A stretch of 64,000 bases of DNA. It comes from a virus (Duplodnaviria > Caudoviricetes). The translations under genes and the position numbers were made by a program. The stretch lies in the IMG/VR virus record IMGVR_UViG_3300038679_000032, positions 516 through 64,515 of that record; one strand, given 5' to 3'. The notes beneath the pieces were generated by a model that saw only the letters and a program-made list of their open reading frames with translations, had not been told where the DNA came from and made no database searches. Below, in pieces: positions 1 through 64,000 of this stretch (positions within the stretch are counted from its first letter, which is position 1; each line of letters starts with the position of its first letter).

Positions 1-1871
1 CTATTCTCCGGGCCTAACAGTTGGACATCCACCGGGTTCTGCGTGTAGTTCAGGAACTCGGTCCTTCTCATCGCATTCTGCTCCTTCGCTATGAGTGCCG
101 CCGTCCCCTTCGCGGATACCTTGTAATCCCCCATCAACCCGTAAATCTCGAAGTTGTCTAAAATATAATCATAATGCCTTTCAAGGCACGGAACAATCAA
201 ATCCAAGTCTATGTTCATCACGACAGACCGGATGCCTCTCGCAGCCTGTGTAATCAACTGATTAAGCCCGGACGAAGTATTTCCCGCCCCTCCAACTGCG
301 GTGTCCCCGTGGGTCCATGCCGGAACCCCGGAATGCTCGTCTGCTATTTTCGAGAAGGTATGATAGACATTTATTAACTGGTCCGTCACCATCGTCGGCT
401 GATAGAAATTGACCGCTTTGGACCCGGCACCCATCTGTTCATCCGTTGTCGGGAACACTCTTAGGGGCCAGATTTTCCGGGACGCATTCGGTTCCAACCG
501 ATCTACATTCAAGTCAATCATCGGGCCGCTACCGAACCCCACATTTGAAAGGATGTTCCGGGCGCAAGCGTTACAGACCTGTTGGCAATCCGCAATCAAC
601 TCAGGAATCGGGGTCGCCCAGAACGAATCATTGTTTGTCCTGAACCCGGTAGTCGAATAAGGCTTCCTGCCAAGTTTGTCATAGTTGAGCATCGCCTTGA
701 TGATGTGCTTCCCAATCACCCACACGCAAACAGGGTAATCGTTATCCGGGTCTGGAATGTCCTCCTCAGTCATGCCCCATTCAAGCAAATCCCATCCGTG
801 GAGTTCATCCCACAATTCAAGGCAATAAATGGTTTCCGACTTTGAGTTGGTTTCCTGAGAGTCCTTTTCGTCCCCCATCCCCTCACGGGTTTCGTAAGAT
901 AACTGTAACCAGTCCTCTTTGAGTTCCCCACTCCTGAACTCGCTCAATACGGCACGGATTTCCGTTTCGTTATACCCTTCAAGACCGATCAAATCGTGCA
1001 ACTGTCTTGGTCTTATCGTGATGACATCGAACAAATATCCGTCATTGATTCCCAAGGAACGAGGAGAGGGGAAGAGGGCAAAGGGGCTTCTCCTGTCATA
1101 CTGGGGGACAACCCTCTCCTCGATTGTGCGTGAAATCTGCCCCGTCTGGGGGTTTCTCACGGTTCTCCTTACACGGTCCTTACGGAATATCGGGCCTTTT
1201 ATAAACCCGTTTTTAATAGATACGATGTCGTCAACAGCCTGTTCAAGAGCCTTATAGAACCCCCCTTCTTGGAAATGGTCGTCAATCATGTCTGCCAAAT
1301 CGTCGGCTAACTCTTTGGCCTTCTTAACCACCCCGTCATGGACCCGTTTATCTATTTCTTCAGACTGTTGAACGATGAACCCCCGGAGCATTTCAGAAGG
1401 AATGGCTTGCCCGGTCTGTTGCGCCTGAGATACGGCCATATTAAGAAATTGCTGAATGACTCCCTGTGTGATTCGTTCCTTGATTTCGGGGGGTAGTTCC
1501 GGGATGGGGGTGGGGTCCACGGCAAAGATTCTCTGCCCCGGCTGAATGATGATGTCCTTGATCCACGCGATCCCGTTGTGGCACTTGGTATCGGTGACAT
1601 TCAGAAAGATTTCCGGCTGTTCCACGCTTTTTATTTCAGCGAGTTTGTCCGGGTCGTATTCGCCTCTTTTCTGCCGCACATTCTTTAGCATCTGAAGCTC
1701 GATGTCAACCTTGGCTTCCCGTGCCGCTTCCCACTTGTCCATAATATCTTTAGTAAGGGAAGTGGTGAGTTCCTCAACGGCTTTTTCAGCTTCTTGCTTT
1801 ATTCTAACGGATTCGTTTTCTTGATCGGTTATCTCTTGTGCAGACTGGACGGGAAGCAATCCTGTATCCAT
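1..1871 (-). CDS. Portal protein (3'-partial, runs off window start; missing from the ORF track)
   Basis: Hand translation gives an open frame of >620 codons from ATG 1871 (MDTGLLPVQSAQE...KWEAAREAK...GAGNTSSGLNQLITQAARGIRSVVMNID). The GxxTxSGL motif and the position downstream of terL are typical of portals. Confidence 0.85.
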   Translation of the reverse strand, partial: MDTGLLPVQSAQEITDQENESVRIKQEAEKAVEELTTSLTKDIMDKWEAAREAKVDIELQMLKNVRQKRGEYDPDKLAEIKSVEQPEIFLNVTDTKCHNGIAWIKDIIIQPGQRIFAVDPTPIPELPPEIKERITQGVIQQFLNMAVSQAQQTGQAIPSEMLRGFIVQQSEEIDKRVHDGVVKKAKELADDLADMIDDHFQEGGFYKALEQAVDDIVSIKNGFIKGPIFRKDRVRRTVRNPQTGQISRTIEERVVPQYDRRSPFALFPSPRSLGINDGYLFDVITIRPRQLHDLIGLEGYNETEIRAVLSEFRSGELKEDWLQLSYETREGMGDEKDSQETNSKSETIYCLELWDELHGWDLLEWGMTEEDIPDPDNDYPVCVWVIGKHIIKAMLNYDKLGRKPYSTTGFRTNNDSFWATPIPELIADCQQVCNACARNILSNVGFGSGPMIDLNVDRLEPNASRKIWPLRVFPTTDEQMGAGSKAVNFYQPTMVTDQLINVYHTFSKIADEHSGVPAWTHGDTAVGGAGNTSSGLNQLITQAARGIRSVVMNIDLDLIVPCLERHYDYILDNFEIYGLMGDYKVSAKGTAALIAKEQNAMRRTEFLNYTQNPVDVQLLGPEN

Positions 1872-1945
1872 TCTCACCTCTCGCTTTCAAGGAAGGACTG
1901 TGCGTAGCTCGCACTACTCTATGTGCAGATGTCGCGCATGTGTGC

Positions 1946-1973
1946 ATTATACGCTCATTTTATTTAATTGCAA
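1946..1973 (-). promoter_or_regulatory. sigma70-like promoter upstream of portal
   Basis: TTGCAA-16 bp-TATAAT on - strand in an intergenic gap. Confidence 0.55.
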
Positions 1974-1982
1974 GAGGGAATT

Positions 1983-2186
1983 TTAGAAATATTGAACACA
2001 GCCGAGGCAGTATCGGTTCCCATCGAACCTAAAATGTATCTCGTTCACATCTATGATCTCACCGCAGATACAACAGAAGTGTGCGGTATAGCTTGAGCTT
2101 ACGAATCGGCATATCTCCGGTTCCGGGAGTTTGTAGTCGCCTATCTTAATCACATGAACCAGGACATGACGGGTCATTTCTACCAC
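1983..2186 (-). CDS. Small Cys-rich hypothetical protein
   Basis: CxxC...CxxC; overlaps the stop of the upstream gene. Confidence 0.5.
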   Translation of the reverse strand: MVEMTRHVLVHVIKIGDYKLPEPEICRFVSSSYTAHFCCICGEIIDVNEIHFRFDGNRYCLGCVQYF

Positions 2187-2773
2187 CAGGACCGCAGTTT
2201 AGGCACTTCTTCCGCCGTTCCGTCCGACTTTTTACGGTCAAACGCCCATATCACCAGACCCAAAGCCCGAACCGCAAACAAATCCACCTCCTCTTTTAGG
2301 CTGTCCTTCGAGAAATAAGCCAACTGGGACTTTACCATGGACTTTTCGGGGAATATGAGTCTGTTCTCCTTCGTGTATTCCTTGATTTTGAGTATTGAAG
2401 CCTCAAAAGAAGCCGCTTTAGTGTGCAATAATCGCACATCCATTGAGTATTCTCGCCTCCACCTGTTGAAGGACCGGATATAATTCTCGAATCTCGGTTC
2501 TATCAAGGTGTAAATGGTCTTTATATGGTGTTTGGGGCGGTCTTTGAGGGAGTTTACGAGGTCTAAAAAGGTGTTTGACTGGTCCTCATGGATGATTTCG
2601 ATTGACGGCTTAGATACATCAAATGATTTTGTCTTATCGTGCGTCTTTTCCCCCACGGTGCAGTAAAAAGCAGGGGAACCTTTTTCAGGCCAGACCAATC
2701 CGCAGAAAACATGAATGATGGGCGGGGTGCGCTTTATCCCCTGTGAGGGCATTATTGGAATATCGTTTGCCAT
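2180..2773 (-). CDS. Terminase-nuclease-like (RNase H fold) protein, probably inactive
   Basis: Start ATG 2773 after GGAG. Pattern HVFCGLVWP...RLIFPEKSMVKSQLAYF...DLFAVRALGLV parallels the TerL C-terminal domain but lacks the acidic residues. Confidence 0.55.
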   Translation of the reverse strand: MANDIPIMPSQGIKRTPPIIHVFCGLVWPEKGSPAFYCTVGEKTHDKTKSFDVSKPSIEIIHEDQSNTFLDLVNSLKDRPKHHIKTIYTLIEPRFENYIRSFNRWRREYSMDVRLLHTKAASFEASILKIKEYTKENRLIFPEKSMVKSQLAYFSKDSLKEEVDLFAVRALGLVIWAFDRKKSDGTAEEVPKLRSWW

Positions 2774-2795
2774 ATTGTCTATACTATAGACTCCT

Positions 2796-3560
2796 TTACG
2801 GAATAGCAACACACAAAGACGGTTGGAATGGAACGCTGACACTATCTTTTTTAGACCTATTTACATCACCCCACATGGGTTGTAGGTTCGACAGGCTCCA
2901 ACACCGCTTAAAATCCAAATCTTCCGGTTTTTCAAAATTGAATGCAGAGATTGGAATTATGTGATCAACATGCCATTCTCCATAATTATCCCAAGACATT
3001 CCATCAATAAACTTCCTCTCAAGAATTACAACAAGGTCGTTTATTCCATACCCAACAAGAGACTCCCACTTCCTGTTCCTCTTTGTTCCGTTTTGAAGGC
3101 TCGCAATAATACCGGACGATATTGCATGAACCAATCTCCCCTTGGGAGTACTGCGCCTCTTGGTGTTCGCACGCCTCATCTGTTCCCTGTATCTATCGGG
3201 ATACTTCCGTCGCCACAGCCTTAGCGCATCTCGCATTTGTGGTACATTTCTGCGTTGCCATTTTAATTTACTTGCCCGTACCTTGTCGGGATTTTCATTT
3301 TTCCACTTTTCAACAGAACGAATAACCGTCTGTGGATGCTTTTTTCTCCATTCTTTTTGTTGTTCAAGAATCTTATCCCTGTTGGATAAATACAGTCCCT
3401 TCCTCCTCTTATTGATTTCATCTCTGTGTAAAGCATAATACTCCATACTTTTCTTCGCACTACACAATCTACATTGTGAATAACGACCATCCTTTATTTT
3501 TTTGCAATGCCAAAAATCATCTAACGGTTTGACTTCCCCACACACAGTACATCGCTTCAT
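2796..3560 (-). mobile_element. Free-standing HNH homing endonuclease 1
   Basis: N-terminal CxxC zinc finger (MKRCTVCGEVK...CRLC) and C-terminal WHVDHIIP...NLQPMW...N; starts immediately after the terL stop. Confidence 0.88.
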
Positions 3561-3561
3561 T

Positions 3562-5178
3562 TTACATAAGCTCCATGAACATGAATTCGGGCGTCCCATA
3601 TAGACACATCATAAAATAATTAAAGGCATGTCTAAAGTGATCCTCTCCAAGGCGAAGGTATGTGTACCTCTGGGAGCCAGTCTCCTCATCTACTTCAAGC
3701 TTTTTCGCCACATTGTGCATATGCAAGGCAAACAATCTTACCAAATCAGATTCCCTTGGTAAAATGATATTTTGTGTTGTAATAACATTATGAGAGGCAT
3801 CTAATGTCTCTGTTCTATTTCCTTGCACCAATAATTGGGGGTCGTTCCACTTTAACGATCCCTTCTGGTATTCATTGTAAAAATTGAGATACACCCTTCC
3901 TCTGAATCGGTCTGCAAAGTTTCGGGCAAACTTTGTATTCGGGAGAGCGTCCACGACGCACCGGACCACCTTAAACCTGTTCATCAGGGCGTCCAACTCA
4001 AACCATCCGCTTTCATCCTTCTCGTTTTTGGAATCGTTCCCCTTATGAACCCCCAAATAAATGACTTCCCCTGTGCGGTTCTCGCACGGCTTCCCGATGA
4101 CGACATGGAGCGTGTTTCCCTGATCGACCCCCATGTAGGTTCCGACTTCGCTTTCACTTGCTATCCCGGAGGTTCCGCAACAGTCCAAGACCTCCTGCAT
4201 GGAAAGCCTGTTTTGGGCTTCGACATAGGCAATTCCGATTTTGAGGTTGTAGAAATCAGTCAGGTTGGTCGTTGTCCGGTAGGTCTGTAAGATAAGGTCC
4301 GGGGCGGTCATCTTGGTTTGAGAATACAACTGAGAATACTGCCTTCCCCTTCGTTCCGTGATTTGTGGCCTTTTGGCAACCCATTCCCCGATAGAAGGGT
4401 CCAACTCGGAATGGCACTTCTCGCATGCTCTTATGACCTTCCCTTTCACCGTCAATAGACAGTCGGGAAAAGTATCCACAAGGTTCGTATAGTGATTGCA
4501 CTTTGGACACTTGAGGAGCCAATACCTCATGTCCGTAGTCTGCCAGAGCTTGTCTATCCCGTAGTCCGGCATGGTCGGGTTCGATAAGAAAAGCATCTCC
4601 CCCGCCTCAGAATGAGCCATTCTTTCCATAATCATATCGACTGATTTAGGGGGAGCTTCATCCAATTCATCAAACACTACAAGGTCCATGGGCGCACTTT
4701 TCATGCCTACGCGCGATTTCATACCCCTTAAATATAGGGCAGTATTGAGGATTTTCTTTACATTCGCCGCATCGGTTTCCTTTATCCATGTCCCTATTGT
4801 TTCCGGGTTGTCCTCAATTAAAGAAGTTATCCTGATTTTACTGAGGTCGGTGACATCGCTTCTTGATGGGAAATAATACCCAATACCGCGGTAATTGCTT
4901 CCCCCGTATTTGGCGGTATGGAACACCCTTAAAATAGCCTTAGAGGTAAGCCCCAACTGGGTTCCTTTTATCTCCACCTGAAACGGATGGGTGTCCTTGT
5001 ATGGCTCGATGAGGTATTCATGCTTCTTGAACGAAAACTCCCTTCCATCGAGGACGATCTGGTTCTTGACGGCCCAGGTTCCCAAATCGGGGCTTTTGTC
5101 CTCCTCCTCCTGAAAAGAGGTTTCAAGAGATTGCATGAGGTTCGCAAACAGTTCAGACTTCTTTGGAGAATAGGTCAT
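3562..5178 (-). CDS. terL: Terminase large subunit, GpA-like
   Basis: KGTQLGLT (Walker A-like), VFDELDE (Walker B), SNPT, CPKC zinc motif, nuclease motifs GVDQG / VVDALP / GEDH. Confidence 0.92.
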   Translation of the reverse strand: MTYSPKKSELFANLMQSLETSFQEEEDKSPDLGTWAVKNQIVLDGREFSFKKHEYLIEPYKDTHPFQVEIKGTQLGLTSKAILRVFHTAKYGGSNYRGIGYYFPSRSDVTDLSKIRITSLIEDNPETIGTWIKETDAANVKKILNTALYLRGMKSRVGMKSAPMDLVVFDELDEAPPKSVDMIMERMAHSEAGEMLFLSNPTMPDYGIDKLWQTTDMRYWLLKCPKCNHYTNLVDTFPDCLLTVKGKVIRACEKCHSELDPSIGEWVAKRPQITERRGRQYSQLYSQTKMTAPDLILQTYRTTTNLTDFYNLKIGIAYVEAQNRLSMQEVLDCCGTSGIASESEVGTYMGVDQGNTLHVVIGKPCENRTGEVIYLGVHKGNDSKNEKDESGWFELDALMNRFKVVRCVVDALPNTKFARNFADRFRGRVYLNFYNEYQKGSLKWNDPQLLVQGNRTETLDASHNVITTQNIILPRESDLVRLFALHMHNVAKKLEVDEETGSQRYTYLRLGEDHFRHAFNYFMMCLYGTPEFMFMELM

Positions 5179-5777
5179 GGATTAACCCTTACCAACCCTC
5201 TAAGGCTTCTTCGGGCCTTCAATCGTTTAATCACTTCATCCTTTATTAACGGGTCCACTTCTCTTAAAACATTGATGATTTCTTCCTGAAACTCTGCAAC
5301 CATCGTTACATTGTAAATAGTCTCGTAGATTTTCACCTGTAGCTCGATCTGTTTCCTCACTTCCGCAGATATAGCTATGATGTTGGATTGGATTTTCAAA
5401 ATTCCAGCTACATTGTCCCCGGCGAGCTTCTTGATCTTTTCGAGCAATACAGGGTCGTCGGGGTTCTTTTCAAGCCGCTTTTCAAGCTTTTCTCTCTTTA
5501 AGAGAAGTTCATCCTCTCTTTCAATAAGTCTGTTGCACCGTTTCATCTCATGGATGATCCGGTCATTCATCGTTTTTAACTGGTGCACGGTGTCTATGTT
5601 GTGCCTTGATAGTTCGCTTCTTGACACATCAGGGACCATAGAAAGCCTTTTTTCAACCCGCTTCCTCATGGTATCCACCGCCGCCCAAGTGCAGTTGAAG
5701 TGCTTCGCTATCTGGGCGGTGCTAACCCCGGCCTTATACATACGAAGCATTTCTTCTTCATCAATCTTGTCGCCCAT
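5175..5777 (-). CDS. Putative terminase small subunit
   Basis: N-terminal HTH (GVSTAQIAKHFNCTWAAV) plus coiled coil; overlaps the terL start. Confidence 0.65.
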   Translation of the reverse strand: MGDKIDEEEMLRMYKAGVSTAQIAKHFNCTWAAVDTMRKRVEKRLSMVPDVSRSELSRHNIDTVHQLKTMNDRIIHEMKRCNRLIEREDELLLKREKLEKRLEKNPDDPVLLEKIKKLAGDNVAGILKIQSNIIAISAEVRKQIELQVKIYETIYNVTMVAEFQEEIINVLREVDPLIKDEVIKRLKARRSLRGLVRVNP

Positions 5778-5950
5778 TAAATCTCCTTTTTTATCTTAAT
5801 CTTTGATAGATATGCTGCGGTAGGGGGGAAATGCCCCACTTCCAATAAATTTTCTTTCATAAAATTAAGCACATCTTTTACTGATACATTGGTATCTTTG
5901 TATTCCAAAATTGTAAGATTCGCCGTAACCGTGTATTTAGTTTTTTTCAT
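5777..5950 (-). CDS. Hypothetical protein (57 aa)
   Basis: SD AAGGAGGGG; TAATG overlap with the next gene. Confidence 0.55.
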   Translation of the reverse strand: MKKTKYTVTANLTILEYKDTNVSVKDVLNFMKENLLEVGHFPPTAAYLSKIKIKKEI

Positions 5951-5979
5951 TCACCCCTCCTTGTCTATACCATAGACTG

Positions 5980-6120
5980 TTATTTCCTCTTTTTCTTTTT
6001 GGACTTCCCCGCCTCTTTCAGAGCTATCGCCACGGCTTGCTTCTGCGGGCGGCCTGATTTAACGAGTTCGGAAATGTTACTACTTACAACTTTTTTGCTT
6101 TTTCCCTTTTTAAGCGGCAT
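5980..6120 (-). CDS. Small basic protein (46 aa, [10 protein letters not shown]...[13 protein letters not shown])
   Basis: Hand translation; GGAGG SD; a type of small basic ORF I recall near phage terminases. Confidence 0.65.
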
Positions 6121-6131
6121 GGCTTCCTCCC

Positions 6132-6446
6132 TTATTTCTTAAAATCTAAATCGTTATCCCTGATTACTGCCAAAAGGGAACCGGAAAGACCCGCGATTTG
6201 GTTTTCTGTCAAACCGATCCCGTAATTCCCCGATACAAGATGAAGCACCTCATGGAGAAAGGTGTCGGCAACGCAGGTTTCAGACATTATCTGCCCCTTA
6301 TCTTTCTTTAATGCAAGATCAATCCTGTTCTTTGTGAGATTTGACAAGCCGCAAACGCTATCCCCCTTGTCATCAAAAATAAAATCCCTTTGATATACCC
6401 TTATCTGTTGCGCTCCGACCTTAATCTGCTTCGGTATCTTCATCAA
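6132..6446 (-). CDS. HExxH zinc-metallopeptidase-like phage protein
   Basis: TFLHEVLH motif. Confidence 0.7.
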
Positions 6447-6686
6447 TCACCCCCCTTTTTGATTGATAACATCACACCTCAAACGAAATTCATCATGCTT
6501 ACTCCCAGCCACCCCGAAATGTTCCGCCAAGAATCGAACCATCGCAACAAAAGCATCAAGTTCTCCCGTAGGGGTGTCCTGTTCCTCAAATATCCGTTCC
6601 AGAGAAACACGCTCCCCTTCCGCATCTTCCCACCATTCCGCAATATACCCGTTCTGGACCCGTTCAATCTCGATGCTCCAACTCAT
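6447..6686 (-). CDS. Hypothetical protein
   Basis: SD and operon-style spacing. Confidence 0.6.
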   Translation of the reverse strand: MSWSIEIERVQNGYIAEWWEDAEGERVSLERIFEEQDTPTGELDAFVAMVRFLAEHFGVAGSKHDEFRLRCDVINQKGG

Positions 6687-6688
6687 AT

Positions 6689-6973
6689 TTATGCTCCTTT
6701 TGGCTGGATTACCTCAAATTCAAGTGCTTCCCGAAGGTTGTCCAAAAACAGGGGGAATATCTGTCCAGACGCCATATCCCGTTTCCACCACACTCCCGCT
6801 TTCCCATCATCGTATCCCCATTGAGAATACCAGTATCCCGTTGTCTTTGTCTTGGGGTCACGAAACTTCACGCCGCGCAAATTCGTGTCCTGCGGCAAAT
6901 CCTTAATCTTCATTTTTTTTACTCGGAGTTTTGGTTCCTCATTCGTCAGCGTTAATTCCTTCTTCATCTTCAT
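6689..6973 (-). CDS. Hypothetical protein
   Basis: Operon-style spacing. Confidence 0.55.
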   Translation of the reverse strand: MKMKKELTLTNEEPKLRVKKMKIKDLPQDTNLRGVKFRDPKTKTTGYWYSQWGYDDGKAGVWWKRDMASGQIFPLFLDNLREALEFEVIQPKGA

Positions 6974-7178
6974 TCACCTCCCCCATCCATCCACAGGCAT
7001 CACATCTCCATCTCTTATACCTCTTAGACCAATACAGTATCCCATAGCAGTTCCCGTTGGGGCACTCAAGGCTGTCGTCCATCAGTTGTCCCTCACACCC
7101 ATCCGGTCCCGCCAGTAATCCCGATCTTTCTGCATAATTCGCAACGCAATCTCCGATTCTTCCGCCGTCGCCTTCCAT
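6939..7178 (-). CDS. Hypothetical zinc-ribbon protein (start uncertain)
   Basis: CPNGNC...WRCDACG. Confidence 0.45.
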   Translation of the reverse strand: MEGDGGRIGDCVANYAERSGLLAGPDGCEGQLMDDSLECPNGNCYGILYWSKRYKRWRCDACGWMGEVNEDEEGINADE

Positions 7179-7567
7179 TTCCGGACCTCAGCCCTGCAAG
7201 CATCCAAGTCGTCAAGCAGTTGAGCCATGCTTCTTGTCCATTCGTTTTCCATCTTCCCCTCCTAACCCAAAAATGTCCTTAAAACAATCCGGCATTTCAA
7301 TCCCGGAATCCTTTGGCCCCGTTATACAGGGGCAAATCTTCCCGTCCCTGAACCCGGTTCCTTCACATATCGGACACTTTTCCATCTCCACCTCACTTAT
7401 TGCTGTGCCAATATTTCCGCCTCCAACGCTTCACTTGCCTCAATGACAGGTTCGTTATTATACTCATCATCCTCATCACCATAAAACCAGTTGTCTTGTA
7501 AGGCGTCCATTACTTTCTGTGTGGTCTCTCTGGTAAATGTGTATTCCTTTTTTGTAAGTTCCATAAC

Positions 7568-7771
7568 TCACCCCTCACTTATCTGCCTGTATCCTGTTAC
7601 CAGACTCAGCCCATCCACCGCCGCCTCCAACACTTCCACCCTTCGTTCCAACCATTCTATCTGTATCCCCAACTCCTCCTCAAACTCCTCTGCTTGAGTT
7701 ATAGGCGGCCCCTTCATCCTGGCCCTCCGTTCCCGCTGATACTCCCTCATCTTATCCCTGCTTAACGGCAT
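7568..7771 (-). CDS. Hypothetical coiled-coil protein
   Basis: ORF track; overlaps neighbour. Confidence 0.55.
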   Translation of the reverse strand: MPLSRDKMREYQRERRARMKGPPITQAEEFEEELGIQIEWLERRVEVLEAAVDGLSLVTGYRQISEG

Positions 7772-7940
7772 CTTCCTGTCCCCACTTCACATCATATCCA
7801 ATTATGCCCTTCATCTTCCGGGCAAACTTCACCGCGTTCCGGTATGTCTCTATCCCCCCATCCTTCTCATAAGGCTGATTCGCCGCCAAAGGACCAGACA
7901 CTATCTCTCCCCCTAAAATGTAAAGTGTCAATCTCCACAT
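7752..7940 (-). CDS. Hypothetical protein
   Basis: ORF track; operon position. Confidence 0.5.
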   Translation of the reverse strand: MWRLTLYILGGEIVSGPLAANQPYEKDGGIETYRNAVKFARKMKGIIGYDVKWGQEDAVKQG

Positions 7941-7943
7941 AAT

Positions 7944-8261
7944 CTATTCCTTTAGTGCGGCTTTGGCTCTATCAAACTCTTTGGTATATTTTCTTCCCTG
8001 ATAGCCAGTCGGAATATGCGATTGGTATAATGTCCAAACGCATTGATATTCAGGATCACCATGCACAGCCTCAAGTGCCTCAATTAAGTTTTCCAACACC
8101 CACTCCAGTTCTTTAATACGGGCTTCCTTGTCTCTAAGGATGGCAAGAAAATAGGTCTTTACGGCTTCATAGCATTCAACAGTTCCCGCTTGATCTGATA
8201 ATGGAGAATGTCGATACGCCTGCATAAGATTATAAAATTCCTCACACTCAATCTCACTCAT
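7944..8261 (-). CDS. Hypothetical protein with short coiled coil
   Basis: GGGGG SD preceded by a palindrome copy. Confidence 0.6.
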   Translation of the reverse strand: MSEIECEEFYNLMQAYRHSPLSDQAGTVECYEAVKTYFLAILRDKEARIKELEWVLENLIEALEAVHGDPEYQCVWTLYQSHIPTGYQGRKYTKEFDRAKAALKE

Positions 8262-8414
8262 AATCCCCCCAGTCTATACCATAGACTCCGTGCGAATATC
8301 GCACTATTTCAAATCAGAACACTTCGGCCAGTTCTTATCCCTAAACTCCTTGTCCGGCATCGGCTACGGGTCAAGGATTCGATCATCTGATCCGGCCTCC
8401 CTTATCTCTACAAC

Positions 8415-8735
8415 CTAACCAGCTCCACCGCCTCCCCCACCCCAACCAGTTCCACCGCCTCCCCCGCCTCCCCCGCCACCGCCCCAACTGGTCAACTTTT
8501 CTAATTCCCTGACACGGGCGGTCAGGGTGGCGATGCGCTGCAATGCGGCTTCCCACTCCCGCCTAAGCGTAGCTGCATGATCCAGGGCAACATCAATACA
8601 CACGATTGATAGTAAGTCCTTTTCCGTTCCTATAAAGTCAGCCGCCTTGTCAATCAGTTTTTTAATCTCCCGCTCCTTCTCCGCAAGGGCGTCTTCCAAT
8701 TCTTTTACATACTCATCATTAAATTCTCCGCTCAT
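8415..8735 (-). CDS. Coiled-coil cassette protein with poly-Gly tail
   Basis: ALAEKEREI and IATLTARVRELE modules shared with 23660..24406. Confidence 0.6.
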   Translation of the reverse strand: MSGEFNDEYVKELEDALAEKEREIKKLIDKAADFIGTEKDLLSIVCIDVALDHAATLRREWEAALQRIATLTARVRELEKLTSWGGGGGGGGGGGTGWGGGGGGAG

Positions 8736-8748
8736 CCCCGCCCCCTTC

Positions 8749-9180
8749 CTACCTTTTCAGGTTCGCACACTTCGGCCAATGTTCCTTCCGGTATTCCTCC
8801 GGGGGCATTGGCCTTTCTGTTAGCTCCTTATTCTCCCTCAGCCATTCCATATATTGCGGCAAGTCCATTGTCCAGCAGTATTCTCCGAGGGGGTAATCAG
8901 CGGTGGAGTAAAGTCCGGGGTCCGGCGCACCCGCAATCCATAGCCGCTTCCCGTCCCGCAATATAGTCGCCTGCACGTGCCCATTGAACGCGCCCAACGC
9001 AAGCATCTTCGTTGCCGGGGTCGTGGTGAACAGGACAAACTCCGGCTTGTATCCCTCCTCGATTGCCCACCCATAATGCGCCAGGGCCATGTGCCTGCAT
9101 ACCAGTAAGCACCCCATCATCGGAACCAAAAAAGCAATCACCGCCACAACCATAACAACCCTGAATCTCAATATCGGCAT
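8749..9180 (-). CDS. Hypothetical membrane-anchored or lipoprotein
   Basis: Hydrophobic N-terminus ending in GC. Confidence 0.55.
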   Translation of the reverse strand: MPILRFRVVMVVAVIAFLVPMMGCLLVCRHMALAHYGWAIEEGYKPEFVLFTTTPATKMLALGAFNGHVQATILRDGKRLWIAGAPDPGLYSTADYPLGEYCWTMDLPQYMEWLRENKELTERPMPPEEYRKEHWPKCANLKR

Positions 9181-9184
9181 TTAT

Positions 9185-9538
9185 TCAATCCTCTTCGCCA
9201 TCTTTCTCCCCCTTCCAATGCACAACAGATACAGGAGAGCCATCCAATATGCTTGCCGCATACACAGATACCCATTGCCCACAAGGAATTATTAGTGTCG
9301 GTATGGACACAGATTCCTTTTTTTGCAGTAACATCAACACCCCATCCTTAACCGCCACCTCATCAGCAAAAGCATAAATCTCCCCAATCGAACAAAGCTT
9401 CTTCCCAACCCTTATACACCAATAATAGTGTCCGTACTTTTCTTCGTTCATTTTCCCCTCCTTCATCGGCAATCCGTTTCCGTCCAAATGCCCCTTTCCC
9501 ACCGTCCAGAACCCCCTTTTACCCCTTTTCATCGGCAA
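9185..9538 (-). CDS. Hypothetical protein (start uncertain)
   Basis: First ORF behind the promoter at 9580-9609. Confidence 0.55.
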   Translation of the reverse strand: MPMKRGKRGFWTVGKGHLDGNGLPMKEGKMNEEKYGHYYWCIRVGKKLCSIGEIYAFADEVAVKDGVLMLLQKKESVSIPTLIIPCGQWVSVYAASILDGSPVSVVHWKGEKDGEED

Positions 9539-9579
9539 CCTTTACCGTTCAACCCCCATTCCCTCACCTCTTTGACCCC

Positions 9580-9609
9580 ATACTATCATGGTTTACTACC
9601 CCCTGTCAA
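9580..9609 (-). promoter_or_regulatory. sigma70-like promoter for the leftward operon
   Basis: TTGACA-18 bp-TAGTAT with an extended-10 TG. Confidence 0.6.
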
Positions 9610-10470
9610 CCAAAAATGTCCAAAATATACAAAACCGCCCCAAATAAAATCATCAATAATATCCAACCTAATTTAATTAGGTCCCACGGGTCCAATACAA
9701 TCTCCCCCCATACATCATCACAAAACCATCCATGTAAACCCATCCCAGTCTATCCCTGTAGATACCAATTCCTAATTGTGAAATGTATGACCACACTAAA
9801 AGGGGCTGTAGACTCTTGATGTTGATTCCCCCGTTCCCCCCTCGTCTCGACTACCGGGGGTAGTAGGGGGGCCTACCGGATCGAATCACCATCGAACAGA
9901 ATCGGGACCAGGAACCCCCTGGGGTTGGCTGGGGGCCGGAGAGGGGGGGATACTGAGGTCATGCGGGGGGTGGTCTCCAGCCTGTCTCCTGCCCTGCTCC
10001 TCTCCTGGTTATGGTCTGTCCTTTCTCTTGTTCTATTGTGTTTTAATGTCTACTGTTTCAATAGAATTACTGGAGATGGGGGTGATATGGGGGGAGGGTG
10101 ATGCTGTGTTGTTTCTTGTTATAGTCTGAGGGCCGGTTTATATGGGGTTTTATCTGTTGGGGGCGCGGTTTTTCCTGTGATAATTCCAGATTGATATATG
10201 GGGTTGATTGTATTGATGATTGTGTTCTTCTGGGGGCGGTTTGACATAAATGGAATTGATAGTGGGCCGTGAGAATTACGGATTGGCTTGTTTGGTGGTC
10301 TGTTGATATGCTGTGGATTAAATAAATGATGATGAATTGATTCTTATAGTTGGGGGCGTTTTCGGGGTTGTGGATAGAATTGAGGTATGGAGATTGCTCT
10401 ATTCTTTGTAAAAACTGTATCAAAAAGTTGGACAACTAACACCCCGGAGAGACGGGGAGAGGGGGGAGGA
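9610..10470. other. Non-coding divergent control region (candidate genome end or origin)
   Basis: No credible ORFs; C/A-rich left arm, G/T-rich right arm; divergent transcription on both sides. Confidence 0.55.
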
Positions 10471-10471
10471 A

Positions 10472-10738
10472 ATGAAAACGGAATACAGGGATTATGGGCT
10501 TGAGCAACGCTATAAAAACGGACGGACACGGTACGGCACCGATCTCGGCGGGATGGTGCCCGGATGGTACTGTGCGCTCGCCTCCGGGATGAGCGATGAT
10601 GGCCCCGATGGCCCGTTCCACACCCAAACCGAGGCCCTCAACCATTTGAGGACCCGATTTGAAAACGAGTATTGCCCTCCTATCGTGTTGGTGGTTCGCC
10701 GGGGACGGTTATATCGGGCCGAGGGGGTGCAGCCATGA
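10472..10738 (+). CDS. Early hypothetical protein
   Basis: GGAGG SD; first + gene. Confidence 0.65.
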   Translation: MKTEYRDYGLEQRYKNGRTRYGTDLGGMVPGWYCALASGMSDDGPDGPFHTQTEALNHLRTRFENEYCPPIVLVVRRGRLYRAEGVQP

Positions 10739-10893
10739 ATGAGCGCGCCATCATCATACGCAACGTGCCGGACGATTTGCGCCGGGAAAATGTGGGCCGC
10801 TGATAACACGGTGGTCCGAATTGCTTTGATCCGGGTTTCTGAATAGCACCACAGGGGGCCGCGCATCCTATAACGCGGGGAAAGGAATACAAG

Positions 10894-11124
10894 ATGAATA
10901 AGCAAATGATTTCTGTTCATAAGGAGGGGCCGCGATACGGCGAACCGGGGGAATACATTGAAACGATCAAAAGGAAGTGTTGGGCCGAAGCCATTGGAAA
11001 CTTCAATCCTATTTTCTGCCGTTATAAAGGGGAAAGGTGGCTCGTAAAATCAAAGGAAGGGGATATTAGTGATCCTTTCCGACGGGATGAATCATATCTT
11101 AACAGTCTTTATATCGAAGTTTGA
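10894..11124 (+). CDS. Early hypothetical protein
   Basis: SD; stop is part of a repeated junction motif. Confidence 0.65.
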   Translation: MNKQMISVHKEGPRYGEPGEYIETIKRKCWAEAIGNFNPIFCRYKGERWLVKSKEGDISDPFRRDESYLNSLYIEV

Positions 11125-11136
11125 AAGGGGGAAGAA

Positions 11137-11379
11137 ATGAAAGCACATTATATTGCAATGGCTGGTTTGCGTGGTTATTTGCCGAACTATTGCGCGGCGC
11201 ATGATAGCTATGCGGACGCAGTAGAAGACTTGGCAGCTATGCATGACCTCGGGAGGGATCGGAAACGGGAACTAAAACGAAATGGATGTATTGAACTAAA
11301 CCTTCATAGGGACGGGAACGAATACGCGGAAATCGAAGAATGCAACTGCGGGAATCTAGAACAACATAATGATTTTTGA
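11137..11379 (+). CDS. Early hypothetical protein
   Basis: Bounded by TGAAAGGGGG junctions. Confidence 0.7.
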   Translation: MKAHYIAMAGLRGYLPNYCAAHDSYADAVEDLAAMHDLGRDRKRELKRNGCIELNLHRDGNEYAEIEECNCGNLEQHNDF

Positions 11380-11391
11380 AAGGGGGAAGCC

Positions 11392-11883
11392 ATGAAAGCA
11401 TACAAAGACTTTAAGCCGACGGCGTTCGATGGCCATTATCCAGTTGATAATAGGGAACACTGGCTACTTGCCCCAGTTGCCCGAAATAGAGATAGTGGGC
11501 CGCTTGAAAGGTCAAATTTTCGTTGCTTTGCGGGTGAATTGGGGGAAGAAAGCGAAACAACCTATGAAATTCACCGTTTCGGCCACTGGGGGCCGGGCTG
11601 GTTTGAGATTATTCTTATTAATCCAGAAAACCAGGAGGCCGTAAATAAGGCCCTTGAAATGGAATCAGCCCTCGAAAACTATCCTGTATTAAACGAGGAC
11701 GATTATTGTCAACTTGAAACGGAGGAGGCGAATCAAATATGGGAATCATGCTACGATTGGCGCGGGCGGGTTGCATATATCCGAAAACATGAAAGCGAAT
11801 TTGACTTTAGAGATATGGCGGACCTTGTTTCTTGTGTGAGGGGTAAATACTTTGCGGGTTATGCCAGCGAATTGATAGCATGA
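11392..11883 (+). CDS. Early phage protein (RDS..LE.SNF / HRFGHW family)
   Basis: Motifs I recall from uncharacterised phage early proteins; junction SD. Confidence 0.7.
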   Translation: MKAYKDFKPTAFDGHYPVDNREHWLLAPVARNRDSGPLERSNFRCFAGELGEESETTYEIHRFGHWGPGWFEIILINPENQEAVNKALEMESALENYPVLNEDDYCQLETEEANQIWESCYDWRGRVAYIRKHESEFDFRDMADLVSCVRGKYFAGYASELIA

Positions 11884-11896
11884 AAGGGGGCGTATT

Positions 11897-12208
11897 ATGA
11901 CAAGACAAGAACGGCTTTTACCGGGAGGGGTTCCCCGCTGGATAAGGTGTTATGATAACGGGGGGAAAACTTTTGACAGGTTCACGGTTGTCTTTTCTCA
12001 CGCGCATAGTTTTGGATTGATGGGTTATACGGTAGGCAGGGGAATGTCCGAGCATCCCAGTCATCCGCAGGGGTTTGGTCAATGGTTTGAATACCAGAGC
12101 CATATTTACAATGGGCGAAGCGGGGGAAAGCGGATCAGGTTCCAGGATTTGCCTGTGGATTGTCAAAAGTTGGTTTTATACGATTATAAGGACCTCTGGA
12201 AACTATGA
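11897..12208 (+). CDS. Early phage protein (YDNGGKTxDR family)
   Basis: CYDNGGKTFDRFTVVF motif. Confidence 0.7.
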   Translation: MTRQERLLPGGVPRWIRCYDNGGKTFDRFTVVFSHAHSFGLMGYTVGRGMSEHPSHPQGFGQWFEYQSHIYNGRSGGKRIRFQDLPVDCQKLVLYDYKDLWKL

Positions 12209-12220
12209 AAGGGGGAAGCC

Positions 12221-12400
12221 ATGAGATGTAATCAATGTGAAGCCTTAATGATTAATGGGATTTTTTGCCATGAAACCGGATGCCCTAACTCCCGGAAACG
12301 GTATAACCGGGAAGCGGAAACATGGGAAACAATGCTGACTTGTCGAACCTGTGGTTATGATTACCCAGAGGGGGAAACCTGTTGTGAAATGGAGGGATAA
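12221..12400 (+). CDS. Cys-rich early protein (59 aa, CNQCEALMINGIFCHETGCPN)
   Basis: Hand translation behind the junction motif. Confidence 0.65.
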   Translation: MRCNQCEALMINGIFCHETGCPNSRKRYNREAETWETMLTCRTCGYDYPEGETCCEMEG

Positions 12401-12403
12401 GAG

Positions 12404-12709
12404 ATGAAAAAATTTGATGAATTGGCAGAGGAGCAAAAAGCGGCGGCGGTTGCGTACCATGTAAACGATCTCCTAAAAGCCATTATAGAGGAGGGAATAA
12501 GGTTTAATGACAAATTAAACGGGGATGACCTCCAGGCTCGGATTGACAAAGCATTTGACAAAGCGGAAAGTATGAAAACACCCTGGTTTGCCCATGAATA
12601 CATCATGGACACTTGCCGGGATGACCTCGAAGGAATGGCACAATGCAGGGCGGAAGATTGTCTATATGCTGAAACAGGAGACCCGGAAGTGATAAGGGGG
12701 ATCGCATGA
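12404..12709 (+). CDS. Early hypothetical protein
   Basis: SD GGAGGG. Confidence 0.65.
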   Translation: MKKFDELAEEQKAAAVAYHVNDLLKAIIEEGIRFNDKLNGDDLQARIDKAFDKAESMKTPWFAHEYIMDTCRDDLEGMAQCRAEDCLYAETGDPEVIRGIA

Positions 12710-12797
12710 TTCAGGAACTTGTAAAAGCGGCGATTGTAGTTATTGGGTTTTTCATGATAATGGGGGGTTACATTCTTTTGTAAAAAAGGAGGGAACT

Positions 12798-13016
12798 ATG
12801 GAACACGGGAAAATTAAAGTTGAAATCGCGGAAGACTATCCGGGGGCGCAATGGTATGACATTACGATTGAACTTCCTGGATATGGTGGGGGGAATCGTT
12901 CAAAATTCAAATTGATTCCCCTCGATATGGTGCTGGGGGCTGAGGACATAATCGAAAGTCCTTTTTTTCGGCCAGAGTGTGCAAAGGCAATTAAACGGGG
13001 GCTGGAATCAGCCTAA
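12798..13016 (+). CDS. Early hypothetical protein
   Basis: SD AAGGAGG. Confidence 0.65.
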   Translation: MEHGKIKVEIAEDYPGAQWYDITIELPGYGGGNRSKFKLIPLDMVLGAEDIIESPFFRPECAKAIKRGLESA

Positions 13017-13051
13017 AAACAGTCTACGCCGTAGACGGAAAAGGAGGGGTT

Positions 13052-13614
13052 ATGCAAGAAACATTGGTTTTCAAATGGGGCACTTCACGCGGGCGGGATA
13101 CTATGGCTACACCATTTGCAGCCTTTATGCAAACGGGAAACGAGTTGCATCGGTTAACGGGGGGGGTTATGATATGAAAGGGGCGGCACTTGGAAACTAT
13201 ATCGAAAGTCGTTTTCAAAAAGAACTTTGCCAGCTTTCAATCCCTATGAACCGCCGAAACGGGGAAGACATTCAGGAGTTTTACGGGTTAACCTTTCACG
13301 ATCCGACCTATAATCCCGGCGACTATATCCCGGAGCCCGACGGCACTTTCATTAAGGAAGATGATCGGGGGAAAACAGTTTCGCAACTTGAAAAGGAAGG
13401 GAAAAGCCTGGGACTTGATAGGTACCAGGCTTTCTATCGCGCCTCCTCGAAAACGCCGACGGAAAGGCACGTAATTCCCTTAATTGACGGGGCGTGCGGT
13501 TTCAGTAGTGTTGAAACGATTATCAAGGCACTTGGTTATGACCTCCAATACATAACAGGCGGGCGGCGTTCTAAGAATGATATTTATTTACTGACAGAAA
13601 GGGGGAAAGTATGA
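13052..13614 (+). pseudogene. Frameshifted early gene (MQETLVFKWGTSRGRDT / YGYTICSL...GGGYDMKG)
   Basis: Strong SD at ATG 13052; the frame must shift -1 at about 13102 to join the long ORF ending at 13614. Confidence 0.6.
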
Positions 13615-13783
13615 AAACCGAAATGATGGAGGGGCCGAAGGTTTACCAATTTACAATTCAGGAGGGGAAGGTCTGCCACAGGAGGGAGCAAATCTTGACG
13701 GCGCTCGGAAGGGCGGTCTGTTATGTGGCCGCTCTGGGAATTGTCTTTATTTGCCTTTTTCTGGCAAGGTAGGAGGGGAAACC

Positions 13784-14068
13784 ATGAAACATACGCCGGG
13801 ACCGTGGGTTATACAAACAGATAATAGGGGTTTTTATTGGATTGATAAACTAACAAATGATGGGGGGTTTTCGATCTGTAATCTTGGAAATGTCGAGGAA
13901 GCAAAAGCTAACGCCGCGCTTATCGCCGCCGCGCCGGAACTGTTGGAGGCGTGCAGGGACACCTTAACGCGCTTGGAGTGGTGGGAAGAGGACCGAGAAA
14001 ATAGGTGCATCGATAACGCATTTGCGGTTCTTAAGTGCGCCATTGCCAAAGCAGAGGGGAGGGAATAA
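13784..14068 (+). CDS. Phage protein, HTPGPW...NAxLIAAAP family
   Basis: Recognisable motifs; AGGAGG SD. Confidence 0.75.
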   Translation: MKHTPGPWVIQTDNRGFYWIDKLTNDGGFSICNLGNVEEAKANAALIAAAPELLEACRDTLTRLEWWEEDRENRCIDNAFAVLKCAIAKAEGRE

Positions 14069-14253
14069 TGAAAACAAAAAACACAAAAGTCGAAAGGATG
14101 CTACAAGCACTATCCATTGTGGTTAAGGATGAAAACAAGAATTTGATTAAAGCCATGAACTCCGTAATTGCAGATGGACGCGACGGATATGACTACGACT
14201 TTGTTTCAATGGCTGAAAGTAGCAGGATAACGGTTAAGGGAAAATCCTACTAA
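14068..14253 (+). CDS. Hypothetical protein
   Basis: TAATG coupling. Confidence 0.55.
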   Translation: MKTKNTKVERMLQALSIVVKDENKNLIKAMNSVIADGRDGYDYDFVSMAESSRITVKGKSY

Positions 14254-14271
14254 CAGAGGAGGAAATGAACC

Positions 14272-14511
14272 ATGCTATACATCGAACGAGCAGGAATCAA
14301 GGTTCCATTTTTCAATACCGTTCTTAAAGCCAATAAGGATTATGAACGGAGGCGGGATTGTCTTATCCCAGAAGCGGAAAAGTACGCCGACAGGAGACAC
14401 GGTAAAAGACATCGGAACGGGGAATCTCCAGAAGATCACGCGGCACGGTGGAATAAATGCTTCTCAGCCGCAATGGAAAGGGCGGTTATTAAGGCAAACC
14501 TGAAAGCATAA
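14272..14511 (+). CDS. Hypothetical protein
   Basis: SD GAGGAGG. Confidence 0.6.
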   Translation: MLYIERAGIKVPFFNTVLKANKDYERRRDCLIPEAEKYADRRHGKRHRNGESPEDHAARWNKCFSAAMERAVIKANLKA

Positions 14512-14914
14512 TTAGGTCCGCCTTTATCAAGTCAAGGTCCGTTAGGCTCAGTTTTCGATGCTTAACGGACCTTTCTTTCAACCTATCAAATCCGTCTTGC
14601 CCGATCCGCTTAATGATAGCATCCCGGGCCCTCTCCCCCTCCCCTCCCCTATGTATCCGGCAGATGTGGCATTGCCAACAGGTCCAAACGAGGTTATCCT
14701 GATCCCATCTCAGCCACGGGTAAACCTTTTTCGGGAAGTAGTGGTGCTGTTGGTTCCCCGGACCCCCACATAAAGCGCAATACCCTTGCCAAAGTTTCCG
14801 GCATACCTGAGAACCTAAATGATCCAATTCATCGGAGAGGATTTTCTTTTCAGACCGGGGCCGTTTCTTTTTGCGGGGCTTGACTGGTTTTTTGCGGGGC
14901 TTTTTTGTGTTCAT
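14489..14914 (-). CDS. NinG/Rap-like HNH-fold endonuclease
   Basis: Basic N-terminus, CALCG...HHYFP...LRWDQDNLVWTCWQCH. Confidence 0.75.
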   Translation of the reverse strand: MNTKKPRKKPVKPRKKKRPRSEKKILSDELDHLGSQVCRKLWQGYCALCGGPGNQQHHYFPKKVYPWLRWDQDNLVWTCWQCHICRIHRGGEGERARDAIIKRIGQDGFDRLKERSVKHRKLSLTDLDLIKADLIMLSGLP

Positions 14915-15396
14915 CCTAAGAACCATTTCCCGCATTTCGCGCAACGGGTAGCAGGTAATTGTTCCAGATGCTCACAAATATCCGTGCAAAGCTCCCCTTT
15001 CCCTTCCCGTTCAAGCAGGTTATTCTTGAGGGCTTCGACGGATAAAGGTTTTGCCATTGCTAATAGCTCAGATTTTTTCTCATCGTCGGCATCATGGACA
15101 TAAGGTAAAAGCAGGGTAATCTTGGATATGTCCATCTGGTTTTCGGGAATCGCCAAAAGGGTGCCGAACTCCTGATAGACTTGGGCCATTCGGTGCGCGT
15201 GTGCGGGGCTGATGTGGAGGACTTGCTTGCAGAAATGGCCGAAAGAGTGAACATGTGGCCCCTCTAATTTCCACATCTGCTTGGATTTGATTAGTGAAAC
15301 GGCCTTTCCGCATTTGAGGTATCCTTCGATGCCCGCCCTCATCCCGTCCTGAAACTCTTGAATGATATTGAAATACTCATTTCCGACTGTTAGCAT
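14911..15396 (-). CDS. Hypothetical helical protein (DUF3102-like N-terminus)
   Basis: G..L..IK...W...SF..FC pattern; tentative. Confidence 0.5.
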   Translation of the reverse strand: MLTVGNEYFNIIQEFQDGMRAGIEGYLKCGKAVSLIKSKQMWKLEGPHVHSFGHFCKQVLHISPAHAHRMAQVYQEFGTLLAIPENQMDISKITLLLPYVHDADDEKKSELLAMAKPLSVEALKNNLLEREGKGELCTDICEHLEQLPATRCAKCGKWFLG

Positions 15397-15408
15397 TGGA
15401 CCTCCTTG

Positions 15409-15564
15409 TTATTTATTAAAAAACGCCCTCAATACTGCCGCAGTAACAATGGCGGCGGCAATGTAACTCAAGCCTCTTTCTGTGGGGTCGCTTGCACTCA
15501 GATTGCCAGTTGCGCCAGCACACCCAACCAGTAAAAACATCAAGTATGGTATTGTCTTCTTCAT
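15409..15564 (-). CDS. Small lipoprotein (51 aa)
   Basis: MKKTIPYLMFLLVG-C lipobox plus a second hydrophobic segment. Confidence 0.6.
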   Translation of the reverse strand: MKKTIPYLMFLLVGCAGATGNLSASDPTERGLSYIAAAIVTAAVLRAFFNK

Positions 15565-15576
15565 TTTCCCCTCCCT

Positions 15577-15822
15577 TTATAGTTTAATCTTTTTACCATT
15601 ACGGATGAAATAGCAGTAAGAGCCTTCGCAGATACAGGAATCTATCCCGTGATACTGGAACTTCTTCTCGAAAGCGGCCTTTTCTGACTCGGAAAGGGGA
15701 ACGGGTAAATCCTTTATCGGGGCCGGGAAGATTAAAGACAGTAAAAGCAGATAAGTAATCAGGCCGACCGAAACCACAATGGCTATTTTTGCCTTGACAG
15801 ACAGTCTATACTGTAGACTCAT
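15577..15822 (-). CDS. Membrane-anchored hypothetical protein
   Basis: N-terminal TM segment; GGAGG SD. Confidence 0.6.
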   Translation of the reverse strand: MSLQYRLSVKAKIAIVVSVGLITYLLLLSLIFPAPIKDLPVPLSESEKAAFEKKFQYHGIDSCICEGSYCYFIRNGKKIKL

Positions 15823-15831
15823 TGGGACCTC

Positions 15832-16053
15832 CTACATAAACGGTCCGCCGGGATATAATGCGTGAACTCCTGATTTCAGATGGACGCATATCCGGCCTGT
15901 CCCATTGCAATTCCGGCACTCTCTTGGATATTCACCGCCCCACTCCAATCCACCACAACAACCACAATCACGCTCGACCCATCCGGGGTAATCATCTATC
16001 GGATTGTCTGGAACATGCACGACCTTTGAATTTTTACTGTCCCAGTATGCCAT
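15832..16053 (-). CDS. DnaJ-type zinc-finger small protein
   Basis: CGCCGG...CRNCNGTG. Confidence 0.6.
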   Translation of the reverse strand: MAYWDSKNSKVVHVPDNPIDDYPGWVERDCGCCGGLEWGGEYPRECRNCNGTGRICVHLKSGVHALYPGGPFM

Positions 16054-16219
16054 CTCTCCCTCCCTGTTGAATTACTTTTCCTTCATGGACGATTCTTGCC
16101 GTGCGGCCCGATTCAACCAATGTCTCATAGTTGGCTTCCGCCCATTCATAGTTTTTGTGCTTACTGTAAAGAATCCATTCATTGTCTTTGATGTATTGAA
16201 CAAGATACATGAATCCTCC

Positions 16220-16939
16220 TTATAAGGGTAATACTTCTTGAGCCAATCTATCCACCGCTATTTTGCAATACTTTTCTTCAATCTCTATTCCAATGGCCTT
16301 GCGGCCTAACTGCTTGGCGGCGACCAAAGTAGTGCCGGAACCCATGAAGGGGTCAAGGATGGTGCCTGCTGGTGGACAGGAAACACGAATCAATTTATTG
16401 CAAATCCCGACCGGTTTTTCTGCCGGATGTGTTCTCCCTGAACCGGCGATGGTTGTAAAAACCTTGCTCATTAAGCGGTAATCTTCGCACAGGAAATAGC
16501 TTCCCGGTTTCCTCATGCTCGCAATGTATTCGAGATCATGAAGAAAGTGATTATTTTTAGCGGGGATTGGGTTTGTTTTATGCATCACAAGGAGGTCATA
16601 AAGAAGCCCTTCCGATTCGGCATGATTAAGATATTTCGCTATAAGGGTCTTGTTGCAAAAAAAGTATGCCGTCTTAAATTTATTCCGAAGACCGTTCAAT
16701 ATTTCAAGCGGATCGAACTTGTCACAGGAGAGCTTTTTTAAGTCATTAAGATATTCTCGCGGCTCTCTTGTTAAGCCATGCCACTTTACGCCATAGAAAC
16801 CACCACCACACGCCTCAAAATTATACGGCGGGTCAGTCAGCACCAAGTCCACAGGCTCAAGGTGCGGCAGGATGTCACGACAATCGCCGTGGTAAATCGT
16901 TATCCCGGCATGGTCGTAATAAGGCTCTGGCAAACTCAT
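16220..16939 (-). CDS. DNA amino-methyltransferase (N6A/N4C, beta class)
   Basis: DPPY catalytic motif precedes DPFMGSGTT SAM-binding motif. Confidence 0.92.
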   Translation of the reverse strand: MSLPEPYYDHAGITIYHGDCRDILPHLEPVDLVLTDPPYNFEACGGGFYGVKWHGLTREPREYLNDLKKLSCDKFDPLEILNGLRNKFKTAYFFCNKTLIAKYLNHAESEGLLYDLLVMHKTNPIPAKNNHFLHDLEYIASMRKPGSYFLCEDYRLMSKVFTTIAGSGRTHPAEKPVGICNKLIRVSCPPAGTILDPFMGSGTTLVAAKQLGRKAIGIEIEEKYCKIAVDRLAQEVLPL

Positions 16940-16948
16940 CCTAATTCC

Positions 16949-17164
16949 TCATAGTATTTCGCTACCCTTTTTAATCCGCTTTCTGTCTTCTATTCTACGG
17001 CCACGATCATCATTCAACTCTTTACTTTTCTCTGTAAGGGCGGCAAGATGGTCGGTGTAGAGGACATAATCGCCATCATTGTCTTCCAACATGATACCCG
17101 ATGGATACCCCCTATCTTGTGGGTGGTATTCTACAGATGGGTCGTATCTTTTAATCTTTTCCAT
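16949..17164 (-). CDS. Hypothetical protein (Ead-like YVLYTDH motif)
   Basis: AGGAGG SD preceded by a palindrome copy. Confidence 0.6.
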   Translation of the reverse strand: MEKIKRYDPSVEYHPQDRGYPSGIMLEDNDGDYVLYTDHLAALTEKSKELNDDRGRRIEDRKRIKKGSEIL

Positions 17165-17193
17165 TTACCCCTCCTAACAGTCTACAGTATAGA

Positions 17194-17415
17194 CTATTCA
17201 GTTATTTCACTTTTGGGCCTAAATTCCTGTTCAATGGAATAGTTGTTCCTACTCCCATCGAAAAGCCCCATGACCACCCTCGGCTCCACCCCATGCTTCT
17301 TTGCGAGTCGGCGGCAGAAAACAAGCCATGCCTGTCTCTCTGTGTGAGCATAGACATAGGCTCGTTCCATCTCGCATTGATACATGAAGATGCCCTTCCA
17401 GAGTTTCTTTTCCAT
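17194..17415 (-). CDS. Hypothetical protein
   Basis: Coupled to the primase stop. Confidence 0.6.
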   Translation of the reverse strand: MEKKLWKGIFMYQCEMERAYVYAHTERQAWLVFCRRLAKKHGVEPRVVMGLFDGSRNNYSIEQEFRPKSEITE

Positions 17416-19094
17416 CACATCCTCCAAAAGCCCCAATCAATCAATGTGTTAAACATACTCCCATTATTCCTTATTTCGTATTTGAGCCTTTTGCCGTCCA
17501 TTTTGCCTATTTTGGGATGCTTACACTTGATTATCTCCGCAACCCCCACCACATCTTCGTGACTTCCTTCTATTTTCTTCAACGAAATGGCTAATCGGGG
17601 CTTCTCCAAAATCAAATCCCCGGATCGTGGCAGTCTCGCCCCTACCTTATGCTGGACGCAGACAATCGCAATTCCTTTTTGTAGTTTGTCATGGATTTGC
17701 CTCATGTATTCGGCGGCCCTCGTGTAATCCCCCTCTGGAAACTCCAGGTAGTCTATGATATTCAGTCCGTCCGGGTCCATAGCATTAGTCAGATTGTTCT
17801 TTAAGGCAATGTATTTCAAGGATTCATCCGGCATCCAAACCTCTTTGTCTATCCCGAACCACTTGAACCGCCCCTTAATCTCCCTTACCTTCATTTCACT
17901 TGAGGCATACCGGATATTGAACCGATTCCTGTTGTCTACAAGTGTAGAGAGGGCGAACAGCGACTTCCCGGAATTGAATTCCCCAGAACAGAGGATAATG
18001 TTGCCTTGGTAAATATCGACCAGTTCATGCAATCCAAAGGGGAGCTTCAAAACAGACGGCTCACCCTCTTCCTCTTTGAAATCAAGGTACTCAATGTCCG
18101 TGTCAATTCTGCGATACCACCCATCCTTATCCCCGCTTTTTTCGATTGTTAAGCCTTTTCGCCTACTTATCGCTTTTCGTGCCGCAACCATGTCTCTCGA
18201 TGTCACAAAACCGAGTTCCTTGTAACAACTTGTCACACTGAAGTTGCCCTCTGTCACACTTATGAAGGCATCGACCTCGGCTTGGATGTTTCTTTCCTTC
18301 CTTTCTGCACGGTCATAGGCACTCTTGATCTTGGCATTGATCCATGCTTCGTCCTGCTCCCCCCAAGATGATACAATCGCTCGTAATAATTGGCGAATAT
18401 ACTCCGGTGAGTTTGCGGTTTTTACCAGGCAATTTGCCACATGAAAGAGGTTTTCATCCCTACATCCCTCAGCCCAGATGTCACGTTTTGTCTCATTTGT
18501 CACGCATTGTCCATCAACTTTTTGTGACCCCCTATATATATTGTTTGTTTTTAACATAATCTTTAAGTAAGAGATAAAAGATATAGGGACAGGAGAAAGT
18601 GCAGTTTTGTGGATTTCCAATCCTTGCTTCCACGAATAAGGAATGCCGGTTCCGTTAAGTGACGGAGGGGCTACGATGTAGCCAGTCTCCCCCCGATAGT
18701 CCATTGCTATTTGTTCGCATGTACCAATTGATGTGTCGTCCGCGCCCTCGTATAGAAAATATTGATGATCCCCCCCGGACGGGGAAGAGGATGTCGGGGT
18801 GATGATGTTGTCTGGGATTAGTTCAAGTGCCTTCTCTGGATTATAGGTCGGTTTGTATTTGTCGTGGTCCACCACAAACAGGTTACTGATGCGACCCGTG
18901 ATGATGCCTATATTGTAGTTCGGGTTCTTCCCCCACCATTCCCTGATTTGTTCTACGGAGGCCCGTTCCGTCCGGTAAGGGATGACCTCGAAGCCCTTTG
19001 GGGGGAACTTTTGGCCCGGGGCCAACGGTATCACGGAAAAGGACATCTTCTCCCGATACCAGATTGCGGCCTTCAGAAGTTTGTTTTCAGGCAT
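17415..19094 (-). CDS. Bifunctional Prim-Pol primase / PriCT / P-loop helicase
   Basis: NIGIITG..LFVVDHD, HQYF, GYIVAPPS; RDENLF; Walker A GEFNSGKS; Walker B IIDY. Confidence 0.9.
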   Translation of the reverse strand: MPENKLLKAAIWYREKMSFSVIPLAPGQKFPPKGFEVIPYRTERASVEQIREWWGKNPNYNIGIITGRISNLFVVDHDKYKPTYNPEKALELIPDNIITPTSSSPSGGDHQYFLYEGADDTSIGTCEQIAMDYRGETGYIVAPPSLNGTGIPYSWKQGLEIHKTALSPVPISFISYLKIMLKTNNIYRGSQKVDGQCVTNETKRDIWAEGCRDENLFHVANCLVKTANSPEYIRQLLRAIVSSWGEQDEAWINAKIKSAYDRAERKERNIQAEVDAFISVTEGNFSVTSCYKELGFVTSRDMVAARKAISRRKGLTIEKSGDKDGWYRRIDTDIEYLDFKEEEGEPSVLKLPFGLHELVDIYQGNIILCSGEFNSGKSLFALSTLVDNRNRFNIRYASSEMKVREIKGRFKWFGIDKEVWMPDESLKYIALKNNLTNAMDPDGLNIIDYLEFPEGDYTRAAEYMRQIHDKLQKGIAIVCVQHKVGARLPRSGDLILEKPRLAISLKKIEGSHEDVVGVAEIIKCKHPKIGKMDGKRLKYEIRNNGSMFNTLIDWGFWRM

Positions 19095-19098
19095 AGCC

Positions 19099-19293
19099 TT
19101 ATCTCAGGAGCAAGTCCTTCGGGTCGATCCGCAAGGTGCGTGCAATCAATGTAAGCGTCTTCAGGGTGGTGGATTGGGATAACAGCATCTTTGAGTAGGT
19201 GCTGTCCGTCAACCTGAACCGCCTTGAAAACGCCGACATGGATAGATTCAGCTTCTTGCGCTCGTTTTCCAGTTTTCGTATATTGAGTCTCAT
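19099..19293 (-). CDS. XRE/Cro-type HTH regulator
   Basis: 64 aa, LSMSAFSRRFRLTDSTYSKM...TLKTLTLIARTL; sits at a divergent promoter. Confidence 0.8.
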   Translation of the reverse strand: MRLNIRKLENERKKLNLSMSAFSRRFRLTDSTYSKMLLSQSTTLKTLTLIARTLRIDPKDLLLR

Positions 19294-19355
19294 GGGGTGG
19301 GATAATAAATCCTTTCCGGGGAAAAGTCAAGAAATGTTTTTTCTGAAAATAATTC

Positions 19356-19384
19356 TTGACAAACGGGGAAGCATCATATAGACT
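19356..19384 (+). promoter_or_regulatory. sigma70-like promoter for the rightward block
   Basis: TTGACA-17 bp-TAGACT. Confidence 0.7.
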
Positions 19385-19602
19385 GCACCCAAACTCACGA
19401 CACGCCCTCTCGACGAACATCAGGCCGCGAGCTTCCGAGGAGGGGCCAGAGCCAGGGGAAGAGGGGAAACGGGCCACGGGTAAAGTCATCGCCCAATGTG
19501 GTTAAGGTGGGTGCCTCGGATGCGGCGAGCGGGGGAAGTGGTTCTTTGGACTTGGGTGGGGGTTCCAGGGATGCCCCCACCCGCTACCAAACGGAGGTAA
19601 GT

Positions 19603-19929
19603 ATGCACACCGAATCTACAGCGGGAAAAGACCCTACGGCATGGGCGCGGCAAATCTTTGACACGGTATCCAAAATTAACAAGGAATACAAGGAAAATCT
19701 TTACTGCCATGAGTGCGGGAAAAGGTTTCTCCCCAAAAATGACAGGGAAAGGCAAAATTACTACTCGTCGGGGATGTGTGCGGAATGTGAACAGGCGGCC
19801 CTTTGTGAGCCGTCGAAAGACCCGGTGATTATGTACCTCGGGGAGATTCTGGCGGAAGTGGTTAAGATCAAGGAAACCATCGGTGACATTACAGACATGA
19901 TTGCAAAGGAGAGGAAAGATGAACGGTAA
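19603..19929 (+). CDS. Hypothetical zinc-binding protein
   Basis: GGAGG SD; CHECG...CAEC. Confidence 0.6.
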   Translation: MHTESTAGKDPTAWARQIFDTVSKINKEYKENLYCHECGKRFLPKNDRERQNYYSSGMCAECEQAALCEPSKDPVIMYLGEILAEVVKIKETIGDITDMIAKERKDER

Positions 19930-20335
19930 AATAGCGAAGATTGATTCAAACGACATCACCAAAAAGGACGGAACACCAACCACGCTGTATAAGGTCTCTT
20001 TCGTTGGCGATTCCACAGTCTATGAGACATGGGACACCAAGGGCGCGAAGGTTGGGGACGAAGTAGAGGGGACAACGGGGACAAGGGAATGGCAGGACAA
20101 GACATTCCACACCATCAAAATTTCAAAGGTGCTTCCCCCGAAATCAGACTTTCCGCCTTCAAGTGCTTCGGAACCCGGGGGGAAGAACAATTCTTTCGCC
20201 GCCTCTTACGCCAAGGACATTGCAGTAGCCTGTATCGCACAGGGAATTATCGGCAATTCAAAGGACATTGAGGCCGTGGTCAATCACTTCTTCACCGTGT
20301 TCACCGACCTTCTAAACAGGTCTTACGATTTATAG
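19919..20335 (+). CDS. Putative SSB-like OB-fold protein
   Basis: Beta-rich N-terminus, linker, ASYAKD helix; lies before the exonuclease. Confidence 0.5.
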   Translation: MNGKIAKIDSNDITKKDGTPTTLYKVSFVGDSTVYETWDTKGAKVGDEVEGTTGTREWQDKTFHTIKISKVLPPKSDFPPSSASEPGGKNNSFAASYAKDIAVACIAQGIIGNSKDIEAVVNHFFTVFTDLLNRSYDL

Positions 20336-20343
20336 GGTGTCTT

Positions 20344-20529
20344 ATGTATATCTGTGTCGGGTGCAAGAAAGAAATGGTTTGCGACAAGAACAGCGTTGGG
20401 GCGGATTTTGGTAACGGGCATGTGTATCCTTCGGATCGGTTCCGATGCCCTCAATGCGGAACGATGATTCTGGCAACCAACGGACACCATCGTATGACCC
20501 GGATTATAAGTTTCAAGACGAATACATGA
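20344..20529 (+). CDS. Small zinc-ribbon protein
   Basis: CVGC...CPQC. Confidence 0.55.
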   Translation: MYICVGCKKEMVCDKNSVGADFGNGHVYPSDRFRCPQCGTMILATNGHHRMTRIISFKTNT

Positions 20530-20539
20530 GGATGAGGTA

Positions 20540-20578
20540 ATGGAAATCAAGCGTAGCCCGGAAAGGGAAAGTACTTGA
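20540..20578 (+). pseudogene. Relic 5' end of the Cas4-like nuclease gene (MEIKRSPERE)
   Basis: GAGGT SD; peptide nearly identical to the start of 21432..22289. Confidence 0.75.
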
Positions 20579-20609
20579 CTAATTTACCTATAGGTGATAC
20601 CCTGTGGCC

Positions 20610-20777
20610 GTGAAAATAGATATTCAAAAACTTAAATGCTTGAGGTGTGGCCATGAGTGGTATCCAAGGTTACCTGAGATCAGAATATGCCCAAAATGTA
20701 AATCGGCTTACTGGGATAGAGAAAGAATGTGTGAATTGCCACCAAAAGAAGAGCGTTGGCCTATTTACAAGGGATAG
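20610..20777 (+). CDS. Zinc-ribbon protein (CLRCGHEWYPR...CPKCKSAYWD)
   Basis: Hand translation from GTG 20610; preceded by TTGACT-17-TACCCT. Confidence 0.6.
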   Translation: MKIDIQKLKCLRCGHEWYPRLPEIRICPKCKSAYWDRERMCELPPKEERWPIYKG

Positions 20778-21441
20778 AACACGGCCAGATGGGTACCACC
20801 CATATTGTAAGATATGCAGAAACACACTACGCAAGTCAGGAGATAAGGAAAAACTTTTCAGACAAGGGGTTCGGTATAGAGAAAAGCATAAAGATGATTT
20901 ACGAAAGAAGAAACAGATATTTTATCAAAAAAATAAAAAGCAAATTAATGAGAAAAATAAAACATACTATCAACAACACAAAGAAGAGATTCGGATAAAG
21001 GCAATGGCTTATTACCAAAACAACAAGGATGCTACCAAAGAGAGATCGTATGCTTGGCTTAAAAACAAACTCTCAAAAGATCCTGTATTTAGAATGATAC
21101 ACCGATTCCGTTTCTTAATAGGGTATGCGTTAAGGGGTAAAAAAAACAGAAGGCGGTGGGAATCGTTGGTTGGATACACGCCAGAACAACTTAAAAATCA
21201 TATTGAAAGCCTATTTGTTGATGGAATGTCTTGGGACAATTATGGTCGTGGAGGGTGGCACATAGACCACATAATCCCAATCTCAGCATTCAATTTTGAG
21301 AAGCCGGAGGATTTGGATTTTAAGCGGTGTTGGAGTCTGTCGAACCTACAACCCATGTGGGAACAAGAAAATTTCAGGAAAAACAGGTTTCTTAAAAAAT
21401 CCTTTCAACCATCGCTTCTACTGGGGGAATCATGCAAATAA
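20647..21441 (+). mobile_element. Free-standing HNH homing endonuclease 2 (start uncertain)
   Basis: CVNC...CKIC finger; WHIDHIIP...NLQPMW. Confidence 0.88.
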
Positions 21442-22289
21442 AAAGAAGTCCAGAAAGAGAAGAATACCTTTTCAAGACAATCATCAACTCCTTTTTTGAA
21501 CGGGACAAGGACAGGGCTGAGTCCATTCACCTATCCGACCTTCTCTATCCAAGACAGGCATATTGGAGAAGGAAGCACCCCCTCCCGGCAACAAGGAGCG
21601 AAGTGCAATACTGGGTTATCGGGCGGGGCCATGAGGATGTGTTTCACCATGTTACCGGATTGAAACACATTGAAGTTCGGGAGTGGGAAGGAATCGTCTA
21701 TAGTATAGACTTCTTTTTAGACAATCCCAATGAGATGAAAACCCGCAGAGGCTATCTTGCGAAGGATGGGGAAGAACCAGAGCGGTATGAAAGCTATTTA
21801 CATCAACTGAGGGGGTATTGTGCTTGCGAATATAAACAGAAGGGGGAGCTGTGGGTATGGAGCCTTTTAGAAAAGGTGGACGCATACAAGTCGGCCCCTG
21901 TTTTGGCGTGTTATGATGTCCTTTTTACCGAGGAGGAGTTGGAGGAAGAACGGAAATCGCTTTTAACGCGCAAAAACGGCCTTCAGAGCGCACTTGACTA
22001 TATCTTCGACCCCTTTATCGAAGATGTTCCTTCAATGCCTTGGATGGCCCTTCCTGCGTGTCCTGGGTGGATGTGCATAGACACCTTGACTACGATGATT
22101 AAAAAGCCCTACTGTAAAACCTGTAATCGAGAATTTGAAGGCGAATGGGGGATCAATAAGCATTTGGATTCCAAAACAGGGAAGGGGCATGAAACGGAAG
22201 GGGCGGTGTTCGAGAAAACCGTGGTTCCAAAATGTAAATACTATCCAATGTGCTTGGGAGGGGAATCATGGCCGGAAAAGTCAGTATAG
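21432..22289 (+). CDS. PD-(D/E)XK Cas4-like exonuclease
   Basis: HLSDL, GRGHE, SID, EMKT, QLRGY motifs; Cys cluster at C-terminus. Confidence 0.75.
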   Translation: MQIKRSPEREEYLFKTIINSFFERDKDRAESIHLSDLLYPRQAYWRRKHPLPATRSEVQYWVIGRGHEDVFHHVTGLKHIEVREWEGIVYSIDFFLDNPNEMKTRRGYLAKDGEEPERYESYLHQLRGYCACEYKQKGELWVWSLLEKVDAYKSAPVLACYDVLFTEEELEEERKSLLTRKNGLQSALDYIFDPFIEDVPSMPWMALPACPGWMCIDTLTTMIKKPYCKTCNREFEGEWGINKHLDSKTGKGHETEGAVFEKTVVPKCKYYPMCLGGESWPEKSV

Positions 22290-22435
22290 ATTTTCGGAAT
22301 GATTGTTGGTGGTTCCGTTTATACGGGGACAAGGGGCAGATGATAGATATATGGGAGGTGGGGACCGGGGATGTGACGGTGATGTTCGCGGCCTACCAGA
22401 AGTTGTATCTGATTGAACCGAAAAAGGAGGGGTGA
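22268..22435 (+). CDS. Hypothetical protein
   Basis: GGGG SD; overlaps the nuclease end. Confidence 0.5.
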   Translation: MAGKVSIDFRNDCWWFRLYGDKGQMIDIWEVGTGDVTVMFAAYQKLYLIEPKKEG

Positions 22436-22569
22436 TTATGCTTATCAAACTCGTAAAATGGTTCATTAAAAAGTATCTTCCGGGGTATTCGCTCCACAGG
22501 AATCCGGGGAAAAGGAAACAGTCTATAGTATAGACAAAAGGCGCAAAGACGATCTTTGCGACAATTCAA

Positions 22570-22651
22570 GGGCGGGCGCGAAAGCGTGAGGGGAGCGAGT
22601 AAAAGCCGGAAATTATAGCAGTAGCTCTAACTTACCAATCCGGCCCCGCCC
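22570..22651 (+). ncRNA. Candidate structured RNA A
   Basis: GGGCGGG/CCCGCCC closing stem, GCGC-GAAA-GCGT tetraloop, CCGGA/TCCGG stem. Confidence 0.4.
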
Positions 22652-22667
22652 CCGATCTTTTGAAAAA

Positions 22668-22768
22668 GCTGTCATGGCATCCTGGTTAGAATCCGGGTGC
22701 TAAATAGGTATCGTGGAAGACGGCCTGTAGCGTAGTAGGGCAGACTCAGACCCTCGTGCCATGACAGC
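22668..22768 (+). ncRNA. Candidate structured RNA B
   Basis: 12-bp closing stem GCTGTCATGGCA/TGCCATGACAGC enclosing three hairpins. Confidence 0.45.
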
Positions 22769-22921
22769 CCCTTTAGGAGGGGGGGTGATTAAACTGCCTA
22801 AGAGAAATCGCTGTGCAATGTGCGGTGAAGAAGTATTGAACTTTGACCTTCACAAGTGCGTACGTCTTAGCCAGTAGTAACAGGGGGCCGCATCCTGAAT
22901 AAACACGCATAGGAGGGAGAG

Positions 22922-23107
22922 ATGGACAAGAAATTTAAGCGCATAAAAGCCCCTTGTAGTTTCTGCTTACGCAAAGGTCAACCTGCCCTTATAGCCTCTC
23001 CCTTGCACAACAAGCGGCGGGTCTATATCTGCTTTCAATGCGTCGAGGTCTGCATGAAGGGTGTGCTGGAGGAGAGGTATTCATGGAAGGAGAAAGCCGA
23101 TGAATAA
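22922..23107 (+). CDS. Stand-alone ClpX-type C4 zinc-binding domain protein
   Basis: CSFC...LIASP...VYICFQCVEVC matches the ClpX N-domain pattern. Confidence 0.7.
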   Translation: MDKKFKRIKAPCSFCLRKGQPALIASPLHNKRRVYICFQCVEVCMKGVLEERYSWKEKADE

Positions 23108-23387
23108 CAACCGAAGGTTCGCAGAGCTGGTAAATCCCGGCAAAGACTGTACCTACCATCCCGACTTCACCGACGCAAAGGAAGTGCTGAAGGTGATGAG
23201 AAAGATGTGTGACGACAGGGGGAGAAGCTGGCCGCGCTTTCGGGACTATTTAATGACAGAGGGTTATAAAATTGACCCGGTTAGGCATGAGCTGACAAAC
23301 CTTGTTGACCTCATCCTCGACACCACAGGCAAGCTCAGGGATTTGGCTATCGCGTGGATGGAGGGGAGGAAGGAGGCCGCTAAATGA
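23100..23387 (+). CDS. Hypothetical protein
   Basis: Overlapping start. Confidence 0.55.
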   Translation: MNNNRRFAELVNPGKDCTYHPDFTDAKEVLKVMRKMCDDRGRSWPRFRDYLMTEGYKIDPVRHELTNLVDLILDTTGKLRDLAIAWMEGRKEAAK

Positions 23388-23465
23388 TTATTCGCAGCCC
23401 CTTAACGTAATTCATTTATGCAAACGATGCCACAATGACATCCATATTGAAATGAGGATAGCAAG

Positions 23466-23663
23466 ATGAGTGAGATACTTAATTTTATGAGACAACTGTA
23501 TATTATGTATTGCTGGCCCGTGTGGGTTATCTCTGGCGGCGAAATCGAAGTAAAGTATGAATGGAAAAATGCTGAGGCCGAAAAACTTTATAATCTTGGA
23601 GCGTTGCTTCTTGATAATGCCAGATTGACGCTACCTCAAAGTGTGTTCAAGGAGGGGGTATGA
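23466..23663 (+). CDS. Hypothetical protein
   Basis: ORF track; coupled to the next gene. Confidence 0.5.
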   Translation: MSEILNFMRQLYIMYCWPVWVISGGEIEVKYEWKNAEAEKLYNLGALLLDNARLTLPQSVFKEGV

Positions 23664-24406
23664 CAATAAACGAAGAATGGTTCAAGAAGTTAAGATTTGA
23701 CGACAATCATCATCTTGGCCTTGGAGACATTAGACTTACAATCGGACAGCAAGAAGAAATCCTTGCCGCCCTTGCGGAGAAGGAACGGGAGATAAGGGGC
23801 TACGAACAACGGGCGATGGATGCTGACGAGGCCATGATCAACGATGAATTTGTATTAAAAGAGCAGATAGCCGCCCTGACCGCCGACCTTGCGGAGAAGG
23901 ATAAGACCCCTGATTTTGCCAGGGGATTTAACGCAGGCAAAAACGCTACATTAAGAAGAAACCCCTCTGGATGTTGTTGTAAGTTCACGGACGAAAAAGA
24001 AGGTGAGGACATTATCTCTCTGTGCGCGGCACACAAAGAATATATCGAAGCCGCCCTTGCAGAAAAGGACAAGGCGATCCTCCATTACGAGGTTAATGCG
24101 TGCCCCGAATTAGAACGGCAGATCGCCGCCCTCGAAAAACGGATTTCTGATGCAGGAATCCTAAAAGTGGTATCTGAAAACACCGCCCTGACCGCCCGTG
24201 TCAAGGAACTGGAACCCTTCCTCGACTTAGGTGTCAGGCAGGGGATGAGAATTAAGATTCTTGAAGCCGAGAACGCCGAACTGACAGATTGCCTTAATGG
24301 TAGTAGCAAGGCCGTCTATACTGCTGAGATGTATGACAAGCTGAGAGATGAGAACGCCGACCTCAAGGCCCGGATACAGGGGATGCTCGATGCAGGGAGG
24401 GAGTGA
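23660..24406 (+). CDS. Modular coiled-coil (Ead/Ea22-like) protein
   Basis: Repeated ALAEKD / QIAAL / ENAEL modules. Confidence 0.65.
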   Translation: MTINEEWFKKLRFDDNHHLGLGDIRLTIGQQEEILAALAEKEREIRGYEQRAMDADEAMINDEFVLKEQIAALTADLAEKDKTPDFARGFNAGKNATLRRNPSGCCCKFTDEKEGEDIISLCAAHKEYIEAALAEKDKAILHYEVNACPELERQIAALEKRISDAGILKVVSENTALTARVKELEPFLDLGVRQGMRIKILEAENAELTDCLNGSSKAVYTAEMYDKLRDENADLKARIQGMLDAGRE

Positions 24407-24524
24407 TGAATAGTTTTAAGCAGTATTGCTTATTCATATTTATAACTATCGTATCTACGATAGCTTACATGATCGGGTCGAAGAAGTTGATTGACTGGAT
24501 AATAAGGTGGCGGGATGGACGGCC

Positions 24525-25028
24525 ATGATGTACTGGTTCACCGCAGATGAACACTACAACCATACGAATATAATTACAAAGTTTGTATTCCGTAAGTTCC
24601 GCGACGCGGAACACATGAACCGGGAAATCATTGCTCGGCACAATTCCAGAGTGAAAAACAATCACACCGTATTTCATTTGGGCGACTTCCGGGTTGGGGG
24701 TGGGCCATCTTCTTTTGAATTGATGAGCCAGTTAAACGGGAACCATGTATTTATATGTGGGAATCACGACAAGAATAATGGGACCAATTCACCCATAAGG
24801 TTTTGTGTGATTGAGTCTTACGGGAAGAAGATGCTCTTGACACACAGACCCGAAGATGCGGAAATGATTATGGCTGGCGGGGGGATTGATTTGGCTCTTG
24901 TGGGCCATGTCCATGAAAAATGGACTTTCAGGGAGAACATGGTAAATGTCGGTGTAGATCAATGGGACTACTATCCTATTGATGCACGGCAAATCCTAAA
25001 AGCATACAATAGATTCAAACAACAATAG
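24525..25028 (+). CDS. Calcineurin-like metallophosphoesterase
   Basis: ADEH, LGDF, GNHD, THRP, GHVH. Confidence 0.88.
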   Translation: MMYWFTADEHYNHTNIITKFVFRKFRDAEHMNREIIARHNSRVKNNHTVFHLGDFRVGGGPSSFELMSQLNGNHVFICGNHDKNNGTNSPIRFCVIESYGKKMLLTHRPEDAEMIMAGGGIDLALVGHVHEKWTFRENMVNVGVDQWDYYPIDARQILKAYNRFKQQ

Positions 25029-25863
25029 TTTCCACTCCGGTTATCTTCCCTTCCACGACATGCACGGAACAGAATCCCAATTCTACAGGGGGATAGCCGG
25101 AAATTTCCGCATATCCGATAGCATCCTCATCGTCTGAATAGAGCTTCGAGAAACTCCCGGTACAGCAATAGTATCTCCTGTCGGGGTCGATGTAGTCCCC
25201 GGTTTGAATCCCGTCAAGGTATCCCTGTTTGATCTTCCCGCTTTGTGTGTAGATATAAAGCTGATTTGTGGGGGGGACGACGAATAATCTATGGAAATGG
25301 CCACAAGCATGAATCGCGCAATCCGAGAAGAAGTATTTGAGCTTCATCTTTAGAGAAGCCTTCATGTTGGCGATTCTCTGTTCCTGGTCCTTTGCGTTAC
25401 TTGCAAGAGAACCTTTAGTGGGTCCGTGCCACAGGTGCATTGAAAACAGTTTCTTCCCGGCGTGCTTGATGTCCACATGGGCCATGTAGCTCCCGTATTG
25501 AATGTTTAATTCTTTGCAGATGATGTCTTGGACGAGATTCCCGAACCGGTGGAGCTTCAGTTCATGGTTCCCGATTAGCCCACAGATGCAAGTTGAGGCA
25601 ACCGGGGAAAAGGTTTCGACCGCAGATTGAGCTTGTTTAATCGGTATCGGACACTCAGTCTTGTTCCATGCGTACCTTTTGTCATCGGTGGTGATTGCTT
25701 CTACCCAGTCCCCCATGTGAACCCAAAATCTATGAGGTTCCTTCAGATAATCAACCAACTGATCGACACCCTTTTTATGGTAGGTTACTGATCCCTCATG
25801 GGTGTCCCCCGCCAACACGATGTCAAATGTTGGTTCCGGCACTTCAAAAGATAACCGTTTCAT
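25015..25863 (-). CDS. Calcineurin-like metallophosphoesterase
   Basis: GDTH, MGD, GNHE, WHG, GHFH. Confidence 0.88.
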   Translation of the reverse strand: MKRLSFEVPEPTFDIVLAGDTHEGSVTYHKKGVDQLVDYLKEPHRFWVHMGDWVEAITTDDKRYAWNKTECPIPIKQAQSAVETFSPVASTCICGLIGNHELKLHRFGNLVQDIICKELNIQYGSYMAHVDIKHAGKKLFSMHLWHGPTKGSLASNAKDQEQRIANMKASLKMKLKYFFSDCAIHACGHFHRLFVVPPTNQLYIYTQSGKIKQGYLDGIQTGDYIDPDRRYYCCTGSFSKLYSDDEDAIGYAEISGYPPVELGFCSVHVVEGKITGVETIVV

Positions 25864-26119
25864 GTGTCCTCTCCCTACAGTTTATGCAGTACCTCCACGG
25901 ACCATCCGCATCTTCGTCCAATGGGGTTCCGCACCGTTTACACTTCTTATTCGCCTCCCGCCACAATCTGTGGGCCTTATAGTCGAACTCATGCCTTTTT
26001 ATTTCAAGACAGTCCGAACAGTATTTCTTTCCCGGTTCCGCTTGGTTGGGGCACCGGATACACAGACCCATCTTGAAATGCCGTTCCTGATACCTTTTTC
26101 TTCTATCTTCTGATTTCAT
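25844..26119 (-). CDS. Zinc-finger hypothetical protein
   Basis: Four CxxC pairs. Confidence 0.6.
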   Translation of the reverse strand: MKSEDRRKRYQERHFKMGLCIRCPNQAEPGKKYCSDCLEIKRHEFDYKAHRLWREANKKCKRCGTPLDEDADGPWRYCINCRERTHETVIF

Positions 26120-26360
26120 ACCAAGCATCCAATCTTAATCCGGGGGGAAGGTCAACCCCATTAACCTTCTCCAAGTCCTTGTTGATTGCCTTGATGTCCT
26201 GTTCATGCCTGTATCTCTCTCGAATGAGCCAGAACTTCATGGCTTGCAGGACTTCAAGACTGTTCACGGATACCTTCTGCTTGTCTATGAAGGATAACGC
26301 AACAAACACTATCACGATCCCCAAGACAAACCCCACCCCTATCCCGCAGAACAATTCCAT
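26103..26360 (-). CDS. Single-TM protein in lysis region
   Basis: N-terminal TM plus coiled coil; strong SD. Confidence 0.55.
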   Translation of the reverse strand: MELFCGIGVGFVLGIVIVFVALSFIDKQKVSVNSLEVLQAMKFWLIRERYRHEQDIKAINKDLEKVNGVDLPPGLRLDAWYEIRR

Positions 26361-26371
26361 CTCCCCCTCCT

Positions 26372-26578
26372 TTACATGAGCCCTTCGTCCGGTACATACA
26401 ATATCCCGATAATCCTTTCCCACAGTACTGTCGCAATCTGCTTCCCGTCCTTGTCAATGAAAACCGCTGTTTTTTCCTTCTGGTCAAAGCCAACCGCCAC
26501 GGCCCCCGGAACTATCCCCGACCTTCCATCCGAAAAGAAAATCAGAAACGCAAACAGGAACAGCCACAGATTCTTCAT
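26372..26578 (-). CDS. Signal-peptide small protein
   Basis: MKNLWLFLFAFLIFFS. Confidence 0.55.
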   Translation of the reverse strand: MKNLWLFLFAFLIFFSDGRSGIVPGAVAVGFDQKEKTAVFIDKDGKQIATVLWERIIGILYVPDEGLM

Positions 26579-26581
26579 TAG

Positions 26582-26791
26582 TTATCCCCCATCTCCCCCC
26601 GGATCACCCTTCCTTGCCCCGCCTCCACTTATGAATGCCGCAATAGCCACAACCACGTTAATAACTATGTTTTCAGGGTCCACAAGGTTCGCCATCGCCA
26701 CCATCGCTATCGCCGTTAGGCAGACTAACGCCGCTATCTTTTCCCTCACCGTCCCTGATCTTTGCGAGAGCTTCGTCAAGGTCTTTTTCAT
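26582..26791 (-). CDS. Putative holin (2 TM)
   Basis: Basic N-terminus, two hydrophobic segments, near the endolysin. Confidence 0.55.
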   Translation of the reverse strand: MKKTLTKLSQRSGTVREKIAALVCLTAIAMVAMANLVDPENIVINVVVAIAAFISGGGARKGDPGGDGG

Positions 26792-27155
26792 CGCGTTCAT
26801 GCTCCCCATAATAAAAACACGCCCCCCCGAACATTCTTACTGCAAGGTAATAAGCCAAAGCCAAAGCCTGATAATGAGGCCACCATCCCGCATCTTTTCT
26901 CATCGCTTCATAAAACTGTAAATCGGCTTTTTCCCTGTCTTTTTCAGTACATCCGATCCAGTAGTTAAAATCGTGAATCATACAGGATGCACTAAAAGTA
27001 AACTCCGGGACCGGAACCCAGCCCCCCTTTGGTCCTCACCCATTTGCTATAAACATTCTCTCTGCCGGGGTAAGGTGTCGCCACCGCAGGGGTTCGCTGT
27101 GATTTCTTGGCACGGTTGGCTGATTAAAAAACTTTTCTTCGTTGTTAATCATCAT
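26673..27155 (-). CDS. NGxG...CxxHD (PLA2-like/DUF1353-like) protein with in-frame TGA at codon 40: selenoprotein or nonsense allele
   Basis: ATG overlaps the endolysin stop; frame reads ...FIANG[TGA]GPKGGWVPVPEFTFSASCMIHDFNYW. Confidence 0.6.
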
Positions 27156-27592
27156 CCATTCCTTATCATCTTGACAATTTCTTTGGCCCTGGAATTGACT
27201 TGTCTATACCATAGACTGTCAATCATTTCGTCGGCGGCGGTATCCCAATCCCCTCTTTCAATCGCTTCCCTCATCTTTCTAAATTTAAGTGCCCCGGCGA
27301 CCCCGACATTAAAAACGAAATCAACCAATGCGTCTTTTCGGTTATCTGAAAACTTGTCAAAGTCTTTATAAATCGCCCTGCATTGCCTGAACACGGCATC
27401 AATGGAAATATCCAGTAAAAGTTCTGCCATTTCTTCGGTGATTTTCCCTGTCATTCTGAGGCAAGACGCAATATCCGGGGGGAGTTTGTTCGCATCGAGG
27501 TTCCATCCGTATCCGATAGTCATGTGCCCCGTCGGGCAGACATACTTGCAAAGCCTCAAACCCTCATGCCTCTTAATCATGTCTCGGAGCAT
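27152..27592 (-). CDS. Endolysin, phage lysozyme (GH24-like)
   Basis: HEGLRL..Y.CPTG..TIGYG.NL; AADEMIDSLWYRQV..RA. Confidence 0.88.
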   Translation of the reverse strand: MLRDMIKRHEGLRLCKYVCPTGHMTIGYGWNLDANKLPPDIASCLRMTGKITEEMAELLLDISIDAVFRQCRAIYKDFDKFSDNRKDALVDFVFNVGVAGALKFRKMREAIERGDWDTAADEMIDSLWYRQVNSRAKEIVKMIRNG

Positions 27593-27594
27593 AT

Positions 27595-27894
27595 TTAACC
27601 CCTTGTCGTGTCAATGACCTGTCCTTCGGGAGAATGCTTGTGGTGTTTTACGACATCCCACAGGTCATCGTGTTCTCTGGTCTTATCGGAACACACATCA
27701 TCCACCAAATCCGTTATGACCTTTCTCCGTTCCGCACATATCGGTTCGCCTACCTTGTTCTTGATTTGCAAACACAAGTCCTTCATCCGTTCCTCAAGAC
27801 CATCAATCCACCGCTTGATGAAGAAGGCCAGCACCGCGACGAGTGCCGTAAACACCCCGCCATTTAGGAATACAACTTCAATCGGAACGGACAT
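27595..27894 (-). CDS. Single-TM lysis-region protein (holin/antiholin-like)
   Basis: TM segment plus coiled coil immediately upstream of the endolysin. Confidence 0.5.
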   Translation of the reverse strand: MSVPIEVVFLNGGVFTALVAVLAFFIKRWIDGLEERMKDLCLQIKNKVGEPICAERRKVITDLVDDVCSDKTREHDDLWDVVKHHKHSPEGQVIDTTRG

Positions 27895-27905
27895 AATAGC
27901 CTCCT

Positions 27906-28943
27906 TTACAAAACCACCCCCGCATATCCACGGAGAACCGCGTCGAGCCGTGCCATCTGGACGGCGGTGAGTTCTTCGGCAACGAGACACAAGACCGCCA
28001 TTTTCCCCTGTGCTGGATATTCTACCGCCCCGCCAGTTCCGAGGTGATATGGTCCGACAAGAGCCGCCTTGTTTTCCATAGCCACATACGATCCGTTGCT
28101 GGAATCCGTGTCATCCACAGCCACACCATTAAAGAAAAGGTTGATTGCATCCGCCGTCACCCCGGTCCCCTTGGAAAACCCGTATGTAACCCAAACTCCA
28201 CGATATGCGGTTAGTGCGGTGTCATAGATGCGCCCGATGTATGCTCCCGAAACACTATCGTCCCAACAGCGGAAATATAGTTTCTCTCCAGTTAAGTAAA
28301 AATTATATTCCCGGTTTGTTGATCCCGTAGTTGTGTCGTCCTTGGCGAGCAGATATTGCGTGGATGTATATGATGTGTTAAACAATACTATTGCCGAGAA
28401 CGCACTGTCCGCACTCCCGTTCCCGAATGTCAAATCCGCCGCATCGGGGGTGTTCCAGAGATGGGTGGCATCAAATGTCAGATACGGTGCAAGGCCGCTC
28501 ACTCCCGGCGTGCAGGTCGAGGCGTTGATGGCGTTTAGCGAGGCATCCCGTAGCGTCGTGACATGGGTAGTCACCCCGCCGATGGTGCTTCGCTCCGTGA
28601 TGGTGCTTACCGCCCCGGTCTGATCGAAAACGAGGAACAGGCGGATATTCGCCGGGGTGATAATGCCGTAAACTGCGTTTATCATCTGACCCTTGGCGTT
28701 TTCAAACACCCCTTGATGTGGTTGAAGCACCCATCTCTTGTTCCCCCCGTTGGCATCCGGGGCGATGATTCGTGGAGAAGATTCCGTAGCCGCAGAATCA
28801 TCATCGAGGATATAGGTGTATGTGTACCCCCCTACGGTGACATACGCCATGTCCTTGTCGGCAAGACCAGCCCCGTCTATTGCGTCCAATGCCCCGGTTC
28901 CGCCCCCGGTTAATGCTATTGCCGGATATACATATTTAGCCAT
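27906..28943 (-). CDS. Virion/receptor-binding protein with LamG-like C-terminal domain
   Basis: Gly-rich anchor; beta-sandwich pattern (FSAIVLF...YLLAK...W...FFNG). Confidence 0.6.
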   Translation of the reverse strand: MAKYVYPAIALTGGGTGALDAIDGAGLADKDMAYVTVGGYTYTYILDDDSAATESSPRIIAPDANGGNKRWVLQPHQGVFENAKGQMINAVYGIITPANIRLFLVFDQTGAVSTITERSTIGGVTTHVTTLRDASLNAINASTCTPGVSGLAPYLTFDATHLWNTPDAADLTFGNGSADSAFSAIVLFNTSYTSTQYLLAKDDTTTGSTNREYNFYLTGEKLYFRCWDDSVSGAYIGRIYDTALTAYRGVWVTYGFSKGTGVTADAINLFFNGVAVDDTDSSNGSYVAMENKAALVGPYHLGTGGAVEYPAQGKMAVLCLVAEELTAVQMARLDAVLRGYAGVVL

Positions 28944-29148
28944 GTTTCAACTCCTTTTCTCTGTAATACTTCAGTTTAAGGTGCATGCTCTTTGCCATCG
29001 CGGTTGCGATTCGGCACTTCAATTTAATATCTTCGTTATCGGTCAACTTGTAAATATCCCTTAAAGTCTGGCAAATGGAGTGATGCCCCTCATATCGGGT
29101 ATTCTCCATGACTTCTTCGCTTACCGGGGCCACTTTTTTATACGGCAT
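28936..29148 (-). CDS. Small protein with CxTxRDIY domain
   Basis: Paralogous to the C-half of 35615..36049. Confidence 0.65.
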   Translation of the reverse strand: MPYKKVAPVSEEVMENTRYEGHHSICQTLRDIYKLTDNEDIKLKCRIATAMAKSMHLKLKYYREKELKHG

Positions 29149-30088
29149 CGTTCAAGTACCATTCAATGTATTTGTCCAACCCGTCTTGGATCGTGTGCTT
29201 CGGGTCATACCCGAAACTCTCTTTGGCTTTAGTTATGTCTGCGTAAGTCATTGTCGCTTCCCCTTCCATTAAGGGGGCGTGCTTGATTACCGCGTCTTTT
29301 TTTAGGCGGTTCTCAAGGGCAAAGACAAGATCGCTCAGTAAGATCGCCTTCCCGGACCCCAAATTATAAATCTCATATCCGTGCTTTTTAGAAAGTATCT
29401 TCACAATCCCATCCACAACATCATCGACATAAGTAAAATCTCTTTTTACTTCATCCCCGCCGTGAACGGTCATTTCCGCCTTATGGTGAATCAGTCTTGT
29501 AAATAGAGGTATCGCCATATCCGTCCTCTGTCTTGGCCCGTACACCGTGAAGGGCCTGATACAAGCAATGTCCATTTTGTGAAGGTAGTGATAGGTATAG
29601 CAGATAAGTTCCCCAGCTTTCTTAGATGCGGCATAAGGGCAGAGGGGTTCCGTGACAACTTCCGTTTCCTTCCACGGGACATTGGGGTTGTTCCCGTACA
29701 CACTCGAAGAAGAAGCGAAGACGAATCTTTCGACTTCATTCCTCCTGCAAAACTCCAAGACATTCACGGTCCCGGTAATGTTCACATTGGAATGTAAGGC
29801 GGGGTTCTGGACTGATACTCTCACTCCGGCTTGGGCCGCAAGGTGAACCACCGCATCTATCCTCCAACACGAAAACGCCTTTTCAAGACTCATTGGTTCC
29901 GTGACGCTACCAGAAATCAGCTTGAAATTAGGGTTGGAGATGTTATGCTCGATGTTCTTCCACTTCAAAGCCGGGTTGTAGAGATTGTCGAATGAGTCAA
30001 AACAAATCACCCGTTCCCCGTCTTTCAGTAATCGGTCTATCAGGTGCGAGCCGATGAATCCGCAGCCACCTGGGATCAGTATTGTCAC
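29138..30088 (-). CDS. NAD-dependent nucleotide-sugar epimerase/dehydratase (UDP-glucuronate epimerase-like)
   Basis: GGCGFIG, ASSSSVYG, YAASK, FTVYGP. Confidence 0.93.
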   Translation of the reverse strand: MTILIPGGCGFIGSHLIDRLLKDGERVICFDSFDNLYNPALKWKNIEHNISNPNFKLISGSVTEPMSLEKAFSCWRIDAVVHLAAQAGVRVSVQNPALHSNVNITGTVNVLEFCRRNEVERFVFASSSSVYGNNPNVPWKETEVVTEPLCPYAASKKAGELICYTYHYLHKMDIACIRPFTVYGPRQRTDMAIPLFTRLIHHKAEMTVHGGDEVKRDFTYVDDVVDGIVKILSKKHGYEIYNLGSGKAILLSDLVFALENRLKKDAVIKHAPLMEGEATMTYADITKAKESFGYDPKHTIQDGLDKYIEWYLNDAV

Positions 30089-30453
30089 GATTCACTCCTC
30101 TTAAATTTATCGCAGTACCCGTTTACAAAATGTCCGTCTTCGTGCAAATCTAATCTACAACCACCCATATCAGAACCTATCTGCCACTGATAAAAATTAG
30201 CACAATCCTTGCAGTTTTCCTTATATGTGAGTTTCTTTAGGTATTTGACGGGTCTGCATTTACAAAATTCGCTAAAATCAGTAGAGGGCTCATAAGATTC
30301 ACTAAACCCCATATTGTGTGGAAGCACCATAAATCTTCTATAATTTGGGCGACGAATAACTGCTATCAATTTGCATTTTGAACACAACTCAATATACCCA
30401 TCCAGTTTCTCATACTTTTTTTTGTAATACGTCGCTAATTCAAGATTGTTCAC
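30085..30453 (-). CDS. Cys-rich hypothetical protein
   Basis: GTG start overlapping the upstream TGA; GGAGG SD; AT-rich. Confidence 0.55.
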   Translation of the reverse strand: MNNLELATYYKKKYEKLDGYIELCSKCKLIAVIRRPNYRRFMVLPHNMGFSESYEPSTDFSEFCKCRPVKYLKKLTYKENCKDCANFYQWQIGSDMGGCRLDLHEDGHFVNGYCDKFKRSES

Positions 30454-32789
30454 AGTTTCAAATCCTCCCATCCCGGCAATTTATTGACATGAGATTCAGT
30501 CCAGTTCTTACAGGGGTTCCTGAACTTGTCAGGACTCCACCTCGAAGATGTGAGGTTATACTTGTGGCGCACATCCAAGTTGGCAATCTTCGTTTCAAAG
30601 AAGTCGGACTTGTAATCATCGACCCTTTCCGGCCTTCCGTGGGTTCCCGGTTCAAACCCCATTCTCCGGGAGAACCCCACTTCCTCTACCTTCCTCACCC
30701 TTTCTCGATAGTGCTTCAGGAACAACTCCCTGTACGCTACGCATTGGGACACTTTTTTGCAGTCCCAGAAAACGGCATGGCCGTCCGCTTGCCTCACTTG
30801 CCAATTATTTTTATTGTAATAAAACCTGTCTTTACATAACGGTGTGAACTCAAAGTGTTCCGGGGTATAAAGAACATCGTGTTCGCACAGCCAGACGAGT
30901 TCCGTGTCTATCCGTTCAAGACCGGCGAGGATTTGCTTGAACATTGTCAGGTATCCTCGTTCAAGGTTCAGAACAACATTGTCTCCGAACTCAACCGGTT
31001 TAAGTGTGACGGAAACGATAGGGAGGCCCGTGTCGAGAAGTCGTTGCTGAACCATCCTACCCAATCGGTCCTCAATCCTGTTGTCGGAATAATATACAAT
31101 GCCCCGGTCACTATGGGCGGCGGATACAAATTGTCCATTGTCATTTCTCTGTCTTCCCTCCGCCGCAATGGACATTGTTTCGGAGATTTTATGCTTCGTT
31201 TCGTCTGAATGTTTTTTCCCAAGCATTCCGCGTGGGTGGCCCCTGTCGGCCCAGACTGCAATGCCTTGCATTTTTTCGCCATAAAGCCTCACCCTCTCAT
31301 CTGTTTCTTTTGTAAGATTTTTATTCCACGGTGTGTGTCCAATTTTTGAATTGCTTATTTTTTCCTTTATATCGTCAGTCCAAGGGATACCCTTATTCCA
31401 TGCTTCTTTGCCCTTATGAGACTCTCGCATCTTTTCAATAGATTCGGGGGAATGCTTTTTCCCATAAAACCCATTTCCCTCTCCGCTTTGTTGTTGACTC
31501 ATTTTTAGCAAGGAATCTTCAGTATGTTTTCTTCCGAGACTTGAACCAGCTACCGGGTTTATGTTGTACATATTGTCCCATCCGATGTTCTGCGAATATG
31601 TGTCTATAAATTGTTGCTCACAAGAGACAAGATCATTGGGTTTACAAAAAAATTCTATATCAAAAGTAAACGCTTCCTCACCATATTTGTTCCACGATTT
31701 CTGTAAATGATCGTTTTCGTGGTTTCCTTTGTGAAACATTTTTAGGTGCTCCCCAAACCTTCTTGATATGTCGATTGCTGATCCGACATACACCTTTCCG
31801 TTTTTTTTGTTTTTAATAGAATAAACTCCTGCTCGATCAACACGCATTTCATCTTGCAACAGTTTATCCAAATCCCCCTGTGACCACCCAGGGATGGGCC
31901 AAAATTGCTTTATTACCTTAGAAAGTGGATATATCTGTTGTTCCCACTTATTCTCGAAAAACAAATCCCTCGCATATTTTTTTGCACCCTGTATTTGTCT
32001 TCCTGATGCTGGCCAAGGGAACCCAAAATCCCCCCCCTTGGTGCGGAAAAGGTGTGCATACCAAGTGTTATGATTGCAAACAACCACTCCACCAGACAAG
32101 CGTGTTCGCAATGAAACTTCGATCCCCTGTGACCCCCAATTACCAAACTCCTCGTCGCACAGATTCAGTTCGTGATACTTCTCTCTCGTACACATGAAGA
32201 ATGAACCCTGCAAAGACATGGTTTCGGTGAGTTCCCCTTTTCCTTCGGGGCGGGACTTGAACTCCCTGAAGTATTGAAAGTGCGGTTCCGGGTCGAAGCA
32301 GTAAGAAGAACATTGGGGGTTCGCTTTACCAATCCACACAATGTCCTTGTGAAAGTCTGTTTTATTGTCGCACTTAGGACAGTCGGTTGGTCGGTTCCCC
32401 TGATACCTACGGTCCCCGCACTTAGAGCATACCCAGTCAAATACATGGAGGTTCCTCATTACGGGGACCATCGTGAAATTGTCCTGCATCTTGTCCATCA
32501 ACTTAACATCGAATCCTTCATCAAAAGCACAATGAGCGTCTGTTTTAACAAGATATTTTGACTTACTGATACGGGCGGCATAATTTGTTCCCGCCCTCTG
32601 GCCCACCGCTTCGGAGAAGTGTAGTAAGGTCACTTTGGGATTGTCTTTAATAGGCGGGTCCGGCCAGTACCCGTCTAATACAGCTATAATTTCCGTATTC
32701 CCTCTGATGTTTCTGAGAAGGTCTTCCACCGTATTAGACAGGAACTCCTCATTTCGTGCCGGGATTATCACGCTCAAATCATAGATCAT
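30450..32789 (-). CDS. GT2 glycosyltransferase - GIY-YIG endonuclease - second GT-like domain fusion
   Basis: SVIIPARNE and DAHC (GT-A); GVY...YVG plus NUMOD3-like repeats (aa ~315-555); GIVYY...EHDVLY domain. Confidence 0.88.
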   Translation of the reverse strand: MIYDLSVIIPARNEEFLSNTVEDLLRNIRGNTEIIAVLDGYWPDPPIKDNPKVTLLHFSEAVGQRAGTNYAARISKSKYLVKTDAHCAFDEGFDVKLMDKMQDNFTMVPVMRNLHVFDWVCSKCGDRRYQGNRPTDCPKCDNKTDFHKDIVWIGKANPQCSSYCFDPEPHFQYFREFKSRPEGKGELTETMSLQGSFFMCTREKYHELNLCDEEFGNWGSQGIEVSLRTRLSGGVVVCNHNTWYAHLFRTKGGDFGFPWPASGRQIQGAKKYARDLFFENKWEQQIYPLSKVIKQFWPIPGWSQGDLDKLLQDEMRVDRAGVYSIKNKKNGKVYVGSAIDISRRFGEHLKMFHKGNHENDHLQKSWNKYGEEAFTFDIEFFCKPNDLVSCEQQFIDTYSQNIGWDNMYNINPVAGSSLGRKHTEDSLLKMSQQQSGEGNGFYGKKHSPESIEKMRESHKGKEAWNKGIPWTDDIKEKISNSKIGHTPWNKNLTKETDERVRLYGEKMQGIAVWADRGHPRGMLGKKHSDETKHKISETMSIAAEGRQRNDNGQFVSAAHSDRGIVYYSDNRIEDRLGRMVQQRLLDTGLPIVSVTLKPVEFGDNVVLNLERGYLTMFKQILAGLERIDTELVWLCEHDVLYTPEHFEFTPLCKDRFYYNKNNWQVRQADGHAVFWDCKKVSQCVAYRELFLKHYRERVRKVEEVGFSRRMGFEPGTHGRPERVDDYKSDFFETKIANLDVRHKYNLTSSRWSPDKFRNPCKNWTESHVNKLPGWEDLKL
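31110..31850 (-). mobile_element. In-frame GIY-YIG homing endonuclease insert
   Basis: GVYSIKNKKNGKVYVGS, HL..SWNKYG, E...I, YN, repeated GKKHS/WNKG; AT-richer than the flanks. Confidence 0.85.
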
Positions 32790-33508
32790 GCAATATCCTT
32801 CTCATAGCTTAATTTGTGGAACAGCCCCATCGGGTTCGTGTTTCCGTTTATGTTGTATCTTCCTACCGGGAATATGTAAATCTTAGGCCCGACAACAGCC
32901 TTAATGTGGTTCTCTACCGCATACCGATTGAACCTCTGATTGAAGTAACAGTCTTCCCCTCTTTTGGGGTCTGCATGATACCCATACTGACAATACCTTG
33001 CGTTATACCCGCCGAGCTTCCAGAACAGGTCTTTCTTCATGGCCCATGTATTCCCGTGGACGGAAGCATAGGTTCCCCTCACCGAAAGTCTTTTCTCATC
33101 GAACCCGTATGCCTTCAGTATCCCAAGGTCATGTCTCAACCTTCCCCTGATGTCCAAGACGGCTATGTGCCGTGGGAACACCATCTTCTCCCCGGTGAAG
33201 TTATAGACTGTTTCAAGGGCTTCCTTGGAAATGATGTGGTCGATATCGGTCATAAACAGATACTCGCCTTTGGCGTGCTTGGCCCCCATGTTTCGTGCGA
33301 GTCCCTGTGTCCATTTACGGGTGTCGTGGGTTTCCAGAATTGTAAGATTTTTGAGGTAGTTTTTCTTGCTTTTCAGAGGCGGGTCGGAACCGTCGTCAAC
33401 TAAGATAAACTCAATATCATCAGGAAGATTGAGACTCCTGAAATATCTTATCTGCCTTTTGACGGCCCCGTGAGAGTCAAGAACCGGGATGACGACGGAA
33501 ATCTTCAT
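32786..33508 (-). CDS. GT2 glycosyltransferase
   Basis: ISVVIP, VDDGS, ARNMG, TDID, GED. Confidence 0.9.
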   Translation of the reverse strand: MKISVVIPVLDSHGAVKRQIRYFRSLNLPDDIEFILVDDGSDPPLKSKKNYLKNLTILETHDTRKWTQGLARNMGAKHAKGEYLFMTDIDHIISKEALETVYNFTGEKMVFPRHIAVLDIRGRLRHDLGILKAYGFDEKRLSVRGTYASVHGNTWAMKKDLFWKLGGYNARYCQYGYHADPKRGEDCYFNQRFNRYAVENHIKAVVGPKIYIFPVGRYNINGNTNPMGLFHKLSYEKDIA

Positions 33509-33717
33509 CGAGTAGTCCTATTAAAATACTGTTACGTTGTATCGTAAGGTTCATCGCTGCCGCAACACGGGCAGCGCCATAAAACTCATTCACATCCTTT
33601 CTCTAACATTTCTTCTCCTTTATACCCGCACTCAGGACACTCAACTTCTACTTTTACCCATTCAATCTCAGCATAAAAAGCATCAATCTGTTCTAGTTCT
33701 TTTTTGTTTAACATTAT

Positions 33718-34833
33718 TTACCCCCTCGCTTTAGTCTGGAAATCTTCATTAAACCACCTGTCAATCAATTCACAAATATAATTTGTTTCTTGTTCTGTCA
33801 CCCACCATCCGCACGGAATACAGACATGAAACTCATCGAACCAGTCCACCCCCGGAAGGGGGGTCTTACTGTCCCTGAAGATAGTCTTTGTGTCGTTCCT
33901 GTCGTGGACTCTTGAACACTCTACCCCGTTTAACTTCATGTATTGGATGAACCTGTCCGGTTCTTCTATGATAACGGTATAAAGCCAATAAGAGGATTTC
34001 CTGTGGGCCAGTTCCGACAGTCCAAAACACTTATTCAACCTTTGTGCATTAAGGCGGCTCTTTTCAATCCGTTGTTCAAGTCCTCTTGAATTAGCCAGAC
34101 CTATAGAGGCAAGGACATCGTTCATCTGCCACTTGTATCCCACAACAGGGGGGTCTTGATTGCACCGCATATCGGCACCCTTATCTCTATCCAGCCCGAA
34201 CCATCTCATCATTCGGGCATCTTCGCATTGACTCTTTGCCCACATCTGGTGCCCGTTGATGCAGAGAAATCCCCCATCTACTGTCGTCAAATGCTTTATA
34301 GCCTGAGTTGAAAACGCAACATAGGTCGCCTGATTGCCCACCTTGACACCTTTATACTCAGCACCAATGGCTTGACAGGCATCCTCTATTAAAGGCACTC
34401 CATACTTCACGGACAGGGCCATGAGTTCATCCAACATGCACGGCTTCCCGCCCCAATCCATGCACATCATAGCTTTTACTTTTTGCTTGGAAAGAATCTT
34501 CCCTACTTCTCTGGGGTCTATCGTTCCATCCATCATAATGTCCGCCCATACCGGAGTGGCCCCGACATTTAAGATGGAAGTATTCGAGGCCAAACAGGTC
34601 ATTGGAGTGGAAAGCACCTTATCCCCCGGCCCCACCCCGGCGAGTTTCAACGCTAAGGTAATCGCGGAAGTGCCGGAGTTCACGATGACGCAGTTATGGT
34701 TCCCGATATATTCCCCGAACCATTTTTCCAATTCTCTTGACTTCGGCCCCTCTCCAATATATCCCGAATGAAGCACCGGGAGGATGAAGTCGGAAACATC
34801 AGGAGCCATATAAACTTTGAATAATGGGATCAC
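33718..34833 (-). CDS. DegT/DnrJ/EryC1/StrS PLP sugar aminotransferase
   Basis: NSGTSA, IEDACQA, FSTQAIKHLTTVDGG. Confidence 0.93.
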   Translation of the reverse strand: MIPLFKVYMAPDVSDFILPVLHSGYIGEGPKSRELEKWFGEYIGNHNCVIVNSGTSAITLALKLAGVGPGDKVLSTPMTCLASNTSILNVGATPVWADIMMDGTIDPREVGKILSKQKVKAMMCMDWGGKPCMLDELMALSVKYGVPLIEDACQAIGAEYKGVKVGNQATYVAFSTQAIKHLTTVDGGFLCINGHQMWAKSQCEDARMMRWFGLDRDKGADMRCNQDPPVVGYKWQMNDVLASIGLANSRGLEQRIEKSRLNAQRLNKCFGLSELAHRKSSYWLYTVIIEEPDRFIQYMKLNGVECSRVHDRNDTKTIFRDSKTPLPGVDWFDEFHVCIPCGWWVTEQETNYICELIDRWFNEDFQTKARG

Positions 34834-35654
34834 TTTAATTCCTCATAGTATTTAGCAACCTTTTCTATGTGGTATTCTTCGGCCTTTTTAAGCCCTACTT
34901 CCGCAAGATGCTTATACAGTCTCGGTTCATCCCTCAATTCAAGGGTGAATCTAAATAAATCGTCTACAGTATAGACTGGGAAGAAGCATAGTTCAAACTC
35001 AGCCCTATAGTTATCTTCCCCATAGCTCACCGTCGGTATCCCGAATGAGGCCGCATTAGCCAATTTTAGAGGGTTGTGCAGTTGTGCGTGCATCCCCTTT
35101 ACATGGGGCCGCCAACAGATTTGAATGTCTATCCCCCTATAAAAATCAATCACATCCCCTCTTGTAGTAAAATCTTCCGTCCAGACGAAGTTCATCCCTT
35201 CTTTTAAGAATCTCAGTCTCGTTTCTTCCGGGTCCAAATTGAACCCTTTCATCACCCCGATAACCCCTACGGTGGTCACGCTTCGGTCTGGCCGTAGCTC
35301 TCGTTCAAAGTTGCAATGATGTTCCGGTATGAAAACAACCTTCTTCTTGAGGACTTCAGAAAGATACCTCTGCCCCGTGAGGGAAGTTGAAATAACCCCG
35401 CAAGAGGGATGCTCCTTACACCATCCGACCAATCCGCACCCATCAACCACATCCACAAAGGATTTTTTGGGATAATGAACAGGCGGTTGCATTTTGACAT
35501 AAATACATACATCATCTTCATACCCCTCTTGAGGGTTCAACCTGGCCCCCAAATAAGTCCCTATCTGCCTACCCCTTATCTCCCCGGACCCTGTTTTGTT
35601 GAAGAAAAAGGAAATCACCTGTTCACCTTTAGACTTCGTTTCCTGAGTTGCCAA
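34830..35654 (-). CDS. GT-B (GT4-like) glycosyltransferase
   Basis: KLANAASFGIPTV C-terminal signature. Confidence 0.7.
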   Translation of the reverse strand: MATQETKSKGEQVISFFFNKTGSGEIRGRQIGTYLGARLNPQEGYEDDVCIYVKMQPPVHYPKKSFVDVVDGCGLVGWCKEHPSCGVISTSLTGQRYLSEVLKKKVVFIPEHHCNFERELRPDRSVTTVGVIGVMKGFNLDPEETRLRFLKEGMNFVWTEDFTTRGDVIDFYRGIDIQICWRPHVKGMHAQLHNPLKLANAASFGIPTVSYGEDNYRAEFELCFFPVYTVDDLFRFTLELRDEPRLYKHLAEVGLKKAEEYHIEKVAKYYEELK

Positions 35655-36049
35655 TCTTCCCTTGAATCATGCCCCACCGGATACCCGGCTTCGGTAAGCA
35701 TCTCCTTGTAGTCTGATAATGCGGAATACATATTCTTCGCCATCCTCACCGCCATCCGTGCCCACAACTTGATTTCCGGGTCTTCCGTCCTCATGTATAT
35801 GTCCCGTATCGTGGAACACAAATTATCCCGTCCAAAATACTTCGGCAATTCCATTCGACTCTCTGGGAATGGGATGATGATTCTCTTGTCCGTCCCTTCC
35901 GTGAACACATACTCACCCCTCTGTCTTTCCAGAACAGTCAAATGCTCCCCGGTAAAGACCTTTTCGGGTATCCCGTGAGGGAAGGCGAAACAGTAATTCC
36001 TCCCCCTCCTGATACCCCTGTAATGCTTGCAGACTAAACACTTTTCCAA
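35615..36049 (-). CDS. Two-domain protein: Cys-rich AFPxGIP domain plus CxTxRDIY domain
   Basis: CLVCKH...CFAFPHGIP; CSTIRDIY...MAKNM. Confidence 0.65.
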   Translation of the reverse strand: MEKCLVCKHYRGIRRGRNYCFAFPHGIPEKVFTGEHLTVLERQRGEYVFTEGTDKRIIIPFPESRMELPKYFGRDNLCSTIRDIYMRTEDPEIKLWARMAVRMAKNMYSALSDYKEMLTEAGYPVGHDSREDWQLRKRSLKVNR

Positions 36050-36642
36050 TGCTTCACCAAAATGTATTCCGGCTCAATGGCCCTTGTAATGTAAAAGGCT
36101 CTGAGATTGTTCGCCAAAGTGTACGCATCAACGGCTTTTACGACCCCCGTTTCAAACAGATTGCAGTATCCCCTACCTGTAATCAATCCTCCCTGCTTCA
36201 CCCTTCTCCCCCATTCAATGAGGTCCATCGAAACAGCATTGAAGTCCCTCTGTGAATCAATGTAAACAAAGTCAAGCGAATTGTCCTCAAACTGTTTCGC
36301 CGCTACGAGGCTCTTGAATCTTTTGAATTGCGCCCTCTCCCCGTATTTATCAAGCCTCCTGTGGGCGTCTATGCAATGCTCCCCCGCTTTCGGGCCGTCC
36401 CAAGCATCCACAAGATGAAGCGTCAAGTCCGGGTTCGCAGATAACATCATGTCTGAAAACACCCCGCGATCCACCCCTATTTCCGCACCCACCTTGAACT
36501 TCAGGTCGGCAAACAGTTCCGCAAGAAGTTTCCTCCCCGTATTCGGGTCGCCCAAGTTGTGCCTTCCGGTCCCGATCCAGCACAGAATCGGCGGTTCCGC
36601 CACCCTCTGCACCCCCATCTTCTTCCTGATTATATCTTCCAT
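36034..36642 (-). CDS. Class I SAM methyltransferase (Methyltransf_24-like)
   Basis: GAEIGV..G, VDAW, LDFVYID. Confidence 0.85.
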   Translation of the reverse strand: MEDIIRKKMGVQRVAEPPILCWIGTGRHNLGDPNTGRKLLAELFADLKFKVGAEIGVDRGVFSDMMLSANPDLTLHLVDAWDGPKAGEHCIDAHRRLDKYGERAQFKRFKSLVAAKQFEDNSLDFVYIDSQRDFNAVSMDLIEWGRRVKQGGLITGRGYCNLFETGVVKAVDAYTLANNLRAFYITRAIEPEYILVKHWKSV

Positions 36643-36643
36643 T

Positions 36644-37240
36644 TCACCCCTCCTTAACAAACCACCAGGTATGTTCCTTCTCCCTTGTTATGTACCATTG
36701 CTTGATATTGTTCGCCATCGTGTAGGCATCAACGGCCCTCACTACACCCCCTTGAAAAAAATTGTAATAATCATGCCCCGATACAATCCCGCCTACCTTA
36801 ACTTTTGGGGTCCATGCAATTATATCCTCAAGGACAAAGGGATAGTCGTGACGCCCGTCTATGTATATGAAATCCAAAGAGTTATCCTCAAAATCCTTCA
36901 CGGCATCCATGCTCATTTTCTTGATTAAGACGGCGTCTTTGTCTTTGAGTTTCCTCACGCACCTTTGATAATAGACTTCCTGTGAATGGTCCGTTACCCT
37001 CAGATACGCCCCCCACGGGTCTATACAGTAGAGTTTCAGGTTCGGGACACGGGCGAAAATAGCTGAAGCGTTTGTTCCCATTCTTACCCCTATTTCCGCC
37101 CCGACGGTAAATCCCAACTCCCCCCACAGTTCATACAGGGTTTCTCTGGTAGAGTTCCACCACCCCTCAAAGGGCAGATTGTCCCCCGGATGAACATGGA
37201 ACTTCTTCCAGATGGCCCGTGTCGTATCTCTTGGTTTCAT
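36644..37240 (-). CDS. Class I SAM methyltransferase (Methyltransf_24-like)
   Basis: GAEIGV..G, IDPW, LDFIYIDGRH, GGIVSGHDY. Confidence 0.9.
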   Translation of the reverse strand: MKPRDTTRAIWKKFHVHPGDNLPFEGWWNSTRETLYELWGELGFTVGAEIGVRMGTNASAIFARVPNLKLYCIDPWGAYLRVTDHSQEVYYQRCVRKLKDKDAVLIKKMSMDAVKDFEDNSLDFIYIDGRHDYPFVLEDIIAWTPKVKVGGIVSGHDYYNFFQGGVVRAVDAYTMANNIKQWYITREKEHTWWFVKEG

Positions 37241-37875
37241 TTAACCCTCCTCAAATATCCTTTTGGATTCCATGTGATGAAAAAGTTTTCCTTTGTCCGG
37301 TCTATTTCGTATTCAGGATGTTCCTGAATAAAGGTTTCAATCGCCTCATAAGGGCCGGGTTCCGGTCCCGCACTCACCCCATGCCTTGAATTACTATCCT
37401 CTACAATGAAGTAATCCCCCACGGAAACCATCGGAGAATAAGTGTTTAGAACATTCAATGTGTTCTCGTAAGTATGGGAACTGTCCTCGATGACCATGAC
37501 TCTTTTCCCCTGAATCATATTGCTTACAAGGTGTGCGGGTTCCGCACAGGCATCCCCTTCAAGGAAGAAGATACGGGGGTGCAAAAGTGCCATTTCATGG
37601 ACACGTTTCAATGAGGAGTCTATACTATAGACTATTCCATGCCCCATCAAATCACAAATATGGGCCAGAGCCAAACTCGACCCGCCCTGTCCACACCCGA
37701 TTTCAACAATGACATCCGGCTCCCTCTCCACGATGATTTCCCGGTATGTCCAGAAGTCCATCGGGGATTTGGAACAATGAATCCCAAAGTAAGTCGTGTT
37801 CCTCACGATTCTCTTTTGCATTATATTTAATACATATTTCAATCTCAGATTGAGATTGTCTTCCATATAGGTCAT
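37237..37875 (-). CDS. CmcI-family (rhamnosyl O-)methyltransferase
   Basis: K.P.D.W.Y.EII...PD.IVEIG..GGS; DSSH; YFIVED. Confidence 0.88.
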   Translation of the reverse strand: MTYMEDNLNLRLKYVLNIMQKRIVRNTTYFGIHCSKSPMDFWTYREIIVEREPDVIVEIGCGQGGSSLALAHICDLMGHGIVYSIDSSLKRVHEMALLHPRIFFLEGDACAEPAHLVSNMIQGKRVMVIEDSSHTYENTLNVLNTYSPMVSVGDYFIVEDSNSRHGVSAGPEPGPYEAIETFIQEHPEYEIDRTKENFFITWNPKGYLRRVK

Positions 37876-38825
37876 TCTTTACCCCATAACTCATTGTAAA
37901 GGTCACGATGCTTCCAATTATTAAAATAGTAATCGTATTGATTTTCCCATCCTTCCGGCCATCCGTCTAACGGCTGAAACTTGTCTATGAGCCACTTCAG
38001 GGGTCTTGTCTGTTTGGGCCATTTATTGTTCATCCAGTAGTCTACATTATAGACTTCGCTCATTATCTTGTGTCTTTTGGAAAGGTGCCAATCCCCTTCC
38101 TTCCATGTTTTCCCTTTGTGGAGGTGGGCATACCAACACGCCTTATTGATAATAACCCTCCCCCCCTCCATGAGCCATGTCTTGAAATCAAGCTCTATGG
38201 CTTCATCATACATGATGTAGTGGTTGTCCTCGTCAAGCCCTTCAATGTATTCCCAATGGGAACGGGTCATAAAGTAGCACGATCCCTGAAAGATCATCAA
38301 ATCGTCTATCTTGGGGCGTCGTTTATGAGTTTCCGGCCACCAGTAAGAACCGACCAATCCCTGAGGCCCATGCCACTTCGTCCCGTGGAACCCGGTTCCG
38401 AACAAATCATGGCAGTCAAACGGGAAGGTGAGATACATATAATTTATCGGCCCACGAGTCCTCTCCCATTTCACCGGGTCCAGGGAATATCTCGATGGAA
38501 TGGAAATCCAATGCTCCCCCGCATGGTGCTTTTTCAGGGCGACATCCCATCCCGGCATGAGGGCGCAATGGTCATCCAGCTTCATAATGTATTTGCCTTT
38601 GGATAACTTGACCCCCCTATTGATGGAGTCACGCATACCCAAAGGCTGTCCTTTATGGACTATGGTGAGGTTTGGATTGTCTTTCGGGAGGGGGGATGGC
38701 CACCAGTCGTCAAGCATCATAATGACTTCTACCGGCCCATGCGCGTTTGCGAAGATGTCATCCACCGTTTTAGAGGCGAATTGACAAGTTCTGCTCGGAA
38801 TTATCACGGAGACTTCGGGTGTCAT
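37872..38825 (-). CDS. GT2 glycosyltransferase
   Basis: VSVIIPSR, KLDDHC; paralogous to the N-domain of 30450..32789. Confidence 0.88.
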   Translation of the reverse strand: MTPEVSVIIPSRTCQFASKTVDDIFANAHGPVEVIMMLDDWWPSPLPKDNPNLTIVHKGQPLGMRDSINRGVKLSKGKYIMKLDDHCALMPGWDVALKKHHAGEHWISIPSRYSLDPVKWERTRGPINYMYLTFPFDCHDLFGTGFHGTKWHGPQGLVGSYWWPETHKRRPKIDDLMIFQGSCYFMTRSHWEYIEGLDEDNHYIMYDEAIELDFKTWLMEGGRVIINKACWYAHLHKGKTWKEGDWHLSKRHKIMSEVYNVDYWMNNKWPKQTRPLKWLIDKFQPLDGWPEGWENQYDYYFNNWKHRDLYNELWGKE

Positions 38826-38880
38826 GCCGTTTTCCTTTCAGACATTATAACGATTACCCCCTTGTAATGCAAGAAATTTT

Positions 38881-41800
38881 TTATGTTTTTGTTGTCGCAA
38901 CCTGCACCGCACCCATCAAGGGCTGGTCAACTACTTGAATACTTGTAGCAATCGGGGCGGCGACTAATTCAACATCTTCAACTATCGGACCCGCAACTCT
39001 TAAAATATCCTGAACGGTTGGATAAGCTACCCGGGTGATTTCCTTTACTGACGGAACCGTAGCGGATACCGGGCCAATTTCCGGGTGCGCTACCAGGCTG
39101 ATATTAGAGGGACGCGGGTAGGCGATCCTGCTTACACCGGAAGGTTTAATGTGAATCCACGGCGTAGGTGAAGGGGACGGGGACTCACTTGGGCTCTCCG
39201 AGGGGGAACCGGAAGGGCTTTTAGACGGAGAAGCCGATGCACTTGGGCTCAGACTTGGAGAGGCTGAGGGGCTCAGGCTGGGGCTCTGGCTTGGTGAACC
39301 ACTCGGGCTTGCACTCGGGGACAGAGACGGACTCTGCGTCGGTGAGGCCGAGGGGCTCGCGGAGGGGGACAGGCTCGGACTCTCACTCGGGCTGGCAGAG
39401 GGGCTCAGGCTCGGTGATTCGCTTGGACTCGCGGATGCCGAAGGACTTAGGCTTGGGCTTTCGCTTGGGCTAAGGCTCGGGGACTGGCTTGGCGATTCTG
39501 ATGGTGAGGCCGAAGGGCTCTCACTCGGGCTTTCGCTTGGCGAAACCGAGGGACTCTCCGAAGGACTCGCAGAAGGAGAGAGGCTCGGTGACTCACTCGG
39601 GGAAGCCGAGGGGCTTTCCGATGGCGACTCGGAAGCAGACGGTGAAAGACTCGGGGACTCCGATGGACTTTCCGAAGGGCTTGGGGTTCCCGCCGCCGAG
39701 GGGCTTTCACTCGGACTCTCGCTTGGTGATTCGGACGGACTTTCCGAATGGCTCTGACTCGGGCTTTCGGAAGGGCTTTCCGAGGGGCTAAGGCTTGGGC
39801 TCTCCGAGGGCGATTCCGAGGGCGACTCGCTTGGGCTCAAGCTCGGACTTTCAGAAGGGGATTCTGACGCACTTGGGCTGAGTGAGGGGGACTCACTCGG
39901 GCTTTCTGATGGACTCAGCGACGGCGATTCGGAAGGCGATTCACTTGGGCTCTCGCTCGGTGATTCACTTGGACTTGCCGAAGGACTCTCTGATGGGCTC
40001 TCAGAGGGGCTTTCGGAAGCGGACGGACTTAGACTCGGGCTTTCGCTCGGAGACTCGCTGGGGCTTAATGAAGGGCTTTCAGAAGGTGATTCTGAAGGCG
40101 ACAGACTCGGACTCTCTGACGGCGAAGCTGAAGGTGATGGACTGAACCCTGCCGAAGGTGACGGTGAAGGACTTTCACTCGGGGATTCGCTTGCACTCGG
40201 GGAGAGGCTCGGACTTTCCGACGGCGACTCCGAGGGAGATTCAGAAGGGGAAAGACTGAGGCTTTCCGATGGTGAGGCGCTCGGGCTCTCCGAAGGTGAT
40301 TCAGAAGGGCTTGCCGAGGGCGAAACACTTGGGCTCTCCGAAGGGCTTTCCGAAGCCGAAGGACTTAGGCTTGGACTTTCGGAAGGGCTCTCGCTGGGAG
40401 ATTCTGATGGGCTCTCCGAAGGGCTTTCCGAGGGAGACTCAGAAGGGCTTAATGAAGGCGACTCCGAAGGACTCTCTGACGGTGATTCGCTTGGACTTTC
40501 CGAGGGGCTCAGGCTCGGACTTTCGCTTGGAGAGGCCGAAGGACTTAGGCTTGGACTCTCTGAGGGGCTTGCAGACGGCGATTCAGAGGCCGAAGGGGAA
40601 AGGCTTGGCGACTCACTCGGACTCTCGGAAGGACTTGCTGAAGGGCTAACAGAAGGTGATTCTGAGGGGCTTTCAGACGCAATCTCCCCTATTCTCAGGA
40701 CAACATCTTCGACATACTGCACCGTTGCAGATGAAGGAGATGGGGAGGGTGATTCACTCGGACTCTCCGAAGGGGACTCCGAGGGGCTTTCACTTGGACT
40801 TTCTGAGGCCGAAGGAGAAACACTTGGCGATGCAGAGGGACTCTCCGAGGGGCTCTCGGACGCACTTTCCGAGGGCGATTCCGAGGCACTTTCCGAAGGG
40901 GATTCCGAGGGCGACTCCGAAGGGCTTTCGCTTGCCGACGGAGAAACGGACGGGCTCTCGCTTGGACTCTCCGACGGACTTTCACTCGGGGATTCGCTTG
41001 CACTCGGGCTCTGGCTTGGGCTTTCAGAGGGGCTCTCGGATGGCGAAGCACTCGGACTTAACGAAGGGCTTTCGCTGGGGCTCTCCGAGAAACTCGCACT
41101 TGGAGACGCAGAAGGTGATGCGCTTGGGGATGCCGAGGCCGAAGGGGAAAGGCTCGGCGACTCACTCGGACTTTCTGAAGGCGACGCTGAGGGGCTAGCG
41201 GAAGGTGAGGCACTTGGACTTGCCGAAGCACTTTCCGACGCTCCAGGCTGTTTGAATGCCGCAACAATCATTACCGAGTTTGAATCGGTTTGGGCAAGCG
41301 CAGAGAAGGTTCCGGTGGTTCCTGAATTGACCTTAATTGCGTCTGCTATGAATAACCCGACATCCGCCCCGGTATTACTTCCTTCGTCTTGCCGTTCCTG
41401 CCATGTATTGTTAGCCGGTTCCGTAGTGGGGGCAACAGTTCCGTTTGAAGCCACGCTTGGTGCCGTTGCCGCATCCATCGTTGTTGTTGTGGAGTTGTCC
41501 CCGTGGGCAATCATCGCCACAAGGAGTTCATTTGCACCAGCGGTGCTTATCGCTGTCCCGGTGGGTTCAGTTACGGACCCGGCTTGGGTGGTCGAACTCG
41601 TATCATAGGGGGTGGATGTGTTCCCACGATAGGTAACTGTTCGGCCCATCGCAACATCGCCAGCGGTCCGGGTAAAGACATAACTTGGGGGACTTGCACC
41701 CCTGATGCAATACCACATCCCCCCGGAAGCGACACCATTACTTGAATCCGTATCCCCGGCGTAGAGTTGCCCGATCTGAGTCCATTCCGCAGAAGGCTTG

Positions 41801-41937
41801 GTAATCTGAGTGTTGGACCGGAACGCAATACAAGCAACAATCAAATCACCCGTAGTGGTCCCCGTAGGCTCAGCAAGGGTGATGTTGCCGCCATCCTGTA
41901 TGACCTGCGTTCCTAATGCTATGATTTCCCAAGCCAT
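38881..41937 (-). CDS. Virion fibre-like protein with very long Ser-Pro repeat
   Basis: ~230 aa beta-rich N-domain, ~690 aa (SPSX)n, C-terminal 11-aa repeats. Confidence 0.8.
39165..41240 (-). repeat. (Ser-Pro-Ser-X)n coding repeat, block 1
   Basis: Translation; short unique interruption near 40680-40735. Confidence 0.95.
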
Positions 41938-43208
41938 TACAGGGTTGACTCCACTTTAATCTGCACGAACCCTAAAGAATTAAACGGGTTTGCATACAGG
42001 TTCCAATCCGCCGCTTCACACGCAACCCTTGTCGCCCCGTGTCTATAGTATAGACTCACCGCATCCCCCGCCCGATACACATTCATCAGTAAGGTGACAG
42101 ACCCCAATCCGGTTTCGCACACTTCAGAGGTCATGTCCTCACCCGCTTCAAGGGCCAATCGTTCCTCATCCCCGGAGTTCTGAATCTCCCCGGTCCCCGT
42201 CCAATGGTCCTGAAATGGGAATATGTTTTCCTCCAAGACATCCGTAACATGGCCCCAACACACCTCCCCCACAGGGGCAGACGGTGAGGCACTCGGACTC
42301 TCGGAAGGACTCGCGCTGGGAGAAGCGGAAGGGCTGGCACTTGGACTCGCAGAAGGAGAAGCCGAGGGTGATAAAGAAGGACTCTCACTTGGGCTGGCCG
42401 AAGGGGAAAGACTCGGACTGGCCGAAGGGCTTTCCGAAGGGGAGGCACTTGGCGACGCACTTGGACTTGCCGACGCACTTGGGGACAGACTCGGGCTTTC
42501 GCTTGGACTCTCTGATGGCGACGCCGAAGGACTTAACGAAGGAGAAGCACTTGGGCTTGCCGAAGCCGAAGGTGAAAGACTCGGACTCTCCGAGGGACTT
42601 TCCGAGGGGCTTGCGGAAGGCGACGCTGAAGGACTTGCACTTGGGGACGCACTCGCCGAGGGGCTAAGACTTGGGCTTTCCGAAGGACTTTCTGATGGAC
42701 TCTGGCTCGGTGAAGCACTTGGGGAAGCCGAAGGGCTAAGGCTCGGACTTGCTGACGGCGACTCAGAAGGGGAAGCGGACGCTGAAGGACTTAGACTCGG
42801 TGACTCACTCGGAGATTCTGAAGGGCTCGCACTTGGGCTGAGGGACGGGGAAGCACTCGGGCTGGCCGATGGCGACGCAGACGGAGATGCCGAAGGAGAG
42901 GCAGAGGGGGAAGCTGACGGGCTCGCAGACGCAGAAGGACTTAGACTCGGACTTTCAGACGGGCTCTCGCTGGGACTAAGGCTCGGTGACGCGCTGGGCG
43001 AAGCGGAAGGAGATGCGCTGGGGCTTGCCGAGGGGGAAGCCGACGGTGAGGCTGAAGGTGACGCCGACGGGGACGCACTTGGGCTTGCGCTCGGTGAGGC
43101 TGAAGCACTCGGGCTGAGAGAAGGGCTACCGCCGTATTCCTGATACCATTGGACATCGGCACGGTCTAACCAATCTACATCAGCAGTTGAACGCCATTGA
43201 ACATCCAT
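41937..43208 (-). CDS. Ser-Pro repeat virion protein
   Basis: Short N-terminus, ~280 aa repeat, ~115 aa beta-rich C-domain. Confidence 0.8.
42280..43128 (-). repeat. (Ser-Pro-Ser-X)n coding repeat, block 2
   Basis: Translation. Confidence 0.95.
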
Positions 43209-43275
43209 CGTCGTCCTATAAAAATGGGGGCCGTAGGAATAAGACCCCCATTCTTCATTCCGGGGCCATCACCCC

Positions 43276-43620
43276 TTAACTCGTCACTTGCTGAACAATC
43301 GTCACCGTGCCTTCCAGTAGCCGTGTCACGGTCCCGCCAAGCTCCGTCAATTCGCAATCCCAATACCCGGACCAGTAAGTGAATGTTTCCGTGACAGCGG
43401 CGGCCATTGTCAAGGTGATTACCGAGGTGGTCGTGTCTATCGCGGCGGTGAAATCTATCGAGGAAGTGGAATCCTTCGTTTCCCTCACGGAAGCGGCACA
43501 GGAAGCCCCGGTAAGGTCATAGAGTTCACCATCCTCATCCACGACGGTGAACTCTATCCCAAAATCCGCCCCTTCTTCGATCCGGTAATCCTTTTTCAAA
43601 TTAAGTGTGGTTGCAGGCAT
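43276..43620 (-). CDS. Small Ig-like tail protein (BppU-N-like)
   Basis: IEEGADF...YDLTG...W..Y.D.EL...LLEG.V. Confidence 0.6.
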   Translation of the reverse strand: MPATTLNLKKDYRIEEGADFGIEFTVVDEDGELYDLTGASCAASVRETKDSTSSIDFTAAIDTTTSVITLTMAAAVTETFTYWSGYWDCELTELGGTVTRLLEGTVTIVQQVTS

Positions 43621-43629
43621 TCTATCCTC

Positions 43630-44712
43630 CTAATAGGGATTCTCACTCGGAGACTCCGAAGGCGACACAGAAGGTGACGCAGAGGGCGAAGCCGAGGCAC
43701 TCGGAGACAGGCTCGGAGAAGGACTCGGGGAACCAGACGGCGATTCGCTCGGGCTGGCACTCGGAGAATTGCTCGGGCTACGCGACGGAGAAGCAGAAGG
43801 AGACTCAGAGGGCGAAGCGGAAGCACTCTCACTTGGGCTACTCGACGGAGATGCCGACGGAGACTCGCTTGGGGATGCAGAAGCCGACGGGCTAAGACTC
43901 GGTGACTCAGAAGGTGACTCAGAAGGGGAGGCCGAAGGCGACTCGCTCGGGCTGGCACTCGGGGACTCAGAGGGTGAGGCCGAGGCACTTGGGCTAAGGC
44001 TTGGGCTTTCCGACGGGGACTCAGAGGGAGAAGGACTTGGAGATTCCGACGGGGAAGCGGAAGCCGAGGGGCTAAGGCTCGGAGATTCGGATGGACTCGC
44101 CGAGGCCGACGGACTGAGCGACGGTGATTCAGACGGAGAGGCAGAAGCCGAAGGTGAAGTAGAGGGCGAAGCCGATGGCGATTCGCTCGGTGAAGCCGAA
44201 GGCGACAGGCTCGGGCTGAGTGACGGTGAAGCACTTGGAGACTCGCTCGGGCTGAGTGACGGTGAAGCAGAGGGCGACAGACTCGGTGAGGCCGAGGGGC
44301 TGAGTGACGGAGAAGCACTCGGGGAAGCACTTGGACTCTCCGAAGGCGACGGCACCGCGACACCAGAAATCAGGCTGTCGTGCAGTATGATAATCTTGTC
44401 TGCCGCCGATACCGAAGCAGAGAACCCGGGGCTTACCGTAAAGGTTCCTGTCGAAGAAGTGTAATCCACAATCTGCCTTATCTGCCGTTCCGGGACATTC
44501 CCGTGAACGGAAGCATTGAGCAAGACCTGTAGGTAATACTTCCCCTTTCCTGCTACGGTGCTTGAGAAGTAGTCATCTCCATATCCGGCCAAGGAAGCGA
44601 CTGTAATCGCCGTCGTGCTGTCTGACGAATTGGTGCATGTCCCTACATACGCCAGACCGTCGTGGCCGAATCCTACGACCGGGACGATGTTACTGAAATT
44701 GAAATTACTCAT
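43630..44712 (-). CDS. Ser-Pro repeat virion protein
   Basis: ~120 aa beta-rich N-domain followed by repeat to the C-terminus. Confidence 0.8.
   Translation of the reverse strand: MSNFNFSNIVPVVGFGHDGLAYVGTCTNSSDSTTAITVASLAGYGDDYFSSTVAGKGKYYLQVLLNASVHGNVPERQIRQIVDYTSSTGTFTVSPGFSASVSAADKIIILHDSLISGVAVPSPSESPSASPSASPSLSPSASPSLSPSASPSLSPSESPSASPSLSPSLSPSASPSESPSASPSTSPSASASPSESPSLSPSASASPSESPSLSPSASASPSESPSPSPSESPSESPSLSPSASASPSESPSASPSESPSASPSESPSESPSLSPSASASPSESPSASPSSSPSESASASPSESPSASPSRSPSNSPSASPSESPSGSPSPSPSLSPSASASPSASPSVSPSESPSENPY
43640..44352 (-). repeat. (Ser-Pro-Ser-X)n coding repeat, block 3
   Basis: Translation. Confidence 0.95.
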
Positions 44713-47700
44713 TTTTCGCCTCCTTGTTTTGCTCGTTTATTTCCAAGCAGCGTGTCATTGTAGAAATTAACCGCTTCAACCAACTGTTCCTGTTCATCCT
44801 TTGACAGGGTATTGATAAAACTTACCTTAGTCCTGTCATCCATCCCGTAAAGGGGGTGCATGGTCTTTAATGCGCTTCCAATCCCGGCTTTGACTTGTTC
44901 CGCCGTCCTTCCCTGCTGTGCGGATAAAGCCGCATACTCAGTTAGATACTTTGAGAACGCTTTTTTGTCGTCATACTTTACGGCCAGTTTCATGTTGTAG
45001 AGAGTGTCCCCGGTTGAAGTGAGCCAGAACCCTTCCGAAGTCCTGCCGATCTTTTTGAGGAATTGTGTCTTGGCGTCATAGACATTCCGATATGCCGCTT
45101 CACCGGGGTCTATACTATAGACAAGTGCTTCCTTTATGGACCGGCCATAACCCTTTGATGGTTTTTCTGCCATCATCTTAAACTCGTTTTCAAGGCCAAA
45201 AGACCGTGCAAGATGGAGCCACCTGTCTCTTACGGTTCCCATCTTAAAGACATCGGGGAAGGTGGACCTACGGGATAAGGTTTCAAATAAGAGTTTCGTG
45301 AACGGAACCCCGCCGCCTACAATCTTGTTCATCGGGGCCTGAATGGTTTTCTCCCCCTGATCCATCAATGCCTCTTTTGCCGTCTTTTTCCCAGTCATCC
45401 ATTCGTCAACATATCTCGGAACATAATCAAGGCCGAACCAGGAAATGAAGTCATCAAGCGTTCCCATTCTGTTGAAGTATTCAATCTCTCCCTTATCGTT
45501 TTTCCCGAAAATGATATGAGGGGTGTTCTTGATTTCTTCCGGCAGCACCTTTTCTTCTTCCGGGAACATGGTGTGGTTATACATCTGCAATGCCCCGGTA
45601 AATGCCGCTGTCTTAATCGCCAACCGCCCTACCTTCAATGCCGTAAGCGTAGATGTCGCCCCCAACTTCTTGCCAACCTTGATAGCCAAATCCCCGTTGT
45701 TTGCCGCATTCTGATAAAGCTGTATGTATCTCTTGAAGTTGACTTCCTGCCACGACCAGAACGGAATCCATCTTTCCCGAATGGTCTGGCCGGCAACGGT
45801 CACTCGGTCATAAGCTCCAAGCAAATCATTGGAAAGCCAGTATGCCTTATCATTCATGTCCTTCAATGAATCAATCATCTCCGGCTTGGACGCCCCGTAG
45901 TTCTTCGGAACCCCGCCACCCTTCAAAAGCTGATCCTTGTAGTCAAGGAAGTTGGCATACCGAAGGATGGATTCCCTGAAGTCGGTTGTCATTCTGGCCG
46001 TTTTCCAATACTTCTCCCATACATTCAACCCCTTGTTTTCGTGGAGCCGGGAGAACATCCATGTCTGTTTCAGGGCGTTCAACTCTTGCGCCTGAAGGGT
46101 TGAAGCCGTCCCGCCTCTTTCAAACCATGCGGCCATATCGGGGGACATTGGTTTCTTCCCAAAGAACACATCGCCCAATTCCCGAACCGCTTGCGGAACC
46201 TTCTGGAACGAAGAAGCGTTCCCAAGGAAAGCCGCTTCCGCATCGCCGGTGAGGTTCCGGGCGTTATACTTAAAAGCCCTTCGGGGGGAGATAAGTTGCC
46301 ACTCTTTCCACAACCCCATCGCCTTGATTTCGGCTTTTGCGGCCATTCCTTCCGGGCGTTCCCGAACAATGTTGTCAAGCGTTTTGGCGACTTCTTCCCG
46401 AACAACCCATTCTTTTCTTTTCCCACCTAACGCAAGGACTTCCTTAAACGCACCTTCGAGTCCGGCTATATCTTCAAGGCCGCCGGACATAATCTGTGCG
46501 GCAACCTTCTCATCTACAGAAAGGACCGGATGAAACACATTCCCCTCTTTTGGTTGCCATGCCGTGTATCCTTCGGGAATCGCATCATGCCAGTTTTCAA
46601 GCCCCTGTTCCTTAGCTGTGGCCCGGACCTTACTCGCTATATCTTCCCCGTTTTTAATCTTTGTAAGCGTCTTTGCGGTTTCCGAATCATGGAGCATTTG
46701 AGCCATGATGTTGTGTTCCGCTTCGAGGTAATCGGTATTGTAAAGCCCCCCGTATCCGGTTCTCTGCCGGGTGTATCCCTTCTTTGTCGGCGGCCTCAAT
46801 CTCTTTCCAGTTCCGAAGATTCCCTGTTCCGTGACATAATCCAACACTTGATGCCGGAAATAGTTATCCTTGAACATATCTTCGACATTCGGCTTGTAGG
46901 GGCTTAATGCTTCAATGTATTCAGCCTTGACCTGTTCCCACATCGAGGCACGCTTATCCAGAGCCTCTTTCAGCTTTGGGGATGTGTCAACAATAGCGTC
47001 GAGCTTGCCCCTTTCGGCCGCAAGGGATTCGGGGGTGAACTTGAACGGCAATTCCTTTTCTTTGTAAAGACCCCGTTCCACATCGGATGCAAGGTCATCC
47101 AGAATCACTTTGCGCCGATACACCTCATAGTCCTTCTTCCCTAACCCGGACAGGGTTTCTCCAATGTTCCTAACGGTCCTATCCGCAACAACTTCCTTTT
47201 GTTTTTCCAATCGTTTCAAGTCAAAAATCAGTTGAGCGTTTTCCTGTTTATTGGCAAGATGCTCAAAATCACGGGAAAACTTATGACCCACTTTCGTTGC
47301 CGCTTCCTGTATCGAGGCCCAAATGCCTTCCGGCTTTACACCCCTTGCGGATTCAAACAGGTTTTCCGTTTCCTTTGACTCAAACGAATACTTTGGACCA
47401 GGTTCCTTTTTCCCTATATCCAGACCAATCATTCCCTTCTGGGCTTCCTTGGTCTGTTCCTTTGCAAGCTGTTCAAGGCCGGATTGTTTTGCCTTTTCCA
47501 AATTCCATTTCACGCTTGCATCGCTTAGTGTTCCTTGCTCTATGTTGAATTTAATTTGGTCTGGTGTAAGACCAAAATTATTATTGATTAAATCTATTGC
47601 TTCTTTTTTCGTTCTCAGGTGTCCGGTTGGCAGAGCCAATCCACTCACATTTTCCCTAATCACCCATCCGCCCTTTTCGTCTTTAACGACATCAAATGTT

Positions 47701-48485
47701 CTGTTTTTGAAAGCGGGTGCGGTATATTCCCCTGTCCCAACTAATCCGGGTGCTTCTGCTACCTTACCCAGTTCCGGGGCTTCTACTTGTTTTGCCGTTT
47801 CAACAACAGGGGCAACTGTTTTGGGGGCGGTCTGTGCCGCTTGCGGGATGGTTTCGGTAGATACCTTCGCTTCCGGGGTGATGCTTTCAAGCACTCCGGT
47901 TGCCTGTCTTTTTTCAACCGCCTTCGCAAGTGGCTTCGCTTCTACGGCCTTCACAATGTCTTTCCCGGCAGACTTCGCCAAAGTAGGAAGTTCCGAAGCA
48001 CCCCCGGTGAACCATCCAAGCGATTCTCTCGCCCCGGCAAGCATCTTCCCGACAGGGCCAGCGGCCATCTTCGCACCCGCCACCCCACCCGCCGCCAAAG
48101 CAAGTTCTGGAGACTGAAGAAGTCCGGGATCGGCAGAAGGGACATCTCTTACATATCTCACCGTCCCATCTTCAGAAAATCTCACTTCCGGCTCAGGAGA
48201 CCCTTGCGGCCCAACATGCCCCATTGTGGCAATAGAACCGAGTTCTTCCCCGTATGGCTTCAGGAACCCCTCCACAACACCGGGGGCGGGTTCTTCCTTA
48301 TATTTCCCGGCATCAACCTCCATCCGACGGACAACCTTGAACCTGTCCCCGGAAGATAAGGATTTCCATTCAGGCATCTTGCCGAGGTCTGACAGATAGG
48401 ACTGGAACACCGTGGTCTTTTCCGGTTCCCCAAGACCCTTCCATTCCTCAGACTTCGTTATTTCATCCCATGCCGGTAAGGACAT
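44709..48485 (-). CDS. Large internal virion / ejection-type protein
   Basis: 1258 aa, helical; last of three consecutive genes after the nozzle. Confidence 0.65.
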   Translation of the reverse strand: MSLPAWDEITKSEEWKGLGEPEKTTVFQSYLSDLGKMPEWKSLSSGDRFKVVRRMEVDAGKYKEEPAPGVVEGFLKPYGEELGSIATMGHVGPQGSPEPEVRFSEDGTVRYVRDVPSADPGLLQSPELALAAGGVAGAKMAAGPVGKMLAGARESLGWFTGGASELPTLAKSAGKDIVKAVEAKPLAKAVEKRQATGVLESITPEAKVSTETIPQAAQTAPKTVAPVVETAKQVEAPELGKVAEAPGLVGTGEYTAPAFKNRTFDVVKDEKGGWVIRENVSGLALPTGHLRTKKEAIDLINNNFGLTPDQIKFNIEQGTLSDASVKWNLEKAKQSGLEQLAKEQTKEAQKGMIGLDIGKKEPGPKYSFESKETENLFESARGVKPEGIWASIQEAATKVGHKFSRDFEHLANKQENAQLIFDLKRLEKQKEVVADRTVRNIGETLSGLGKKDYEVYRRKVILDDLASDVERGLYKEKELPFKFTPESLAAERGKLDAIVDTSPKLKEALDKRASMWEQVKAEYIEALSPYKPNVEDMFKDNYFRHQVLDYVTEQGIFGTGKRLRPPTKKGYTRQRTGYGGLYNTDYLEAEHNIMAQMLHDSETAKTLTKIKNGEDIASKVRATAKEQGLENWHDAIPEGYTAWQPKEGNVFHPVLSVDEKVAAQIMSGGLEDIAGLEGAFKEVLALGGKRKEWVVREEVAKTLDNIVRERPEGMAAKAEIKAMGLWKEWQLISPRRAFKYNARNLTGDAEAAFLGNASSFQKVPQAVRELGDVFFGKKPMSPDMAAWFERGGTASTLQAQELNALKQTWMFSRLHENKGLNVWEKYWKTARMTTDFRESILRYANFLDYKDQLLKGGGVPKNYGASKPEMIDSLKDMNDKAYWLSNDLLGAYDRVTVAGQTIRERWIPFWSWQEVNFKRYIQLYQNAANNGDLAIKVGKKLGATSTLTALKVGRLAIKTAAFTGALQMYNHTMFPEEEKVLPEEIKNTPHIIFGKNDKGEIEYFNRMGTLDDFISWFGLDYVPRYVDEWMTGKKTAKEALMDQGEKTIQAPMNKIVGGGVPFTKLLFETLSRRSTFPDVFKMGTVRDRWLHLARSFGLENEFKMMAEKPSKGYGRSIKEALVYSIDPGEAAYRNVYDAKTQFLKKIGRTSEGFWLTSTGDTLYNMKLAVKYDDKKAFSKYLTEYAALSAQQGRTAEQVKAGIGSALKTMHPLYGMDDRTKVSFINTLSKDEQEQLVEAVNFYNDTLLGNKRAKQGGEK

Positions 48486-49667
48486 TTAGTGCCCCCCTAA
48501 AGACCTTTTGATGTAATCACTCGCCCCGGAAGTAGCGGGTTTCTGAACCTTCTCCCCGTATCCTTTCGGGACATACTTAATTACTTCTTCCCGTTCCGCT
48601 TCAAGTGAAAGAATGGCTTGCTTAACCGCTTCCGGGTCTTTCGTATCGACCAGCCCCGCTAAAAGAGGATTCTGAATTGCCGTAGCAGTATCCACCATCC
48701 CCGTAGTTTTCATCCTTGATATGGCGGAATCAATCGCAGAAACACGGGCCATCGCTTGTTTTGGGGTGTAATCCGGTTTCATCTCCGTTGCCGAGGGTGC
48801 CTTTAATGACCATCCCTTCGGGGGAGAATAGGGCTTCCCCTTTTCAACAGGAACAATCTGCGTGGCCCCGCCGGGACCGTAAATCGTCGCCTGACCGGGT
48901 GTGGCTTCCTTTGCCGGATTAGTATAAACTGGCTGATTGTCCGGGCCAAGAACCGTAGCACCCGGGGCCACAACAGTAGGTCGCCCGGTTGTCGCCCTTG
49001 TTCCCTTCAGCCCATCCAGTTCAGGAACCATTCGTTGATTCTTTTTGTCATACCAATGGGAGACTCCCTTTTCATCGACCATTTCCTGAAGGTCGCCCCC
49101 TTCCATCAGCCCATACAGTTTATTGATGGAGTTTTTCTGCTCATTGAGTTTCTTGATTGCAAACTCTCTTTGCACCTTCATATCGGGGGCTTCGGGAATC
49201 TCCTGCCCTGCCGCATCTTTCTTTGGTTGAAGTGCCTGTAGCTGTAAATCAATGTCTGCAAGGGTGGCTACTGCGGCCCGTTTCGCAAAAGGAACACTGT
49301 TGATTTGCTCAAACACTTTCGGGACATTCTTGTTTCGGACAAACTTCCTTCCTTCGGGGTCGGTTTCCATAAAGGGAAGTGCCGCCTCTCCGTAGAGTTG
49401 TTTCGTCATGGGCCTATCAGGGAACATCTTGCCGAGTGTTTCATCAACATACACGGGCTTGTTGCCGATTTCCGCTTCCTGTAATTGGATGTCCTGAAGT
49501 TTCCCCTGCCGTTGAAGGTTCTGCATTCTCAACGGGGCTTCCTGTTCTTCCCGTTCCATGAGGTTCTTTTGCCTCATTATTCCCTGGATGGCCCCGACAT
49601 TCCCGATAGCGGATTGAATCCCTTTTCCGGCTTCAATCCAAGGAGAAGTGGTGCTTAGATTTGCCAT
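48486..49667 (-). CDS. Internal virion / ejection-type protein
   Basis: Position; Gln/Ala-rich helical N-terminus. Confidence 0.55.
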   Translation of the reverse strand: MANLSTTSPWIEAGKGIQSAIGNVGAIQGIMRQKNLMEREEQEAPLRMQNLQRQGKLQDIQLQEAEIGNKPVYVDETLGKMFPDRPMTKQLYGEAALPFMETDPEGRKFVRNKNVPKVFEQINSVPFAKRAAVATLADIDLQLQALQPKKDAAGQEIPEAPDMKVQREFAIKKLNEQKNSINKLYGLMEGGDLQEMVDEKGVSHWYDKKNQRMVPELDGLKGTRATTGRPTVVAPGATVLGPDNQPVYTNPAKEATPGQATIYGPGGATQIVPVEKGKPYSPPKGWSLKAPSATEMKPDYTPKQAMARVSAIDSAISRMKTTGMVDTATAIQNPLLAGLVDTKDPEAVKQAILSLEAEREEVIKYVPKGYGEKVQKPATSGASDYIKRSLGGH

Positions 49668-49676
49668 GATGTCCTC

Positions 49677-50984
49677 CTATTCAATCCCTTCTTTGAGTTG
49701 CGGGGCATACTGCCTAATCAGTTTGTTCGTTTCGTCACGATACATTTCAAACGCCTCTTCCAACTTATCATTTCTGATAAGGTCTATGATCGGAAGGACC
49801 ATAGATTCCTTTAATGTCGCGTAGAAGGTAAGCAGTTCTTCCTCTTGTTTGTTGATTTCTCTGACCAGTTTCTTTCCCTTTACAATGTATTGTCTCAGCC
49901 ATTCACGGTGATTCTTCAGTGTGTATCGCCGGAGCTTCTTGAGGCTCACATGGTCGTCCTCAGAAAGTCCGATTCTGTTGGATACTTCGGTGCAGAGCCA
50001 TGTGCTACCAGTAATCTTTCCGATGGTGGAGTTGTATCCTTCCCTGAACATCTGGCCGCCTTCATTCACGGACCAGTCGATAAGGCCGACGGTAGCCCCG
50101 ATTCCGGCACCGATAGCCGTTCCGACTCCGGGAACGATGGACCCGATAGCGGCACCGCCCGCCGCACCACCGCCAACCTTACCCACAAAGGATGTCTCTC
50201 TCTCCCCGCCCGGAAGCTGGTCGGCATAACTCTTTAACAGACTCCCCCCAAGGGTTGACCCAGCATACCCGGCGGCGGCAGGACCAAGAATGTTCATGGC
50301 CCCGGTAGCCATTTCCGCAAAGGTCGGTGTGGCCGCCGTAGCGGTTTCAGTCCCTAACCCGCCAAGGCCGTAAAGACCTTCTATCCCCCCCGCTACACTT
50401 GATGCCCCCTGCACGGCAGGAACGGCAGAGGAACCAAGCGTCGTCGCCCCGGCTGATGTGAGTTCCGGGAACGCAAGAGAACCCATCGGAACCCCGCCCC
50501 CGAAAGCCGCAGTAGTGGCAGGAGCCGTAAGCCCCATAAACTCAGCTTGCGGAATAGCGGCACCACCCAAACCCAAGAAGTTGGTTTGCGGAATCACTCC
50601 CGCCCCCGGCTGAAATGCTCCCAACCCGGTTGCCCCCGCAGTAGCTCCCGTTTTCCCCATCCCGCTTAACAGATAGCTTCCACCCAAGGTTCCAAGCGTC
50701 TGAAGCCCCGTCCCGACAAGCCCCGCCTGTCTCGTTGCAGAAGAAGTGTCTGCCGCATTGGTCTGTCCTACATTGAATTGTCTCTGCGCTTCCTCGAATT
50801 GCGCCTTTTGGAGTTGCAGTTGCTTGTTTCGGTACATGTTGTTGTAGGCGGCGTCGAGTTCCCCCTGAATGATGTCATCGAGGAGCTTTGCCGAAGGAAC
50901 CCGTCCTGATGTCGCACCGTATTGATTCATGTAAGTGCCGAAACTGCGACTCCCCGCTATACTGGGATTGTAGATGTCTGCCAT
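49677..50984 (-). CDS. Gly/Ala-rich ejection (pilot)-type protein
   Basis: Long Gly/Ala hydrophobic stretches; position. Confidence 0.55.
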   Translation of the reverse strand: MADIYNPSIAGSRSFGTYMNQYGATSGRVPSAKLLDDIIQGELDAAYNNMYRNKQLQLQKAQFEEAQRQFNVGQTNAADTSSATRQAGLVGTGLQTLGTLGGSYLLSGMGKTGATAGATGLGAFQPGAGVIPQTNFLGLGGAAIPQAEFMGLTAPATTAAFGGGVPMGSLAFPELTSAGATTLGSSAVPAVQGASSVAGGIEGLYGLGGLGTETATAATPTFAEMATGAMNILGPAAAGYAGSTLGGSLLKSYADQLPGGERETSFVGKVGGGAAGGAAIGSIVPGVGTAIGAGIGATVGLIDWSVNEGGQMFREGYNSTIGKITGSTWLCTEVSNRIGLSEDDHVSLKKLRRYTLKNHREWLRQYIVKGKKLVREINKQEEELLTFYATLKESMVLPIIDLIRNDKLEEAFEMYRDETNKLIRQYAPQLKEGIE

Positions 50985-50993
50985 AGGTTCCTC

Positions 50994-53900
50994 CTAAGCC
51001 GTATGTTCACGCTCTTTCTGGTAAAATACACTAAAATACAAAGGTTCCATCCCCTTAGTCTCGTCGCCTGAAGTGGAGGACAACCCGAATGAATGGAATA
51101 CCGCCGGGGTCGAATAAATATCCTCCACATCGTTTGCGTATCTGTGTGAAGCGTCTGCAACCGATAAAGTGTAATCAGTCCCGGTTGCGCTTCCGTCTTT
51201 ATAATGAGTGAAGGTCACGCTTGAATCCGTGTTCTTCGCTACAGATACAAGGTTTGCCCTGAGTATTCTTGTTTCAGACAATAGGTCCTGAGGGATGGGG
51301 AGCTGGTCCCCGGTTTTAAGGGTGCAAGTAATATCCGTCCCGTCGAAGTCGGTCCCGTTTTCAAGCCTCTCCATGTATCCGGTATCAAGGAATCCGTAAG
51401 CAAACTGGTTCCCCTCATCGTCGGATACCATGATCCCGCATTGGAGCCTCTTATTGGTTCCTCTGTCAATCTCAAACCATCTCCACTTACGAAGGTCCAA
51501 GACATATTCCTTGTCGAGTTCATTATTGGTCACGGCTGTGAGCGTCGCGGCCCCGGTAGCGATACCAACCGTATCGGTCCCCTGAAGGATTCTTTCCCCG
51601 CTCACCCATGTTCCGGTGACAAGCCTCATGTAAATATACCCGGTAGCGAACCCTGTTGAGGGAGAAGCACTTGGGGATTCAGAGGCCGAAGCCGAAGGGC
51701 TTGTAGAAGGGGAGGGGGACGGACTCTCGCTCGGGGACGCACTCGGGGACGCACTCGGACTGGCGGAAGCACTTGGGCTAAGAGAAGGACTTGCGCTTGG
51801 ACTCACAGAGGGAGAAGCACTTGGGGATTCCGAAGGACTCGCGGATGCGCTTGGGCTGAGTGAGGGCGACTCAGAAGGACTCTCTGATGCAGAGGGGCTT
51901 TGTGATGCCGAGGGACTCAGACTTGGGGATTCCGATGGTGATTCAGATGCACTCGGGCTGAGGCTTGGGGACGCCGATGGACTCTCTGACGCACTCGGAC
52001 TCAGCGACGGGCTTGCAGATGGGGATAGGCTCGGACTGAGTGAGGGGCTTGCACTTGGACTCTGCGAAGCCGAGGGACTCAGAGAAGGACTCGCCGAAGG
52101 ACTCAGGCTTGGGCTTGAACTCGGGGATGGGGACGGGCTTTCGCTCGGGCTTGCACTTGGAGAAGCACTTGGAGAATGGGGGGTCCATGTCCCTGAATAA
52201 ACTACATGGTCCACCACCCCCGTAGCCCCGCTGGTGTTTCCGGTAATCGTATCCCCCGCAGACGGCTCGACGCTTCCTTCTTCAAAGGGAATCTCATAGA
52301 GGTCCGTCGAGAACATCCAATGGTATTCCATCTTGTCGTGGTCGATAAAGGCCACTTCCTGCCCCAAAGTAGATAAACTGGCGTGGGTGGTCTTGGTCTT
52401 ATCGAATACATCTCTAATGTCGTTTGAAACACACAAGGGAGCCTGACCGTTTGAAATGTAGATTCCGTTATGCCCTCTCCATATCGCTATGACCTTAGTG
52501 GCATTGATGTTATGCTCAAAAGCTACCGAAGCGGTCCCGATGGTTCTTGGGGCTGGACACCCGATAATCGGGGAAATCTTGTATCTTTCCCAAAGAGTCT
52601 CTTCAAGGTTCTGGGACCAAGTAAGGGACCAAGTTTCAGTCTCTTTGAATAAAAGGACCATGTTGTAGATATTGGAGGCGTACTGTGCGAAGATGGAGGT
52701 TCCCCCGGTAACTTCCTTGTCATCCCCGAAAAGAATCGAAAAGCTGTCATCCCCATTGAAAACATCGGGTCTGTTCTGTGCGGAGATAAAGAGTTCGTTC
52801 TTGCTTCCGTAATTGTCACAACCAAGCATCAATCGGTCTGCGGCATGTAAAGAGAAGCTGTACCCTTCAATCTGTTCCGAAACGGTGATTCCCCCGCAGA
52901 AGTAGATTCTCGTAGTCGCGTCAAGGTTCTTGTCCCACTTCACTCGGTAGTAATATAAAGAATACCCGTTGTTGATGGTTTTCTCTTGTTCAAGGGATAC
53001 ATCGGAATTGTTCCACGAAATGACCCCGGTTTTGGAAAGCGAAATCGAGCCTTCGGAAGTCTCGTCAGAAACGGTGCCTACGGTGAGGTATTCCTTCCCA
53101 TCCCAGTAATCCACGGAAACAGAAGTAGCGGCGGTGGTGTTCTCGTACCCCGCTGGGACGCTGAAGATAATCCCGGTCATCTTAGAGGTGAACCCGATTT
53201 CAAGGTACTGCGTCGTCGCGGTCAAAGAGCTAATATCGACATAAGTGTACGAATCAGAGGAGTCATAGACTTCTTCTCTGATGTTTAAGATGTAGTCCTG
53301 ATATGAAGTGGTATAGACATAGAACCCCGCAGGAGGAGCGAAAACACCATCCCACAAATCCACGAGAGGTTGGAACGGGGCATCAAGCGTGACCTGATAA
53401 AGCTGTACCGTAGCGTCAATTCCGACAAACGAGAACCTATAATAATACAGATACGAGGACTCCACGAAAGTAGCTTTCGCAAGGTCCACCGTGGTATCAA
53501 AGGTGATACTTCCGGTTTGGGCAAGCGTCTTTCCCCCGACAGCGGTTCCGTCTGTAGCGTTGGTAACAGCGGTCCACGCAGACCCGTTCCAGTAAGTCAC
53601 CGATACGGTAGCGGCGGTTGTGTTGGCGTTTTTGAGGTAGAACTTCACCCCCTTAATGGGCCTCACGGACCCGATGTAGCAGTTGGAAGTGTTCCCCCCG
53701 GCGGTATCATACTTTAGAGTAATATAGTCTTCCGTATCGGAATTAGTTAAGTATTCCGTATGGTCATAGAGAAAAGCGTCAAGCGAATCGTAATTCAGAA
53801 ACCTTGCGCACTCTATCTCATCCCCACCCCATATGCATGAATCTCTACCATTACAGTAGACTACTTGTCCGTTGGGGGCGTCCGAGAATTGCCCGAATGT

Positions 53901-54380
53901 GGAACCGGTGGAATCATTCCACAGCTCCGTCGCTTCAAAGTTACCCTGATCCGGCACATCTGTATCGTTCTGCAATACTTGTGATGCGGTGAAACCACTA
54001 TTGTATGCTTGGGCAAGGATATGGCTTTCTTCCGGCTGTGCCTTCTTGAAGTGGAACGCAGACCTTACTTTAGTGTAGGTCGCATCCATTACCGACGTGT
54101 TTATCTTCGTCATTCCAAGTACGCCTTCCGGGTGCCCGTCGGCATACCTCATGTTTTCCAGGGTAGAGAAGTTCTTCCCGATTAACGCAGAGTCGGTCCC
54201 GGTAATTAACTGGCCGTCTAAAGGAACGACATACTTCCCCTCTTGTTCATCCTGAATCCCCTGCACGCCTTCCATCTGGACCAGGGGGATTTGGAGGACG
54301 GTTTCCTTCTCGTTTTCCGGCCCCTGAACCGTAGGAATGATTGTCGGGGGTATGTTTAAGTTAAAACTCTTATCGGCCAC
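50994..54380 (-). CDS. Tail nozzle / tubular protein B-like with inserted domains and Ser-Pro repeat
   Basis: 1128 aa beta-rich; follows the adaptor cluster. Confidence 0.65.
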   Translation of the reverse strand: MADKSFNLNIPPTIIPTVQGPENEKETVLQIPLVQMEGVQGIQDEQEGKYVVPLDGQLITGTDSALIGKNFSTLENMRYADGHPEGVLGMTKINTSVMDATYTKVRSAFHFKKAQPEESHILAQAYNSGFTASQVLQNDTDVPDQGNFEATELWNDSTGSTFGQFSDAPNGQVVYCNGRDSCIWGGDEIECARFLNYDSLDAFLYDHTEYLTNSDTEDYITLKYDTAGGNTSNCYIGSVRPIKGVKFYLKNANTTAATVSVTYWNGSAWTAVTNATDGTAVGGKTLAQTGSITFDTTVDLAKATFVESSYLYYYRFSFVGIDATVQLYQVTLDAPFQPLVDLWDGVFAPPAGFYVYTTSYQDYILNIREEVYDSSDSYTYVDISSLTATTQYLEIGFTSKMTGIIFSVPAGYENTTAATSVSVDYWDGKEYLTVGTVSDETSEGSISLSKTGVISWNNSDVSLEQEKTINNGYSLYYYRVKWDKNLDATTRIYFCGGITVSEQIEGYSFSLHAADRLMLGCDNYGSKNELFISAQNRPDVFNGDDSFSILFGDDKEVTGGTSIFAQYASNIYNMVLLFKETETWSLTWSQNLEETLWERYKISPIIGCPAPRTIGTASVAFEHNINATKVIAIWRGHNGIYISNGQAPLCVSNDIRDVFDKTKTTHASLSTLGQEVAFIDHDKMEYHWMFSTDLYEIPFEEGSVEPSAGDTITGNTSGATGVVDHVVYSGTWTPHSPSASPSASPSESPSPSPSSSPSLSPSASPSLSPSASQSPSASPSLSPSLSPSASPSLSPSASESPSASPSLSPSASESPSESPSLSPSASQSPSASESPSESPSLSPSASASPSESPSASPSVSPSASPSLSPSASASPSASPSASPSESPSPSPSTSPSASASESPSASPSTGFATGYIYMRLVTGTWVSGERILQGTDTVGIATGAATLTAVTNNELDKEYVLDLRKWRWFEIDRGTNKRLQCGIMVSDDEGNQFAYGFLDTGYMERLENGTDFDGTDITCTLKTGDQLPIPQDLLSETRILRANLVSVAKNTDSSVTFTHYKDGSATGTDYTLSVADASHRYANDVEDIYSTPAVFHSFGLSSTSGDETKGMEPLYFSVFYQKEREHTA
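51657..52176 (-). repeat. (Ser-Pro-Ser-X)n coding repeat, block 4
   Basis: Interrupts ...VVYSGTWTPH / GFATGYIYMRLVTGTW... Confidence 0.95.
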
Positions 54381-55038
54381 CCTGAGCCTCCATCGTCACA
54401 TTATCGGGCAATTCATGGGCGAATCTTCCATCCGGGTACTTCGTCACATACTCGTTTCGTTTTCTCTGTATATCTACAATGTATCTATTGTAAGCGTTTG
54501 CGGCATCACCCCATCTCTTTAGTTTGAGTGCCGCAAAAGCAAGGGCAAAGAGGTACACGCACTCATGGAACTCCTGCGGGAGATTCGTCGGGGTGTCGGA
54601 ATCATTCGACATCACCGCCGCCGGATAACAGGAAGCGTACATTTCAAGGTCGTAAGTCGCCACATCCGGCACGGGTTCGACATAAGCGTAGTCGCCCCAT
54701 TGATACCAATACTGAGGAGTAGAACCGTCTATCGGGGAATGGCCCACGGTTTGAGGGAGGACATTCATCATCCCCCACCCGCCCTGAGTCGTGCCGGATT
54801 TGTATTCGGCGTAATTCACTTTCATTATATGGTTCGTAGCAAATACCAGAGGGACGATTTTCTGTGTTGCGATATTGTTGAAGGCAATCTTGTTCTCGTA
54901 GCAGAGGGCTTTGGCGGATACATCCTTGTACCCGTCATTCAAAAGAGAATTGAGTTCTGTGTTCGTAAGGGATGTCGTTGAGGCTTCGTTCAACTCATCT
55001 CTTATTAAACTTCTCATTGTGGAAAGTGTAAGTCCCAT
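54370..55038 (-). CDS. Head-tail adaptor / tail tubular protein A-like paralogue
   Basis: TMRSLIRDELNE...LLNDGYKD...LPQEFHE. Confidence 0.7.
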   Translation of the reverse strand: MGLTLSTMRSLIRDELNEASTTSLTNTELNSLLNDGYKDVSAKALCYENKIAFNNIATQKIVPLVFATNHIMKVNYAEYKSGTTQGGWGMMNVLPQTVGHSPIDGSTPQYWYQWGDYAYVEPVPDVATYDLEMYASCYPAAVMSNDSDTPTNLPQEFHECVYLFALAFAALKLKRWGDAANAYNRYIVDIQRKRNEYVTKYPDGRFAHELPDNVTMEAQGGR

Positions 55039-55039
55039 T

Positions 55040-55429
55040 TTATCCTCCGGCTACAACCCTTTCGGGGATATACTTGATTCCCTTCTTTTCGGCGTCCCTG
55101 TCGAGATAATCCTGCCTTAACTTACGGAGCGTCATCAGATACTTGTTGTATTCCCGCATAAATAAATGCCATTGTTTGCACTTCAAATACGCAAACGAAA
55201 CCGCGTAATCAATGATGCAATCCTGAAACTCCTTCGGCACCGCCCCGGGAAGGTCCGTATCGTCATCGAGGGCATGATGGGGATAGTCGGCTATAAACAT
55301 CGTTATCGTTGCGGAAGTCGCAGTAGGTTGGACAACCATCTTCGATCCCCATTGAAACCACCCCAAAGGATAATCTCCCGATAAAGTGTTGTCGTCCGGT
55401 TTTATGCCCAATAGTCCGTAAGCCATCAT
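55040..55429 (-). CDS. C-terminal half of a split adaptor paralogue
   Basis: WFQWG...QP...VPKEFQDCIIDYA aligns by eye with the C-half of 54370..55038. Confidence 0.65.
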   Translation of the reverse strand: MMAYGLLGIKPDDNTLSGDYPLGWFQWGSKMVVQPTATSATITMFIADYPHHALDDDTDLPGAVPKEFQDCIIDYAVSFAYLKCKQWHLFMREYNKYLMTLRKLRQDYLDRDAEKKGIKYIPERVVAGG

Positions 55430-56217
55430 GCACCCTTATTTAAGGAAGTGTTGTCAAGCAAACACATTCCTTTTCGTTCTGCAAACCTCTTGGCACATCC
55501 CTTGAATCGTTCCGCGACATATTCCAGAAATTTTACCGTCATCTCGTGGGCGGGTTCTTTATTATCCTTAATAAGTTTCGCTTCTTCCTGTAGATAACGA
55601 GAAACCTCAAACTGCGCCACGGTTCCGTTTATCCCAATCTGGTAGAAGTATATCTGGTTCCCCTCATCTATAGTTCCTCCATGAGAACGGGCGGCGCAAA
55701 GCCCCTGCTCAAAGGCTTTCATAATGTGGTAGCGTTCCTCGTCCTCCTCGAAATCGGCCTCCGTAATCTCCTCTTTCCCGATTCGTTTAAGGATGCTCTC
55801 ATACTGCGTCATGTAGGCTGCGATCTTCCGAATCGCACCCTTCATGTATTCCTGAGTCGTGGCGATCTGGCTCTCAATCTCTGCAATCTCTATGGTCAGG
55901 AGTTCCGCGTCCAGACCTTCCGATGTTTCAAGCGCGGCCTGTTTCTTCCGAATCTCGATCTCTTTCTTCTTGGTCCCGAAGTGCGCCTCCTGAAGCGCCT
56001 GCTTGCTCCGGTTGATCTCCGCGAGTATCTGCCGGAGGTTCCGCAATTCAGTCGGACAGCTCACCGTGAGCATATTGTCCATAAACTGCGATTGCGTCTT
56101 GTAGAAGCTCTCCGTGTCCCGCCTGATCGCGGGATACCCGGCCTCGATCCTTTCCAGCATAGAGTGATAGGCCACGGGGAGAGACGGGACGGTTTCGGAG
56201 ATGGTCAACGCTTTCAT
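55426..56217 (-). CDS. Helical hypothetical protein (KTQSQF...LRQILAEI family)
   Basis: Coiled coil; coupled to both neighbours. Confidence 0.7.
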   Translation of the reverse strand: MKALTISETVPSLPVAYHSMLERIEAGYPAIRRDTESFYKTQSQFMDNMLTVSCPTELRNLRQILAEINRSKQALQEAHFGTKKKEIEIRKKQAALETSEGLDAELLTIEIAEIESQIATTQEYMKGAIRKIAAYMTQYESILKRIGKEEITEADFEEDEERYHIMKAFEQGLCAARSHGGTIDEGNQIYFYQIGINGTVAQFEVSRYLQEEAKLIKDNKEPAHEMTVKFLEYVAERFKGCAKRFAERKGMCLLDNTSLNKGA

Positions 56218-57467
56218 GGCAACCCTCCGTGAGAATCGGAGCAGGAACCACAGCCTCGCCTTGCCACAGATAACACTCCGAAATCCGAAGCATTGCCGGT
56301 AGTGGCAATGGTTATGTATTGTAACTTTACCCCGCCACCGGCGATTGCCACCCCACGTGTTTTGCTTGATACGGCAGAGCTTCCCTGTGAGTCCGCATAG
56401 AGATCGCCGAAATCCACGGCATTGCCCGTTGAGGCAATTTCCACATAGTCAATGGTGTTTTTTGTATATCCCCCAATAAAAACGCCTCGCGTACTCGATG
56501 AGAGTGCCCCATGTTGATACCGTGCGACGGTTAAATCTCCAAAGTCGGTTGCATTCCCTGTATTTGCAATGGTTACATAGTCAATGATGTTCGTTATCGC
56601 TCCGCCAATGGTGGTTCTCCCCCCTCCGAATATCCCTCTCGTTGGAGATGCACATCCCGCAGCCAGATATCTGACCGTTGTGCAATCGCCAAAATCCGAA
56701 GCATTTCCGGTAGTGGCAATGGTTATGTAATCAATGACATTAAGAATGTTGGAGCCATCATATCCGCCCGCAAAACATCCCCTTGTCGATGAGGAAAGCC
56801 CTGCCAAATATGACTTCTTTACCGAAAGATCACCAAAATCAATCGCATTGCCAATGGTGGCAATAATTACATAATCAATGATGTTAGTATTTGCCGGTGA
56901 CACATCTACCCCACCAGCGAAACAACCCCGCGTCACAGAACCGCACCCGGCAGTAACCTCCGACCTTGCTACCGTTAAATCCCCGAAATCTACTGCGTTC
57001 CCGAGGGTAGAAATCGTAATATAGTCAATAACATTGCTTGTAAGCATAGCCATACCAGCAAAGAGGCCACGGCCAATCCCCTCCGGTTCCGACGGAGACA
57101 CAGAAGGCGATGCCGATGGACTTGCGCTTAAAGATTCAGAGGGGGACTCCGAAGGGCTTTCTGAGGCACTCGGGCTGAGACTCGGAGATTCACTCGGAGA
57201 AGCACTCGGAGAGGCATCCCCGGGGTCTGTAGGTTCTGAAATGTCCTCATCATAGACGACATAGTTTATCCGGTGCCCCGTCCACGGAACATCCCTCACC
57301 CCGGAAGTCATCGTGTATGCGTCCCTTACTTCCTTACAAAGAGCCTTTACGGAAACATCCATGTATCCATCATTGATAAGATTCAACAACTCAGCGTCGG
57401 AAAACATTCCGCTGAATTTCCCAAGTCGGGACCGAATCTCACTTTTCATGGTAGATACTGTGGGCAC
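56214..57467 (-). CDS. Adaptor N-half + Ser-Pro linker + repeat beta-propeller fusion
   Basis: TMKSEIRSRL...LINDGYMD N-terminus; about six TGNAxDFGDL repeats. Confidence 0.75.
   Translation of the reverse strand: MPTVSTMKSEIRSRLGKFSGMFSDAELLNLINDGYMDVSVKALCKEVRDAYTMTSGVRDVPWTGHRINYVVYDEDISEPTDPGDASPSASPSESPSLSPSASESPSESPSESLSASPSASPSVSPSEPEGIGRGLFAGMAMLTSNVIDYITISTLGNAVDFGDLTVARSEVTAGCGSVTRGCFAGGVDVSPANTNIIDYVIIATIGNAIDFGDLSVKKSYLAGLSSSTRGCFAGGYDGSNILNVIDYITIATTGNASDFGDCTTVRYLAAGCASPTRGIFGGGRTTIGGAITNIIDYVTIANTGNATDFGDLTVARYQHGALSSSTRGVFIGGYTKNTIDYVEIASTGNAVDFGDLYADSQGSSAVSSKTRGVAIAGGGVKLQYITIATTGNASDFGVLSVARRGCGSCSDSHGGLP
57088..57216 (-). repeat. (Ser-Pro-Ser-X)n coding repeat, block 5
   Basis: Translation. 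Confidence 0.9.
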
Positions 57468-57474
57468 TTATCAC

Positions 57475-58464
57475 CTACTGATACTTCAATTCACTTCTTC
57501 CGTCAGGAATTACTTCTATTGTGTTCTGCCTCAAATAATTGAGTTCGCTATTGTAGATGCTTTCAATCATGGAGGCGGGGCCGGATTTCTTGTCCTTGTA
57601 AAGACCCTTAGCGGTGGCATAAAGAACCATCAAATGCTGGAATGCGGGAGGAATCTCGGTCTGGTCCGTGGTGGCGGCGAAATCCGCTTCTTTTAAGATA
57701 TAAAGGTCATCCACGGTAAGTCCCCCGGTGGCCCCGGTCATCGTCGCGGTCAAGGTAAGTGCCGTGGTCCCCCCGCTTGTAATGTTCACGCTATGGACCC
57801 CATTTGTCGTCAAAGACTGGCTTGCGGTTCCCCCGGCGGTGATTACCAACCCACAGTTACTCACCCCGGAAATGGTTATCGTGAAGGTGTAATTCGTCGA
57901 TGCGGAAATGGCGGTTCCGTAAGTGTCAATCCCTATCTGCCCCGTGGTCCCGGTATAAGCATTGACGGAAGCACCGTTGGTGAATGTCCCCGTCCCGGTC
58001 CCGGTCCAACCCGCGTTCCACGCCGTTATCGGGTAGGTCGAATGTTGCATTTTCGGGAGGTCGGCGACATAAAGCCTCAACTGATAAATGGCATCCGGGA
58101 GAGGTTCTATCCCTATCGTGGACCCGAACTCATACCAGTATTGGGGGGTAGTCCCGTTCACAGGATAATGGCCCAATCTTAAAGGGTCTATCTTGGTGAG
58201 CATCTGAGACCTCCCTGTAGAGGGGACGTATTCAACGTGCATCACTTTATATGCGCTCGTGGAGACATTCCTCGTCGAGGCGGCGGTGACGGCATCAAGT
58301 ATTCTCCGCACGCAAAGCGTCTTTTGTGCTATGTCTTTCGCCGCAAGGGAAAGCCATCTCCATACCTCGGCTTGGGTAAAAAAGCTCGCCGTTGTCTCAT
58401 TCAGATAAGTCCTAACCCTTGTTTCCAAATCGCTCGCATCGAGCATCGGCCAGGTTCCGCCCAT
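57475..58464 (-). CDS. Adaptor paralogue with inserted Thr/Gly-rich beta-sandwich
   Basis: LETRVRTYLNE...IPPAFQHLMV; ~120 aa insert. Confidence 0.7.
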   Translation of the reverse strand: MGGTWPMLDASDLETRVRTYLNETTASFFTQAEVWRWLSLAAKDIAQKTLCVRRILDAVTAASTRNVSTSAYKVMHVEYVPSTGRSQMLTKIDPLRLGHYPVNGTTPQYWYEFGSTIGIEPLPDAIYQLRLYVADLPKMQHSTYPITAWNAGWTGTGTGTFTNGASVNAYTGTTGQIGIDTYGTAISASTNYTFTITISGVSNCGLVITAGGTASQSLTTNGVHSVNITSGGTTALTLTATMTGATGGLTVDDLYILKEADFAATTDQTEIPPAFQHLMVLYATAKGLYKDKKSGPASMIESIYNSELNYLRQNTIEVIPDGRSELKYQ

Positions 58465-59126
58465 TAGATAAACCCTCCATGTGGTCCCATTGTTGCATCA
58501 GTTCCCTGATACATATTGGAATGAATCTTCATGTCTGAAATGGCTTTTCGGAACAGTTTAAGATGTATGTCTGATTTCTGGGCATCGTAGGTTCGGTCCC
58601 CCCACTTTAAGTATGCCTGATAACAGATCCCGTCTATGATCGCATGATGGAATTGGACGGGGATTTCCGGTTCGTCCGTGTCAAGGGCCATATCGTCTTG
58701 GGGGTATCGAATGACGCTTAAATTAAGCGTATAGTCGTCATCAGGGGGCGGATAGAGGGTAATGTACCCATGCCTGTAATCGAGGATGTAAGTGGACGGC
58801 TCGGCGGAATCGGCGTCCCGCCACCCCGGATACATCCTGTCCATCTCCATCTTTGTTTTCTTCGTTAAGGATAAGTCCGAATCAGTAAGTTTCGCATTTG
58901 TGACATAGATAATCGTTTCATCTAATTCGTAATCAAGGGTATCTTCCTCTACATCTATATTACAAATAGAATCTGTAGTGGAATCTTCAAGAACCTTCCC
59001 GTCCCGGCAGATAATCTTCTCCGCTTCATTGGCGTAAAGATTCAGCTCCACATCCAGCCACGCGTGGATTTTCTCATAATCATTGAGTCTATACCGGGTA
59101 TAGTCACGGATATTTTTCAGGTTCAT
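58464..59126 (-). CDS. Head-tail adaptor paralogue
   Basis: IRDYTRYRLND...YANEAE...IPVQFHHAI. Confidence 0.72.
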   Translation of the reverse strand: MNLKNIRDYTRYRLNDYEKIHAWLDVELNLYANEAEKIICRDGKVLEDSTTDSICNIDVEEDTLDYELDETIIYVTNAKLTDSDLSLTKKTKMEMDRMYPGWRDADSAEPSTYILDYRHGYITLYPPPDDDYTLNLSVIRYPQDDMALDTDEPEIPVQFHHAIIDGICYQAYLKWGDRTYDAQKSDIHLKLFRKAISDMKIHSNMYQGTDATMGPHGGFI

Positions 59127-59196
59127 AATGGCTCCGGGGGTAAGGGGCGGGAGAGTCCCAGTCTATACTGTAGACTCCCCTCGCCCGTGTTAAAAA

Positions 59197-60027
59197 CTAC
59201 GCCCTCAACTGCGCGGCAGCCCACCAGTCAATGTCAAGGTTCTCAGCCGCCCCGGACCCGATCTTCACCCCGAAGGTCGGGCACATACTCACGGAAATGG
59301 GGAAGTTGGTCGCCGTGACATACACAGAAGTATCCAGCTTGGCCCCGTTAAGGTAGAAATACACCCTTCCCAAAACAGACTTCATGCCAAACTTGATCCA
59401 CGCCGCAGTAGCCGTTCCAGCCGTGGCATCCACCGCAACTCTCGCCCCGGCAGACTTCTGATGAATCGTCTGAATAACAGCATTTGCAGCACCGGACGCC
59501 GCAGAGATGATCTGGAACCCAATGGAGTTGATAACCTTCAAAACCATGTCGTTAGTGTTCATCAGGTCCGCACCGACTTCCGTGGCCCCGGCAAGGCCAA
59601 TGAAAATCCCGTGTTCCGCTGTAACCTGAGACGGTTTCAGTCTCGCTTCAAACCACCAGTTATAAAACGGGTCCGTTGCCGCATCCATCAGAATGATCCC
59701 GGACGCCTGATTGTACACCACAAACTCCTCGTCATTGTCCGTTCCGGAAAGGGCCATCCTACCAACCCCGCCCCGCTGACCTGTGAGAGAAGTGAAGGTA
59801 TCCGTGGTGTCCGTGTAAAGCGTGTACGGGAATCCCGTCGCCTGAACAATAGGAAAATCGTCCATGACAAAAAGACCCAAGGTAGGGTCCACTTTCAAAC
59901 TTCCAATGGGGCAATCATCCCAAATGTCCGGGGAAAGACCCGCCCCTGCCGCCGTTCCACCCGTGATGTGGAGTTTATTTATGCTCGCTTTTGTAGCCCT
60001 AAAGTCCTCGTATCGTGCCATTTTCAA
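59197..60027 (-). CDS. Virion structural protein (beta-rich)
   Basis: Position after the capsid genes. Confidence 0.55.
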   Translation of the reverse strand: MKMARYEDFRATKASINKLHITGGTAAGAGLSPDIWDDCPIGSLKVDPTLGLFVMDDFPIVQATGFPYTLYTDTTDTFTSLTGQRGGVGRMALSGTDNDEEFVVYNQASGIILMDAATDPFYNWWFEARLKPSQVTAEHGIFIGLAGATEVGADLMNTNDMVLKVINSIGFQIISAASGAANAVIQTIHQKSAGARVAVDATAGTATAAWIKFGMKSVLGRVYFYLNGAKLDTSVYVTATNFPISVSMCPTFGVKIGSGAAENLDIDWWAAAQLRA

Positions 60028-60084
60028 ACCTCCGAGTAAGTCGAGGTGGGGGAATGATAGCGACCCCCACCTCTACAGGTTAAA

Positions 60085-60573
60085 CTACGGATTGAGGTCC
60101 AGAACGAGGGCATAGACATCCACGACAGCCTCGGTAAACCCACCCGTGGCGGTAAGGATGTCAATGGTATCTGCCGTAGCAGCCAAATACCCGCCAGTCG
60201 CCCTGTAAGAACTTGCATCTATTCCTGAATCAACAGCCTTGATCCCGGTGGATGTAATCACAACAGCGGAAACAAATCCGCCCGTGAATCCGCCGGTAAT
60301 GCCAAGAGCCATCGTTGATGTCGGTGCCGTGGACTCCACCGTGATAACATCGAGCCACGCCGCAAGAACAATGGTTCCCGCCTTGACGTAGATCGCTTCA
60401 TAGACATCCGCAGCCGCGCCGGTGATCCCATCCTTAGAGCAATCAATCCGCCGTTTCAGGATGCCCATCTTGCTCGTAAAGCCAAAGGGCAGTTGAGTAC
60501 CGATGTCGGTGGTGACGTTTGTGGGGTCAAGACCAGTCCCCTGATCGTACCCTGTGTAATTAACAGTAGCCAT
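60085..60573 (-). CDS. Capsid decoration/cement-like protein
   Basis: 162 aa beta-rich, directly after the capsid gene. Confidence 0.6.
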   Translation of the reverse strand: MATVNYTGYDQGTGLDPTNVTTDIGTQLPFGFTSKMGILKRRIDCSKDGITGAAADVYEAIYVKAGTIVLAAWLDVITVESTAPTSTMALGITGGFTGGFVSAVVITSTGIKAVDSGIDASSYRATGGYLAATADTIDILTATGGFTEAVVDVYALVLDLNP

Positions 60574-60599
60574 ATCTTATCCTCCTTTCTATAGAGTCT

Positions 60600-61541
60600 C
60601 TACTTACGGCAGTACAGGTATCCAAGAGCCTGGCCCTTGACCACCTTGTAGCCATAAACCATCAACCCTCTTACAATCGTGTCAAAAGACTCGGTAGAAC
60701 GGAGGGATTCGGTTTTCGTCAACTGAGCCGCAAAAGAAATCGCGTCACGGGTTCCAAACAGAGCATAGTAAGACTTGAACCCACTCGCATCAGTCGCCGC
60801 CGCAACGGTATTGACCTGATTCGACCCGTACACCACGAACCGATCAATACCACCCACAAGACCCGTCCTCACAATAGACTTCGGGTCCCCCATCATGGAC
60901 GCATCCTTGATGTCGCTCTTTTTAATCATCCCGCTTGCCCACGCGGGAAGAACGAGCCAACGGCCTTCCTCCGGGACATCGTTCTCATCCAGCACCGTTC
61001 CGCAATCAACGATGTAATCGAGAACATTGTCCTTCGTCAACTGAATCGGGGAACCGGACGCGCCAAGATTGAACGCGGCGGAAATCTTACCCGCAGTAGC
61101 CCCGTAGTTGTAGGAATTTGCATCCGCAGCCACCCCCGCCAGAACATCAGCGTCAATGGCAATCTTGAGCTGCTGGGCCGCGTCCCCAGTCCACTTGTTC
61201 AGAAGGTCGATGTCGGACTGAACCTTGTCCACATCGTCTAACAGGATGTTCCAGCCACGCCCCTTGTCGATGAGCATTTCCACATCGGCAGACTCAGGAC
61301 GCTGTTTCGGGAGAACCATACCCTTGTTGTAAGCAAAGGTCGTGATGTCAGGAATCGTGCGGATATAAATTTTATCCCCGCCGCCCTTAATTTCTCCCTC
61401 GTGGTCGGTATTACACAGAGCCGTGGCAATGGCCTTAGTGTAATACTTCTTGAGAATCTTCGAGGACCAGATTTCAGGCAAAAACTTACTGGTCCCCGCA
61501 CTTGAATAATCGGGATGCCCTGCGGCACGTGCTACACTCAT
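60600..61541 (-). CDS. Major capsid protein (HK97 fold)
   Basis: FLPEIWS, EGEI..GGD, LDENDVPEEGRW, GLMVYGYKV. Confidence 0.92.
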   Translation of the reverse strand: MSVARAAGHPDYSSAGTSKFLPEIWSSKILKKYYTKAIATALCNTDHEGEIKGGGDKIYIRTIPDITTFAYNKGMVLPKQRPESADVEMLIDKGRGWNILLDDVDKVQSDIDLLNKWTGDAAQQLKIAIDADVLAGVAADANSYNYGATAGKISAAFNLGASGSPIQLTKDNVLDYIVDCGTVLDENDVPEEGRWLVLPAWASGMIKKSDIKDASMMGDPKSIVRTGLVGGIDRFVVYGSNQVNTVAAATDASGFKSYYALFGTRDAISFAAQLTKTESLRSTESFDTIVRGLMVYGYKVVKGQALGYLYCRK

Positions 61542-61574
61542 AGTGACCTCCTATATGAGGGCACCCGAAAACTG

Positions 61575-62576
61575 CTATACTAAAGTTCCTTTCAGAATTG
61601 CCGCGTCGAAAAGAGCTTCAACTTGAGCTTCCGTCTTTCCGCCCCAATCGTTTGGATTGAAACGGTATCGCGGGTTCATAAACTTTATGTATTGAGTTTT
61701 CGTGAGCCCTGTCTGGCTCGCCTTGTTAGGGGGGGTTGGACCCCCAGAACGAGGTGGAGCCGTGAACTTGTTAAGTTTGTCCGGTTGAGGTTCTGTGTTC
61801 CCATCCGGTTCCGGTGGCGTTTTGGACGCCTTGAAGTCGAGGAAGAACTGAGAAAGGGTTTTCGCGTCGAGGTCGCGTGCGGCGAATCTCAAAAGGTCTA
61901 ACTTGGTCGCCTTGGTATAAGGCACGGGAGCATTCAGCCATTCCAGAAATTCCGGGTCCTGGTCAACTTGTCTCCAATCGGCGGCACCGTATTCACGCAT
62001 CGCAAGGTCGAAACGGTCCTGTTTGCTCAACTGGATGTCGTCTTTGACGCTTTTGATGTCTGCGGAAATTCCGGTTTCCAATTCCTTTCGGAGTTTTGCG
62101 ATTTCGTCCCGATGTTCCTCCTTCATCTTTTTGATGAGCTTGGCGACTTCGGGATTCACTTCCGCTACCGAATCCATCTCCGGGTCCGATTCCTCTTTGG
62201 GGGGCTTTTTGACAGTCTCCTCCAATTCTGAAATCCTTCGTGTGAGTGATTCGGCATAATCCTTCCACTGACCGACTTCGGCACTCAATCTTGGAACTTC
62301 GGCTTTATACTTCCCGTCAAGAGTCTGATACTTCTGTTTCCAGTCTATATCGCTCTTGACCTCTTCCTTTGGCGGCGTTACGACTTCTTTTACTTCCGCA
62401 ACGGGTTCCTCTTTCTGTGGAGTTTCGTCGGCCACCACTTCCGGTGTTTCCGGTTCTGGCGTTTCGGCTACTTCCTCTGGTTTATCAGTCTCCTTTTCTT
62501 CGGGCTGATAAACCTCTTTCCACAGCTGTTCCGCCTTCTCTTCCGCCTTCTCCAACTTCTTTTCAATGTAACTCAT
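61575..62576 (-). CDS. Scaffolding protein
   Basis: Acidic Pro/Glu-rich, KYKAEVPRL, coiled coil, directly upstream of the capsid gene. Confidence 0.75.
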   Translation of the reverse strand: MSYIEKKLEKAEEKAEQLWKEVYQPEEKETDKPEEVAETPEPETPEVVADETPQKEEPVAEVKEVVTPPKEEVKSDIDWKQKYQTLDGKYKAEVPRLSAEVGQWKDYAESLTRRISELEETVKKPPKEESDPEMDSVAEVNPEVAKLIKKMKEEHRDEIAKLRKELETGISADIKSVKDDIQLSKQDRFDLAMREYGAADWRQVDQDPEFLEWLNAPVPYTKATKLDLLRFAARDLDAKTLSQFFLDFKASKTPPEPDGNTEPQPDKLNKFTAPPRSGGPTPPNKASQTGLTKTQYIKFMNPRYRFNPNDWGGKTEAQVEALFDAAILKGTLV

Positions 62577-62865
62577 AGTATCCTCCTTGTGGGCCATAAA
62601 GGTCTCCACGGTTACGGGGGCGGGTTATCCGTCTCCCCTTGGTGTCTTGTGGCCGGAACCTCAACCGGCCCGCTTTGTTTCCCGACCCCACGTTTCTTAT
62701 GTTTCGATTCGGCCCCGGTTCGCTCCGGTTAGGAGAGGTGATATGCGTCGGGCAAAGAAAAAGGGGCATCGAAGGTTCGGCTCCGAACAGCCCCTTAATT
62801 CTTTCTTTCGTCCCCTTTGAGTTGGCCGACCCGCAGGAGAACCCGATTATGTCAAAGAACAACCA

Positions 62866-63087
62866 CTAACACACCGTCCACGGTTGCCAATATGGATAAT
62901 GTGGGTACGGTGGATAATATGGTGTCGGATAAGGATATGGGATATATTCCTTTTTTGTTTGTTTTTCAAACTCATCTGCAATTTTCTTGAACGCATTCAA
63001 CTCTTCTTTCGCACCTAACTTCCCCCGAAGTTCCGCAACTTCCCTTTCCAAATCCGCTATCCTTTTTTCCGTTTCTTCCTGTGTCAT
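62866..63087 (-). CDS. Small coiled-coil protein with Tyr/Pro-rich tail
   Basis: GGAGG SD preceded by a palindrome copy. Confidence 0.65.
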   Translation of the reverse strand: MTQEETEKRIADLEREVAELRGKLGAKEELNAFKKIADEFEKQTKKEYIPYPYPTPYYPPYPHYPYWQPWTVC

Positions 63088-63128
63088 AAATATCCTCCCC
63101 CCTCAAAGAACAGTCTATACTATAGACT

Positions 63129-63494
63129 CTACGATTCCATAAAGTTAGCCACGGTTGCCCCGCTTAATCCTGCCCCACTATAGGTGATGTTCGCATAGAT
63201 GGTCGTTTCCCCGCTAATCACCGGCAATGGAATGCGATAATTGCCGGAACTTGAAATAACCATCGTATAAGCGGATAGGGCGGTTCCATTAAGTGATGTG
63301 TGCCTGTACTTGTCACTCGCATGAAGGGAGGTGTTCAGGGCGTCAAATGTAATCGTAATGTGCGTATCGGTCCCCTGAGTGTACTTGACATACAGGACAA
63401 CCCCATTACTTTGAATAGTACGATATGCGACTACGAACGAGGGGTCGGTTCCCGATTTGGTTCCTGTGCTACTTGTCACGACATTAGCAGCCAT
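63129..63494 (-). CDS. Small beta-rich hypothetical protein
   Basis: GGAGG SD. Confidence 0.65.
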   Translation of the reverse strand: MAANVVTSSTGTKSGTDPSFVVAYRTIQSNGVVLYVKYTQGTDTHITITFDALNTSLHASDKYRHTSLNGTALSAYTMVISSSGNYRIPLPVISGETTIYANITYSGAGLSGATVANFMES

Positions 63495-63496
63495 GA

Positions 63497-63751
63497 TTAT
63501 CCTCCTTTTTCCATGCGTTTAGCGTCTTTCGCGTTTTCTCGGTATTCGTCCACTTTCTTTATGTGTTTCAATATGTCCTCTAATTCAAGGCATCGGCCCT
63601 GAGTCTTTATCGTCACTTCCCCTGTATTGGAGTTATTCCCCACACTCTGTTTTAGCCATGAGCTTTCTATCCAACTCACAATCTCAGCCCAGAAGTCATT
63701 GTGTTCAAGGGCTTTGATGGCTCTGATTACGTTTTCAGAGGGGCGAATCAT
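63497..63751 (-). CDS. Small portal-adjacent protein
   Basis: W..I..W...QGR...LE pattern usual between portal and scaffold. Confidence 0.6.
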   Translation of the reverse strand: MIRPSENVIRAIKALEHNDFWAEIVSWIESSWLKQSVGNNSNTGEVTIKTQGRCLELEDILKHIKKVDEYRENAKDAKRMEKGG

Positions 63752-64000
63752 CGTCCGATATTCCTCATTCTTCGCATCCGTTCAAGATAGGCCAATTCTT
63801 CGGGGCTGAAGGTTCCCTGCATCGTCCCCGTGAGTGGGCGTCCAATCCTGCCTACAGGAGCAACGGGGGGAGAAACGGGAGGGCTTGGGGGTGTGGGGGG
63901 AACATTGATTCCCGTTTCGTATCCCGGCACCAATGGGGCAGACGGAGGAGCGGATTGCGCCCCATCTCCCGGCATTGGCCCTATGCGCCCACGCAAATAC
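63748..64000 (-). CDS. 5'-partial Pro-rich ORF (portal C-terminal tail or the gene following it)
   Basis: Frame is open to the window edge. Confidence 0.45.
   Translation of the reverse strand, partial: YLRGRIGPMPGDGAQSAPPSAPLVPGYETGINVPPTPPSPPVSPPVAPVGRIGRPLTGTMQGTFSPEELAYLERMRRMRNIGR

Follow-up and report, generated by a model that had tools for sequence, protein, structure and literature searches.

Among described phage repeat families, two from actinobacteriophages appear closest to the one analysed here. In the Cluster O mycobacteriophages (Corndog and its relatives), a 17-bp repeat, TGTTCGG-NNN-CCGAACA, occurs in 34 copies with invariant arms (PMC4351075). In the Microbacterium Cluster EG phages, an 18-bp inverted repeat, GATCAACC-NN-GGTTGATC, is present in 8–10 copies, which are found in short intergenic regions, 14–22 bp upstream of start codons (PMC7302621). 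Our window, a 64,000-nt stretch of the genome of a 64.5-kb uncultivated phage, contains 16 perfect copies of the palindrome GTCTA-N5-TAGAC. As in Cluster O, the repeat is short and dyad-symmetric, with fixed arms and a variable centre, and is dispersed over a siphovirus genome of ~65–70 kb. However, its sequence is unrelated, its layout is 5-5-5 (or 7-1-7) rather than 7-3-7, its copies are half as many, and it belongs to an unrelated, uncultivated lineage whose terminase is of the lambda-GpA type and whose portal is SU10-like.

The initial annotation had found the 16 copies by eye; every coordinate and sequence was checked and all matched, and the dispersed 16-copy palindrome is real. No additional copy of GTCTA-N5-TAGAC was found in the first 515 bases of the record, which lie outside the window. 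The expected number of copies was 0.00 in dinucleotide shuffles and 0.05 under a third-order Markov null, and the enrichment also held against a codon-aware null, in which synonymous codons were shuffled within genes (0.26 expected, with a maximum of 3). The distribution of mismatches was all-or-none, as the 16 perfect copies were accompanied by two with one mismatch (0.6 under the null) and 16 with two mismatches (13 under the null). Isolated half-sites showed no excess (70 versus ~82 expected), and 5 nt was the sole arm spacing seen in the window. The arms are invariant across the copies, while the centre varies; YRNYR nevertheless matches the centre of every site, so that 14 of the 15 motif positions are constrained. 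The earlier statement that 14 of the 16 sites fit a single orientation was confirmed with GTCTATACYRTAGAC, the misfits being 13022 (CGCCG) and 38040 (CATTA). An A at −1 and a T at +1 are frequent (22 of 32 half-sites) and stretch the 15-bp palindrome to 17 bp. Any orientation bias is weak (P = 0.05–0.2), with a slight sense-strand bias in the centre and flank.

Eight of the 16 sites fall between genes, where just 10% of positions lie (P≈8e-5), and nine are found roughly −35 to +20 nt from a start codon. At four junctions, the motif overlaps a stop codon or begins 1–5 nt past it and adjoins the next Shine-Dalgarno (SD) sequence. These are 5963..5977 (minus strand, sense centre TGGTA), located 2 nt past the stop of a 46-aa ORF (5980–6120) and next to the SD AAGGAGG of a 57-aa gene (5777–5950); 13022..13036 (plus), 5 nt past the stop of a 72-aa gene, with the next ATG 15 nt on; 17180..17194 (minus), which begins on the final base of the TAG stop of a 73-aa gene (17194–17415) and is 15 nt before the ATG of a 71-aa gene (16949–17164); and 63113..63127 (minus), 1 nt past the TAG stop of a 121-aa gene and 25 nt away from the ATG of a 73-aa gene (62866–63087). 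The site at 2777..2791 (minus, sense GTCTATAGTATAGAC) is 3 nt before the ATG of a 197-aa gene (2180–2773); the SD AAAGGAG overlaps its first G, and the stop of an HNH gene is 4 nt upstream. The site at 8272..8286 (minus, centre TGGTA) is 10 nt before the ATG of a 105-aa gene (7944–8261), and a second palindrome, GTGCGAATATCGCAC (8290–8304), lies 3 nt upstream of it in the sense direction. The site at 15804..15818 (minus) falls inside codons 2–6 (ATG-A-motif) of the gene for a predicted membrane protein of 81 aa (15577–15822). The site at 59161..59175 (minus) forms the apex of an intergenic hairpin (59145–59186, −30 kcal/mol) between a 274-aa gene and a 220-aa (SU10 adaptor-like) gene. The site at 22521..22535 (plus) includes the TAG stop of a 31-aa ORF (22438–22533) and is followed by a small hairpin and then by a structured, ORF-free stretch of ~250 nt. 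This stretch, described earlier as an ncRNA array, gave no Rfam match and no tRNA match.

Seven sites are well inside genes, whereas 15804 falls within the opening codons of its gene. The seven are 21696..21710 (plus), in frame within a 285-aa gene (21432–22289), where it encodes VYSID; 27202..27216 (minus), in a lysozyme gene (27152–27523), 50 nt before its stop; 34962..34976 (minus), in a 274-aa gene (34830–35654) and 128 nt upstream of the start of a DegT aminotransferase gene; 37618..37632 (minus), in an RMNT_CmcI methyltransferase gene (37237–37875), ~70 nt from the palindrome GTGCGGGTTCCGCAC (37533–37547); 38040..38054 (minus, sense centre TAATG), in a GT2 glycosyltransferase gene (37872–38825); 42041..42055 (minus), near the 3' end of a repeat-rich 423-aa ORF (41937–43208), 103 nt upstream of a 1018-aa tail-fibre-like gene; and 45108..45122 (minus), in a 1258-aa structural gene (44709–48485). 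Among ten TAGTA/TGGTA-type sites, 42041 is the sole one with C as the sense-strand centre base. The assignment of nine sites to gene junctions was mostly right, although 8272 abuts an SD with the previous stop 128 nt away, and the arrangement given as typical, stop-motif-SD-ATG, describes about half of the sites but not the seven within genes.

Many genes are preceded by sites, and the motif contains −10-like hexamers (TATAGT/TATACT) identical to TATAAT at five of six positions; the phage's early rightward promoter itself has the −10 TAGACT. A promoter or recognition element for a phage transcription factor, sigma factor or RNA polymerase is, however, very unlikely. Neither a conserved flanking −35 or upstream element nor a T-tract accompanies the sites, and −35-like partners of TATACT/TATAGT occur at chance frequency (three promoter-like pairs seen versus ~3 expected); a promoter-like TTGGCA-18-GATAAT precedes site 38040 by 7 nt. 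Transcription would begin within or beyond the SD at four sites, site 15804 lies past the ATG, and the perfect two-fold symmetry means that such a promoter would fire both ways. No sigma factor or RNA polymerase gene was detected in the phage. The sites are independent of promoters.

The sites are also lineage-specific and under strong purifying selection. In the closest relative, L145 (TerL 83% identical), the motif occupies the slot equivalent to 2777, again 3 nt before the orthologous ATG, with perfectly kept arms in diverged surrounding sequence. In L049 (TerL 74%), a different perfect 16-bp palindrome, CTCTACAC/GTGTAGAG, with the core TCTAC/GTAGA in common with the motif, lies at the two junctions equivalent to 2777 and 5963, following the orthologous ORF at the latter; the specificity at these junctions is switched in L049. 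Its second copy lies in codons 2–7 of a gene. No comparable repeat family was found in 11 other relatives. The switch in L049 and the lack of such a family in these 11 fit coevolution of a factor with its sites. At the 5963 equivalent, L143 has a stop, 10 nt and an ATG without a palindrome, and at the 59161 equivalent, the GC hairpin of G001 and L143 lacks the motif.

At three of the four junctions compared with relatives, the gene adjoining the motif is variably present, namely HNH (2777), the 57-aa gene (5963) and the 73-aa gene (63113). The phage also encodes HNH and GIY-YIG endonucleases. A site-specific nuclease or recombinase that inserts and removes small gene cassettes at gene boundaries might use the motifs as targets or leave them as scars, which we regard as extremely unlikely, as the same junctions vary in palindrome-free relatives, seven sites lie within conserved genes, and no recombinase or transposase was found in the phage. 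Nor did the authors of the Cluster O study find a link between their repeats and indels (PMC4351075).

The placement of nine sites in the ribosome-binding window, together with the SD–ATG distance of 17 nt at 2777 unless a hairpin forms, hints at a role at the RNA level, and counts against a DNA reading. The transcribed palindrome would be a short intercistronic hairpin that reshapes ribosome-binding sites, or else it would serve a phage translational repressor that binds RNA as its operator, or act as a processing or stability signal; in T4 genes 38 and 25, a hairpin bridges a distant SD and AUG. Four sites abut an SD, 15804 and the second copy in L049 lie inside codons 2–7, and the 59161 motif takes the loop position of a hairpin conserved in relatives. 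At 13022, two compensatory changes in the centre (CGCCG) keep the pairing perfect (7+1+7), and the weak sense-strand bias also fits. The motif-N3-ATG spacing is kept in L145, but this spacing comes from a common ancestor of the two phages and is thus not independent evidence. We consider a function in RNA rather unlikely, since the stem sequence is invariant in 16 copies, with covariation at one site only, while the loop varies, which is the reverse of the usual recognition of RNA hairpins. Further, the predicted hairpins have little stability (−4 to −6 kcal/mol), the A/T flanks are symmetric, a T/G versus C/A asymmetry that is present at five sites gives a G-U wobble on the sense strand at only three of them, and seven sites are distant from start codons, so that a link to translation is not required.

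Taken together, the invariant arms, the variable centre, half-sites one helical turn apart and the weak RNA fold, with no fixed promoter or terminator partner, point to a double-stranded DNA site of a homodimer. We give about an even chance to the reading that a single sequence-specific homodimeric protein, most probably a product of the phage lineage itself, binds all 16 copies of (A)GTCTA-YRNYR-TAGAC(T) with high affinity. The 5-bp arms have centres 10 bp apart, which would place the monomers in successive major grooves, and dimer operators typically have the kind of two-fold symmetry seen in the YRNYR centres and A/T flanks. One monomer would contact each invariant arm, and the central pyrimidine-purine steps would give bendability to the complex. 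The sites are placed where coding is least constrained, namely between genes, in first codons and near gene 3' ends, and every transcription unit has some. The dimer geometry, invariant arms, scarcity of near-miss copies, conservation in L145 and switch in L049 support the original description of a genome-wide, operator-like palindrome; we infer binding by a protein, its phage origin and an effect of binding. Such binding might conceivably control transcription elongation or read-through at junctions throughout the genome, as a roadblock or by silencing or timing, rather than promoter initiation. Precedents for repressors with 18–30 dispersed sites are L5 and phiC31 (PMC4557955). Neither an integrase nor partition genes were found in the phage, which leaves lysogenic silencing without an obvious setting.

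A Pfam or PHROGs screen of ~70 proteins detected no DNA-binding domain besides that of a 64-aa XRE/HTH_3 protein (19099..19293, minus; Pfam HTH_3, E=2.5e-7), and no ParB-family, RHH or similar protein was detected in the phage. As the sole recognisable DNA-binding protein, the XRE protein is a candidate binder by its predicted domain. Its homologues were not detected and it is absent from the fetched relatives. Its control region contains back-to-back sigma70-like promoters (19302..19384; leftward TTGACT-17-TATTAT, rightward TTGACA-17-TAGACT) and no full motif site; the TAGAC previously taken as a half-site is part of the rightward −10 hexamer and was rejected. The proposal of XRE as the binder was therefore unsupported. 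With no convincing phage-encoded binder among the screened proteins, the phage could have recruited a host-encoded global regulator or nucleoid-organising protein. Bacterial chromosome-organising proteins offer precedent in their dispersed near-perfect palindromes, matS, NBS and SBS, and the first half of the motif, GTCTATAC, fits the GntR/HutC core GTnTAnAC. A host factor is nonetheless distinctly unlikely: relatives with 72–80% identical structural proteins lack the motif, the different palindrome at the same junctions in L049 is easier to explain by phage-borne specificity, and host regulons are normally degenerate, not all-or-none.

The initial annotation had compared the motif with stoperators and start-associated elements (SAS), a likeness that is loose. 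In Cluster A phages (L5, Bxb1), stoperators span 13 bp, are asymmetric and are bound by a repressor that is monomeric and has two domains (PMC6550527, PMC9283540). They resemble the motif in being numerous, dispersed and highly conserved, in occupying short spaces between genes, in differing in sequence and specificity between related phages, and in acting on elongation rather than initiation, the function suggested here. However, they are oriented with transcription, one overlaps the early lytic promoter, and their phages are temperate, with an integrase or parABS; none of these features was encountered here, and the lack of a detected integrase weakens the analogy. SAS elements are asymmetric, RBS-linked motifs, unlike the dyad-symmetric motif. 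The phiC31 repressor sites are 17-bp conserved inverted repeats. Like the motif, they form a highly conserved palindromic operator at ~18 dispersed loci of one phage genome (PMC4557955). However, phiC31 is temperate and has a defined repressor gene and many sites at early promoters, whereas here no lysogeny module was found and the sites show no promoter association. Outside phages, KorB OB of the IncP plasmid RK2 comprises about a dozen perfectly conserved palindromes over a ~60-kb replicon, bound by one dimeric protein, and these and ParB/Noc/MatP-type sites lie partly at promoters and partly far off or in genes. These systems share scattered, conserved palindromes partly away from promoters with the motif, but belong to plasmids and chromosomes, and no ParB-family or RHH protein accompanies the motif.

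Clusters O and EG, which the initial annotation did not name, are much closer. Few one-mismatch copies occur in Cluster O (3 beside 34, versus 2 beside 16 here), intergenic, gene-5'-proximal and internal sites are mixed, the sites are independent of predicted promoters, no integrase is present, and both genomes have glycosyl- and methyl-transferase cassettes; a switched palindrome in a relative, as seen here, was not reported for Cluster O. With Cluster EG, the motif shares a perfect inverted repeat kept while its flanks diverge, in the absence of a repressor or integrase, but the EG repeats differ in sequence, lie at one genome end and are nearly all start-associated, whereas the sites here span all modules, with 7 of 16 internal to genes. 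The motif is of a kind already known from some actinobacteriophages, with Clusters O and EG as its best match.

All 16 perfect copies of GTCTA-N5-TAGAC reported in the initial annotation were recovered at the same positions in the window, and the first 515 bases of the record, which lie outside it, held no further copy. The expected number of copies was 0.00 by dinucleotide shuffles and 0.05 under a third-order Markov null. The comparison with a codon-aware null, proposed in the same annotation, likewise upheld the enrichment (16 observed vs. 0.26 expected), and the Markov and codon-aware nulls ruled out chance or a codon artefact as the source of the copies. The distribution was all-or-none: beside the 16 perfect copies, two sequences with one mismatch (0.6 under the null) and 16 with two mismatches (13 under the null) were found, while in the window isolated half-sites were not enriched and no arms occurred at any other spacing. 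All 10 arm positions were invariant across the copies, and all 16 centres, counted on whichever strand yields the canonical form, matched YRNYR (TACTA in seven, TACTG in four, TACCA in three, and CGCCG and TAATG in one each), so that 14 of the 15 positions are constrained. A perfect 7+1+7 palindrome was formed by eight copies, including that at 13022, which reaches it through two compensated changes. In most half-sites an A at -1 and a T at +1 extend the dyad, bringing it to 17 bp with the duplex form AGTCTATAGTATAGACT, and no flank conservation was observed beyond -1/+1. A restriction-site reading was rejected by inspection, as AccI-like GTMKAC and SfeI-like CTRYAG sub-sites occur in some copies only.

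The source record, of which the window comprises bases 516-64515, is 64,515 bp long, is rated 100% complete in IMG/VR and is labelled there as 'linear'. Its ends (window 1-1877 and 63748-64000) overlap by about 134 nt with a few mismatches, and L147, an independent 32-kb Logan assembly (SRR12918151) with 99.95-100% identity to the record, joins both of them, which shows that the genome is circular or circularly permuted. The record ends fall within the portal gene (834 aa), which they split. Pfam or PHROGs analysis of about 70 proteins indicated a siphovirus-like phage with a lambda-GpA-type large terminase (TerL; 3562-5178), SU10-like portal and adaptors, a major capsid protein (60600-61541), a primase-polymerase (17415-19094), a DNA methyltransferase (16220-16939), an HNH/EndoVII gene (2796-3599), a lysozyme (27152-27523) and a glycan-synthesis cassette on the minus strand (29138-38825), most of the remaining genes being ORFans. 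The cassette encodes an NAD-dependent epimerase/dehydratase, a DegT aminotransferase, 3-4 GT2 glycosyltransferases and three methyltransferases, one of the rhamnosyl O-methyltransferase type, and by analogy may glycosylate virions, as proposed for Cluster O phages. A 779-aa ORF (30450-32789, minus strand) combines an N-terminal GT2 domain with an in-frame GIY-YIG and NUMOD3 homing-endonuclease segment (aa ~314-546), and could have arisen by fusion of a homing endonuclease to a glycosyltransferase gene or by its insertion into one. The tail-fibre-like genes (38881-44712, minus strand) lie in a 58% GC island and have dense 12/24/36-nt coding repeats (PT-type disordered repeats), owing to which long spurious ORFs run along the opposite strand; other over-represented k-mers of the genome (AGCCCAAGTG and others, CCGA-N11-TCGG) were traced to these repeats and bear no relation to the motif. 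Sigma70-like promoters were located at two divergent control regions, at about 9.6 kb and at 19.30-19.38 kb, which define four transcription units, the largest running leftward from about 9.5 kb across the record ends to about 25 kb. The divergent control region at 9533-10470 (~900 nt, mostly non-coding) contains many short G-rich direct repeats, such as TGGGGGCGGTTT in three copies and TATATGGGGTT in two, and could serve as an origin or in regulation.

The motif is present in all four transcription units. Half of its sites (8/16) are not fully coding, although coding sequence makes up 91% of the window (P=8e-5); eight are intergenic, one lies in codons 2-6 and seven are gene-internal. Relative to the local direction of transcription, site 2777 is located between the Shine-Dalgarno (SD) sequence and the ATG, 3 nt from the latter; sites 5963, 8272, 13022 and 17180 end 10-15 nt upstream of an ATG and adjoin the SD; sites 63113 and 59161 end 25 and 34 nt upstream of an ATG, respectively; and site 15804 is the one that occupies codons 2-6. 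Site 22521 includes the stop codon of a 31-aa ORF, and is followed by about 250 nt of structured, ORF-free sequence. For the gene-internal sites (21696, 27202, 34962, 37618, 38040, 42041 and 45108), the next start is 46-557 nt away, and four of these seven lie in or beside the glycan cassette. The ORF-free stretch after site 22521 (22536-22784, plus strand) has a small hairpin at 22542-22560, and a perfect inverted repeat of 12 bp (22668-22679/22757-22768) closes a cloverleaf-like fold within it; no tRNA or Rfam match was found at or near the motif sites, this stretch included, and it may be a novel structured RNA. A second palindrome, GTGCG-N5-CGCAC, occurs at 1900-1914, 4073-4087, 8290-8304 and 37533-37547, and also in the related contigs L144 (5933, 14579 and 17053), L149 (860) and L145 (1264). 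Both here and in L144 it is found in the intergenic space preceding the portal gene, two of the copies here are 3 nt and about 70 nt away from GTCTA motifs, and this palindrome may be a regulatory site or hairpin that is older and shared.

A sigma70-type promoter was rejected, as no conserved -35 or other upstream element was observed at the motif, and its TATACT/TATAGT had a -35-like partner three times among about 30 candidate hexamers, approximately the chance level. That the motif serves as a phage-specific promoter element is very improbable. An intrinsic (Rho-independent) terminator was likewise rejected on account of the AU-rich stem (-4 to -6 kcal/mol) and the lack of a sense-strand T-run after the motif; site 13022 was the sole one to score as a terminator, on the antisense strand. 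REP/RAYT or MITE-like repeats have an associated transposase (RAYT/TnpA) and are imperfect 20-40-nt palindromes or TIR-flanked units. Here, the search revealed no transposase domain, the unit measures 15-17 bp and the flanks are unconserved, and this assignment was dismissed.

Several features of the motif speak for a symmetric dimer that recognises it as duplex DNA. Its variable part is the centre, the loop in an RNA reading, and its invariant part the arms; the flanks are symmetric, with arm centres 10 bp apart; the centre holds two flexible pyrimidine-purine steps; and RNA folding of the 17-mers was weak, at -4 to -6 kcal/mol. Five copies are asymmetric at positions 6 and 10, with a sense-strand G-U wobble in just three of the five. 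The sense-strand centre base showed a G:C ratio of 11:4 (P=0.12; 0.20 after correction for the G-rich sense strand), and the flank relative to transcription was a 5' A in 14 of 16 sites vs. a 3' T in 8 of 16 (P=0.054). This bias relative to transcription counts, weakly, against a purely symmetric reading. Because of the bias, the nine sites within the ribosome-binding neighbourhood of a gene, and site 2777, at which the SD-ATG spacing is workable only with the hairpin formed, an RNA-level role is possible for some copies. An RNA hairpin or translational operator nevertheless seems rather unlikely in view of the weak hairpin, the invariant arms and the variable would-be loop.

No close phage was found in GenBank. 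IMG/VR scans with three exact 15-mer centre variants yielded single, chance-level matches, with a second copy at none of those loci, and an excess of the TGGTA variant was due to a single unrelated contig family, in which a stretch coding for …VYGID… is conserved. Protein-anchored searches gathered 13 related contigs, of which only L049 and L145 contained a comparable repeat family. None was detected by de novo palindrome and k-mer searches in the other 11 (L051, L060, L141, L143, L144, L146, L148, L149 and G001-G003), whose TerL, portal or capsid identity is about 55-86%; the one gene-internal motif copy in each of two distant relatives, L040 and L232, was judged a coding coincidence. In L145, the closest relative (TerL 83%; a 1.85-kb contig from ENA ERZ27247778), GTCTATGGTATAGAC extends from the last base of the TerL stop to 3 nt before the ATG of a homologue of gene 2180-2773, which is the slot and spacing of site 2777 with different flanks; the phage studied here has the HNH gene inserted upstream. 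In L049 (TerL 74%; a 5-kb contig from JGI 3300013137/8), another perfect palindrome, CTCTACAC/GTGTAGAG, occurs twice; it has a TCTAC/GTAGA core in common with the GTCTA motif but an even spacer. The first copy follows a homologue of ORF 5980-6120, like site 5963, and the second is at the junction of TerL and the 197-aa gene, where the stop overlaps the start, which places the palindrome in codons 2-7. Scanning metagenome and GTDB genome collections with TerL returned L049's own contig only, or nothing. At the first of the two L049 junctions, L143 has 10 nt from stop to ATG and no palindrome. Positional conservation amounts to one orthologous site (L145) and two orthologous junctions with a variant (L049), both relatives being known as short contigs only. 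Of the conservation in related phages raised in the initial annotation, the 2777 slot of L145 is the one instance with the same motif; more distant relatives are without it. Judged from this distribution among relatives, the motif is lineage-specific and under purifying selection, and its specificity appears to have switched between lineages with positions kept, a pattern that would be expected of a factor and its sites co-evolving.

At the junction of site 59161, G001 and L143 have a GC-rich hairpin ahead of the SD, and the analogous hairpin here bears the motif at its apex. Pairs of GGATA-N5-TATCC are present just upstream of the portal gene in L144 (14597 and 14629) and L149 (4944 and 4963), and a version spaced by 7 nt follows the 121-aa gene in L051 (3520); these resemble an ordinary operator set of low copy number, in relatives that have no GTCTA motif. 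A conserved non-coding element of about 100 nt, ATTCGGGTTCCCTGAC…GCAGGGACGCAAGAAAGA…, follows the 121-aa gene in three relatives (L060 ~6030-6110, L143 ~15895-15975 and L051 ~3540-3620) and is a candidate ncRNA of the head module; in the phage studied here, a GTCTA motif and a 73-aa gene stand in its place. The major capsid gene region of L149/L150 is broken up by a LAGLIDADG-like ORF (L149 9655-10593), with the capsid matches split between 130-aa and 192-aa ORFs on either side, which suggests an intron- or intein-type insertion.

The HNH gene, a 57-aa gene and the 73-aa gene each adjoin a motif copy and are missing in the nearest relatives. The palindromes might accordingly be read as the shared boundary signal of an integron-like exchange of gene cassettes in a lytic phage, an idea to which we assign very little probability; a site-specific nuclease or recombinase would recognise the perfect 15-17-bp dyad at gene junctions and promote the insertion, loss or swapping of small genes there. 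A recombination or cassette junction is scarcely credible. The search of the ~70 proteins revealed no integrase, recombinase or ParA/B (partition) domain among genes of suitable size. The best explanation, for which we consider the chances about even, is that the motif copies are binding sites of a phage-encoded homodimeric DNA-binding protein, which would control read-through at gene junctions, presumably as a roadblock; a site for a host factor is improbable. The initial annotation had named as candidate binder the XRE protein (64 aa, HTH_3; 19099-19293, minus strand), which is the sole recognisable DNA-binding protein among those ~70. This basic protein (pI 11.5) would be an early product, and the motif geometry is compatible with any HTH dimer. 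The XRE control region (19294-19400) contains no full site; the TAGAC taken for a half-site there is really part of the -10 hexamer of a rightward early promoter, TTGACA-17-TAGACT. No XRE homologue was detected in the fetched relatives or in a 5.8-billion-protein collection. Since its own promoters have no full site and no homologue was found, the link of XRE to the motif is a guess. The small proteins encoded just downstream of intergenic motif copies showed no known domains.

The finding is real and striking, yet it has precedent. A few actinobacteriophage clusters are known to carry perfectly conserved dyad repeats scattered over the genome, with no binder or function assigned, and the same anatomy is seen in the phage studied here, whose lineage is unrelated to theirs, uncultivated, and characterised by a lambda-type terminase and an SU10-type portal. 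A useful handle in this case is offered by the relatives, in which the site is kept, switched at unchanged junctions, or absent; complete genomes of these relatives should reveal the binder through presence or absence and covarying recognition residues. Protein-site pairs of this sort would be compact, orthogonal gene-control parts, and may explain timing or silencing in phages without classical repressors.

Among the known systems, the SAS/ESAS of Cluster K are asymmetric motifs at the ribosome-binding site, only a few bp upstream of starts. Membership of the GTCTA motif was rejected, as it is symmetric, its proximal sites are spread over distances of -19 to +34 nt to the start, and seven sites are far from any start. 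The likeness to stoperators suggested in the initial annotation was sustained in part: those of Cluster A share dispersal and specificity switching with the motif, but are asymmetric, oriented, monomer-bound 13-bp sites of temperate phages, in contrast to a 15-17-bp palindrome (PMC6550527, PMC9283540). Cluster A phages also have an integrase or parABS, a cognate repressor and a site overlapping the early lytic promoter, whereas neither integrase or parABS nor a promoter site was found here, the early divergent promoters being without a full site. With a symmetric site and no temperate module found, membership of the stoperator family was rejected. phiC31, with about 18 dispersed repressor sites, resembles this phage in their dispersal and differs in being temperate (PMC4557955). 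The closest published analogue is that of the Cluster O mycobacteriophages, which have no integrase and carry 34 copies of TGTTCGG-NNN-CCGAACA with invariant arms, a variable centre and three one-mismatch copies, located ~40% intergenic, 30% 5'-proximal and 30% internal without promoter association; their function is unassigned, and the authors predict a dimeric DNA-binding protein with a role other than initiation (PMC4351075). In Microbacterium Cluster EG phages, an inverted repeat of 18 bp recurs 8-10 times, at 14-22 bp ahead of starts (PMC7302621). The Cluster O/EG repeats are a descriptive kind and not a homologous family, and the GTCTA motif shares with them dyad symmetry, invariant arms and a variable centre, many dispersed copies far above chance with few near-misses, and a mix of intergenic, start-proximal and internal positions with no tie to predicted promoters. 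The GTCTA motif is accordingly placed among these dispersed dyad-symmetric phage repeats and would act like a genome-wide operator set, and its presence in an unrelated lineage suggests a convergent, recurrent means by which one protein organises or regulates an entire phage genome.

Follow-up and report, generated by a model that had tools for sequence, protein, structure and literature searches.

The window analysed here, a stretch of 64,000 nucleotides of phage DNA taken from an IMG/VR virus record (64.5 kb, rated complete), contains a gene whose 5′ end is present twice, once as a short stub and once as the start in use, with an HNH endonuclease gene and its leading sequences between the two copies. 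We take the layout for a natural trace of one-sided homing and not for a new kind of element: a free-standing HNH homing endonuclease cassette probably entered the phage by one-sided, partly illegitimate homing, and the native start of the invaded nuclease gene stayed behind as a stub. The anatomy was read directly from the DNA and is collected in Table 1.

Table 1. Coordinates of the cassette, the duplicated gene start and the flanking genes in the window
Feature	Position	Strand	Description or basis
Native upstream gene, 61-aa Cys-rich small ORF, marking the left flank	20344..20529	+	ORF list; GC 0.46-0.54, like the window
Stub preserving the native 5′ end of the 285-aa gene as a relic	20540..20578	+	Read directly; GC-rich third positions, like the host genome
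Cassette promoter-like element	20575..20603	+	Direct reading; conserved upstream of related zinc-ribbon ORFs
Small zinc-ribbon ORF	20604..20777	+	57 aa from GTG 20604, 55 aa from GTG 20610
HNH (His-Me finger) endonuclease gene, 262 aa	20653..21441	+	PHROG 1035 ‘endonuclease VII’, E 8.5e-16
Shine-Dalgarno-like GGGGGAA for the new start, inside the HNH tail	21423..21429	+	Read directly
Replacement 5′ end (codons 1-13) that probably came with the cassette	21432..21470	+	Third-position composition versus the rest of the gene
Invaded gene, still intact	21432..22289	+	285-aa Cas4/lambda-exonuclease-like, probable PD-(D/E)xK nuclease with a C-terminal Cys/His cluster

The stub begins with an ATG that overlaps a TAA (TAATG, on direct reading), continues with ten sense codons that match the live start (MEIKRSPERE), lacks one base in codon 11, and then runs through TAC and TTG into a TGA at 20576-20578. 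Its 38 bases thus hold the same first 13 residues as the 285-aa gene except for the one lost base. The live ORF opens with MQIKRSPERE and stays in frame, both in the ORF list and when read directly. Between the two copies 27 of the 38 aligned bases are identical and nine codons differ, one by a replacement (E2Q) and seven or eight synonymously, codon 11 being uncertain because of its lost base. The original prediction had described two near-identical N-terminal peptides with mostly synonymous differences and one base lost, and had placed between them a TTGACT-17-TACCCT promoter, a 55-aa zinc-ribbon ORF and an HNH gene whose 3′ end supplies the Shine-Dalgarno (SD) sequence; coordinates and description of the peptides are correct on direct reading, and each of the other parts is present. 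Chance is excluded as the source of the match between stub and live start: when DNA upstream of homologous HNH genes was compared with DNA downstream of them in mismatched locus pairs from about 80 viral contigs, no pair scored above 38 (10-residue windows) or 40 (local alignment), against 47 for the pair in the window.

The composition of the two copies differs sharply. Only 1 of 12 third positions in the live start is G or C, compared to 0.54 in the remainder of the gene, and the switch falls at the codon 13/14 boundary (resolved to about two codons), where the stub also ends. A 5′ end as AT-rich as the live start was found in 1 of the 63 ORFs of the window, which we take to be the 285-aa gene itself, since the output gave no name. 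With AT-rich third positions up to this boundary and the normal value from codon 14 onwards, codons 1-13 of the live gene would belong with the cassette, whose codon bias they share, and the stub, the upstream genes and the gene body would go with the phage, the stub being the native copy. Judged by composition, then, flanking DNA of a donor may have been co-converted along with the cassette. The stub also differs from the closest relative of the invaded gene in eight codons, all eight of them synonymous, and has the same residue 2 (E) as this relative (P0002/L004). As all of these changes are synonymous and only one base has been lost, the stub appears to have been under purifying selection until very recently, and it is too well preserved to be old. 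The seven or eight synonymous changes and the one replacement that separate the live start from the stub point to separate evolution of the live start under selection, not to decay in place. The insertion point is placed by composition and by this one relative at 78% amino acid identity, which has a different upstream gene.

The insert between the two 13-codon copies is AT-rich and about 0.9 kb long, with a GC content of 0.39 versus 0.49 for the window, and both of its flanks match the composition of the genome. The 61-aa ORF on the left flank has weak zinc-ribbon Pfam matches only; it also shows an apparent frameshift, in DNA that is identical in three assemblies. The cassette opens with the promoter-like element, in which TTGACT (20575-20580) and TACCCT (20598-20603) are separated by a 17-base spacer that holds the perfect 10-base palindrome ACCTATAGGT (20586-20595), with a TG one base ahead of the second hexamer. 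A simple promoter scan made no call at this TTGACT/TACCCT site, and the site aligns with an element that is conserved in relatives: a -35/-10 pattern is found upstream of related zinc-ribbon ORFs at 46 of 74 distinct loci, against 8.5% of control windows. In an alignment of six cassettes the conserved -35, palindrome and -10, the zinc-ribbon ORF and the nested nuclease ATG, set in the +1 frame within His/Tyr-Glu/Gly-Trp codons, are all present. The left junction of stub and cassette lies within or just before TTGACT, the bases CTTG being common to both sides.

The zinc-ribbon ORF starts only 1 or 7 bases beyond the second hexamer and is therefore probably leaderless. It is conserved at 41-63% identity in five other cassettes (L015, L017, L018, L041 and L096) and has 329 relatives in IMG/VR, none being found in 50,697 deposited phage genomes; no Pfam family matched it. 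The ATG of the HNH gene is nested inside its His-Glu-Trp codons, in the +1 frame and 5 bases after GAGGTG, and can be fixed as the start because the HNH N-terminus is conserved among homologues. At the other end, the HNH tail overlaps the new start of the invaded gene by 10 bases and contains its SD. The HNH gene has a GC content of 0.38 and a third-position GC (GC3) of 0.39, compared to a mean GC3 of 0.55 for the ORFs of the window, and is foreign in composition like the rest of the insert. More than 1100 homologues belong to this HNH family, the best being only about 40% identical to the window protein and some being labelled HNH or McrA by their sources; the catalytic columns H203, D205, H206, N231 and N240 are invariant in the homologues and intact in the window protein. 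The Pfam HNH families gave no match at E up to 0.1, a sequence-profile search of the PDB returned nothing useful for the HNH or the 285-aa protein, and the top Foldseek rows for the HNH model (pLDDT 76), namely Hpy99I, the ZRANB3 HNH, colicin E9, Gme HNH and the Cas9 HNH, are weak (E 0.6 or worse). A second HNH paralogue in the phage genome sits directly after the terminase large subunit gene.

Two other ways of organizing these genes were considered and rejected. The HNH gene has its own ATG, its own stop and a promoter-like element and lies outside any intron or intein; a group I intron or intein-borne endonuclease is at odds with the complete N-terminus of the downstream gene, and an Rfam search of 19000-23500 gave no match to an RNA family, leaving an intron or other RNA explanation unsupported. 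A programmed frameshift between the zinc ribbon and the HNH was rejected as the main reading, in that an in-frame fusion occurs in 0 of 120 homologues, the window has no slippery run at the frame change and the 20 overlap-encoded residues are disordered in the structure model. A nested ATG is associated with a long +1 ORF (16/24 versus 8/45, Fisher p = 1.2e-4), which favours an independent nuclease start over frameshifting. Slippage may occur in some members, L041 and L096 having A-runs of 7-9 bases.

The invaded gene encodes what is probably a PD-(D/E)xK recombination nuclease, going by its predicted structure and conserved residues. D93, E101 and K103 are invariant among 18 homologues, and the best folds for the AlphaFold model (pLDDT 86) are Cas4 SSO0001, a phage exonuclease and lambda Exo, all of them weak matches (E 2e-3 to 5e-2). 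A single-protein query of IMG/VR gave no close relative, and a profile search of the same collection gave nine loci with relatives, none with an HNH gene nearby. Altogether, about 15 distinct loci hold homologues of the invaded gene, and none of them has an HNH gene closer than about 3 kb, so that the presence of the HNH is sporadic. The comparison with cassette-free relatives that had been proposed in the original prediction could be made at the level of these loci, but not with a sibling of this phage: a degenerate pattern spanning the native start and the adjoining gene sequence retrieved no cassette-free sibling from viral or JGI metagenome contigs, the exact AT-rich start retrieved no donor, and the invaded gene is without a match in deposited phage genomes.

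One-sided homing would produce this layout in a short series of steps. In a donor phage, the cassette would have been located directly upstream of the donor’s own version of the 285-aa nuclease gene, with the HNH tail overlapping its start, and would have comprised the promoter with its palindrome as operator, the leaderless zinc-ribbon ORF and the HNH read from an out-of-frame nested ATG. On co-infection of a cell, the HNH enzyme would cut the cassette-free gene near the codon 13/14 boundary, and the right break end would then pair with the donor gene and prime copying to the left, first through codons 13 to 1 and then through HNH gene, zinc-ribbon ORF and promoter. On the left side the copied strand would be unable to pair, as the upstream neighbours of the two phages would differ, and it would be joined to the unresected left break end at the 4-base microhomology CTTG, so that codons 1-13 of the native gene would remain as a stub short of one base. 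Gene function would be kept, since the severed start is replaced by donor codons 1-13 together with the SD of the HNH tail, and the cassette would be safe from its own enzyme because the original site is intact in neither copy.

We infer that the window HNH cleaved, where it did so and by which pathway the break was repaired. That stub and foreign tract both end at codon 13 suggests a double-strand break with undegraded ends near this codon, and the different upstream gene of L004 suggests that there was no homology on the left. Against one-sided homing, neither a donor nor a cassette-free sibling of the phage was found, and the lost base is located 8 bases from the junction and not at the junction. 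Moreover, the window and L041, which are two independent events, both join exactly at the first hexamer of the promoter, a greater coincidence than would be expected if microhomology joining were random. Two claims of the original prediction can be judged in this light. The first, that the unit restores its host gene, stands insofar as the cassette carries the 5′ end that is now used; the notion of a ‘rebuilt’ or ‘recoded’ end that it implied does not, copying of a donor allele being the better fit, and we read the ‘recoding’ as divergence of the donor allele and not as design. The second, that the unit destroys its own target site, agrees with the lack of an intact original site in either copy, cleavage and loss of the site being deduced from the layout.

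The insert had also been described as a self-contained mobile unit of about 0.9 kb, and a search for the pair of zinc-ribbon ORF and HNH at other loci had been suggested. The insert is indeed discrete, foreign and self-contained; the pair was found in other phage contigs, and the trio of promoter, zinc-ribbon ORF and HNH recurs there beside unrelated genes. At L041 (score 84, null maximum 40) a stub of about 30 codons of the TerL gene (Pfam-confirmed) precedes the promoter, the zinc-ribbon ORF and the HNH; the stub joins the promoter’s first hexamer at a shared CTTGA, and the HNH stop overlaps the start of the full TerL gene. A 14-codon stub of a 659-aa ORF is present in three metagenomes (L037/039/040; score 50, null maximum 40), the third positions being GC-rich in the stub and AT-rich in the live copy. 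L096 is a mirror image: there, a decayed cassette is followed by a second copy of the 3′ end of a BT4734-like (primase-type) gene. Two ambiguous loci were excluded from the firm cases, L070, in which a whole small gene lies on both sides of the HNH, and L036 (score 44). Overall, stubs occur at about 4-5 of 72 HNH loci (about 5%) and at 1 of 76 zinc-ribbon loci, and cassettes of the same subfamily sit cleanly between genes at L015 and L017. On this rarity, spare ends were rejected as an obligatory part of the cassette; a spare end is better seen as an occasional outcome than as a fixed part of the element.

The front end of the cassette also precedes nuclease genes of several other families. 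When the ORF that follows the zinc-ribbon ORF was annotated with Pfam at 57 distinct loci, the counts were 13 for HNH_3, 4 for HNH, 3 for HNH_5, 3 for GIY-YIG/NUMOD3, 3 for TnpB and 2 for AP2; roughly 7 further loci are estimated to hold the HNH family of the window, which is invisible to Pfam, and the rest hold ordinary phage genes. A homing-type nuclease or TnpB thus adjoins the small zinc-ribbon ORF at more than half of the loci, and most of the next ORFs overlap it in the +1 frame. It can tentatively be proposed that promoter, palindrome and zinc-ribbon ORF form a portable front end common to at least five unrelated selfish nuclease families (EndoVII-like HNH, HNH_3, HNH, HNH_5 and GIY-YIG) and to TnpB, and that these cassettes move as units with a defined left end at the first hexamer, habitually with replacement gene ends. 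As mobile elements of phages they would then form a class apart, equipped with a dedicated regulator and possibly with a way of inserting that is peculiar to them, and the layout in the window would not be an occasional repair accident; we regard this as a possibility on the doubtful side. If habitual replacement ends were a property of front-end cassettes, these could invade coding sequences without harm. The very common, unannotated zinc-ribbon mini-gene accompanies many kinds of phage nuclease in any event, and it may regulate or guide them.

It is unlikely that the insert is a dedicated gene-end-replacing element, with ends fixed at the first hexamer and the 13th codon, a spare and purposely diverged start in every copy, and an insertion mechanism of its own. 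Such an element would explain why window and L041 have the same hexamer at their left end, why the front end is conserved from the first hexamer onwards in dozens of loci and why spare end and stub are exactly coextensive, and MobA shows that HNH elements can carry a diverged copy of their target (bioRxiv 10.1101/2022.08.31.505936). The scarcity of stubs among the HNH and zinc-ribbon loci and the cleanly intergenic cassettes at L015 and L017 speak against it, as do the varying lengths of the duplicated pieces (13, 14 or about 30 codons, or a whole small gene) and the duplication of a 3′ end at L096. The spare end also comes from a different gene at each site and hence cannot be a fixed part of the element.

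Phage genomes are mosaic, and the layout could also be an ordinary product of two phages recombining illegitimately, a moron-like mosaic joint that carries the HNH gene as a passenger. No HNH cut would then be involved and the enzyme might have another role, for instance in packaging or as a nickase, a thought to which the packaging-linked position of the second HNH paralogue (PMC3592412) and the indirect case for HNH cleavage lend some weight. This seems quite improbable, in that the duplicated piece lies exactly at the right edge of the cassette at three or more independent loci with homologous HNH genes, the two junctions coincide at one codon, as a break there would entail, and nucleases of the homing type or TnpB accompany the zinc-ribbon ORF so frequently. 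Very little speaks for the idea that the gene start was duplicated in tandem where it stands and that drift, or selection against recombination, recoded it afterwards: the two copies do form direct repeats that flank the insert, but the dead copy, with no replacements relative to the closest relative and one lost base, leaves little time, and the live copy has changed at 9 of its 13 codons, with almost every change going towards A/T, in line with the bias of the cassette, so that duplication with recoding cannot yield a pristine dead copy beside a heavily changed live one. The metagenomic origin of the contig might suggest an assembly chimera of two co-occurring strains, a negligible prospect given that the copies, at about 71% identity, are too far apart for an assembler to mix them up, that analogous structures exist in unrelated contigs, and that two Logan assemblies from other runs (L187 and L188) carry identical DNA (100% over 4000 and 2814 bases, stub and junction included). 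Stub and spare start are not an assembly artefact; counting the window record, three independent assemblies are identical in the stub/cassette region.

If one-sided homing is the correct reading, stub and spare start together would mark, from sequence alone, the probable cut site of a homing endonuclease and the route by which the break was repaired, thereby giving a directly testable candidate target site for an uncharacterized HNH enzyme. The window would hold a natural record of one-sided, microhomology-joined homing, which had previously been produced only with T4 laboratory constructs. It would also show how homing genes can enter phages with different neighbouring genes and land in a coding sequence without killing it, and such landing without gene loss would help to explain the spread of homing genes across mosaic phage genomes.

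Several known systems share parts of this layout. Free-standing homing endonuclease genes of the T-even phages, the Seg and Mob families, spread by intronless homing (PMC2988022, PMC2790892). Like the window HNH, they lie beside or between conserved genes, are sporadic in distribution, are inherited with co-converted flanking DNA and are thought to cut the neighbouring gene of cassette-free phages. The classical cases, however, have no duplicated stub, since both of their flanks are homologous, and do not have a front end of promoter and zinc-ribbon ORF like that of the window. Experiments in T4 have shown one-sided homing with microhomology junctions, as summarized in PMC2988022 (citing Parker et al. 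1999); in that account there is homology on one side only, a short microhomology junction on the other and ectopic entry, as is proposed for the window. The T4 case, as described there, involved a laboratory construct, an intron-encoded enzyme and extensive degradation, whereas in the window a free-standing gene would have moved in nature, and hardly any sequence would have been lost at the break.

With respect to the front end, Xu and Gupta described ‘Group 4’ phage HNH endonucleases whose genes adjoin that of a small zinc-ribbon protein, proposed to be a regulator or specificity subunit (PMC3592412). The proximity of the two genes is the same in the window, the two zinc-ribbon proteins being alike by description. 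The Group 4 enzymes are cos/terminase-linked nickases with separate or fused genes, whereas in the window the nuclease start lies out of frame inside the small ORF, promoter and palindrome are conserved, and small ORFs of this kind precede other nuclease families too.

The nearest counterparts to the duplicated gene end are MobA and certain fungal gene hybrids; a literature search found no phage 5′-end stub beside a homing endonuclease gene within the literature that could be searched. MobA of T4-like phages is an HNH homing endonuclease, described with its flanking extensions, ‘homR’ and the gene 60 bypass in bioRxiv 10.1101/2022.08.31.505936 (citing Bonocora et al. 2011). Both MobA and the window cassette are homing elements of the HNH type that sit within a conserved phage gene and come with a diverged homologue of the target segment. 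The function of the host gene is thereby preserved, and the site escapes further cutting, the latter being a deduction for the window. This likeness is one of layout. In the MobA case the native 55-75 bases are deleted, the gene is split into two ORFs and ribosomal bypass is needed. In the window, by contrast, the native piece is kept as an upstream stub and a single 285-aa ORF has a new start and SD, with no bypass.

In the fungal mitochondrial ‘mORF’ gene hybrids (atp6 of Allomyces macrogynus; atp6, atp9, cox2 and nad3 of Glomus; PMC3630166), a mobile endonuclease ORF brings a foreign gene end and the native end stays as an unexpressed duplicate, the copies differing mostly synonymously and the native copy matching the closest relative, just as in the window. 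These hybrids concern 3′ ends, LAGLIDADG or GIY-YIG enzymes and organelles; L096 can be regarded as the phage version of such a 3′-end hybrid. The window, on the other hand, presents a 5′ end, an HNH cassette and a phage, and there a start codon and an SD must be brought as well. The principle that a mobile endonuclease gene brings a diverged copy of the gene piece that it displaces is known from MobA and the fungal hybrids, and what is new here is its phage 5′-end form, in which the native start is left as a datable stub and the cassette is built on a zinc-ribbon front end.

In the IMG/VR zinc-ribbon loci (L108-L186), the conserved promoter, its palindrome and the small zinc-ribbon ORF are found together 5′ of nuclease genes belonging to several unrelated families, namely HNH_3, HNH, HNH_5, GIY-YIG/NUMOD3 and TnpB, and the usual arrangement there is an overlap in the +1 frame between this ORF and the downstream nuclease gene. 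At other loci of this set, the zinc-ribbon ORF stands 5′ of genes for Rep_O, a methylase, an integrase, SNF2 or ParB. The ORF begins in relatives with two ATGs (ATGACTATG), and in the window (20604-20612) both positions are GTG (GTGGCCGTG). Translation from a GUG without a leader may be inefficient, and so the window copy may be poorly expressed or decaying.

The window also encodes a second HNH paralogue, whose start lies 2 bases beyond the stop of the terminase large subunit gene (see table) and which has neither the zinc-ribbon ORF nor the promoter. Within the catalytic core, the two HNH genes of the window share 86% DNA identity over a tract of 148 bases (2870-3011 versus 21214-21361), greatly exceeding the identity across the remainder of the gene; such a tract could reflect gene conversion or merely strong constraint.

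Features of the window and of two related loci (L096 and L070).
Feature	Position	Strand	Remark
61-aa Cys-rich ORF	start 20344, stop at 20529		5′ of the stub (relic 5′ end of the nuclease gene)
Second HNH paralogue	2796-3560	-	~35-40% aa identity to the cassette HNH
gpA-type terminase large subunit gene	3562-5178	-	neighbour of the second HNH paralogue
64-aa ORF	19099-19293	-	adjoins back-to-back promoter-like sites; helix-turn-helix-like by eye only
Repeated 3′ end (13-16 codons) of a 682-aa BT4734-like gene	L096 2070-2125 and 2812-2868		one copy each side of the cassette
Whole small gene, two diverged copies (54 and 62 aa)	L070 2337-2501 and 3416-3604

Duplicated gene ends occur at other loci as well. 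Specifically, L096 carries the 3′-end form of this footprint, and the HNH gene of the cassette between the two copies is fragmented into pieces. At L070, the two copies of a small gene lie on either side of an HNH gene from the family to which the HNH of the window cassette belongs, a pair that may represent gene-end duplication in the case of a gene that is itself very short.

Upstream of the stub, an alternative frame (20445-20540) continues past the stop of the Cys-rich ORF, up to a TAA that overlaps the ATG of the stub. The upstream gene may thus have suffered a frameshift long ago, or the open frame may be fortuitous; three assemblies agree exactly in their DNA at 20344-20540.

Elsewhere in the window, the interval 19099-19384 holds back-to-back promoter-like sites (minus-strand TTGACT-17-TATTAT and plus-strand TTGACA-17-TAGACT) beside the 64-aa ORF, and the sites and the ORF taken together look like a divergent regulatory switch. 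Internal repeats that have diverged to 63-85% identity, with units ~60-600 bases long, are numerous within, and between, the regions 39300-44300 and 51700-52150, and resemble those of repeat-domain tail-fibre or surface proteins.

Follow-up and report, generated by a model that had tools for sequence, protein, structure and literature searches.

Bacterial selenoprotein genes carry within the open reading frame a SECIS element that is read by SelB, with Escherichia coli fdhF as the prototype (PMC9312934, PMC13326102); by definition the bacterial element is a stem-loop that follows the UGA directly on its 3' side (PMC9312934), and the canonical example in BSepDB has its loop at nucleotides 21-23 (PMC13326102). 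BSepDB reports 111 bacterial selenoprotein families, and its main text, the supplementary family table not being covered by this statement, mentions neither phages nor phospholipases (PMC13326102). The viral selenoproteins listed in a recoding review are poxvirus glutathione peroxidases, those of molluscum contagiosum and fowlpox (PMC8310308), and in the literature searched, which describes selenocysteine insertion for cells and poxviruses, no phage selenoprotein has been described. On the side of the enzymes, the group XIV secreted phospholipases A2 (PLA2; PF09056), such as Streptomyces violaceoruber SvPLA2 (1FAZ/1LWB) and Tuber borchii TbSP1 (4AUP), possess a His/Asp dyad and two structural disulfides formed by four cysteines (PMC11525133).

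The gene for a PLA2-like protein of an uncultured groundwater phage combines features of these systems. We consider it likely that the UGA at its codon 40 encodes selenocysteine, although there is no selenium or protein evidence and selenocysteine machinery in the host is unproven. The 64.5-kb IMG/VR virus record is rated complete by CheckV; the window, that is the whole stretch of 64,000 nucleotides analysed, covers nearly all of it and carries most of its genes on the minus strand. The locus contains the following features.

26673..27155, minus strand: PLA2-like gene, the candidate selenoprotein, of 160 codons with one internal TGA and a terminal TGA stop.
27038..27036, minus strand: the in-frame TGA, codon 40, proposed selenocysteine codon.
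27007..27025, minus strand: SECIS-like hairpin found by folding, with a stem of 8 bp and the loop GUU (27017..27015).
26970..26984, minus strand: codons for C58-M-I-H61-D62, the CxxHD active-site motif (His/Asp dyad) with the second invariant Cys; C58, H61 and D62 are invariant columns.
27160..27164, minus strand: Shine-Dalgarno-like AAGGA, 4 and 7 nt ahead of the ATGs at 27155 and 27152.
27152..27592, minus strand: endolysin, a GH24 phage lysozyme (PF00959, E 4e-17; phrog_7 endolysin, E 1.5e-26).
27595..27990, minus strand: small protein, taken from the ORF list, that has a single hydrophobic segment and immediately precedes the endolysin.

An earlier sequence-only reading of this DNA had described an ATG placed on the endolysin stop, followed by 39 codons, a TGA and 120 further codons, with the junction ANG*GPKGG..SC..HDF.YW, all of which is confirmed in the sequence, on the minus strand. 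The frame opens with the ATG 27155..27153, runs through 39 sense codons to the TGA 27038..27036 and through 120 sense codons to the terminal TGA 26675..26673, and the translated junction is ANG*GPKGG ... SC..HDFNYW. The start ATG overlaps the endolysin stop TGA 27154..27152 (ATGA), and the PLA2-like gene is translationally coupled to the GH24 lysozyme. The minus-strand gene order is a 345-aa tail-fibre-like ORF, the small membrane protein, the endolysin and the PLA2-like gene; the small protein has no match in Pfam or PHROG, and a holin-like function is inferred by position only. In another frame, the final 137 nt of the PLA2-like gene are shared with a 75-aa ORF that has two hydrophobic segments (window 26582-26809, minus strand). 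Gene callers take only the last 40 codons of this ORF, which may encode a membrane protein of the lysis cassette.

Metagenomes yield 83 homologues of the read-through protein, 100-160 aa long. Aligning 35 of them gives the family motif NGCG.KG ... C..HDFNYW, with N38, G39, C40, G41, K43, G44, C58, H61 and D62 among the invariant residues, and the TGA falls on the invariant C40; the motif CNGCG.KGG, given for the family in the sequence-only reading, is real, in the form CNGCGPKGG. The family profile matches solved microbial secreted PLA2 structures (4aup, 1faz/1lwb, 7ygk and 8k1w; E 5e-7 to 6e-6) in an alignment that spans the C..HD segment, and an AlphaFold model of the protein (pLDDT 81.7) superposes, over model residues 18-114, on 8k1w (Z 8.8), 7ygk (Z 8.2) and 4aup (Z 7.8), bacterial and fungal secreted PLA2s, with unrelated helical proteins giving lower Z. 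By profile and fold, the protein is therefore a small PLA2-like enzyme of the microbial secreted type, with a PLA2 fold and with both H61 and D62 of the CxxHD dyad invariant. It shares with the group XIV enzymes the all-helical fold (Z 7.8-8.8), the CxxHD dyad, the Cys three residues before the His and the small size. Unlike them, the phage family possesses no signal peptide, has an additional invariant NG-C/U-G-x-K-GG loop, resides in lysis or tail modules and has in some members one Cys changed to UGA; moreover, the window protein stays below the Pfam gathering threshold (20.1 bits against PF09056, cut-off 29.4), and many homologues bear precomputed PF09056 matches. Direct reading found no secretion signal, the N-terminal 39 residues being polar without a hydrophobic segment.

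C40 (U here) and C58 are the only invariant cysteines of the family; the remaining two Cys positions are variable, and the window has Ala at residue 37. By analogy with the group XIV enzymes and without coordinates for the bond, residue 40 would probably form a selenylsulfide with Cys58, which lies three residues ahead of the catalytic His; this bond would replace one structural disulfide of group XIV PLA2. The Cys replaced by UGA is probably structural and not redox-catalytic. Selenocysteine at a structural, non-redox Cys position is unusual among selenoproteins.

Are the two pieces of the frame one gene? Uninterrupted Cys-type relatives such as P0013 have N-termini homologous to the 39 residues ahead of the TGA (PLRWRHLTPAER...ANG), and the two pieces therefore belong to a single gene. 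Gene callers annotate instead a 102-aa fragment (P0002) that starts at the ATG at 26981, which leaves a reading in which the locus makes two products, a 39-residue peptide and a 102-residue protein. We regard this as very improbable, given the homology of the N-terminal part to uninterrupted relatives; in addition, the sequence read directly has no Shine-Dalgarno-like purine run ahead of 26981, the invariant NG-C-G-K-GG loop and Cys58 would be missing from the 102-aa product, and in other TGA forms the TGA is preceded by only about 20 codons.

The TGA is not confined to this phage. A DNA pattern that demanded TGA at the invariant-Cys column plus the downstream family motifs retrieved NG-TGA-GPKGG from three viral contigs (two distinct sequences) and about 25 metagenome loci, true members of the family, whereas the same pattern gave 20 hits in 185,579 species genomes, all by chance and none in the family, which provides the background of the pattern; no Sec-type prophage, and hence no host, emerged from that search of species genomes. 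Counting the window, there are 19 distinct TGA-type sequences, divergent and both viral and metagenomic, all with open frames on both sides of the TGA. In a tree of 101 rows (20 TGA and 81 Cys forms), TGA occupies at least six positions and at least six to seven Cys/Sec state changes are needed, and one deep, well-supported clade unites 11 TGA and 3 Cys forms with branch lengths of up to 0.6. In no other column does UGA substitute for an amino acid; it always stands for the one invariant Cys. Among the TGA forms, pooled pN/pS amounts to 0.41 for the part upstream of the UGA and to 0.31 for the part downstream, with synonymous sites between the forms saturated (pS about 0.8); both halves of the gene are under purifying selection.

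The sequence-only reading had proposed a search for homologues with TGA or Cys at this column, and had named a TGA unique to this genome and an elevated dN/dS as observations that would refute it. The search yielded the about 18 other distinct TGA-type sequences, and neither refuting observation was made: besides the pN/pS values, Logan contigs from one groundwater and one coal run carry a 100% identical sequence including the TGA, and a contig of a 2013 hydrocarbon metagenome, the third study, spans the TGA without a difference, so that identity extends over three studies and 7 years. This identity rests on contigs and not on raw reads, and minority TGY variants are not excluded; among the sequencing runs containing the phage sequence, no RNA runs are listed. 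A plain nonsense mutation in a dead or dying gene, which would take a single change from TGY to TGA and has counterparts in broken copies of the family (L028 with a TGA at the other invariant Cys, L032 with in-frame TAA), is on these grounds strongly disfavoured and in our estimate very unlikely. It would have to account for about 19 distinct sequences that share the column at six or more tree positions with intact frames, for pN/pS of 0.3-0.4 on both sides despite saturated synonymous sites, for the identical sequence in three studies and for a hairpin that is kept by synonymous sites, as follows below.

Both broken copies are single cases, affected at other positions and without a hairpin. 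L028 (the same contig as L169; IMGVR_UViG_3300035388_000078) has, at 3148-3150, a TGA in the C58 column, on the presumed bonding partner of residue 40, and retains Cys in the C40 column; as the sole viral contig of this kind, with no hairpin after the TGA (z +0.52), it was rejected as a second selenocysteine position and probably represents a plain nonsense change. The homologue at L032:2998-3117 contains two in-frame TAA codons, one ahead of the NGCG motif and one past HDY, and is either a decayed copy or derives from a contig with unusual decoding.

Downstream of the TGA, an 8-bp hairpin around a GUU loop had been reported for the window; it is present, and its coordinates were correct. Counted with the U of UGA as nucleotide 1, nucleotides 14-21 (GGGGCUGG) pair with nucleotides 25-32 (CCGGUCCC) and the loop GUU occupies nucleotides 22-24. 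All 18 of 18 distinct TGA-type sequences form a hairpin of 6-9 bp with the apical loop at nucleotides 20-27 from the U of UGA, a geometry that matches the canonical SECIS of BSepDB with its loop at nucleotides 21-23 (PMC13326102), and 17 of the 18 loops contain GU (GUU, GUG, GUC, GUUC, GUCC, GGUC or CGUGC). Since the stem is made of Gly (GGN) and Pro (CCN) codons, some of the pairing comes with the peptide itself, and four controls were run on the hairpin for this reason. The median minimum free energy of nucleotides 10-40 is -13.3 kcal/mol in TGA forms (n=19) versus -7.4 kcal/mol in Cys forms (n=40; Mann-Whitney p 4e-8). Where the peptide GPKGGWVPVP is identical, all eight pairs are kept in 7 of 8 TGA forms versus 1 of 7 Cys forms, a difference that lies wholly in third-codon positions. 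Against synonymous recodings of their own peptide, the hairpins of the TGA forms are more stable (mean z -2.4; 15 of 19 at p<0.05; p 0.027 for the window), whereas Cys forms show a mean z of -0.37 with 4 of 48 at p<0.05; two of these four exceptions are closely related to TGA forms, which is what a recent switch from Sec to Cys would produce. Finally, in the Cys sisters of four TGA lineages the hairpin is lost in three (z +0.57, -0.81 and +1.37) and kept in one. Synonymous sites thus preserve the hairpin only in forms with UGA at this codon, which answers the question of hairpin conservation that the sequence-only reading had left to be checked.

Other signals of the RNA structure are weaker. 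A scan of 26800-27200 against Rfam with E up to 10 matched no SECIS family, and the window hairpin alone is not significant against dinucleotide shuffles (z -0.57). RNAalifold on 18 TGA forms recovers only four consensus pairs, column-wise covariation is modest (score 0.195 versus 0.124; 3 of 500 shuffles), and clear two-sided covariation is seen in one column pair only (CG, UG, GC, UA). The weakness of RNAalifold and column-wise covariation arises because subfamilies use shifted registers, those with other peptides (GAGAVVP, GGRVPVP) still forming the hairpin displaced by 1-3 nt. Although the hairpin of the window by itself does not exceed shuffles, the comparative evidence is far beyond chance, and the recurrence of the TGA, the conservation of the hairpin, purifying selection and the identity across three studies together support the initial view of the gene as a candidate phage selenoprotein.

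A structure after a leaky UGA can also raise readthrough, and the UGA may accordingly be decoded without selenium, either by a standard amino acid from a near-cognate tRNA (Trp, Cys or Arg) or as a regulated mix of the 39-residue and the full-length product. With selenocysteine machinery in the host unproven and residue 40 apparently structural and not redox-catalytic, this possibility mainly takes up the probability that remains beside selenocysteine. We nevertheless judge it unlikely, as UGA is found always at one invariant Cys and in no other column, the position of the hairpin and its GU loop fit bacterial SECIS geometry, and Cys and UGA interconvert repeatedly on the tree, the classic signature of Cys/Sec exchange (PMC9312934).

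TGA is a normal stop in this genome, as the sequence-only reading had stated: it terminates 25 of the 64 ORFs of 100 aa or more and is the commonest stop in this phage. Stop-codon-recoded phages exist, and every TGA might in principle be a sense codon in the phage or its host (code 4 or 25). Since TGA is the commonest terminator here and also ends genes in the other TGA-type contigs, genome-wide recoding is excluded; the endolysin and the PLA2-like gene themselves end in TGA, and the other in-frame TGA junction considered is made up of two genes. Global recoding of TGA is already refuted by this stop-codon usage, and we attach practically no probability to it. At the latter junction (window 16220-17164, minus strand), a 71-codon ORF ends in a TGA in frame with a following DNA methyltransferase with a DPPY motif; this second candidate for recoding was rejected as simply two adjacent genes. 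In a Cys-type relative on contig L184 (protein P0043, the Cys sister of L049), the gene translates to its database protein only with TAG read as Q; the database entry may extend by read-through past a stop codon, or TAG may be recoded in this contig.

The placement of the gene in a lysis cassette, suggested from its neighbours in the window, is supported by other lineages. Cell-wall hydrolases lie directly upstream of the PLA2-like gene, which is GH24 here, Peptidase_M15_3 in L128 and M15_4 in L147, and in L092 and L131 a DUF5675 protein takes this place. The PLA2-like genes of these TGA-type contigs are located as follows.

L128:4103-4438, PLA2-like gene.
L147:2396-2704, PLA2-like gene.
L092:6304-6729, PLA2-like gene.
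L131:6291-6683, PLA2-like gene.

As the gene adjoins cell-wall hydrolases that are not orthologous, this adjacency to peptidoglycan hydrolases of three unrelated families argues for a role in lysis, and DUF5675 itself may be an endolysin-type protein. Some Cys-type relatives adjoin tail-fibre-type genes instead, and a virion-associated role is not excluded. Mycobacteriophage LysB, a cutinase-like serine esterase, is a lipolytic accessory of lysis. Like LysB, the PLA2-like protein would be a lipid-cleaving enzyme encoded right after the endolysin and assumed to disrupt the outer lipid layer during lysis; unlike LysB, it has an unrelated fold and no shown activity. By this analogy it is inferred that the enzyme would breach membrane lipid after the wall has been cut.

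With regard to the host, no tRNA-Sec was found in the phage or in the other TGA-type loci, and these would therefore need selenocysteine machinery from the host. Groundwater, coal and hydrocarbon metagenomes contain the phage, which has no cultured relative, as the nearest terminase among GenBank phages is 26% identical; GenBank phages give neither a DNA nor a protein match to the PLA2-like gene. The named cellular relatives, with 60% identity for the terminase and 51-52% for the UDP-glucuronate-epimerase-like gene, are mostly MAGs of Thermodesulfobacteriota, Desulfobacterales or Deltaproteobacteria. Their labels are weak and mixed, and include 'Thermoplasmata archaeon' and Parcubacteria on small, probably mis-binned contigs. 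Of 201 genomes sampled from the phylum of a Syntrophaceae genome, 186 have selB above the curated cut-off, and in 401 genomes of one phylum the family profile finds only distant matches to the PLA2 core. The relatives are compatible with a selenocysteine-using host, which is only a hint, and the host is unidentified.

According to the mechanism that we propose, the gene would give rise to a roughly 160-residue PLA2-like enzyme of the phage lysis cassette, its codon 40 UGA being read as selenocysteine by the SelB/tRNA-Sec machinery of the host under the direction of the hairpin 14-32 nt downstream, a putative bacterial-type SECIS inside the coding region. The enzyme would attack the membrane lipid of the host at lysis in a role inferred to resemble that of LysB, and the host is inferred to be a Sec-using anaerobe, possibly one of the Desulfobacterota. 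The proposed mechanism itself is ordinary bacterial, consisting of UGA, in-ORF SECIS, SelB and tRNA-Sec. As in bacterial selenoproteins, the UGA lies opposite Cys, the stem-loop follows immediately 3' with its loop at about 21-27 nt and G/U in the loop, and Sec to Cys switches recur within the family. Unlike there, the gene is a phage gene whose carrier has no Sec machinery of its own, and Sec replaces a Cys that is probably structural instead of redox-catalytic. With the poxvirus glutathione peroxidases it shares that a virus gene depends on the Sec machinery of the host, the fowlpox SECIS likewise being situated in the coding region; those are, however, captured cellular genes with eukaryotic SECIS elements in eukaryotic viruses, whereas here a virus of bacteria, a bacterial-type hairpin and a phage-specific enzyme family are concerned. 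What is new is a virus of bacteria as carrier, the PLA2-like family, which the main text of BSepDB does not mention, and the replacement of a residue that is probably structural.

If the reading of codon 40 as selenocysteine holds, the gene would encode a selenoprotein of a bacterial virus that hijacks the recoding machinery of its host, and host range and burst would partly depend on that system and on selenium supply. The PLA2-like gene would then serve as a marker for host prediction, gene callers would systematically truncate such genes, as with the 102-aa fragment annotated here, and a compact natural pair of SECIS and enzyme would be at hand for asking why Sec is used over Cys at a non-redox position. 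In anoxic, reducing habitats that would not permit a disulfide, a selenylsulfide beside the active site could still form and persist, and inefficient UGA decoding could make the amount of a lysis factor depend on the selenium and SelB status of the host. Only tentatively, and with more doubt than confidence in its parts taken jointly, do we extend this to the view that phage lysis phospholipases have repeatedly swapped a structural disulfide Cys for Sec, using selenium for structure or timing and not for redox catalysis, with a selenylsulfide that holds in anoxic habitats.

Several further observations concern the phage and its relatives. A UDP-glucuronate 4-epimerase-like NAD-dependent epimerase, encoded between tail-fibre-like genes (window 29138-30088, minus strand), is likely an auxiliary gene for surface sugars. 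On an 831-kb bacterial contig (L166), a terminase-like GpA ATPase 60% identical to the window terminase is accompanied by Prim-Pol, resolvase and integrase, with no structural genes nearby; this prophage-like element looks like a satellite-like integrated element and is of a different kind. The terminase relatives P0103 and P0112, of about 800-900 aa, contain intein or LAGLIDADG domains, and a 779-aa ORF of the window (30450-32789, minus strand) has an embedded homing-endonuclease-type segment (phrog_314, residues 314-546), so that mobile insertions are common in this phage group.

Follow-up and report, generated by a model that had tools for sequence, protein, structure and literature searches.

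We propose that an uncultured tailed phage most likely glycosylates its own fibres, because GT27-like glycosyltransferases adjoin its serine-tract proteins, a combination that we meet again in numerous uncultured phages of dissimilar kinds. The window that we analyzed (64,000 nucleotides) represents the complete 64.5-kb phage genome, which is of groundwater origin. Its late operon holds proteins with (Ser-Pro-Ser-X)n tracts, hereafter (SPSX)n, followed by 10 kb of genes for soluble sugar enzymes. Judged by homology, the phage appears to encode relatives of the enzymes that initiate mucin glycans in animals. We consider phage-encoded, cytoplasmic, stepwise mucin-type O-glycosylation of its own virion serine tracts to be the best reading of these genes, and a probable one.

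Virion proteins with serine-proline tracts

Five particle proteins, all encoded on the minus strand, together hold ~1,500 residues of Ser-Pro-Ser-X repeats. The three main ones, P0001 to P0003, account for ~1,270 repeat residues, about half of them Ser. P0001 (38881..41937; 1018 aa) consists of a 230-aa N-domain, a tract of ~720 aa (39106-41262), and then a 90-aa C-domain. P0002 (41937..43208; 423 aa) has a short N-terminus, a tract of ~300 aa (42249-43151), and a conserved 95-aa C-domain. P0003 (43630..44712; 360 aa), which has a homologue in locus L017, carries a 120-aa N-domain before a C-terminal tail of ~250 aa (43633-44388). Two further tracts were overlooked in the sequence-only reading that preceded this work. 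One of ~205 aa (~51615-52235) is internal to P0009, a large tail-region protein (50994..54380; 1128 aa). The other, of ~45 to 60 aa (~57066-57251), lies in the virion protein P0010 (56214..57467) between an N-domain and ~7 propeller-like repeats. The minus strand also encodes an LtfC-like/tail-fibre-assembly-like beta-sandwich protein (43276..43620; phrog_1084) with a 55% identical homologue in L002.

The three main repeat genes, which that reading had already described, are real. Their reading frame is right, since it runs from the tracts into globular terminal domains for which homologues exist in other loci: In L002, a free-standing protein of 250 aa shares 64% identity with the P0001 N-domain, and the P0002 C-domain is common to L010, L012, and L016. 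The tract DNA, far from being a simple repeat, uses all six Ser codons and all four Pro codons, contains no 18-mer present more than three times, and gives short, weak arrays only with Tandem Repeats Finder. Such scrambling of codons fits selection at the peptide level. Furthermore, positions 38550-44800 are covered by contigs of an independent coal-metagenome run, with zero differences.

Glycosyltransferases resembling polypeptide GalNAc-transferases

Pfam Glycos_transf_2 matches three island genes, at 37872-38825 (GT2a), at 32786-33508 (GT2c), and at the N-terminus of 30450-32789 (GT2b). The domains of GT2a and GT2b are members of a large unannotated family. Among solved structures, its nearest relatives in both sequence profile and predicted fold are the polypeptide GalNAc-transferases (GT27). 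Searched against the PDB, a profile built from seven family sequences ranked 15 polypeptide GalNAc-transferases first (E 8e-13 to 6e-8), with a match over ~255 of 291 positions, including 'lDaHC' versus 'LDSHC' and the Gal/GalNAc-T motif. Among 64 family sequences, D84 and H234 of GT2a (minus strand; 317 aa; GT-A type) are invariant, and H86 is present in at least 90%. These residues correspond to Asp209/His211/His344, the metal triad of GalNAc-T1 (PMC4202792), and align with DSH and VGH in PGANT9. The AlphaFold model of GT2a is a single domain (pLDDT 93), and all Foldseek matches of this model in the PDB, among those listed to rank 48, were GalNAc-transferases. VIA Z was 25.4 for GalNAc-T1 and 24.7 for TgGalNAc-T3, and every other GT-A cluster reached at most 18.4. 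Identity to GT27 is only 14 to 18%.

GT2b (779 aa; minus strand) combines three parts. Its N-domain (31854..32789) is the second of the GT27-like domains and contains an inserted zinc ribbon (CxxC...CxxC). Its C-domain (30450..31115; 220 aa) has a GT-A fold and an invariant E-x-D, is assigned to no family, and also occurs stand-alone and in multiple copies in other cassettes. A GIY-YIG/NUMOD3 homing endonuclease (31116..31853), likewise overlooked before, sits in-frame in the linker between them and is absent from ~50 orthologues.

A GT-A fold alone leaves the acceptor unfixed. We propose GT2a as the initiating enzyme. The two GT27-like domains may transfer GalNAc from UDP-GalNAc onto polypeptide Ser/Thr; support for this is indirect and comes from their pairing with tracts and from a 4-epimerase-like enzyme in the island. 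GalNAc-transferase action is favored by Pro at positions -3, -1, +1, and +3 (PMC4245494). By direct reading of the sequence, every Ser of (SPSX)n has Pro at two of these four positions, and the spacing thus matches the preference of the enzyme family nearest to GT2a. Counting against this reading, animal GalNAc-transferases favor Thr, and the phage tracts are nearly pure Ser; the low identity to GT27 and the missing lectin domain count against it as well. GT27 enzymes are known to modify Ser/Thr within mucin repeats rich in Pro. The GT27-like identity, together with the pairing, therefore lends support to the central proposal of the sequence-only reading, that soluble phage glycosyltransferases may act stepwise, within the cytoplasm, on virion-protein Ser-Pro tracts.

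A sugar-enzyme island in the late structural operon

The island, which shares an operon with the capsid and tail genes, is placed between fibre-like genes and a lysozyme gene, and all genes listed for it are on the minus strand, with boundaries as given. Downstream it is bounded by the lysozyme gene (27152-27592) and by the gene for a 345-aa protein without a family match (27906..28943; minus strand), which, judging by its sequence, we take to be structural and fibre-like. This flank, too, was overlooked in the sequence-only reading. Besides the three GT2-domain genes, Pfam bears out the epimerase, the DegT aminotransferase, and the three methyltransferases named in the sequence-only reading. 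The first methyltransferase belongs to the SAM-dependent CmcI/rhamnosyl O-methyltransferase family (37237..37875; RMNT_CmcI, E 3e-39) and is an accessory, fused to a GT27-like domain in other phages. The others match Methyltransf_24: MT24a (36644..37240), the most constant cassette neighbor of GT2a, and MT24b (36034..36660). The DegT_DnrJ_EryC1 PLP aminotransferase (33718..34833; E 3e-62) has the sugar 4-aminotransferases AtmS13, CalS13, and ArnB as nearest solved relatives. An extended-SDR, NDP-sugar 4-epimerase-like enzyme (29138..30088; Epimerase/GDP_Man_Dehyd, E 1e-59) has an 'SSSSVYG' motif, lacks the dehydratase Asp-Glu pair, and is closest among solved structures to UDP-GlcA and UDP-Glc(NAc) 4-epimerases. 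Among cassettes, the DegT and CmcI genes are variable accessories.

GT2c (32786..33508) is an ordinary GT2-family GT-A glycosyltransferase that we propose as an elongating enzyme. A 'GT4-like' gene, also named earlier, was not confirmed. It must be the conserved cassette protein P0006 (34830..35654), which has no Pfam or NCBIfam match, and no gene of the island matches Glycos_transf_1 or Glyco_trans_4 in Pfam. P0006 was placed by a language-model look-alike search only, near viral 'glycosyl transferase family 1' and bacterial PF13524 clusters, and we therefore treat it as a lead: It is possibly a GT-B, family-1-like glycosyltransferase. The remaining genes encode P0007 (35615..36049), with a Cys-rich N-part and a domain homologous to a small, conserved 70-aa protein (28936..29148) with which many cassettes end, and the Cys-rich P0008 (30085..30471; 128 aa).

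No membrane segment was found by hydropathy in any island or tract protein, which fits the cytoplasmic pathway suggested earlier. Neither SecA2/SecY2 (accessory Sec) genes nor membrane proteins were found in 27900-58000. An alternative, which we consider unlikely, is that the island is an auxiliary sugar cluster with which the infecting phage alters a surface polymer of its host (LPS, capsule, teichoic acid, or S-layer glycan). The tracts would then be unmodified flexible linkers that travel with it only since each is useful to phages infecting one set of uncultured hosts. Source records do label the GT27-like family 'glycosyltransferase involved in cell wall biosynthesis', and polysaccharide clusters typically have DegT, SDR, and methyltransferase genes. 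However, the island encodes neither a membrane protein of any kind nor a flippase, polymerase, ligase, or priming transferase, its location is the late structural operon, and its lead enzymes are nearest to the peptide-acting GT27 by a margin of 6 to 7 Z units.

The glycosyltransferases could also hypermodify phage DNA bases with sugars; phage enzymes that act on DNA in this way are well known and diverse (PMC12619734). This would leave the Ser-tract pairing, the structural-operon position, and the GT27-like fold unexplained, and no hydroxymethylase-type gene was seen in the region near the island. We regard it as highly improbable.

Recurrent pairing of enzymes and tracts

Glycosylation of the tracts is favored by their distribution across other loci. 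The GT27-like family is present in at least 484 viral contigs, and 59 of the 80 best loci encode an alternating-Ser tract protein (at least 60 aa) within 10 kb. In all 59, tract and glycosyltransferase share a strand, and many of the tracts stop at the glycosyltransferase start codon. As a control, we used 70 loci seeded on the CmcI methyltransferase and chosen blind to both the glycosyltransferase family and the tract. Ten had both, two the glycosyltransferase only, one the tract only, and 57 neither (Fisher P = 1.8e-9; 8e-8 after dereplication); since related contigs are not phylogenetically independent, these P values overstate the number of independent events. The co-occurrence that the sequence-only reading had proposed to check is thus strong and nonrandom. 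Patterns such as 'SPSESPSE' occur in at most 185 to 203 stretches among 2.9 million contigs but in 14 of the 80 loci. Conversely, tract-seeded loci with sufficient flank (L011, L015, L016, L018/L238, and L240) all contain the family. The syntenic relative L002 is a natural double negative: Its homologue of the P0001 N-domain is tract-less, and there is no island between its fibre and lysis genes. Counting against the reading, gene-rank adjacency within loci exceeds random placement only modestly (24 observed versus 16 expected, P = 0.017).

By their nonrepeat parts, 111 tract proteins fall into 64 groups with dissimilar scaffolds, which suggests that the tract may have been gained independently and repeatedly. 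The tract is a free C-terminal tail in 71 of the 111, and in three loci, a capsid gene directly precedes the tract-protein gene. We found no published account of a GT27-like enzyme/Ser-tract pairing in phages.

The pairing has exceptions. Two of the control loci, which represent one phage, carry the enzyme but lack a tract in 13 kb, and nine glycosyltransferase-bearing records, 25 to 78% complete, have no tract anywhere in them. Conversely, the family is missing from a 273-kb record that encodes alternating Ser/Thr-type tracts. In genome-binned contigs (mostly Patescibacteria MAGs), the cassette is often multiplied, and a tract occurs within 10 kb in only 16 of 75 loci; thus, the family may have other acceptors. 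These contigs, in which the cassette lies among cellular-looking genes, give some weight to host-polymer remodeling. Against it, the link between enzyme and tract is physical, with co-oriented and often abutting genes, and holds where a locus and the window have no other detectable genes in common, and the two-by-two control speaks against a loose ecological correlation.

A further possibility is that the enzymes glycosylate virion proteins elsewhere, for example, at capsid or tail-tube termini, and that the tracts are not acceptors, or not the main ones. The glycosyltransferase-bearing loci without tracts would fit this, as would mycobacteriophage glycans, which, as summarized in PMC12619734, are on the C-termini of capsid and tail-tube subunits. 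Yet no other locus feature follows the enzyme family nearly as well as the tract, the Pro context of the tract serines is one that the nearest enzyme family prefers, and no alternative conserved acceptor motif was noticed, albeit outside any systematic survey. We judge this quite improbable.

A proposed pathway and its relation to known systems

Under the reading that we prefer, tract glycosylation, the phage would produce, late in infection, no fewer than five structural proteins that contain long (SPSX)n tracts. GT2a and the N-domain of GT2b, both soluble, would add the first sugar to tract serines using an Mn-dependent Asp-x-His...His site. The glycan would then be extended by the GT-A C-domain of GT2b, GT2c, and perhaps P0006. 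The epimerase-like enzyme and the DegT aminotransferase would supply unusual donor sugars, and the three SAM methyltransferases would modify the sugars; going by domain content, the sugar may be aminated and O-methylated, as the sequence-only reading had it. The products may be stiff, hydrated bottle-brush stalks and tails on tail, and possibly head, proteins. Of this picture, the genes and their order, the homology and fold of the family, its conserved metal triad, the solubility of the proteins, and the statistical pairing with tracts are observed; the acceptor, the donors, the sequence of steps, and the biological use are proposed from them.

GT27 enzymes (mouse GalNAc-T1, 8v9q/1xhb; human T2, 2ffu; Toxoplasma GalNAc-T3, 8ujf) are the best profile and fold match by a clear margin. 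They share the GT-A domain, the Asp-x-His...His triad, and the Gal/GalNAc-T motif, and the phage enzymes are paired with long Ser/Pro-rich tandem repeats as GT27 is with mucins. Unlike GT27, GT2a has no C-terminal ricin-type lectin domain (Pfam and AlphaFold model) and no type II membrane anchor (maximum 19-residue hydropathy 0.83). The phage enzymes are soluble and predicted to be cytoplasmic, with no secretory pathway; their proposed acceptors are not Thr-rich; and the family is found in phages as well as in contigs of bacterial and archaeal genome bins.

Mycobacteriophages (Che8 and others; Freeman et al. 2023, as described in papers that cite it) similarly have glycosyltransferases in or near structural genes, sometimes with methyltransferases. 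Those enzymes are reported to act in the cytoplasm on virion proteins of the phage itself, and their glycans occupy short segments at the C-termini of capsid and tail-tube subunits rather than repeats hundreds of residues long. A tblastn search with 37872-38825 against 50,697 deposited phage genomes, mycobacteriophages included, gave no match at E 0.01.

In the serine-rich repeat adhesins of streptococci and staphylococci, alternate-Ser stretches of hundreds of residues are glycosylated stepwise in the cytoplasm by soluble enzymes encoded alongside (GtfA/GtfB plus Gtf3, dGT1, and GalT). There, too, genes for long alternating-Ser repeat proteins adjoin soluble glycosyltransferase genes. However, the adhesin initiator is the GT4 GT-B pair GtfA/GtfB, and here we propose a GT27-like GT-A enzyme; the phage island also lacks an accessory Sec system, and its tracts have Pro at every fourth to sixth position.

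Giant viruses provide virus-encoded, host-independent glycosylation machinery, such as chlorovirus A064R and the mimivirus fibril cluster with its DegT-type aminotransferase. They are eukaryotic viruses that use other glycosyltransferase families and have no (SPSX)n acceptors, and chlorovirus glycans are N-linked and atypical. Their likeness to the phage lies in amino or methylated sugars and in glycosyltransferase-methyltransferase fusions; among relatives of the phage cassette, we found fusions of the GT27-like domain to both CmcI and Methyltransf_24.

Gene order in the phage genome

The source record is 64,515 bp long and 100% complete (CheckV), and the window covers positions 516-64515 of it. 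It encodes a tailed phage, with a large terminase (phrog_675, E = 4e-101), a portal/adaptor, and a major capsid protein (phrog_267, E = 4e-49) that is 44% identical to its counterpart in Rhizobium phage RHph_TM3_14A, all on the minus strand. The capsid gene is followed by a minus-strand run of tail-like genes from 59126 down to 44709; the portal lies at the start of the window and the capsid at its end because the genome is permuted. No tRNA genes were found in the window. The window DNA is present in a groundwater metagenome, its possible source, and a coal metagenome from a separate study contains almost all of it; no RNA data set was listed as containing it. Its closest matches among binned genomes are short contigs from metagenome-assembled genomes with mixed labels.

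After the tail-like genes come, on the same strand, three repeat proteins (43630-44712, 41937-43208, and 38881-41937, the last termed P0001), the first two separated by an LtfC-like gene. The first enzyme after them is a GT2 protein, GT2a (37872-38825). Downstream lie a CmcI-type and then two Methyltransf_24 methyltransferases, a 144-aa Cys-rich protein, a 274-aa protein, a DegT aminotransferase, a second GT2 enzyme (GT2c, 32786-33508), a 779-aa GT2-containing protein (GT2b, 30450-32789), and a 128-aa Cys-rich protein. The island ends, still on the minus strand, with an epimerase-like SDR enzyme and a 70-aa protein (28936-29148), beyond which are a 345-aa gene without a family match and a lysozyme. 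Every island and repeat gene listed by the sequence-only reading was found at the boundaries given there. The gene it had called GT4-like must be that of the 274-aa protein, which is family-1-like at best. No membrane segments were predicted in any island protein.

Serine-proline tracts of the virion proteins

The three (SPSX)n proteins noticed earlier are real: their tracts span ~720, ~300, and ~250 residues, are about half Ser, and have chiefly E, A, or L at X. Two additional tracts, 12 to 18 kb away from the island, occur in virion proteins at 50994-54380 (internal, ~205 residues) and 56214-57467 (~45-60 residues), which brings the total over five virion proteins to ~1,500 residues. An assembly or wrong-frame artefact is ruled out: the tracts are joined to globular domains with homologues in other loci, every Ser and Pro codon is used and repeated 18-mers are almost absent, they are scarcely detectable as tandem repeats at the DNA level, and an independent sequencing run gave the identical assembly. 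Such scrambling of codons beneath a perfect peptide repeat fits selection acting on the peptide. A 421-base 'skip' joint within the P0001 tract, with only 29 letters on one side, is probably repeat noise.

Outside the repeats, the domains of the tract proteins in the window had no match in PHROGs or Pfam. Downstream of its short tract, the protein at 56214-57467 (-) carries about seven 'IDYITIATTGNAxDFGDL'-type repeats, a pattern that suggests a beta-propeller.

Across loci, 111 tract proteins could be sorted into 64 groups on the sequence outside the repeats; in 71 of the proteins the tract forms a free C-terminal tail. The tract therefore resembles a portable module, one that looks to have been gained many times by different virion proteins in enzyme-bearing genomes. 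At three loci (L053:7164-9252, L044, and L088), a tract protein of ~300 aa, from a single one of these groups, stands directly after the major capsid gene and before the GT27-like gene, which points to a capsid decoration protein whose tail is Ser-rich.

A phage family resembling polypeptide GalNAc-transferases

GT2a and the N-terminal domain of GT2b share 31% identity and form one family with homologues from other loci (alignments A1 and A2). The best PDB matches of the family profile were 15 polypeptide GalNAc-transferases (GalNAc-Ts; CAZy family GT27, the initiators of mucin O-glycosylation), with nearly the whole domain covered, including the Asp-x-His and Gal/GalNAc-T motifs; the remaining GT2 enzymes were matched over the first ~90 residues only. 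GalNAc-T1 has three Mn-binding residues (PMC4202792). Their equivalents in GT2a are D84, H86, and H234, invariant or nearly so in the family. The AlphaFold model of GT2a (pLDDT 93.2) retrieved only GalNAc-Ts among the Foldseek PDB matches listed, to rank 48. Against representative structures, it scored Z = 25.4 with GalNAc-T1 and 24.7 with Toxoplasma GalNAc-T3, versus at most 18.4 with other GT-A enzymes. Sequence identity to GT27 is only 14 to 18%. Neither a lectin domain nor a membrane anchor was found in the GT27-like enzymes; because these are missing, the phage family is not GT27 in the full sense.

The family has at least 484 relatives in IMG/VR and at least 998 proteins at E ≤ 1e-20 in a large protein collection, all generically named, as are its matches in a viral structure library. 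None of 50,697 deposited phage genomes gave a tblastn match to 37872-38825. The GT2b subfamily (31845-32789 (-) and orthologues) contains a CxxC...CxxC zinc-ribbon insert with a weak RCKP-type rubredoxin match, which the GT2a subfamily lacks. Fusions of the GT27-like domain to a CmcI-type or Methyltransf_24 methyltransferase, as a single polypeptide of 470 to 530 aa, occur in other phages (L011:4254-5663, L200, L203, and L212-L217; proteins P0076 and P0085) and physically link the transferase to the methylation step.

Pairing of the enzyme family with serine tracts

We examined the best 80 viral loci of the at least 484 relatives (67 clusters at 90% identity). Recurrent among them is a core cassette of a GT27-like protein, a Methyltransf_24 methyltransferase, and a GT27-like/GT-A protein of two domains, frequently joined by the 70-aa protein; SDR, DegT, CmcI, GT2c, and the 274-aa protein are accessory and vary between loci. 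A tract of at least 60 residues lies within 10 kb in 59 of the 80 loci by an alternating-Ser rule and in 52 by a Ser/Pro/Thr rule. These tracts are on the enzyme strand in every case, and many end at the enzyme's start codon. No genes other than those of the island and the tracts are detectably common to the window and the 80 loci. The octamer of the E-type repeat has at most ~200 matching stretches in the entire collection, yet it was found in 14 of the 80.

The control set consisted of 70 viral loci retrieved with the CmcI methyltransferase as seed (a TerL-seeded scan gave one locus). The GT27-like family was present in 12 of these, 10 with a tract, and absent in 58, one of which had a tract, weak and 74 residues long. 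Fisher's test gave p = 1.8e-9, or 8e-8 without duplicates and previously seen contigs, values inflated by kinship among contigs. Co-occurrence of Ser-Pro tracts and glycosyltransferase islands, the check proposed with the sequence-only reading, was thus borne out on viral loci. In the reverse direction, all tract-seeded loci with sufficient flank carried the family; these loci are few because repeat-seeded scans passed only 4 to 8, the confirmation step discounting low-complexity matches. In the syntenic relative L002, the N-terminal domain of P0001 is a stand-alone protein without a tract, and the fibre-to-lysis interval has no island.

Enzyme-tract adjacency inside loci is only modestly above chance, and some enzyme-bearing fragments are tract-free. 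Among genome-binned contigs, only 16 of 75 loci had a nearby tract. The bins are mostly Patescibacteria, with 'Gammaproteobacteria', Anaerolineales, and some archaea, and some loci sit amid cellular-looking genes. The family may have additional acceptors, or acceptors encoded at a distance.

In Patescibacteria bins (Woesebacteria, Saccharibacteria, Paceibacterota, and WWE3; L098-L172, e.g., L146, L136, and L164), the cassette is often multicopy. Some of these contigs are 120 to 450 kb long with cellular-looking neighbours, such as FtsE/FtsX-like genes, and Patescibacteria-binned contigs also encode giant tract proteins (1,100 to 1,700 aa) with a P0001-like N terminus and no signal peptide. A jumbo phage record (L188; 273 kb, 97% complete) has many alternating Ser/Thr-type codon tracts and no GT27-like family; its tracts may be paired with another glycosyltransferase family.

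A proposed route to glycosylated virion tracts

On our best reading of these sequences, the tract serines would be O-glycosylated stepwise in the cytoplasm. GT27-like domains would initiate on tract serines, the other transferases of the island would extend the glycan, the methyltransferases would cap it, and the epimerase-like SDR and DegT would supply donors. We infer acceptor, donors, step order, and purpose alike; candidate purposes are stiffening, shielding from proteases or adsorption, and host-glycan binding. GalNAc-T action is favoured by Pro at -3, -1, +1, and +3 (PMC4245494). The SPSX lattice places Pro at two of these positions for each Ser, an arrangement that fits the preference of the nearest enzyme family. 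Fully extended, the 720-residue tract would reach roughly 200 nm, estimated from ~0.3 nm per residue.

The proposed phage system falls within virus-encoded virion glycosylation as a general class. Phage virion glycosylation is known from a few mycobacteriophages, to whose enzymes the present family has no homology, and mucin-type O-glycosylation is regarded as a eukaryotic trait. By analogy, the working principle would be like that of mucin-type O-glycosylation and of serine-rich-repeat adhesin glycosylation. Animal GalNAc-Ts prefer Thr, whereas the phage tracts are almost pure Ser. We found no paper on GT27-like enzymes in phages or on their pairing with Ser repeats.

One large, generically annotated family joins phage virion glycosylation and mucin-type O-glycosylation, with GT27-like enzymes tied to mucin-like Ser tracts on particles. 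It is possible, if on balance somewhat doubtful, that mucin-type O-glycosylation has a true counterpart among prokaryotes, present in tailed phages whose hosts are uncultured subsurface organisms and perhaps in Patescibacteria themselves. A lectin-less sister family of eukaryotic GT27 would then glycosylate (Ser-X)n densely, giving virions mucin-like bottle-brush fibres of up to ~200 nm with methylated or amino-sugar caps, and GT27 would not be an invention of eukaryotes but would share ancestry with this phage and bacterial family. If the proposed chemistry is true, it would account for the low-complexity stretches that recur in phage proteins from metagenomes. Bacterial production of O-glycosylated repeat proteins would gain a set of enzymes that are small, soluble, and free of lectin domains. 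The finding would also have consequences for how GT27 originated, and it would suggest that phages of groundwater-type communities commonly adapt by means of a glycan coat.

Other island proteins and mobile elements

Assignments for the remaining island proteins are less secure than for the GT27-like domains. The C-terminal domain of GT2b, 220 residues long, has a distinct GT-A fold outside assigned families, in which an E-x-D is invariant. PDB sequence searches with this domain, with the 274-aa protein (34830-35654), and with one Methyltransf_24 methyltransferase (36644-37240) returned no match. The SDR is closer to UDP-sugar 4-epimerases than to 4,6-dehydratases. Its top PDB entry is named dTDP-glucose 4,6-dehydratase, an identity we rejected: the SDR sequence has 'SSSSVYG' in place of the Asp-Glu pair of the dehydratases, and the next matches are all 4-epimerases. 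DegT is similar to sugar 4-aminotransferases. The helical domain of ~60 residues at 28936-29148, without a known family, is kept at many cassette ends, and a copy lies inside the 144-aa protein (35615-36049, residues 60-120).

Within GT2b, a GIY-YIG/NUMOD3 homing endonuclease (TIGR01453, 120 bits; 31116-31853 (-)) is in frame, stop-free, and inserted exactly at the linker between the two glycosyltransferase domains. About 50 GT2b orthologues are 500 to 600 aa long and endonuclease-free. No group I intron was detected around it (Rfam, E up to 1); the gene may therefore be a three-part fusion or use an internal start at Met315. In the relative L002, the portal gene (14760-17714) has a long, intein-like insertion with a homing-endonuclease-like middle part.
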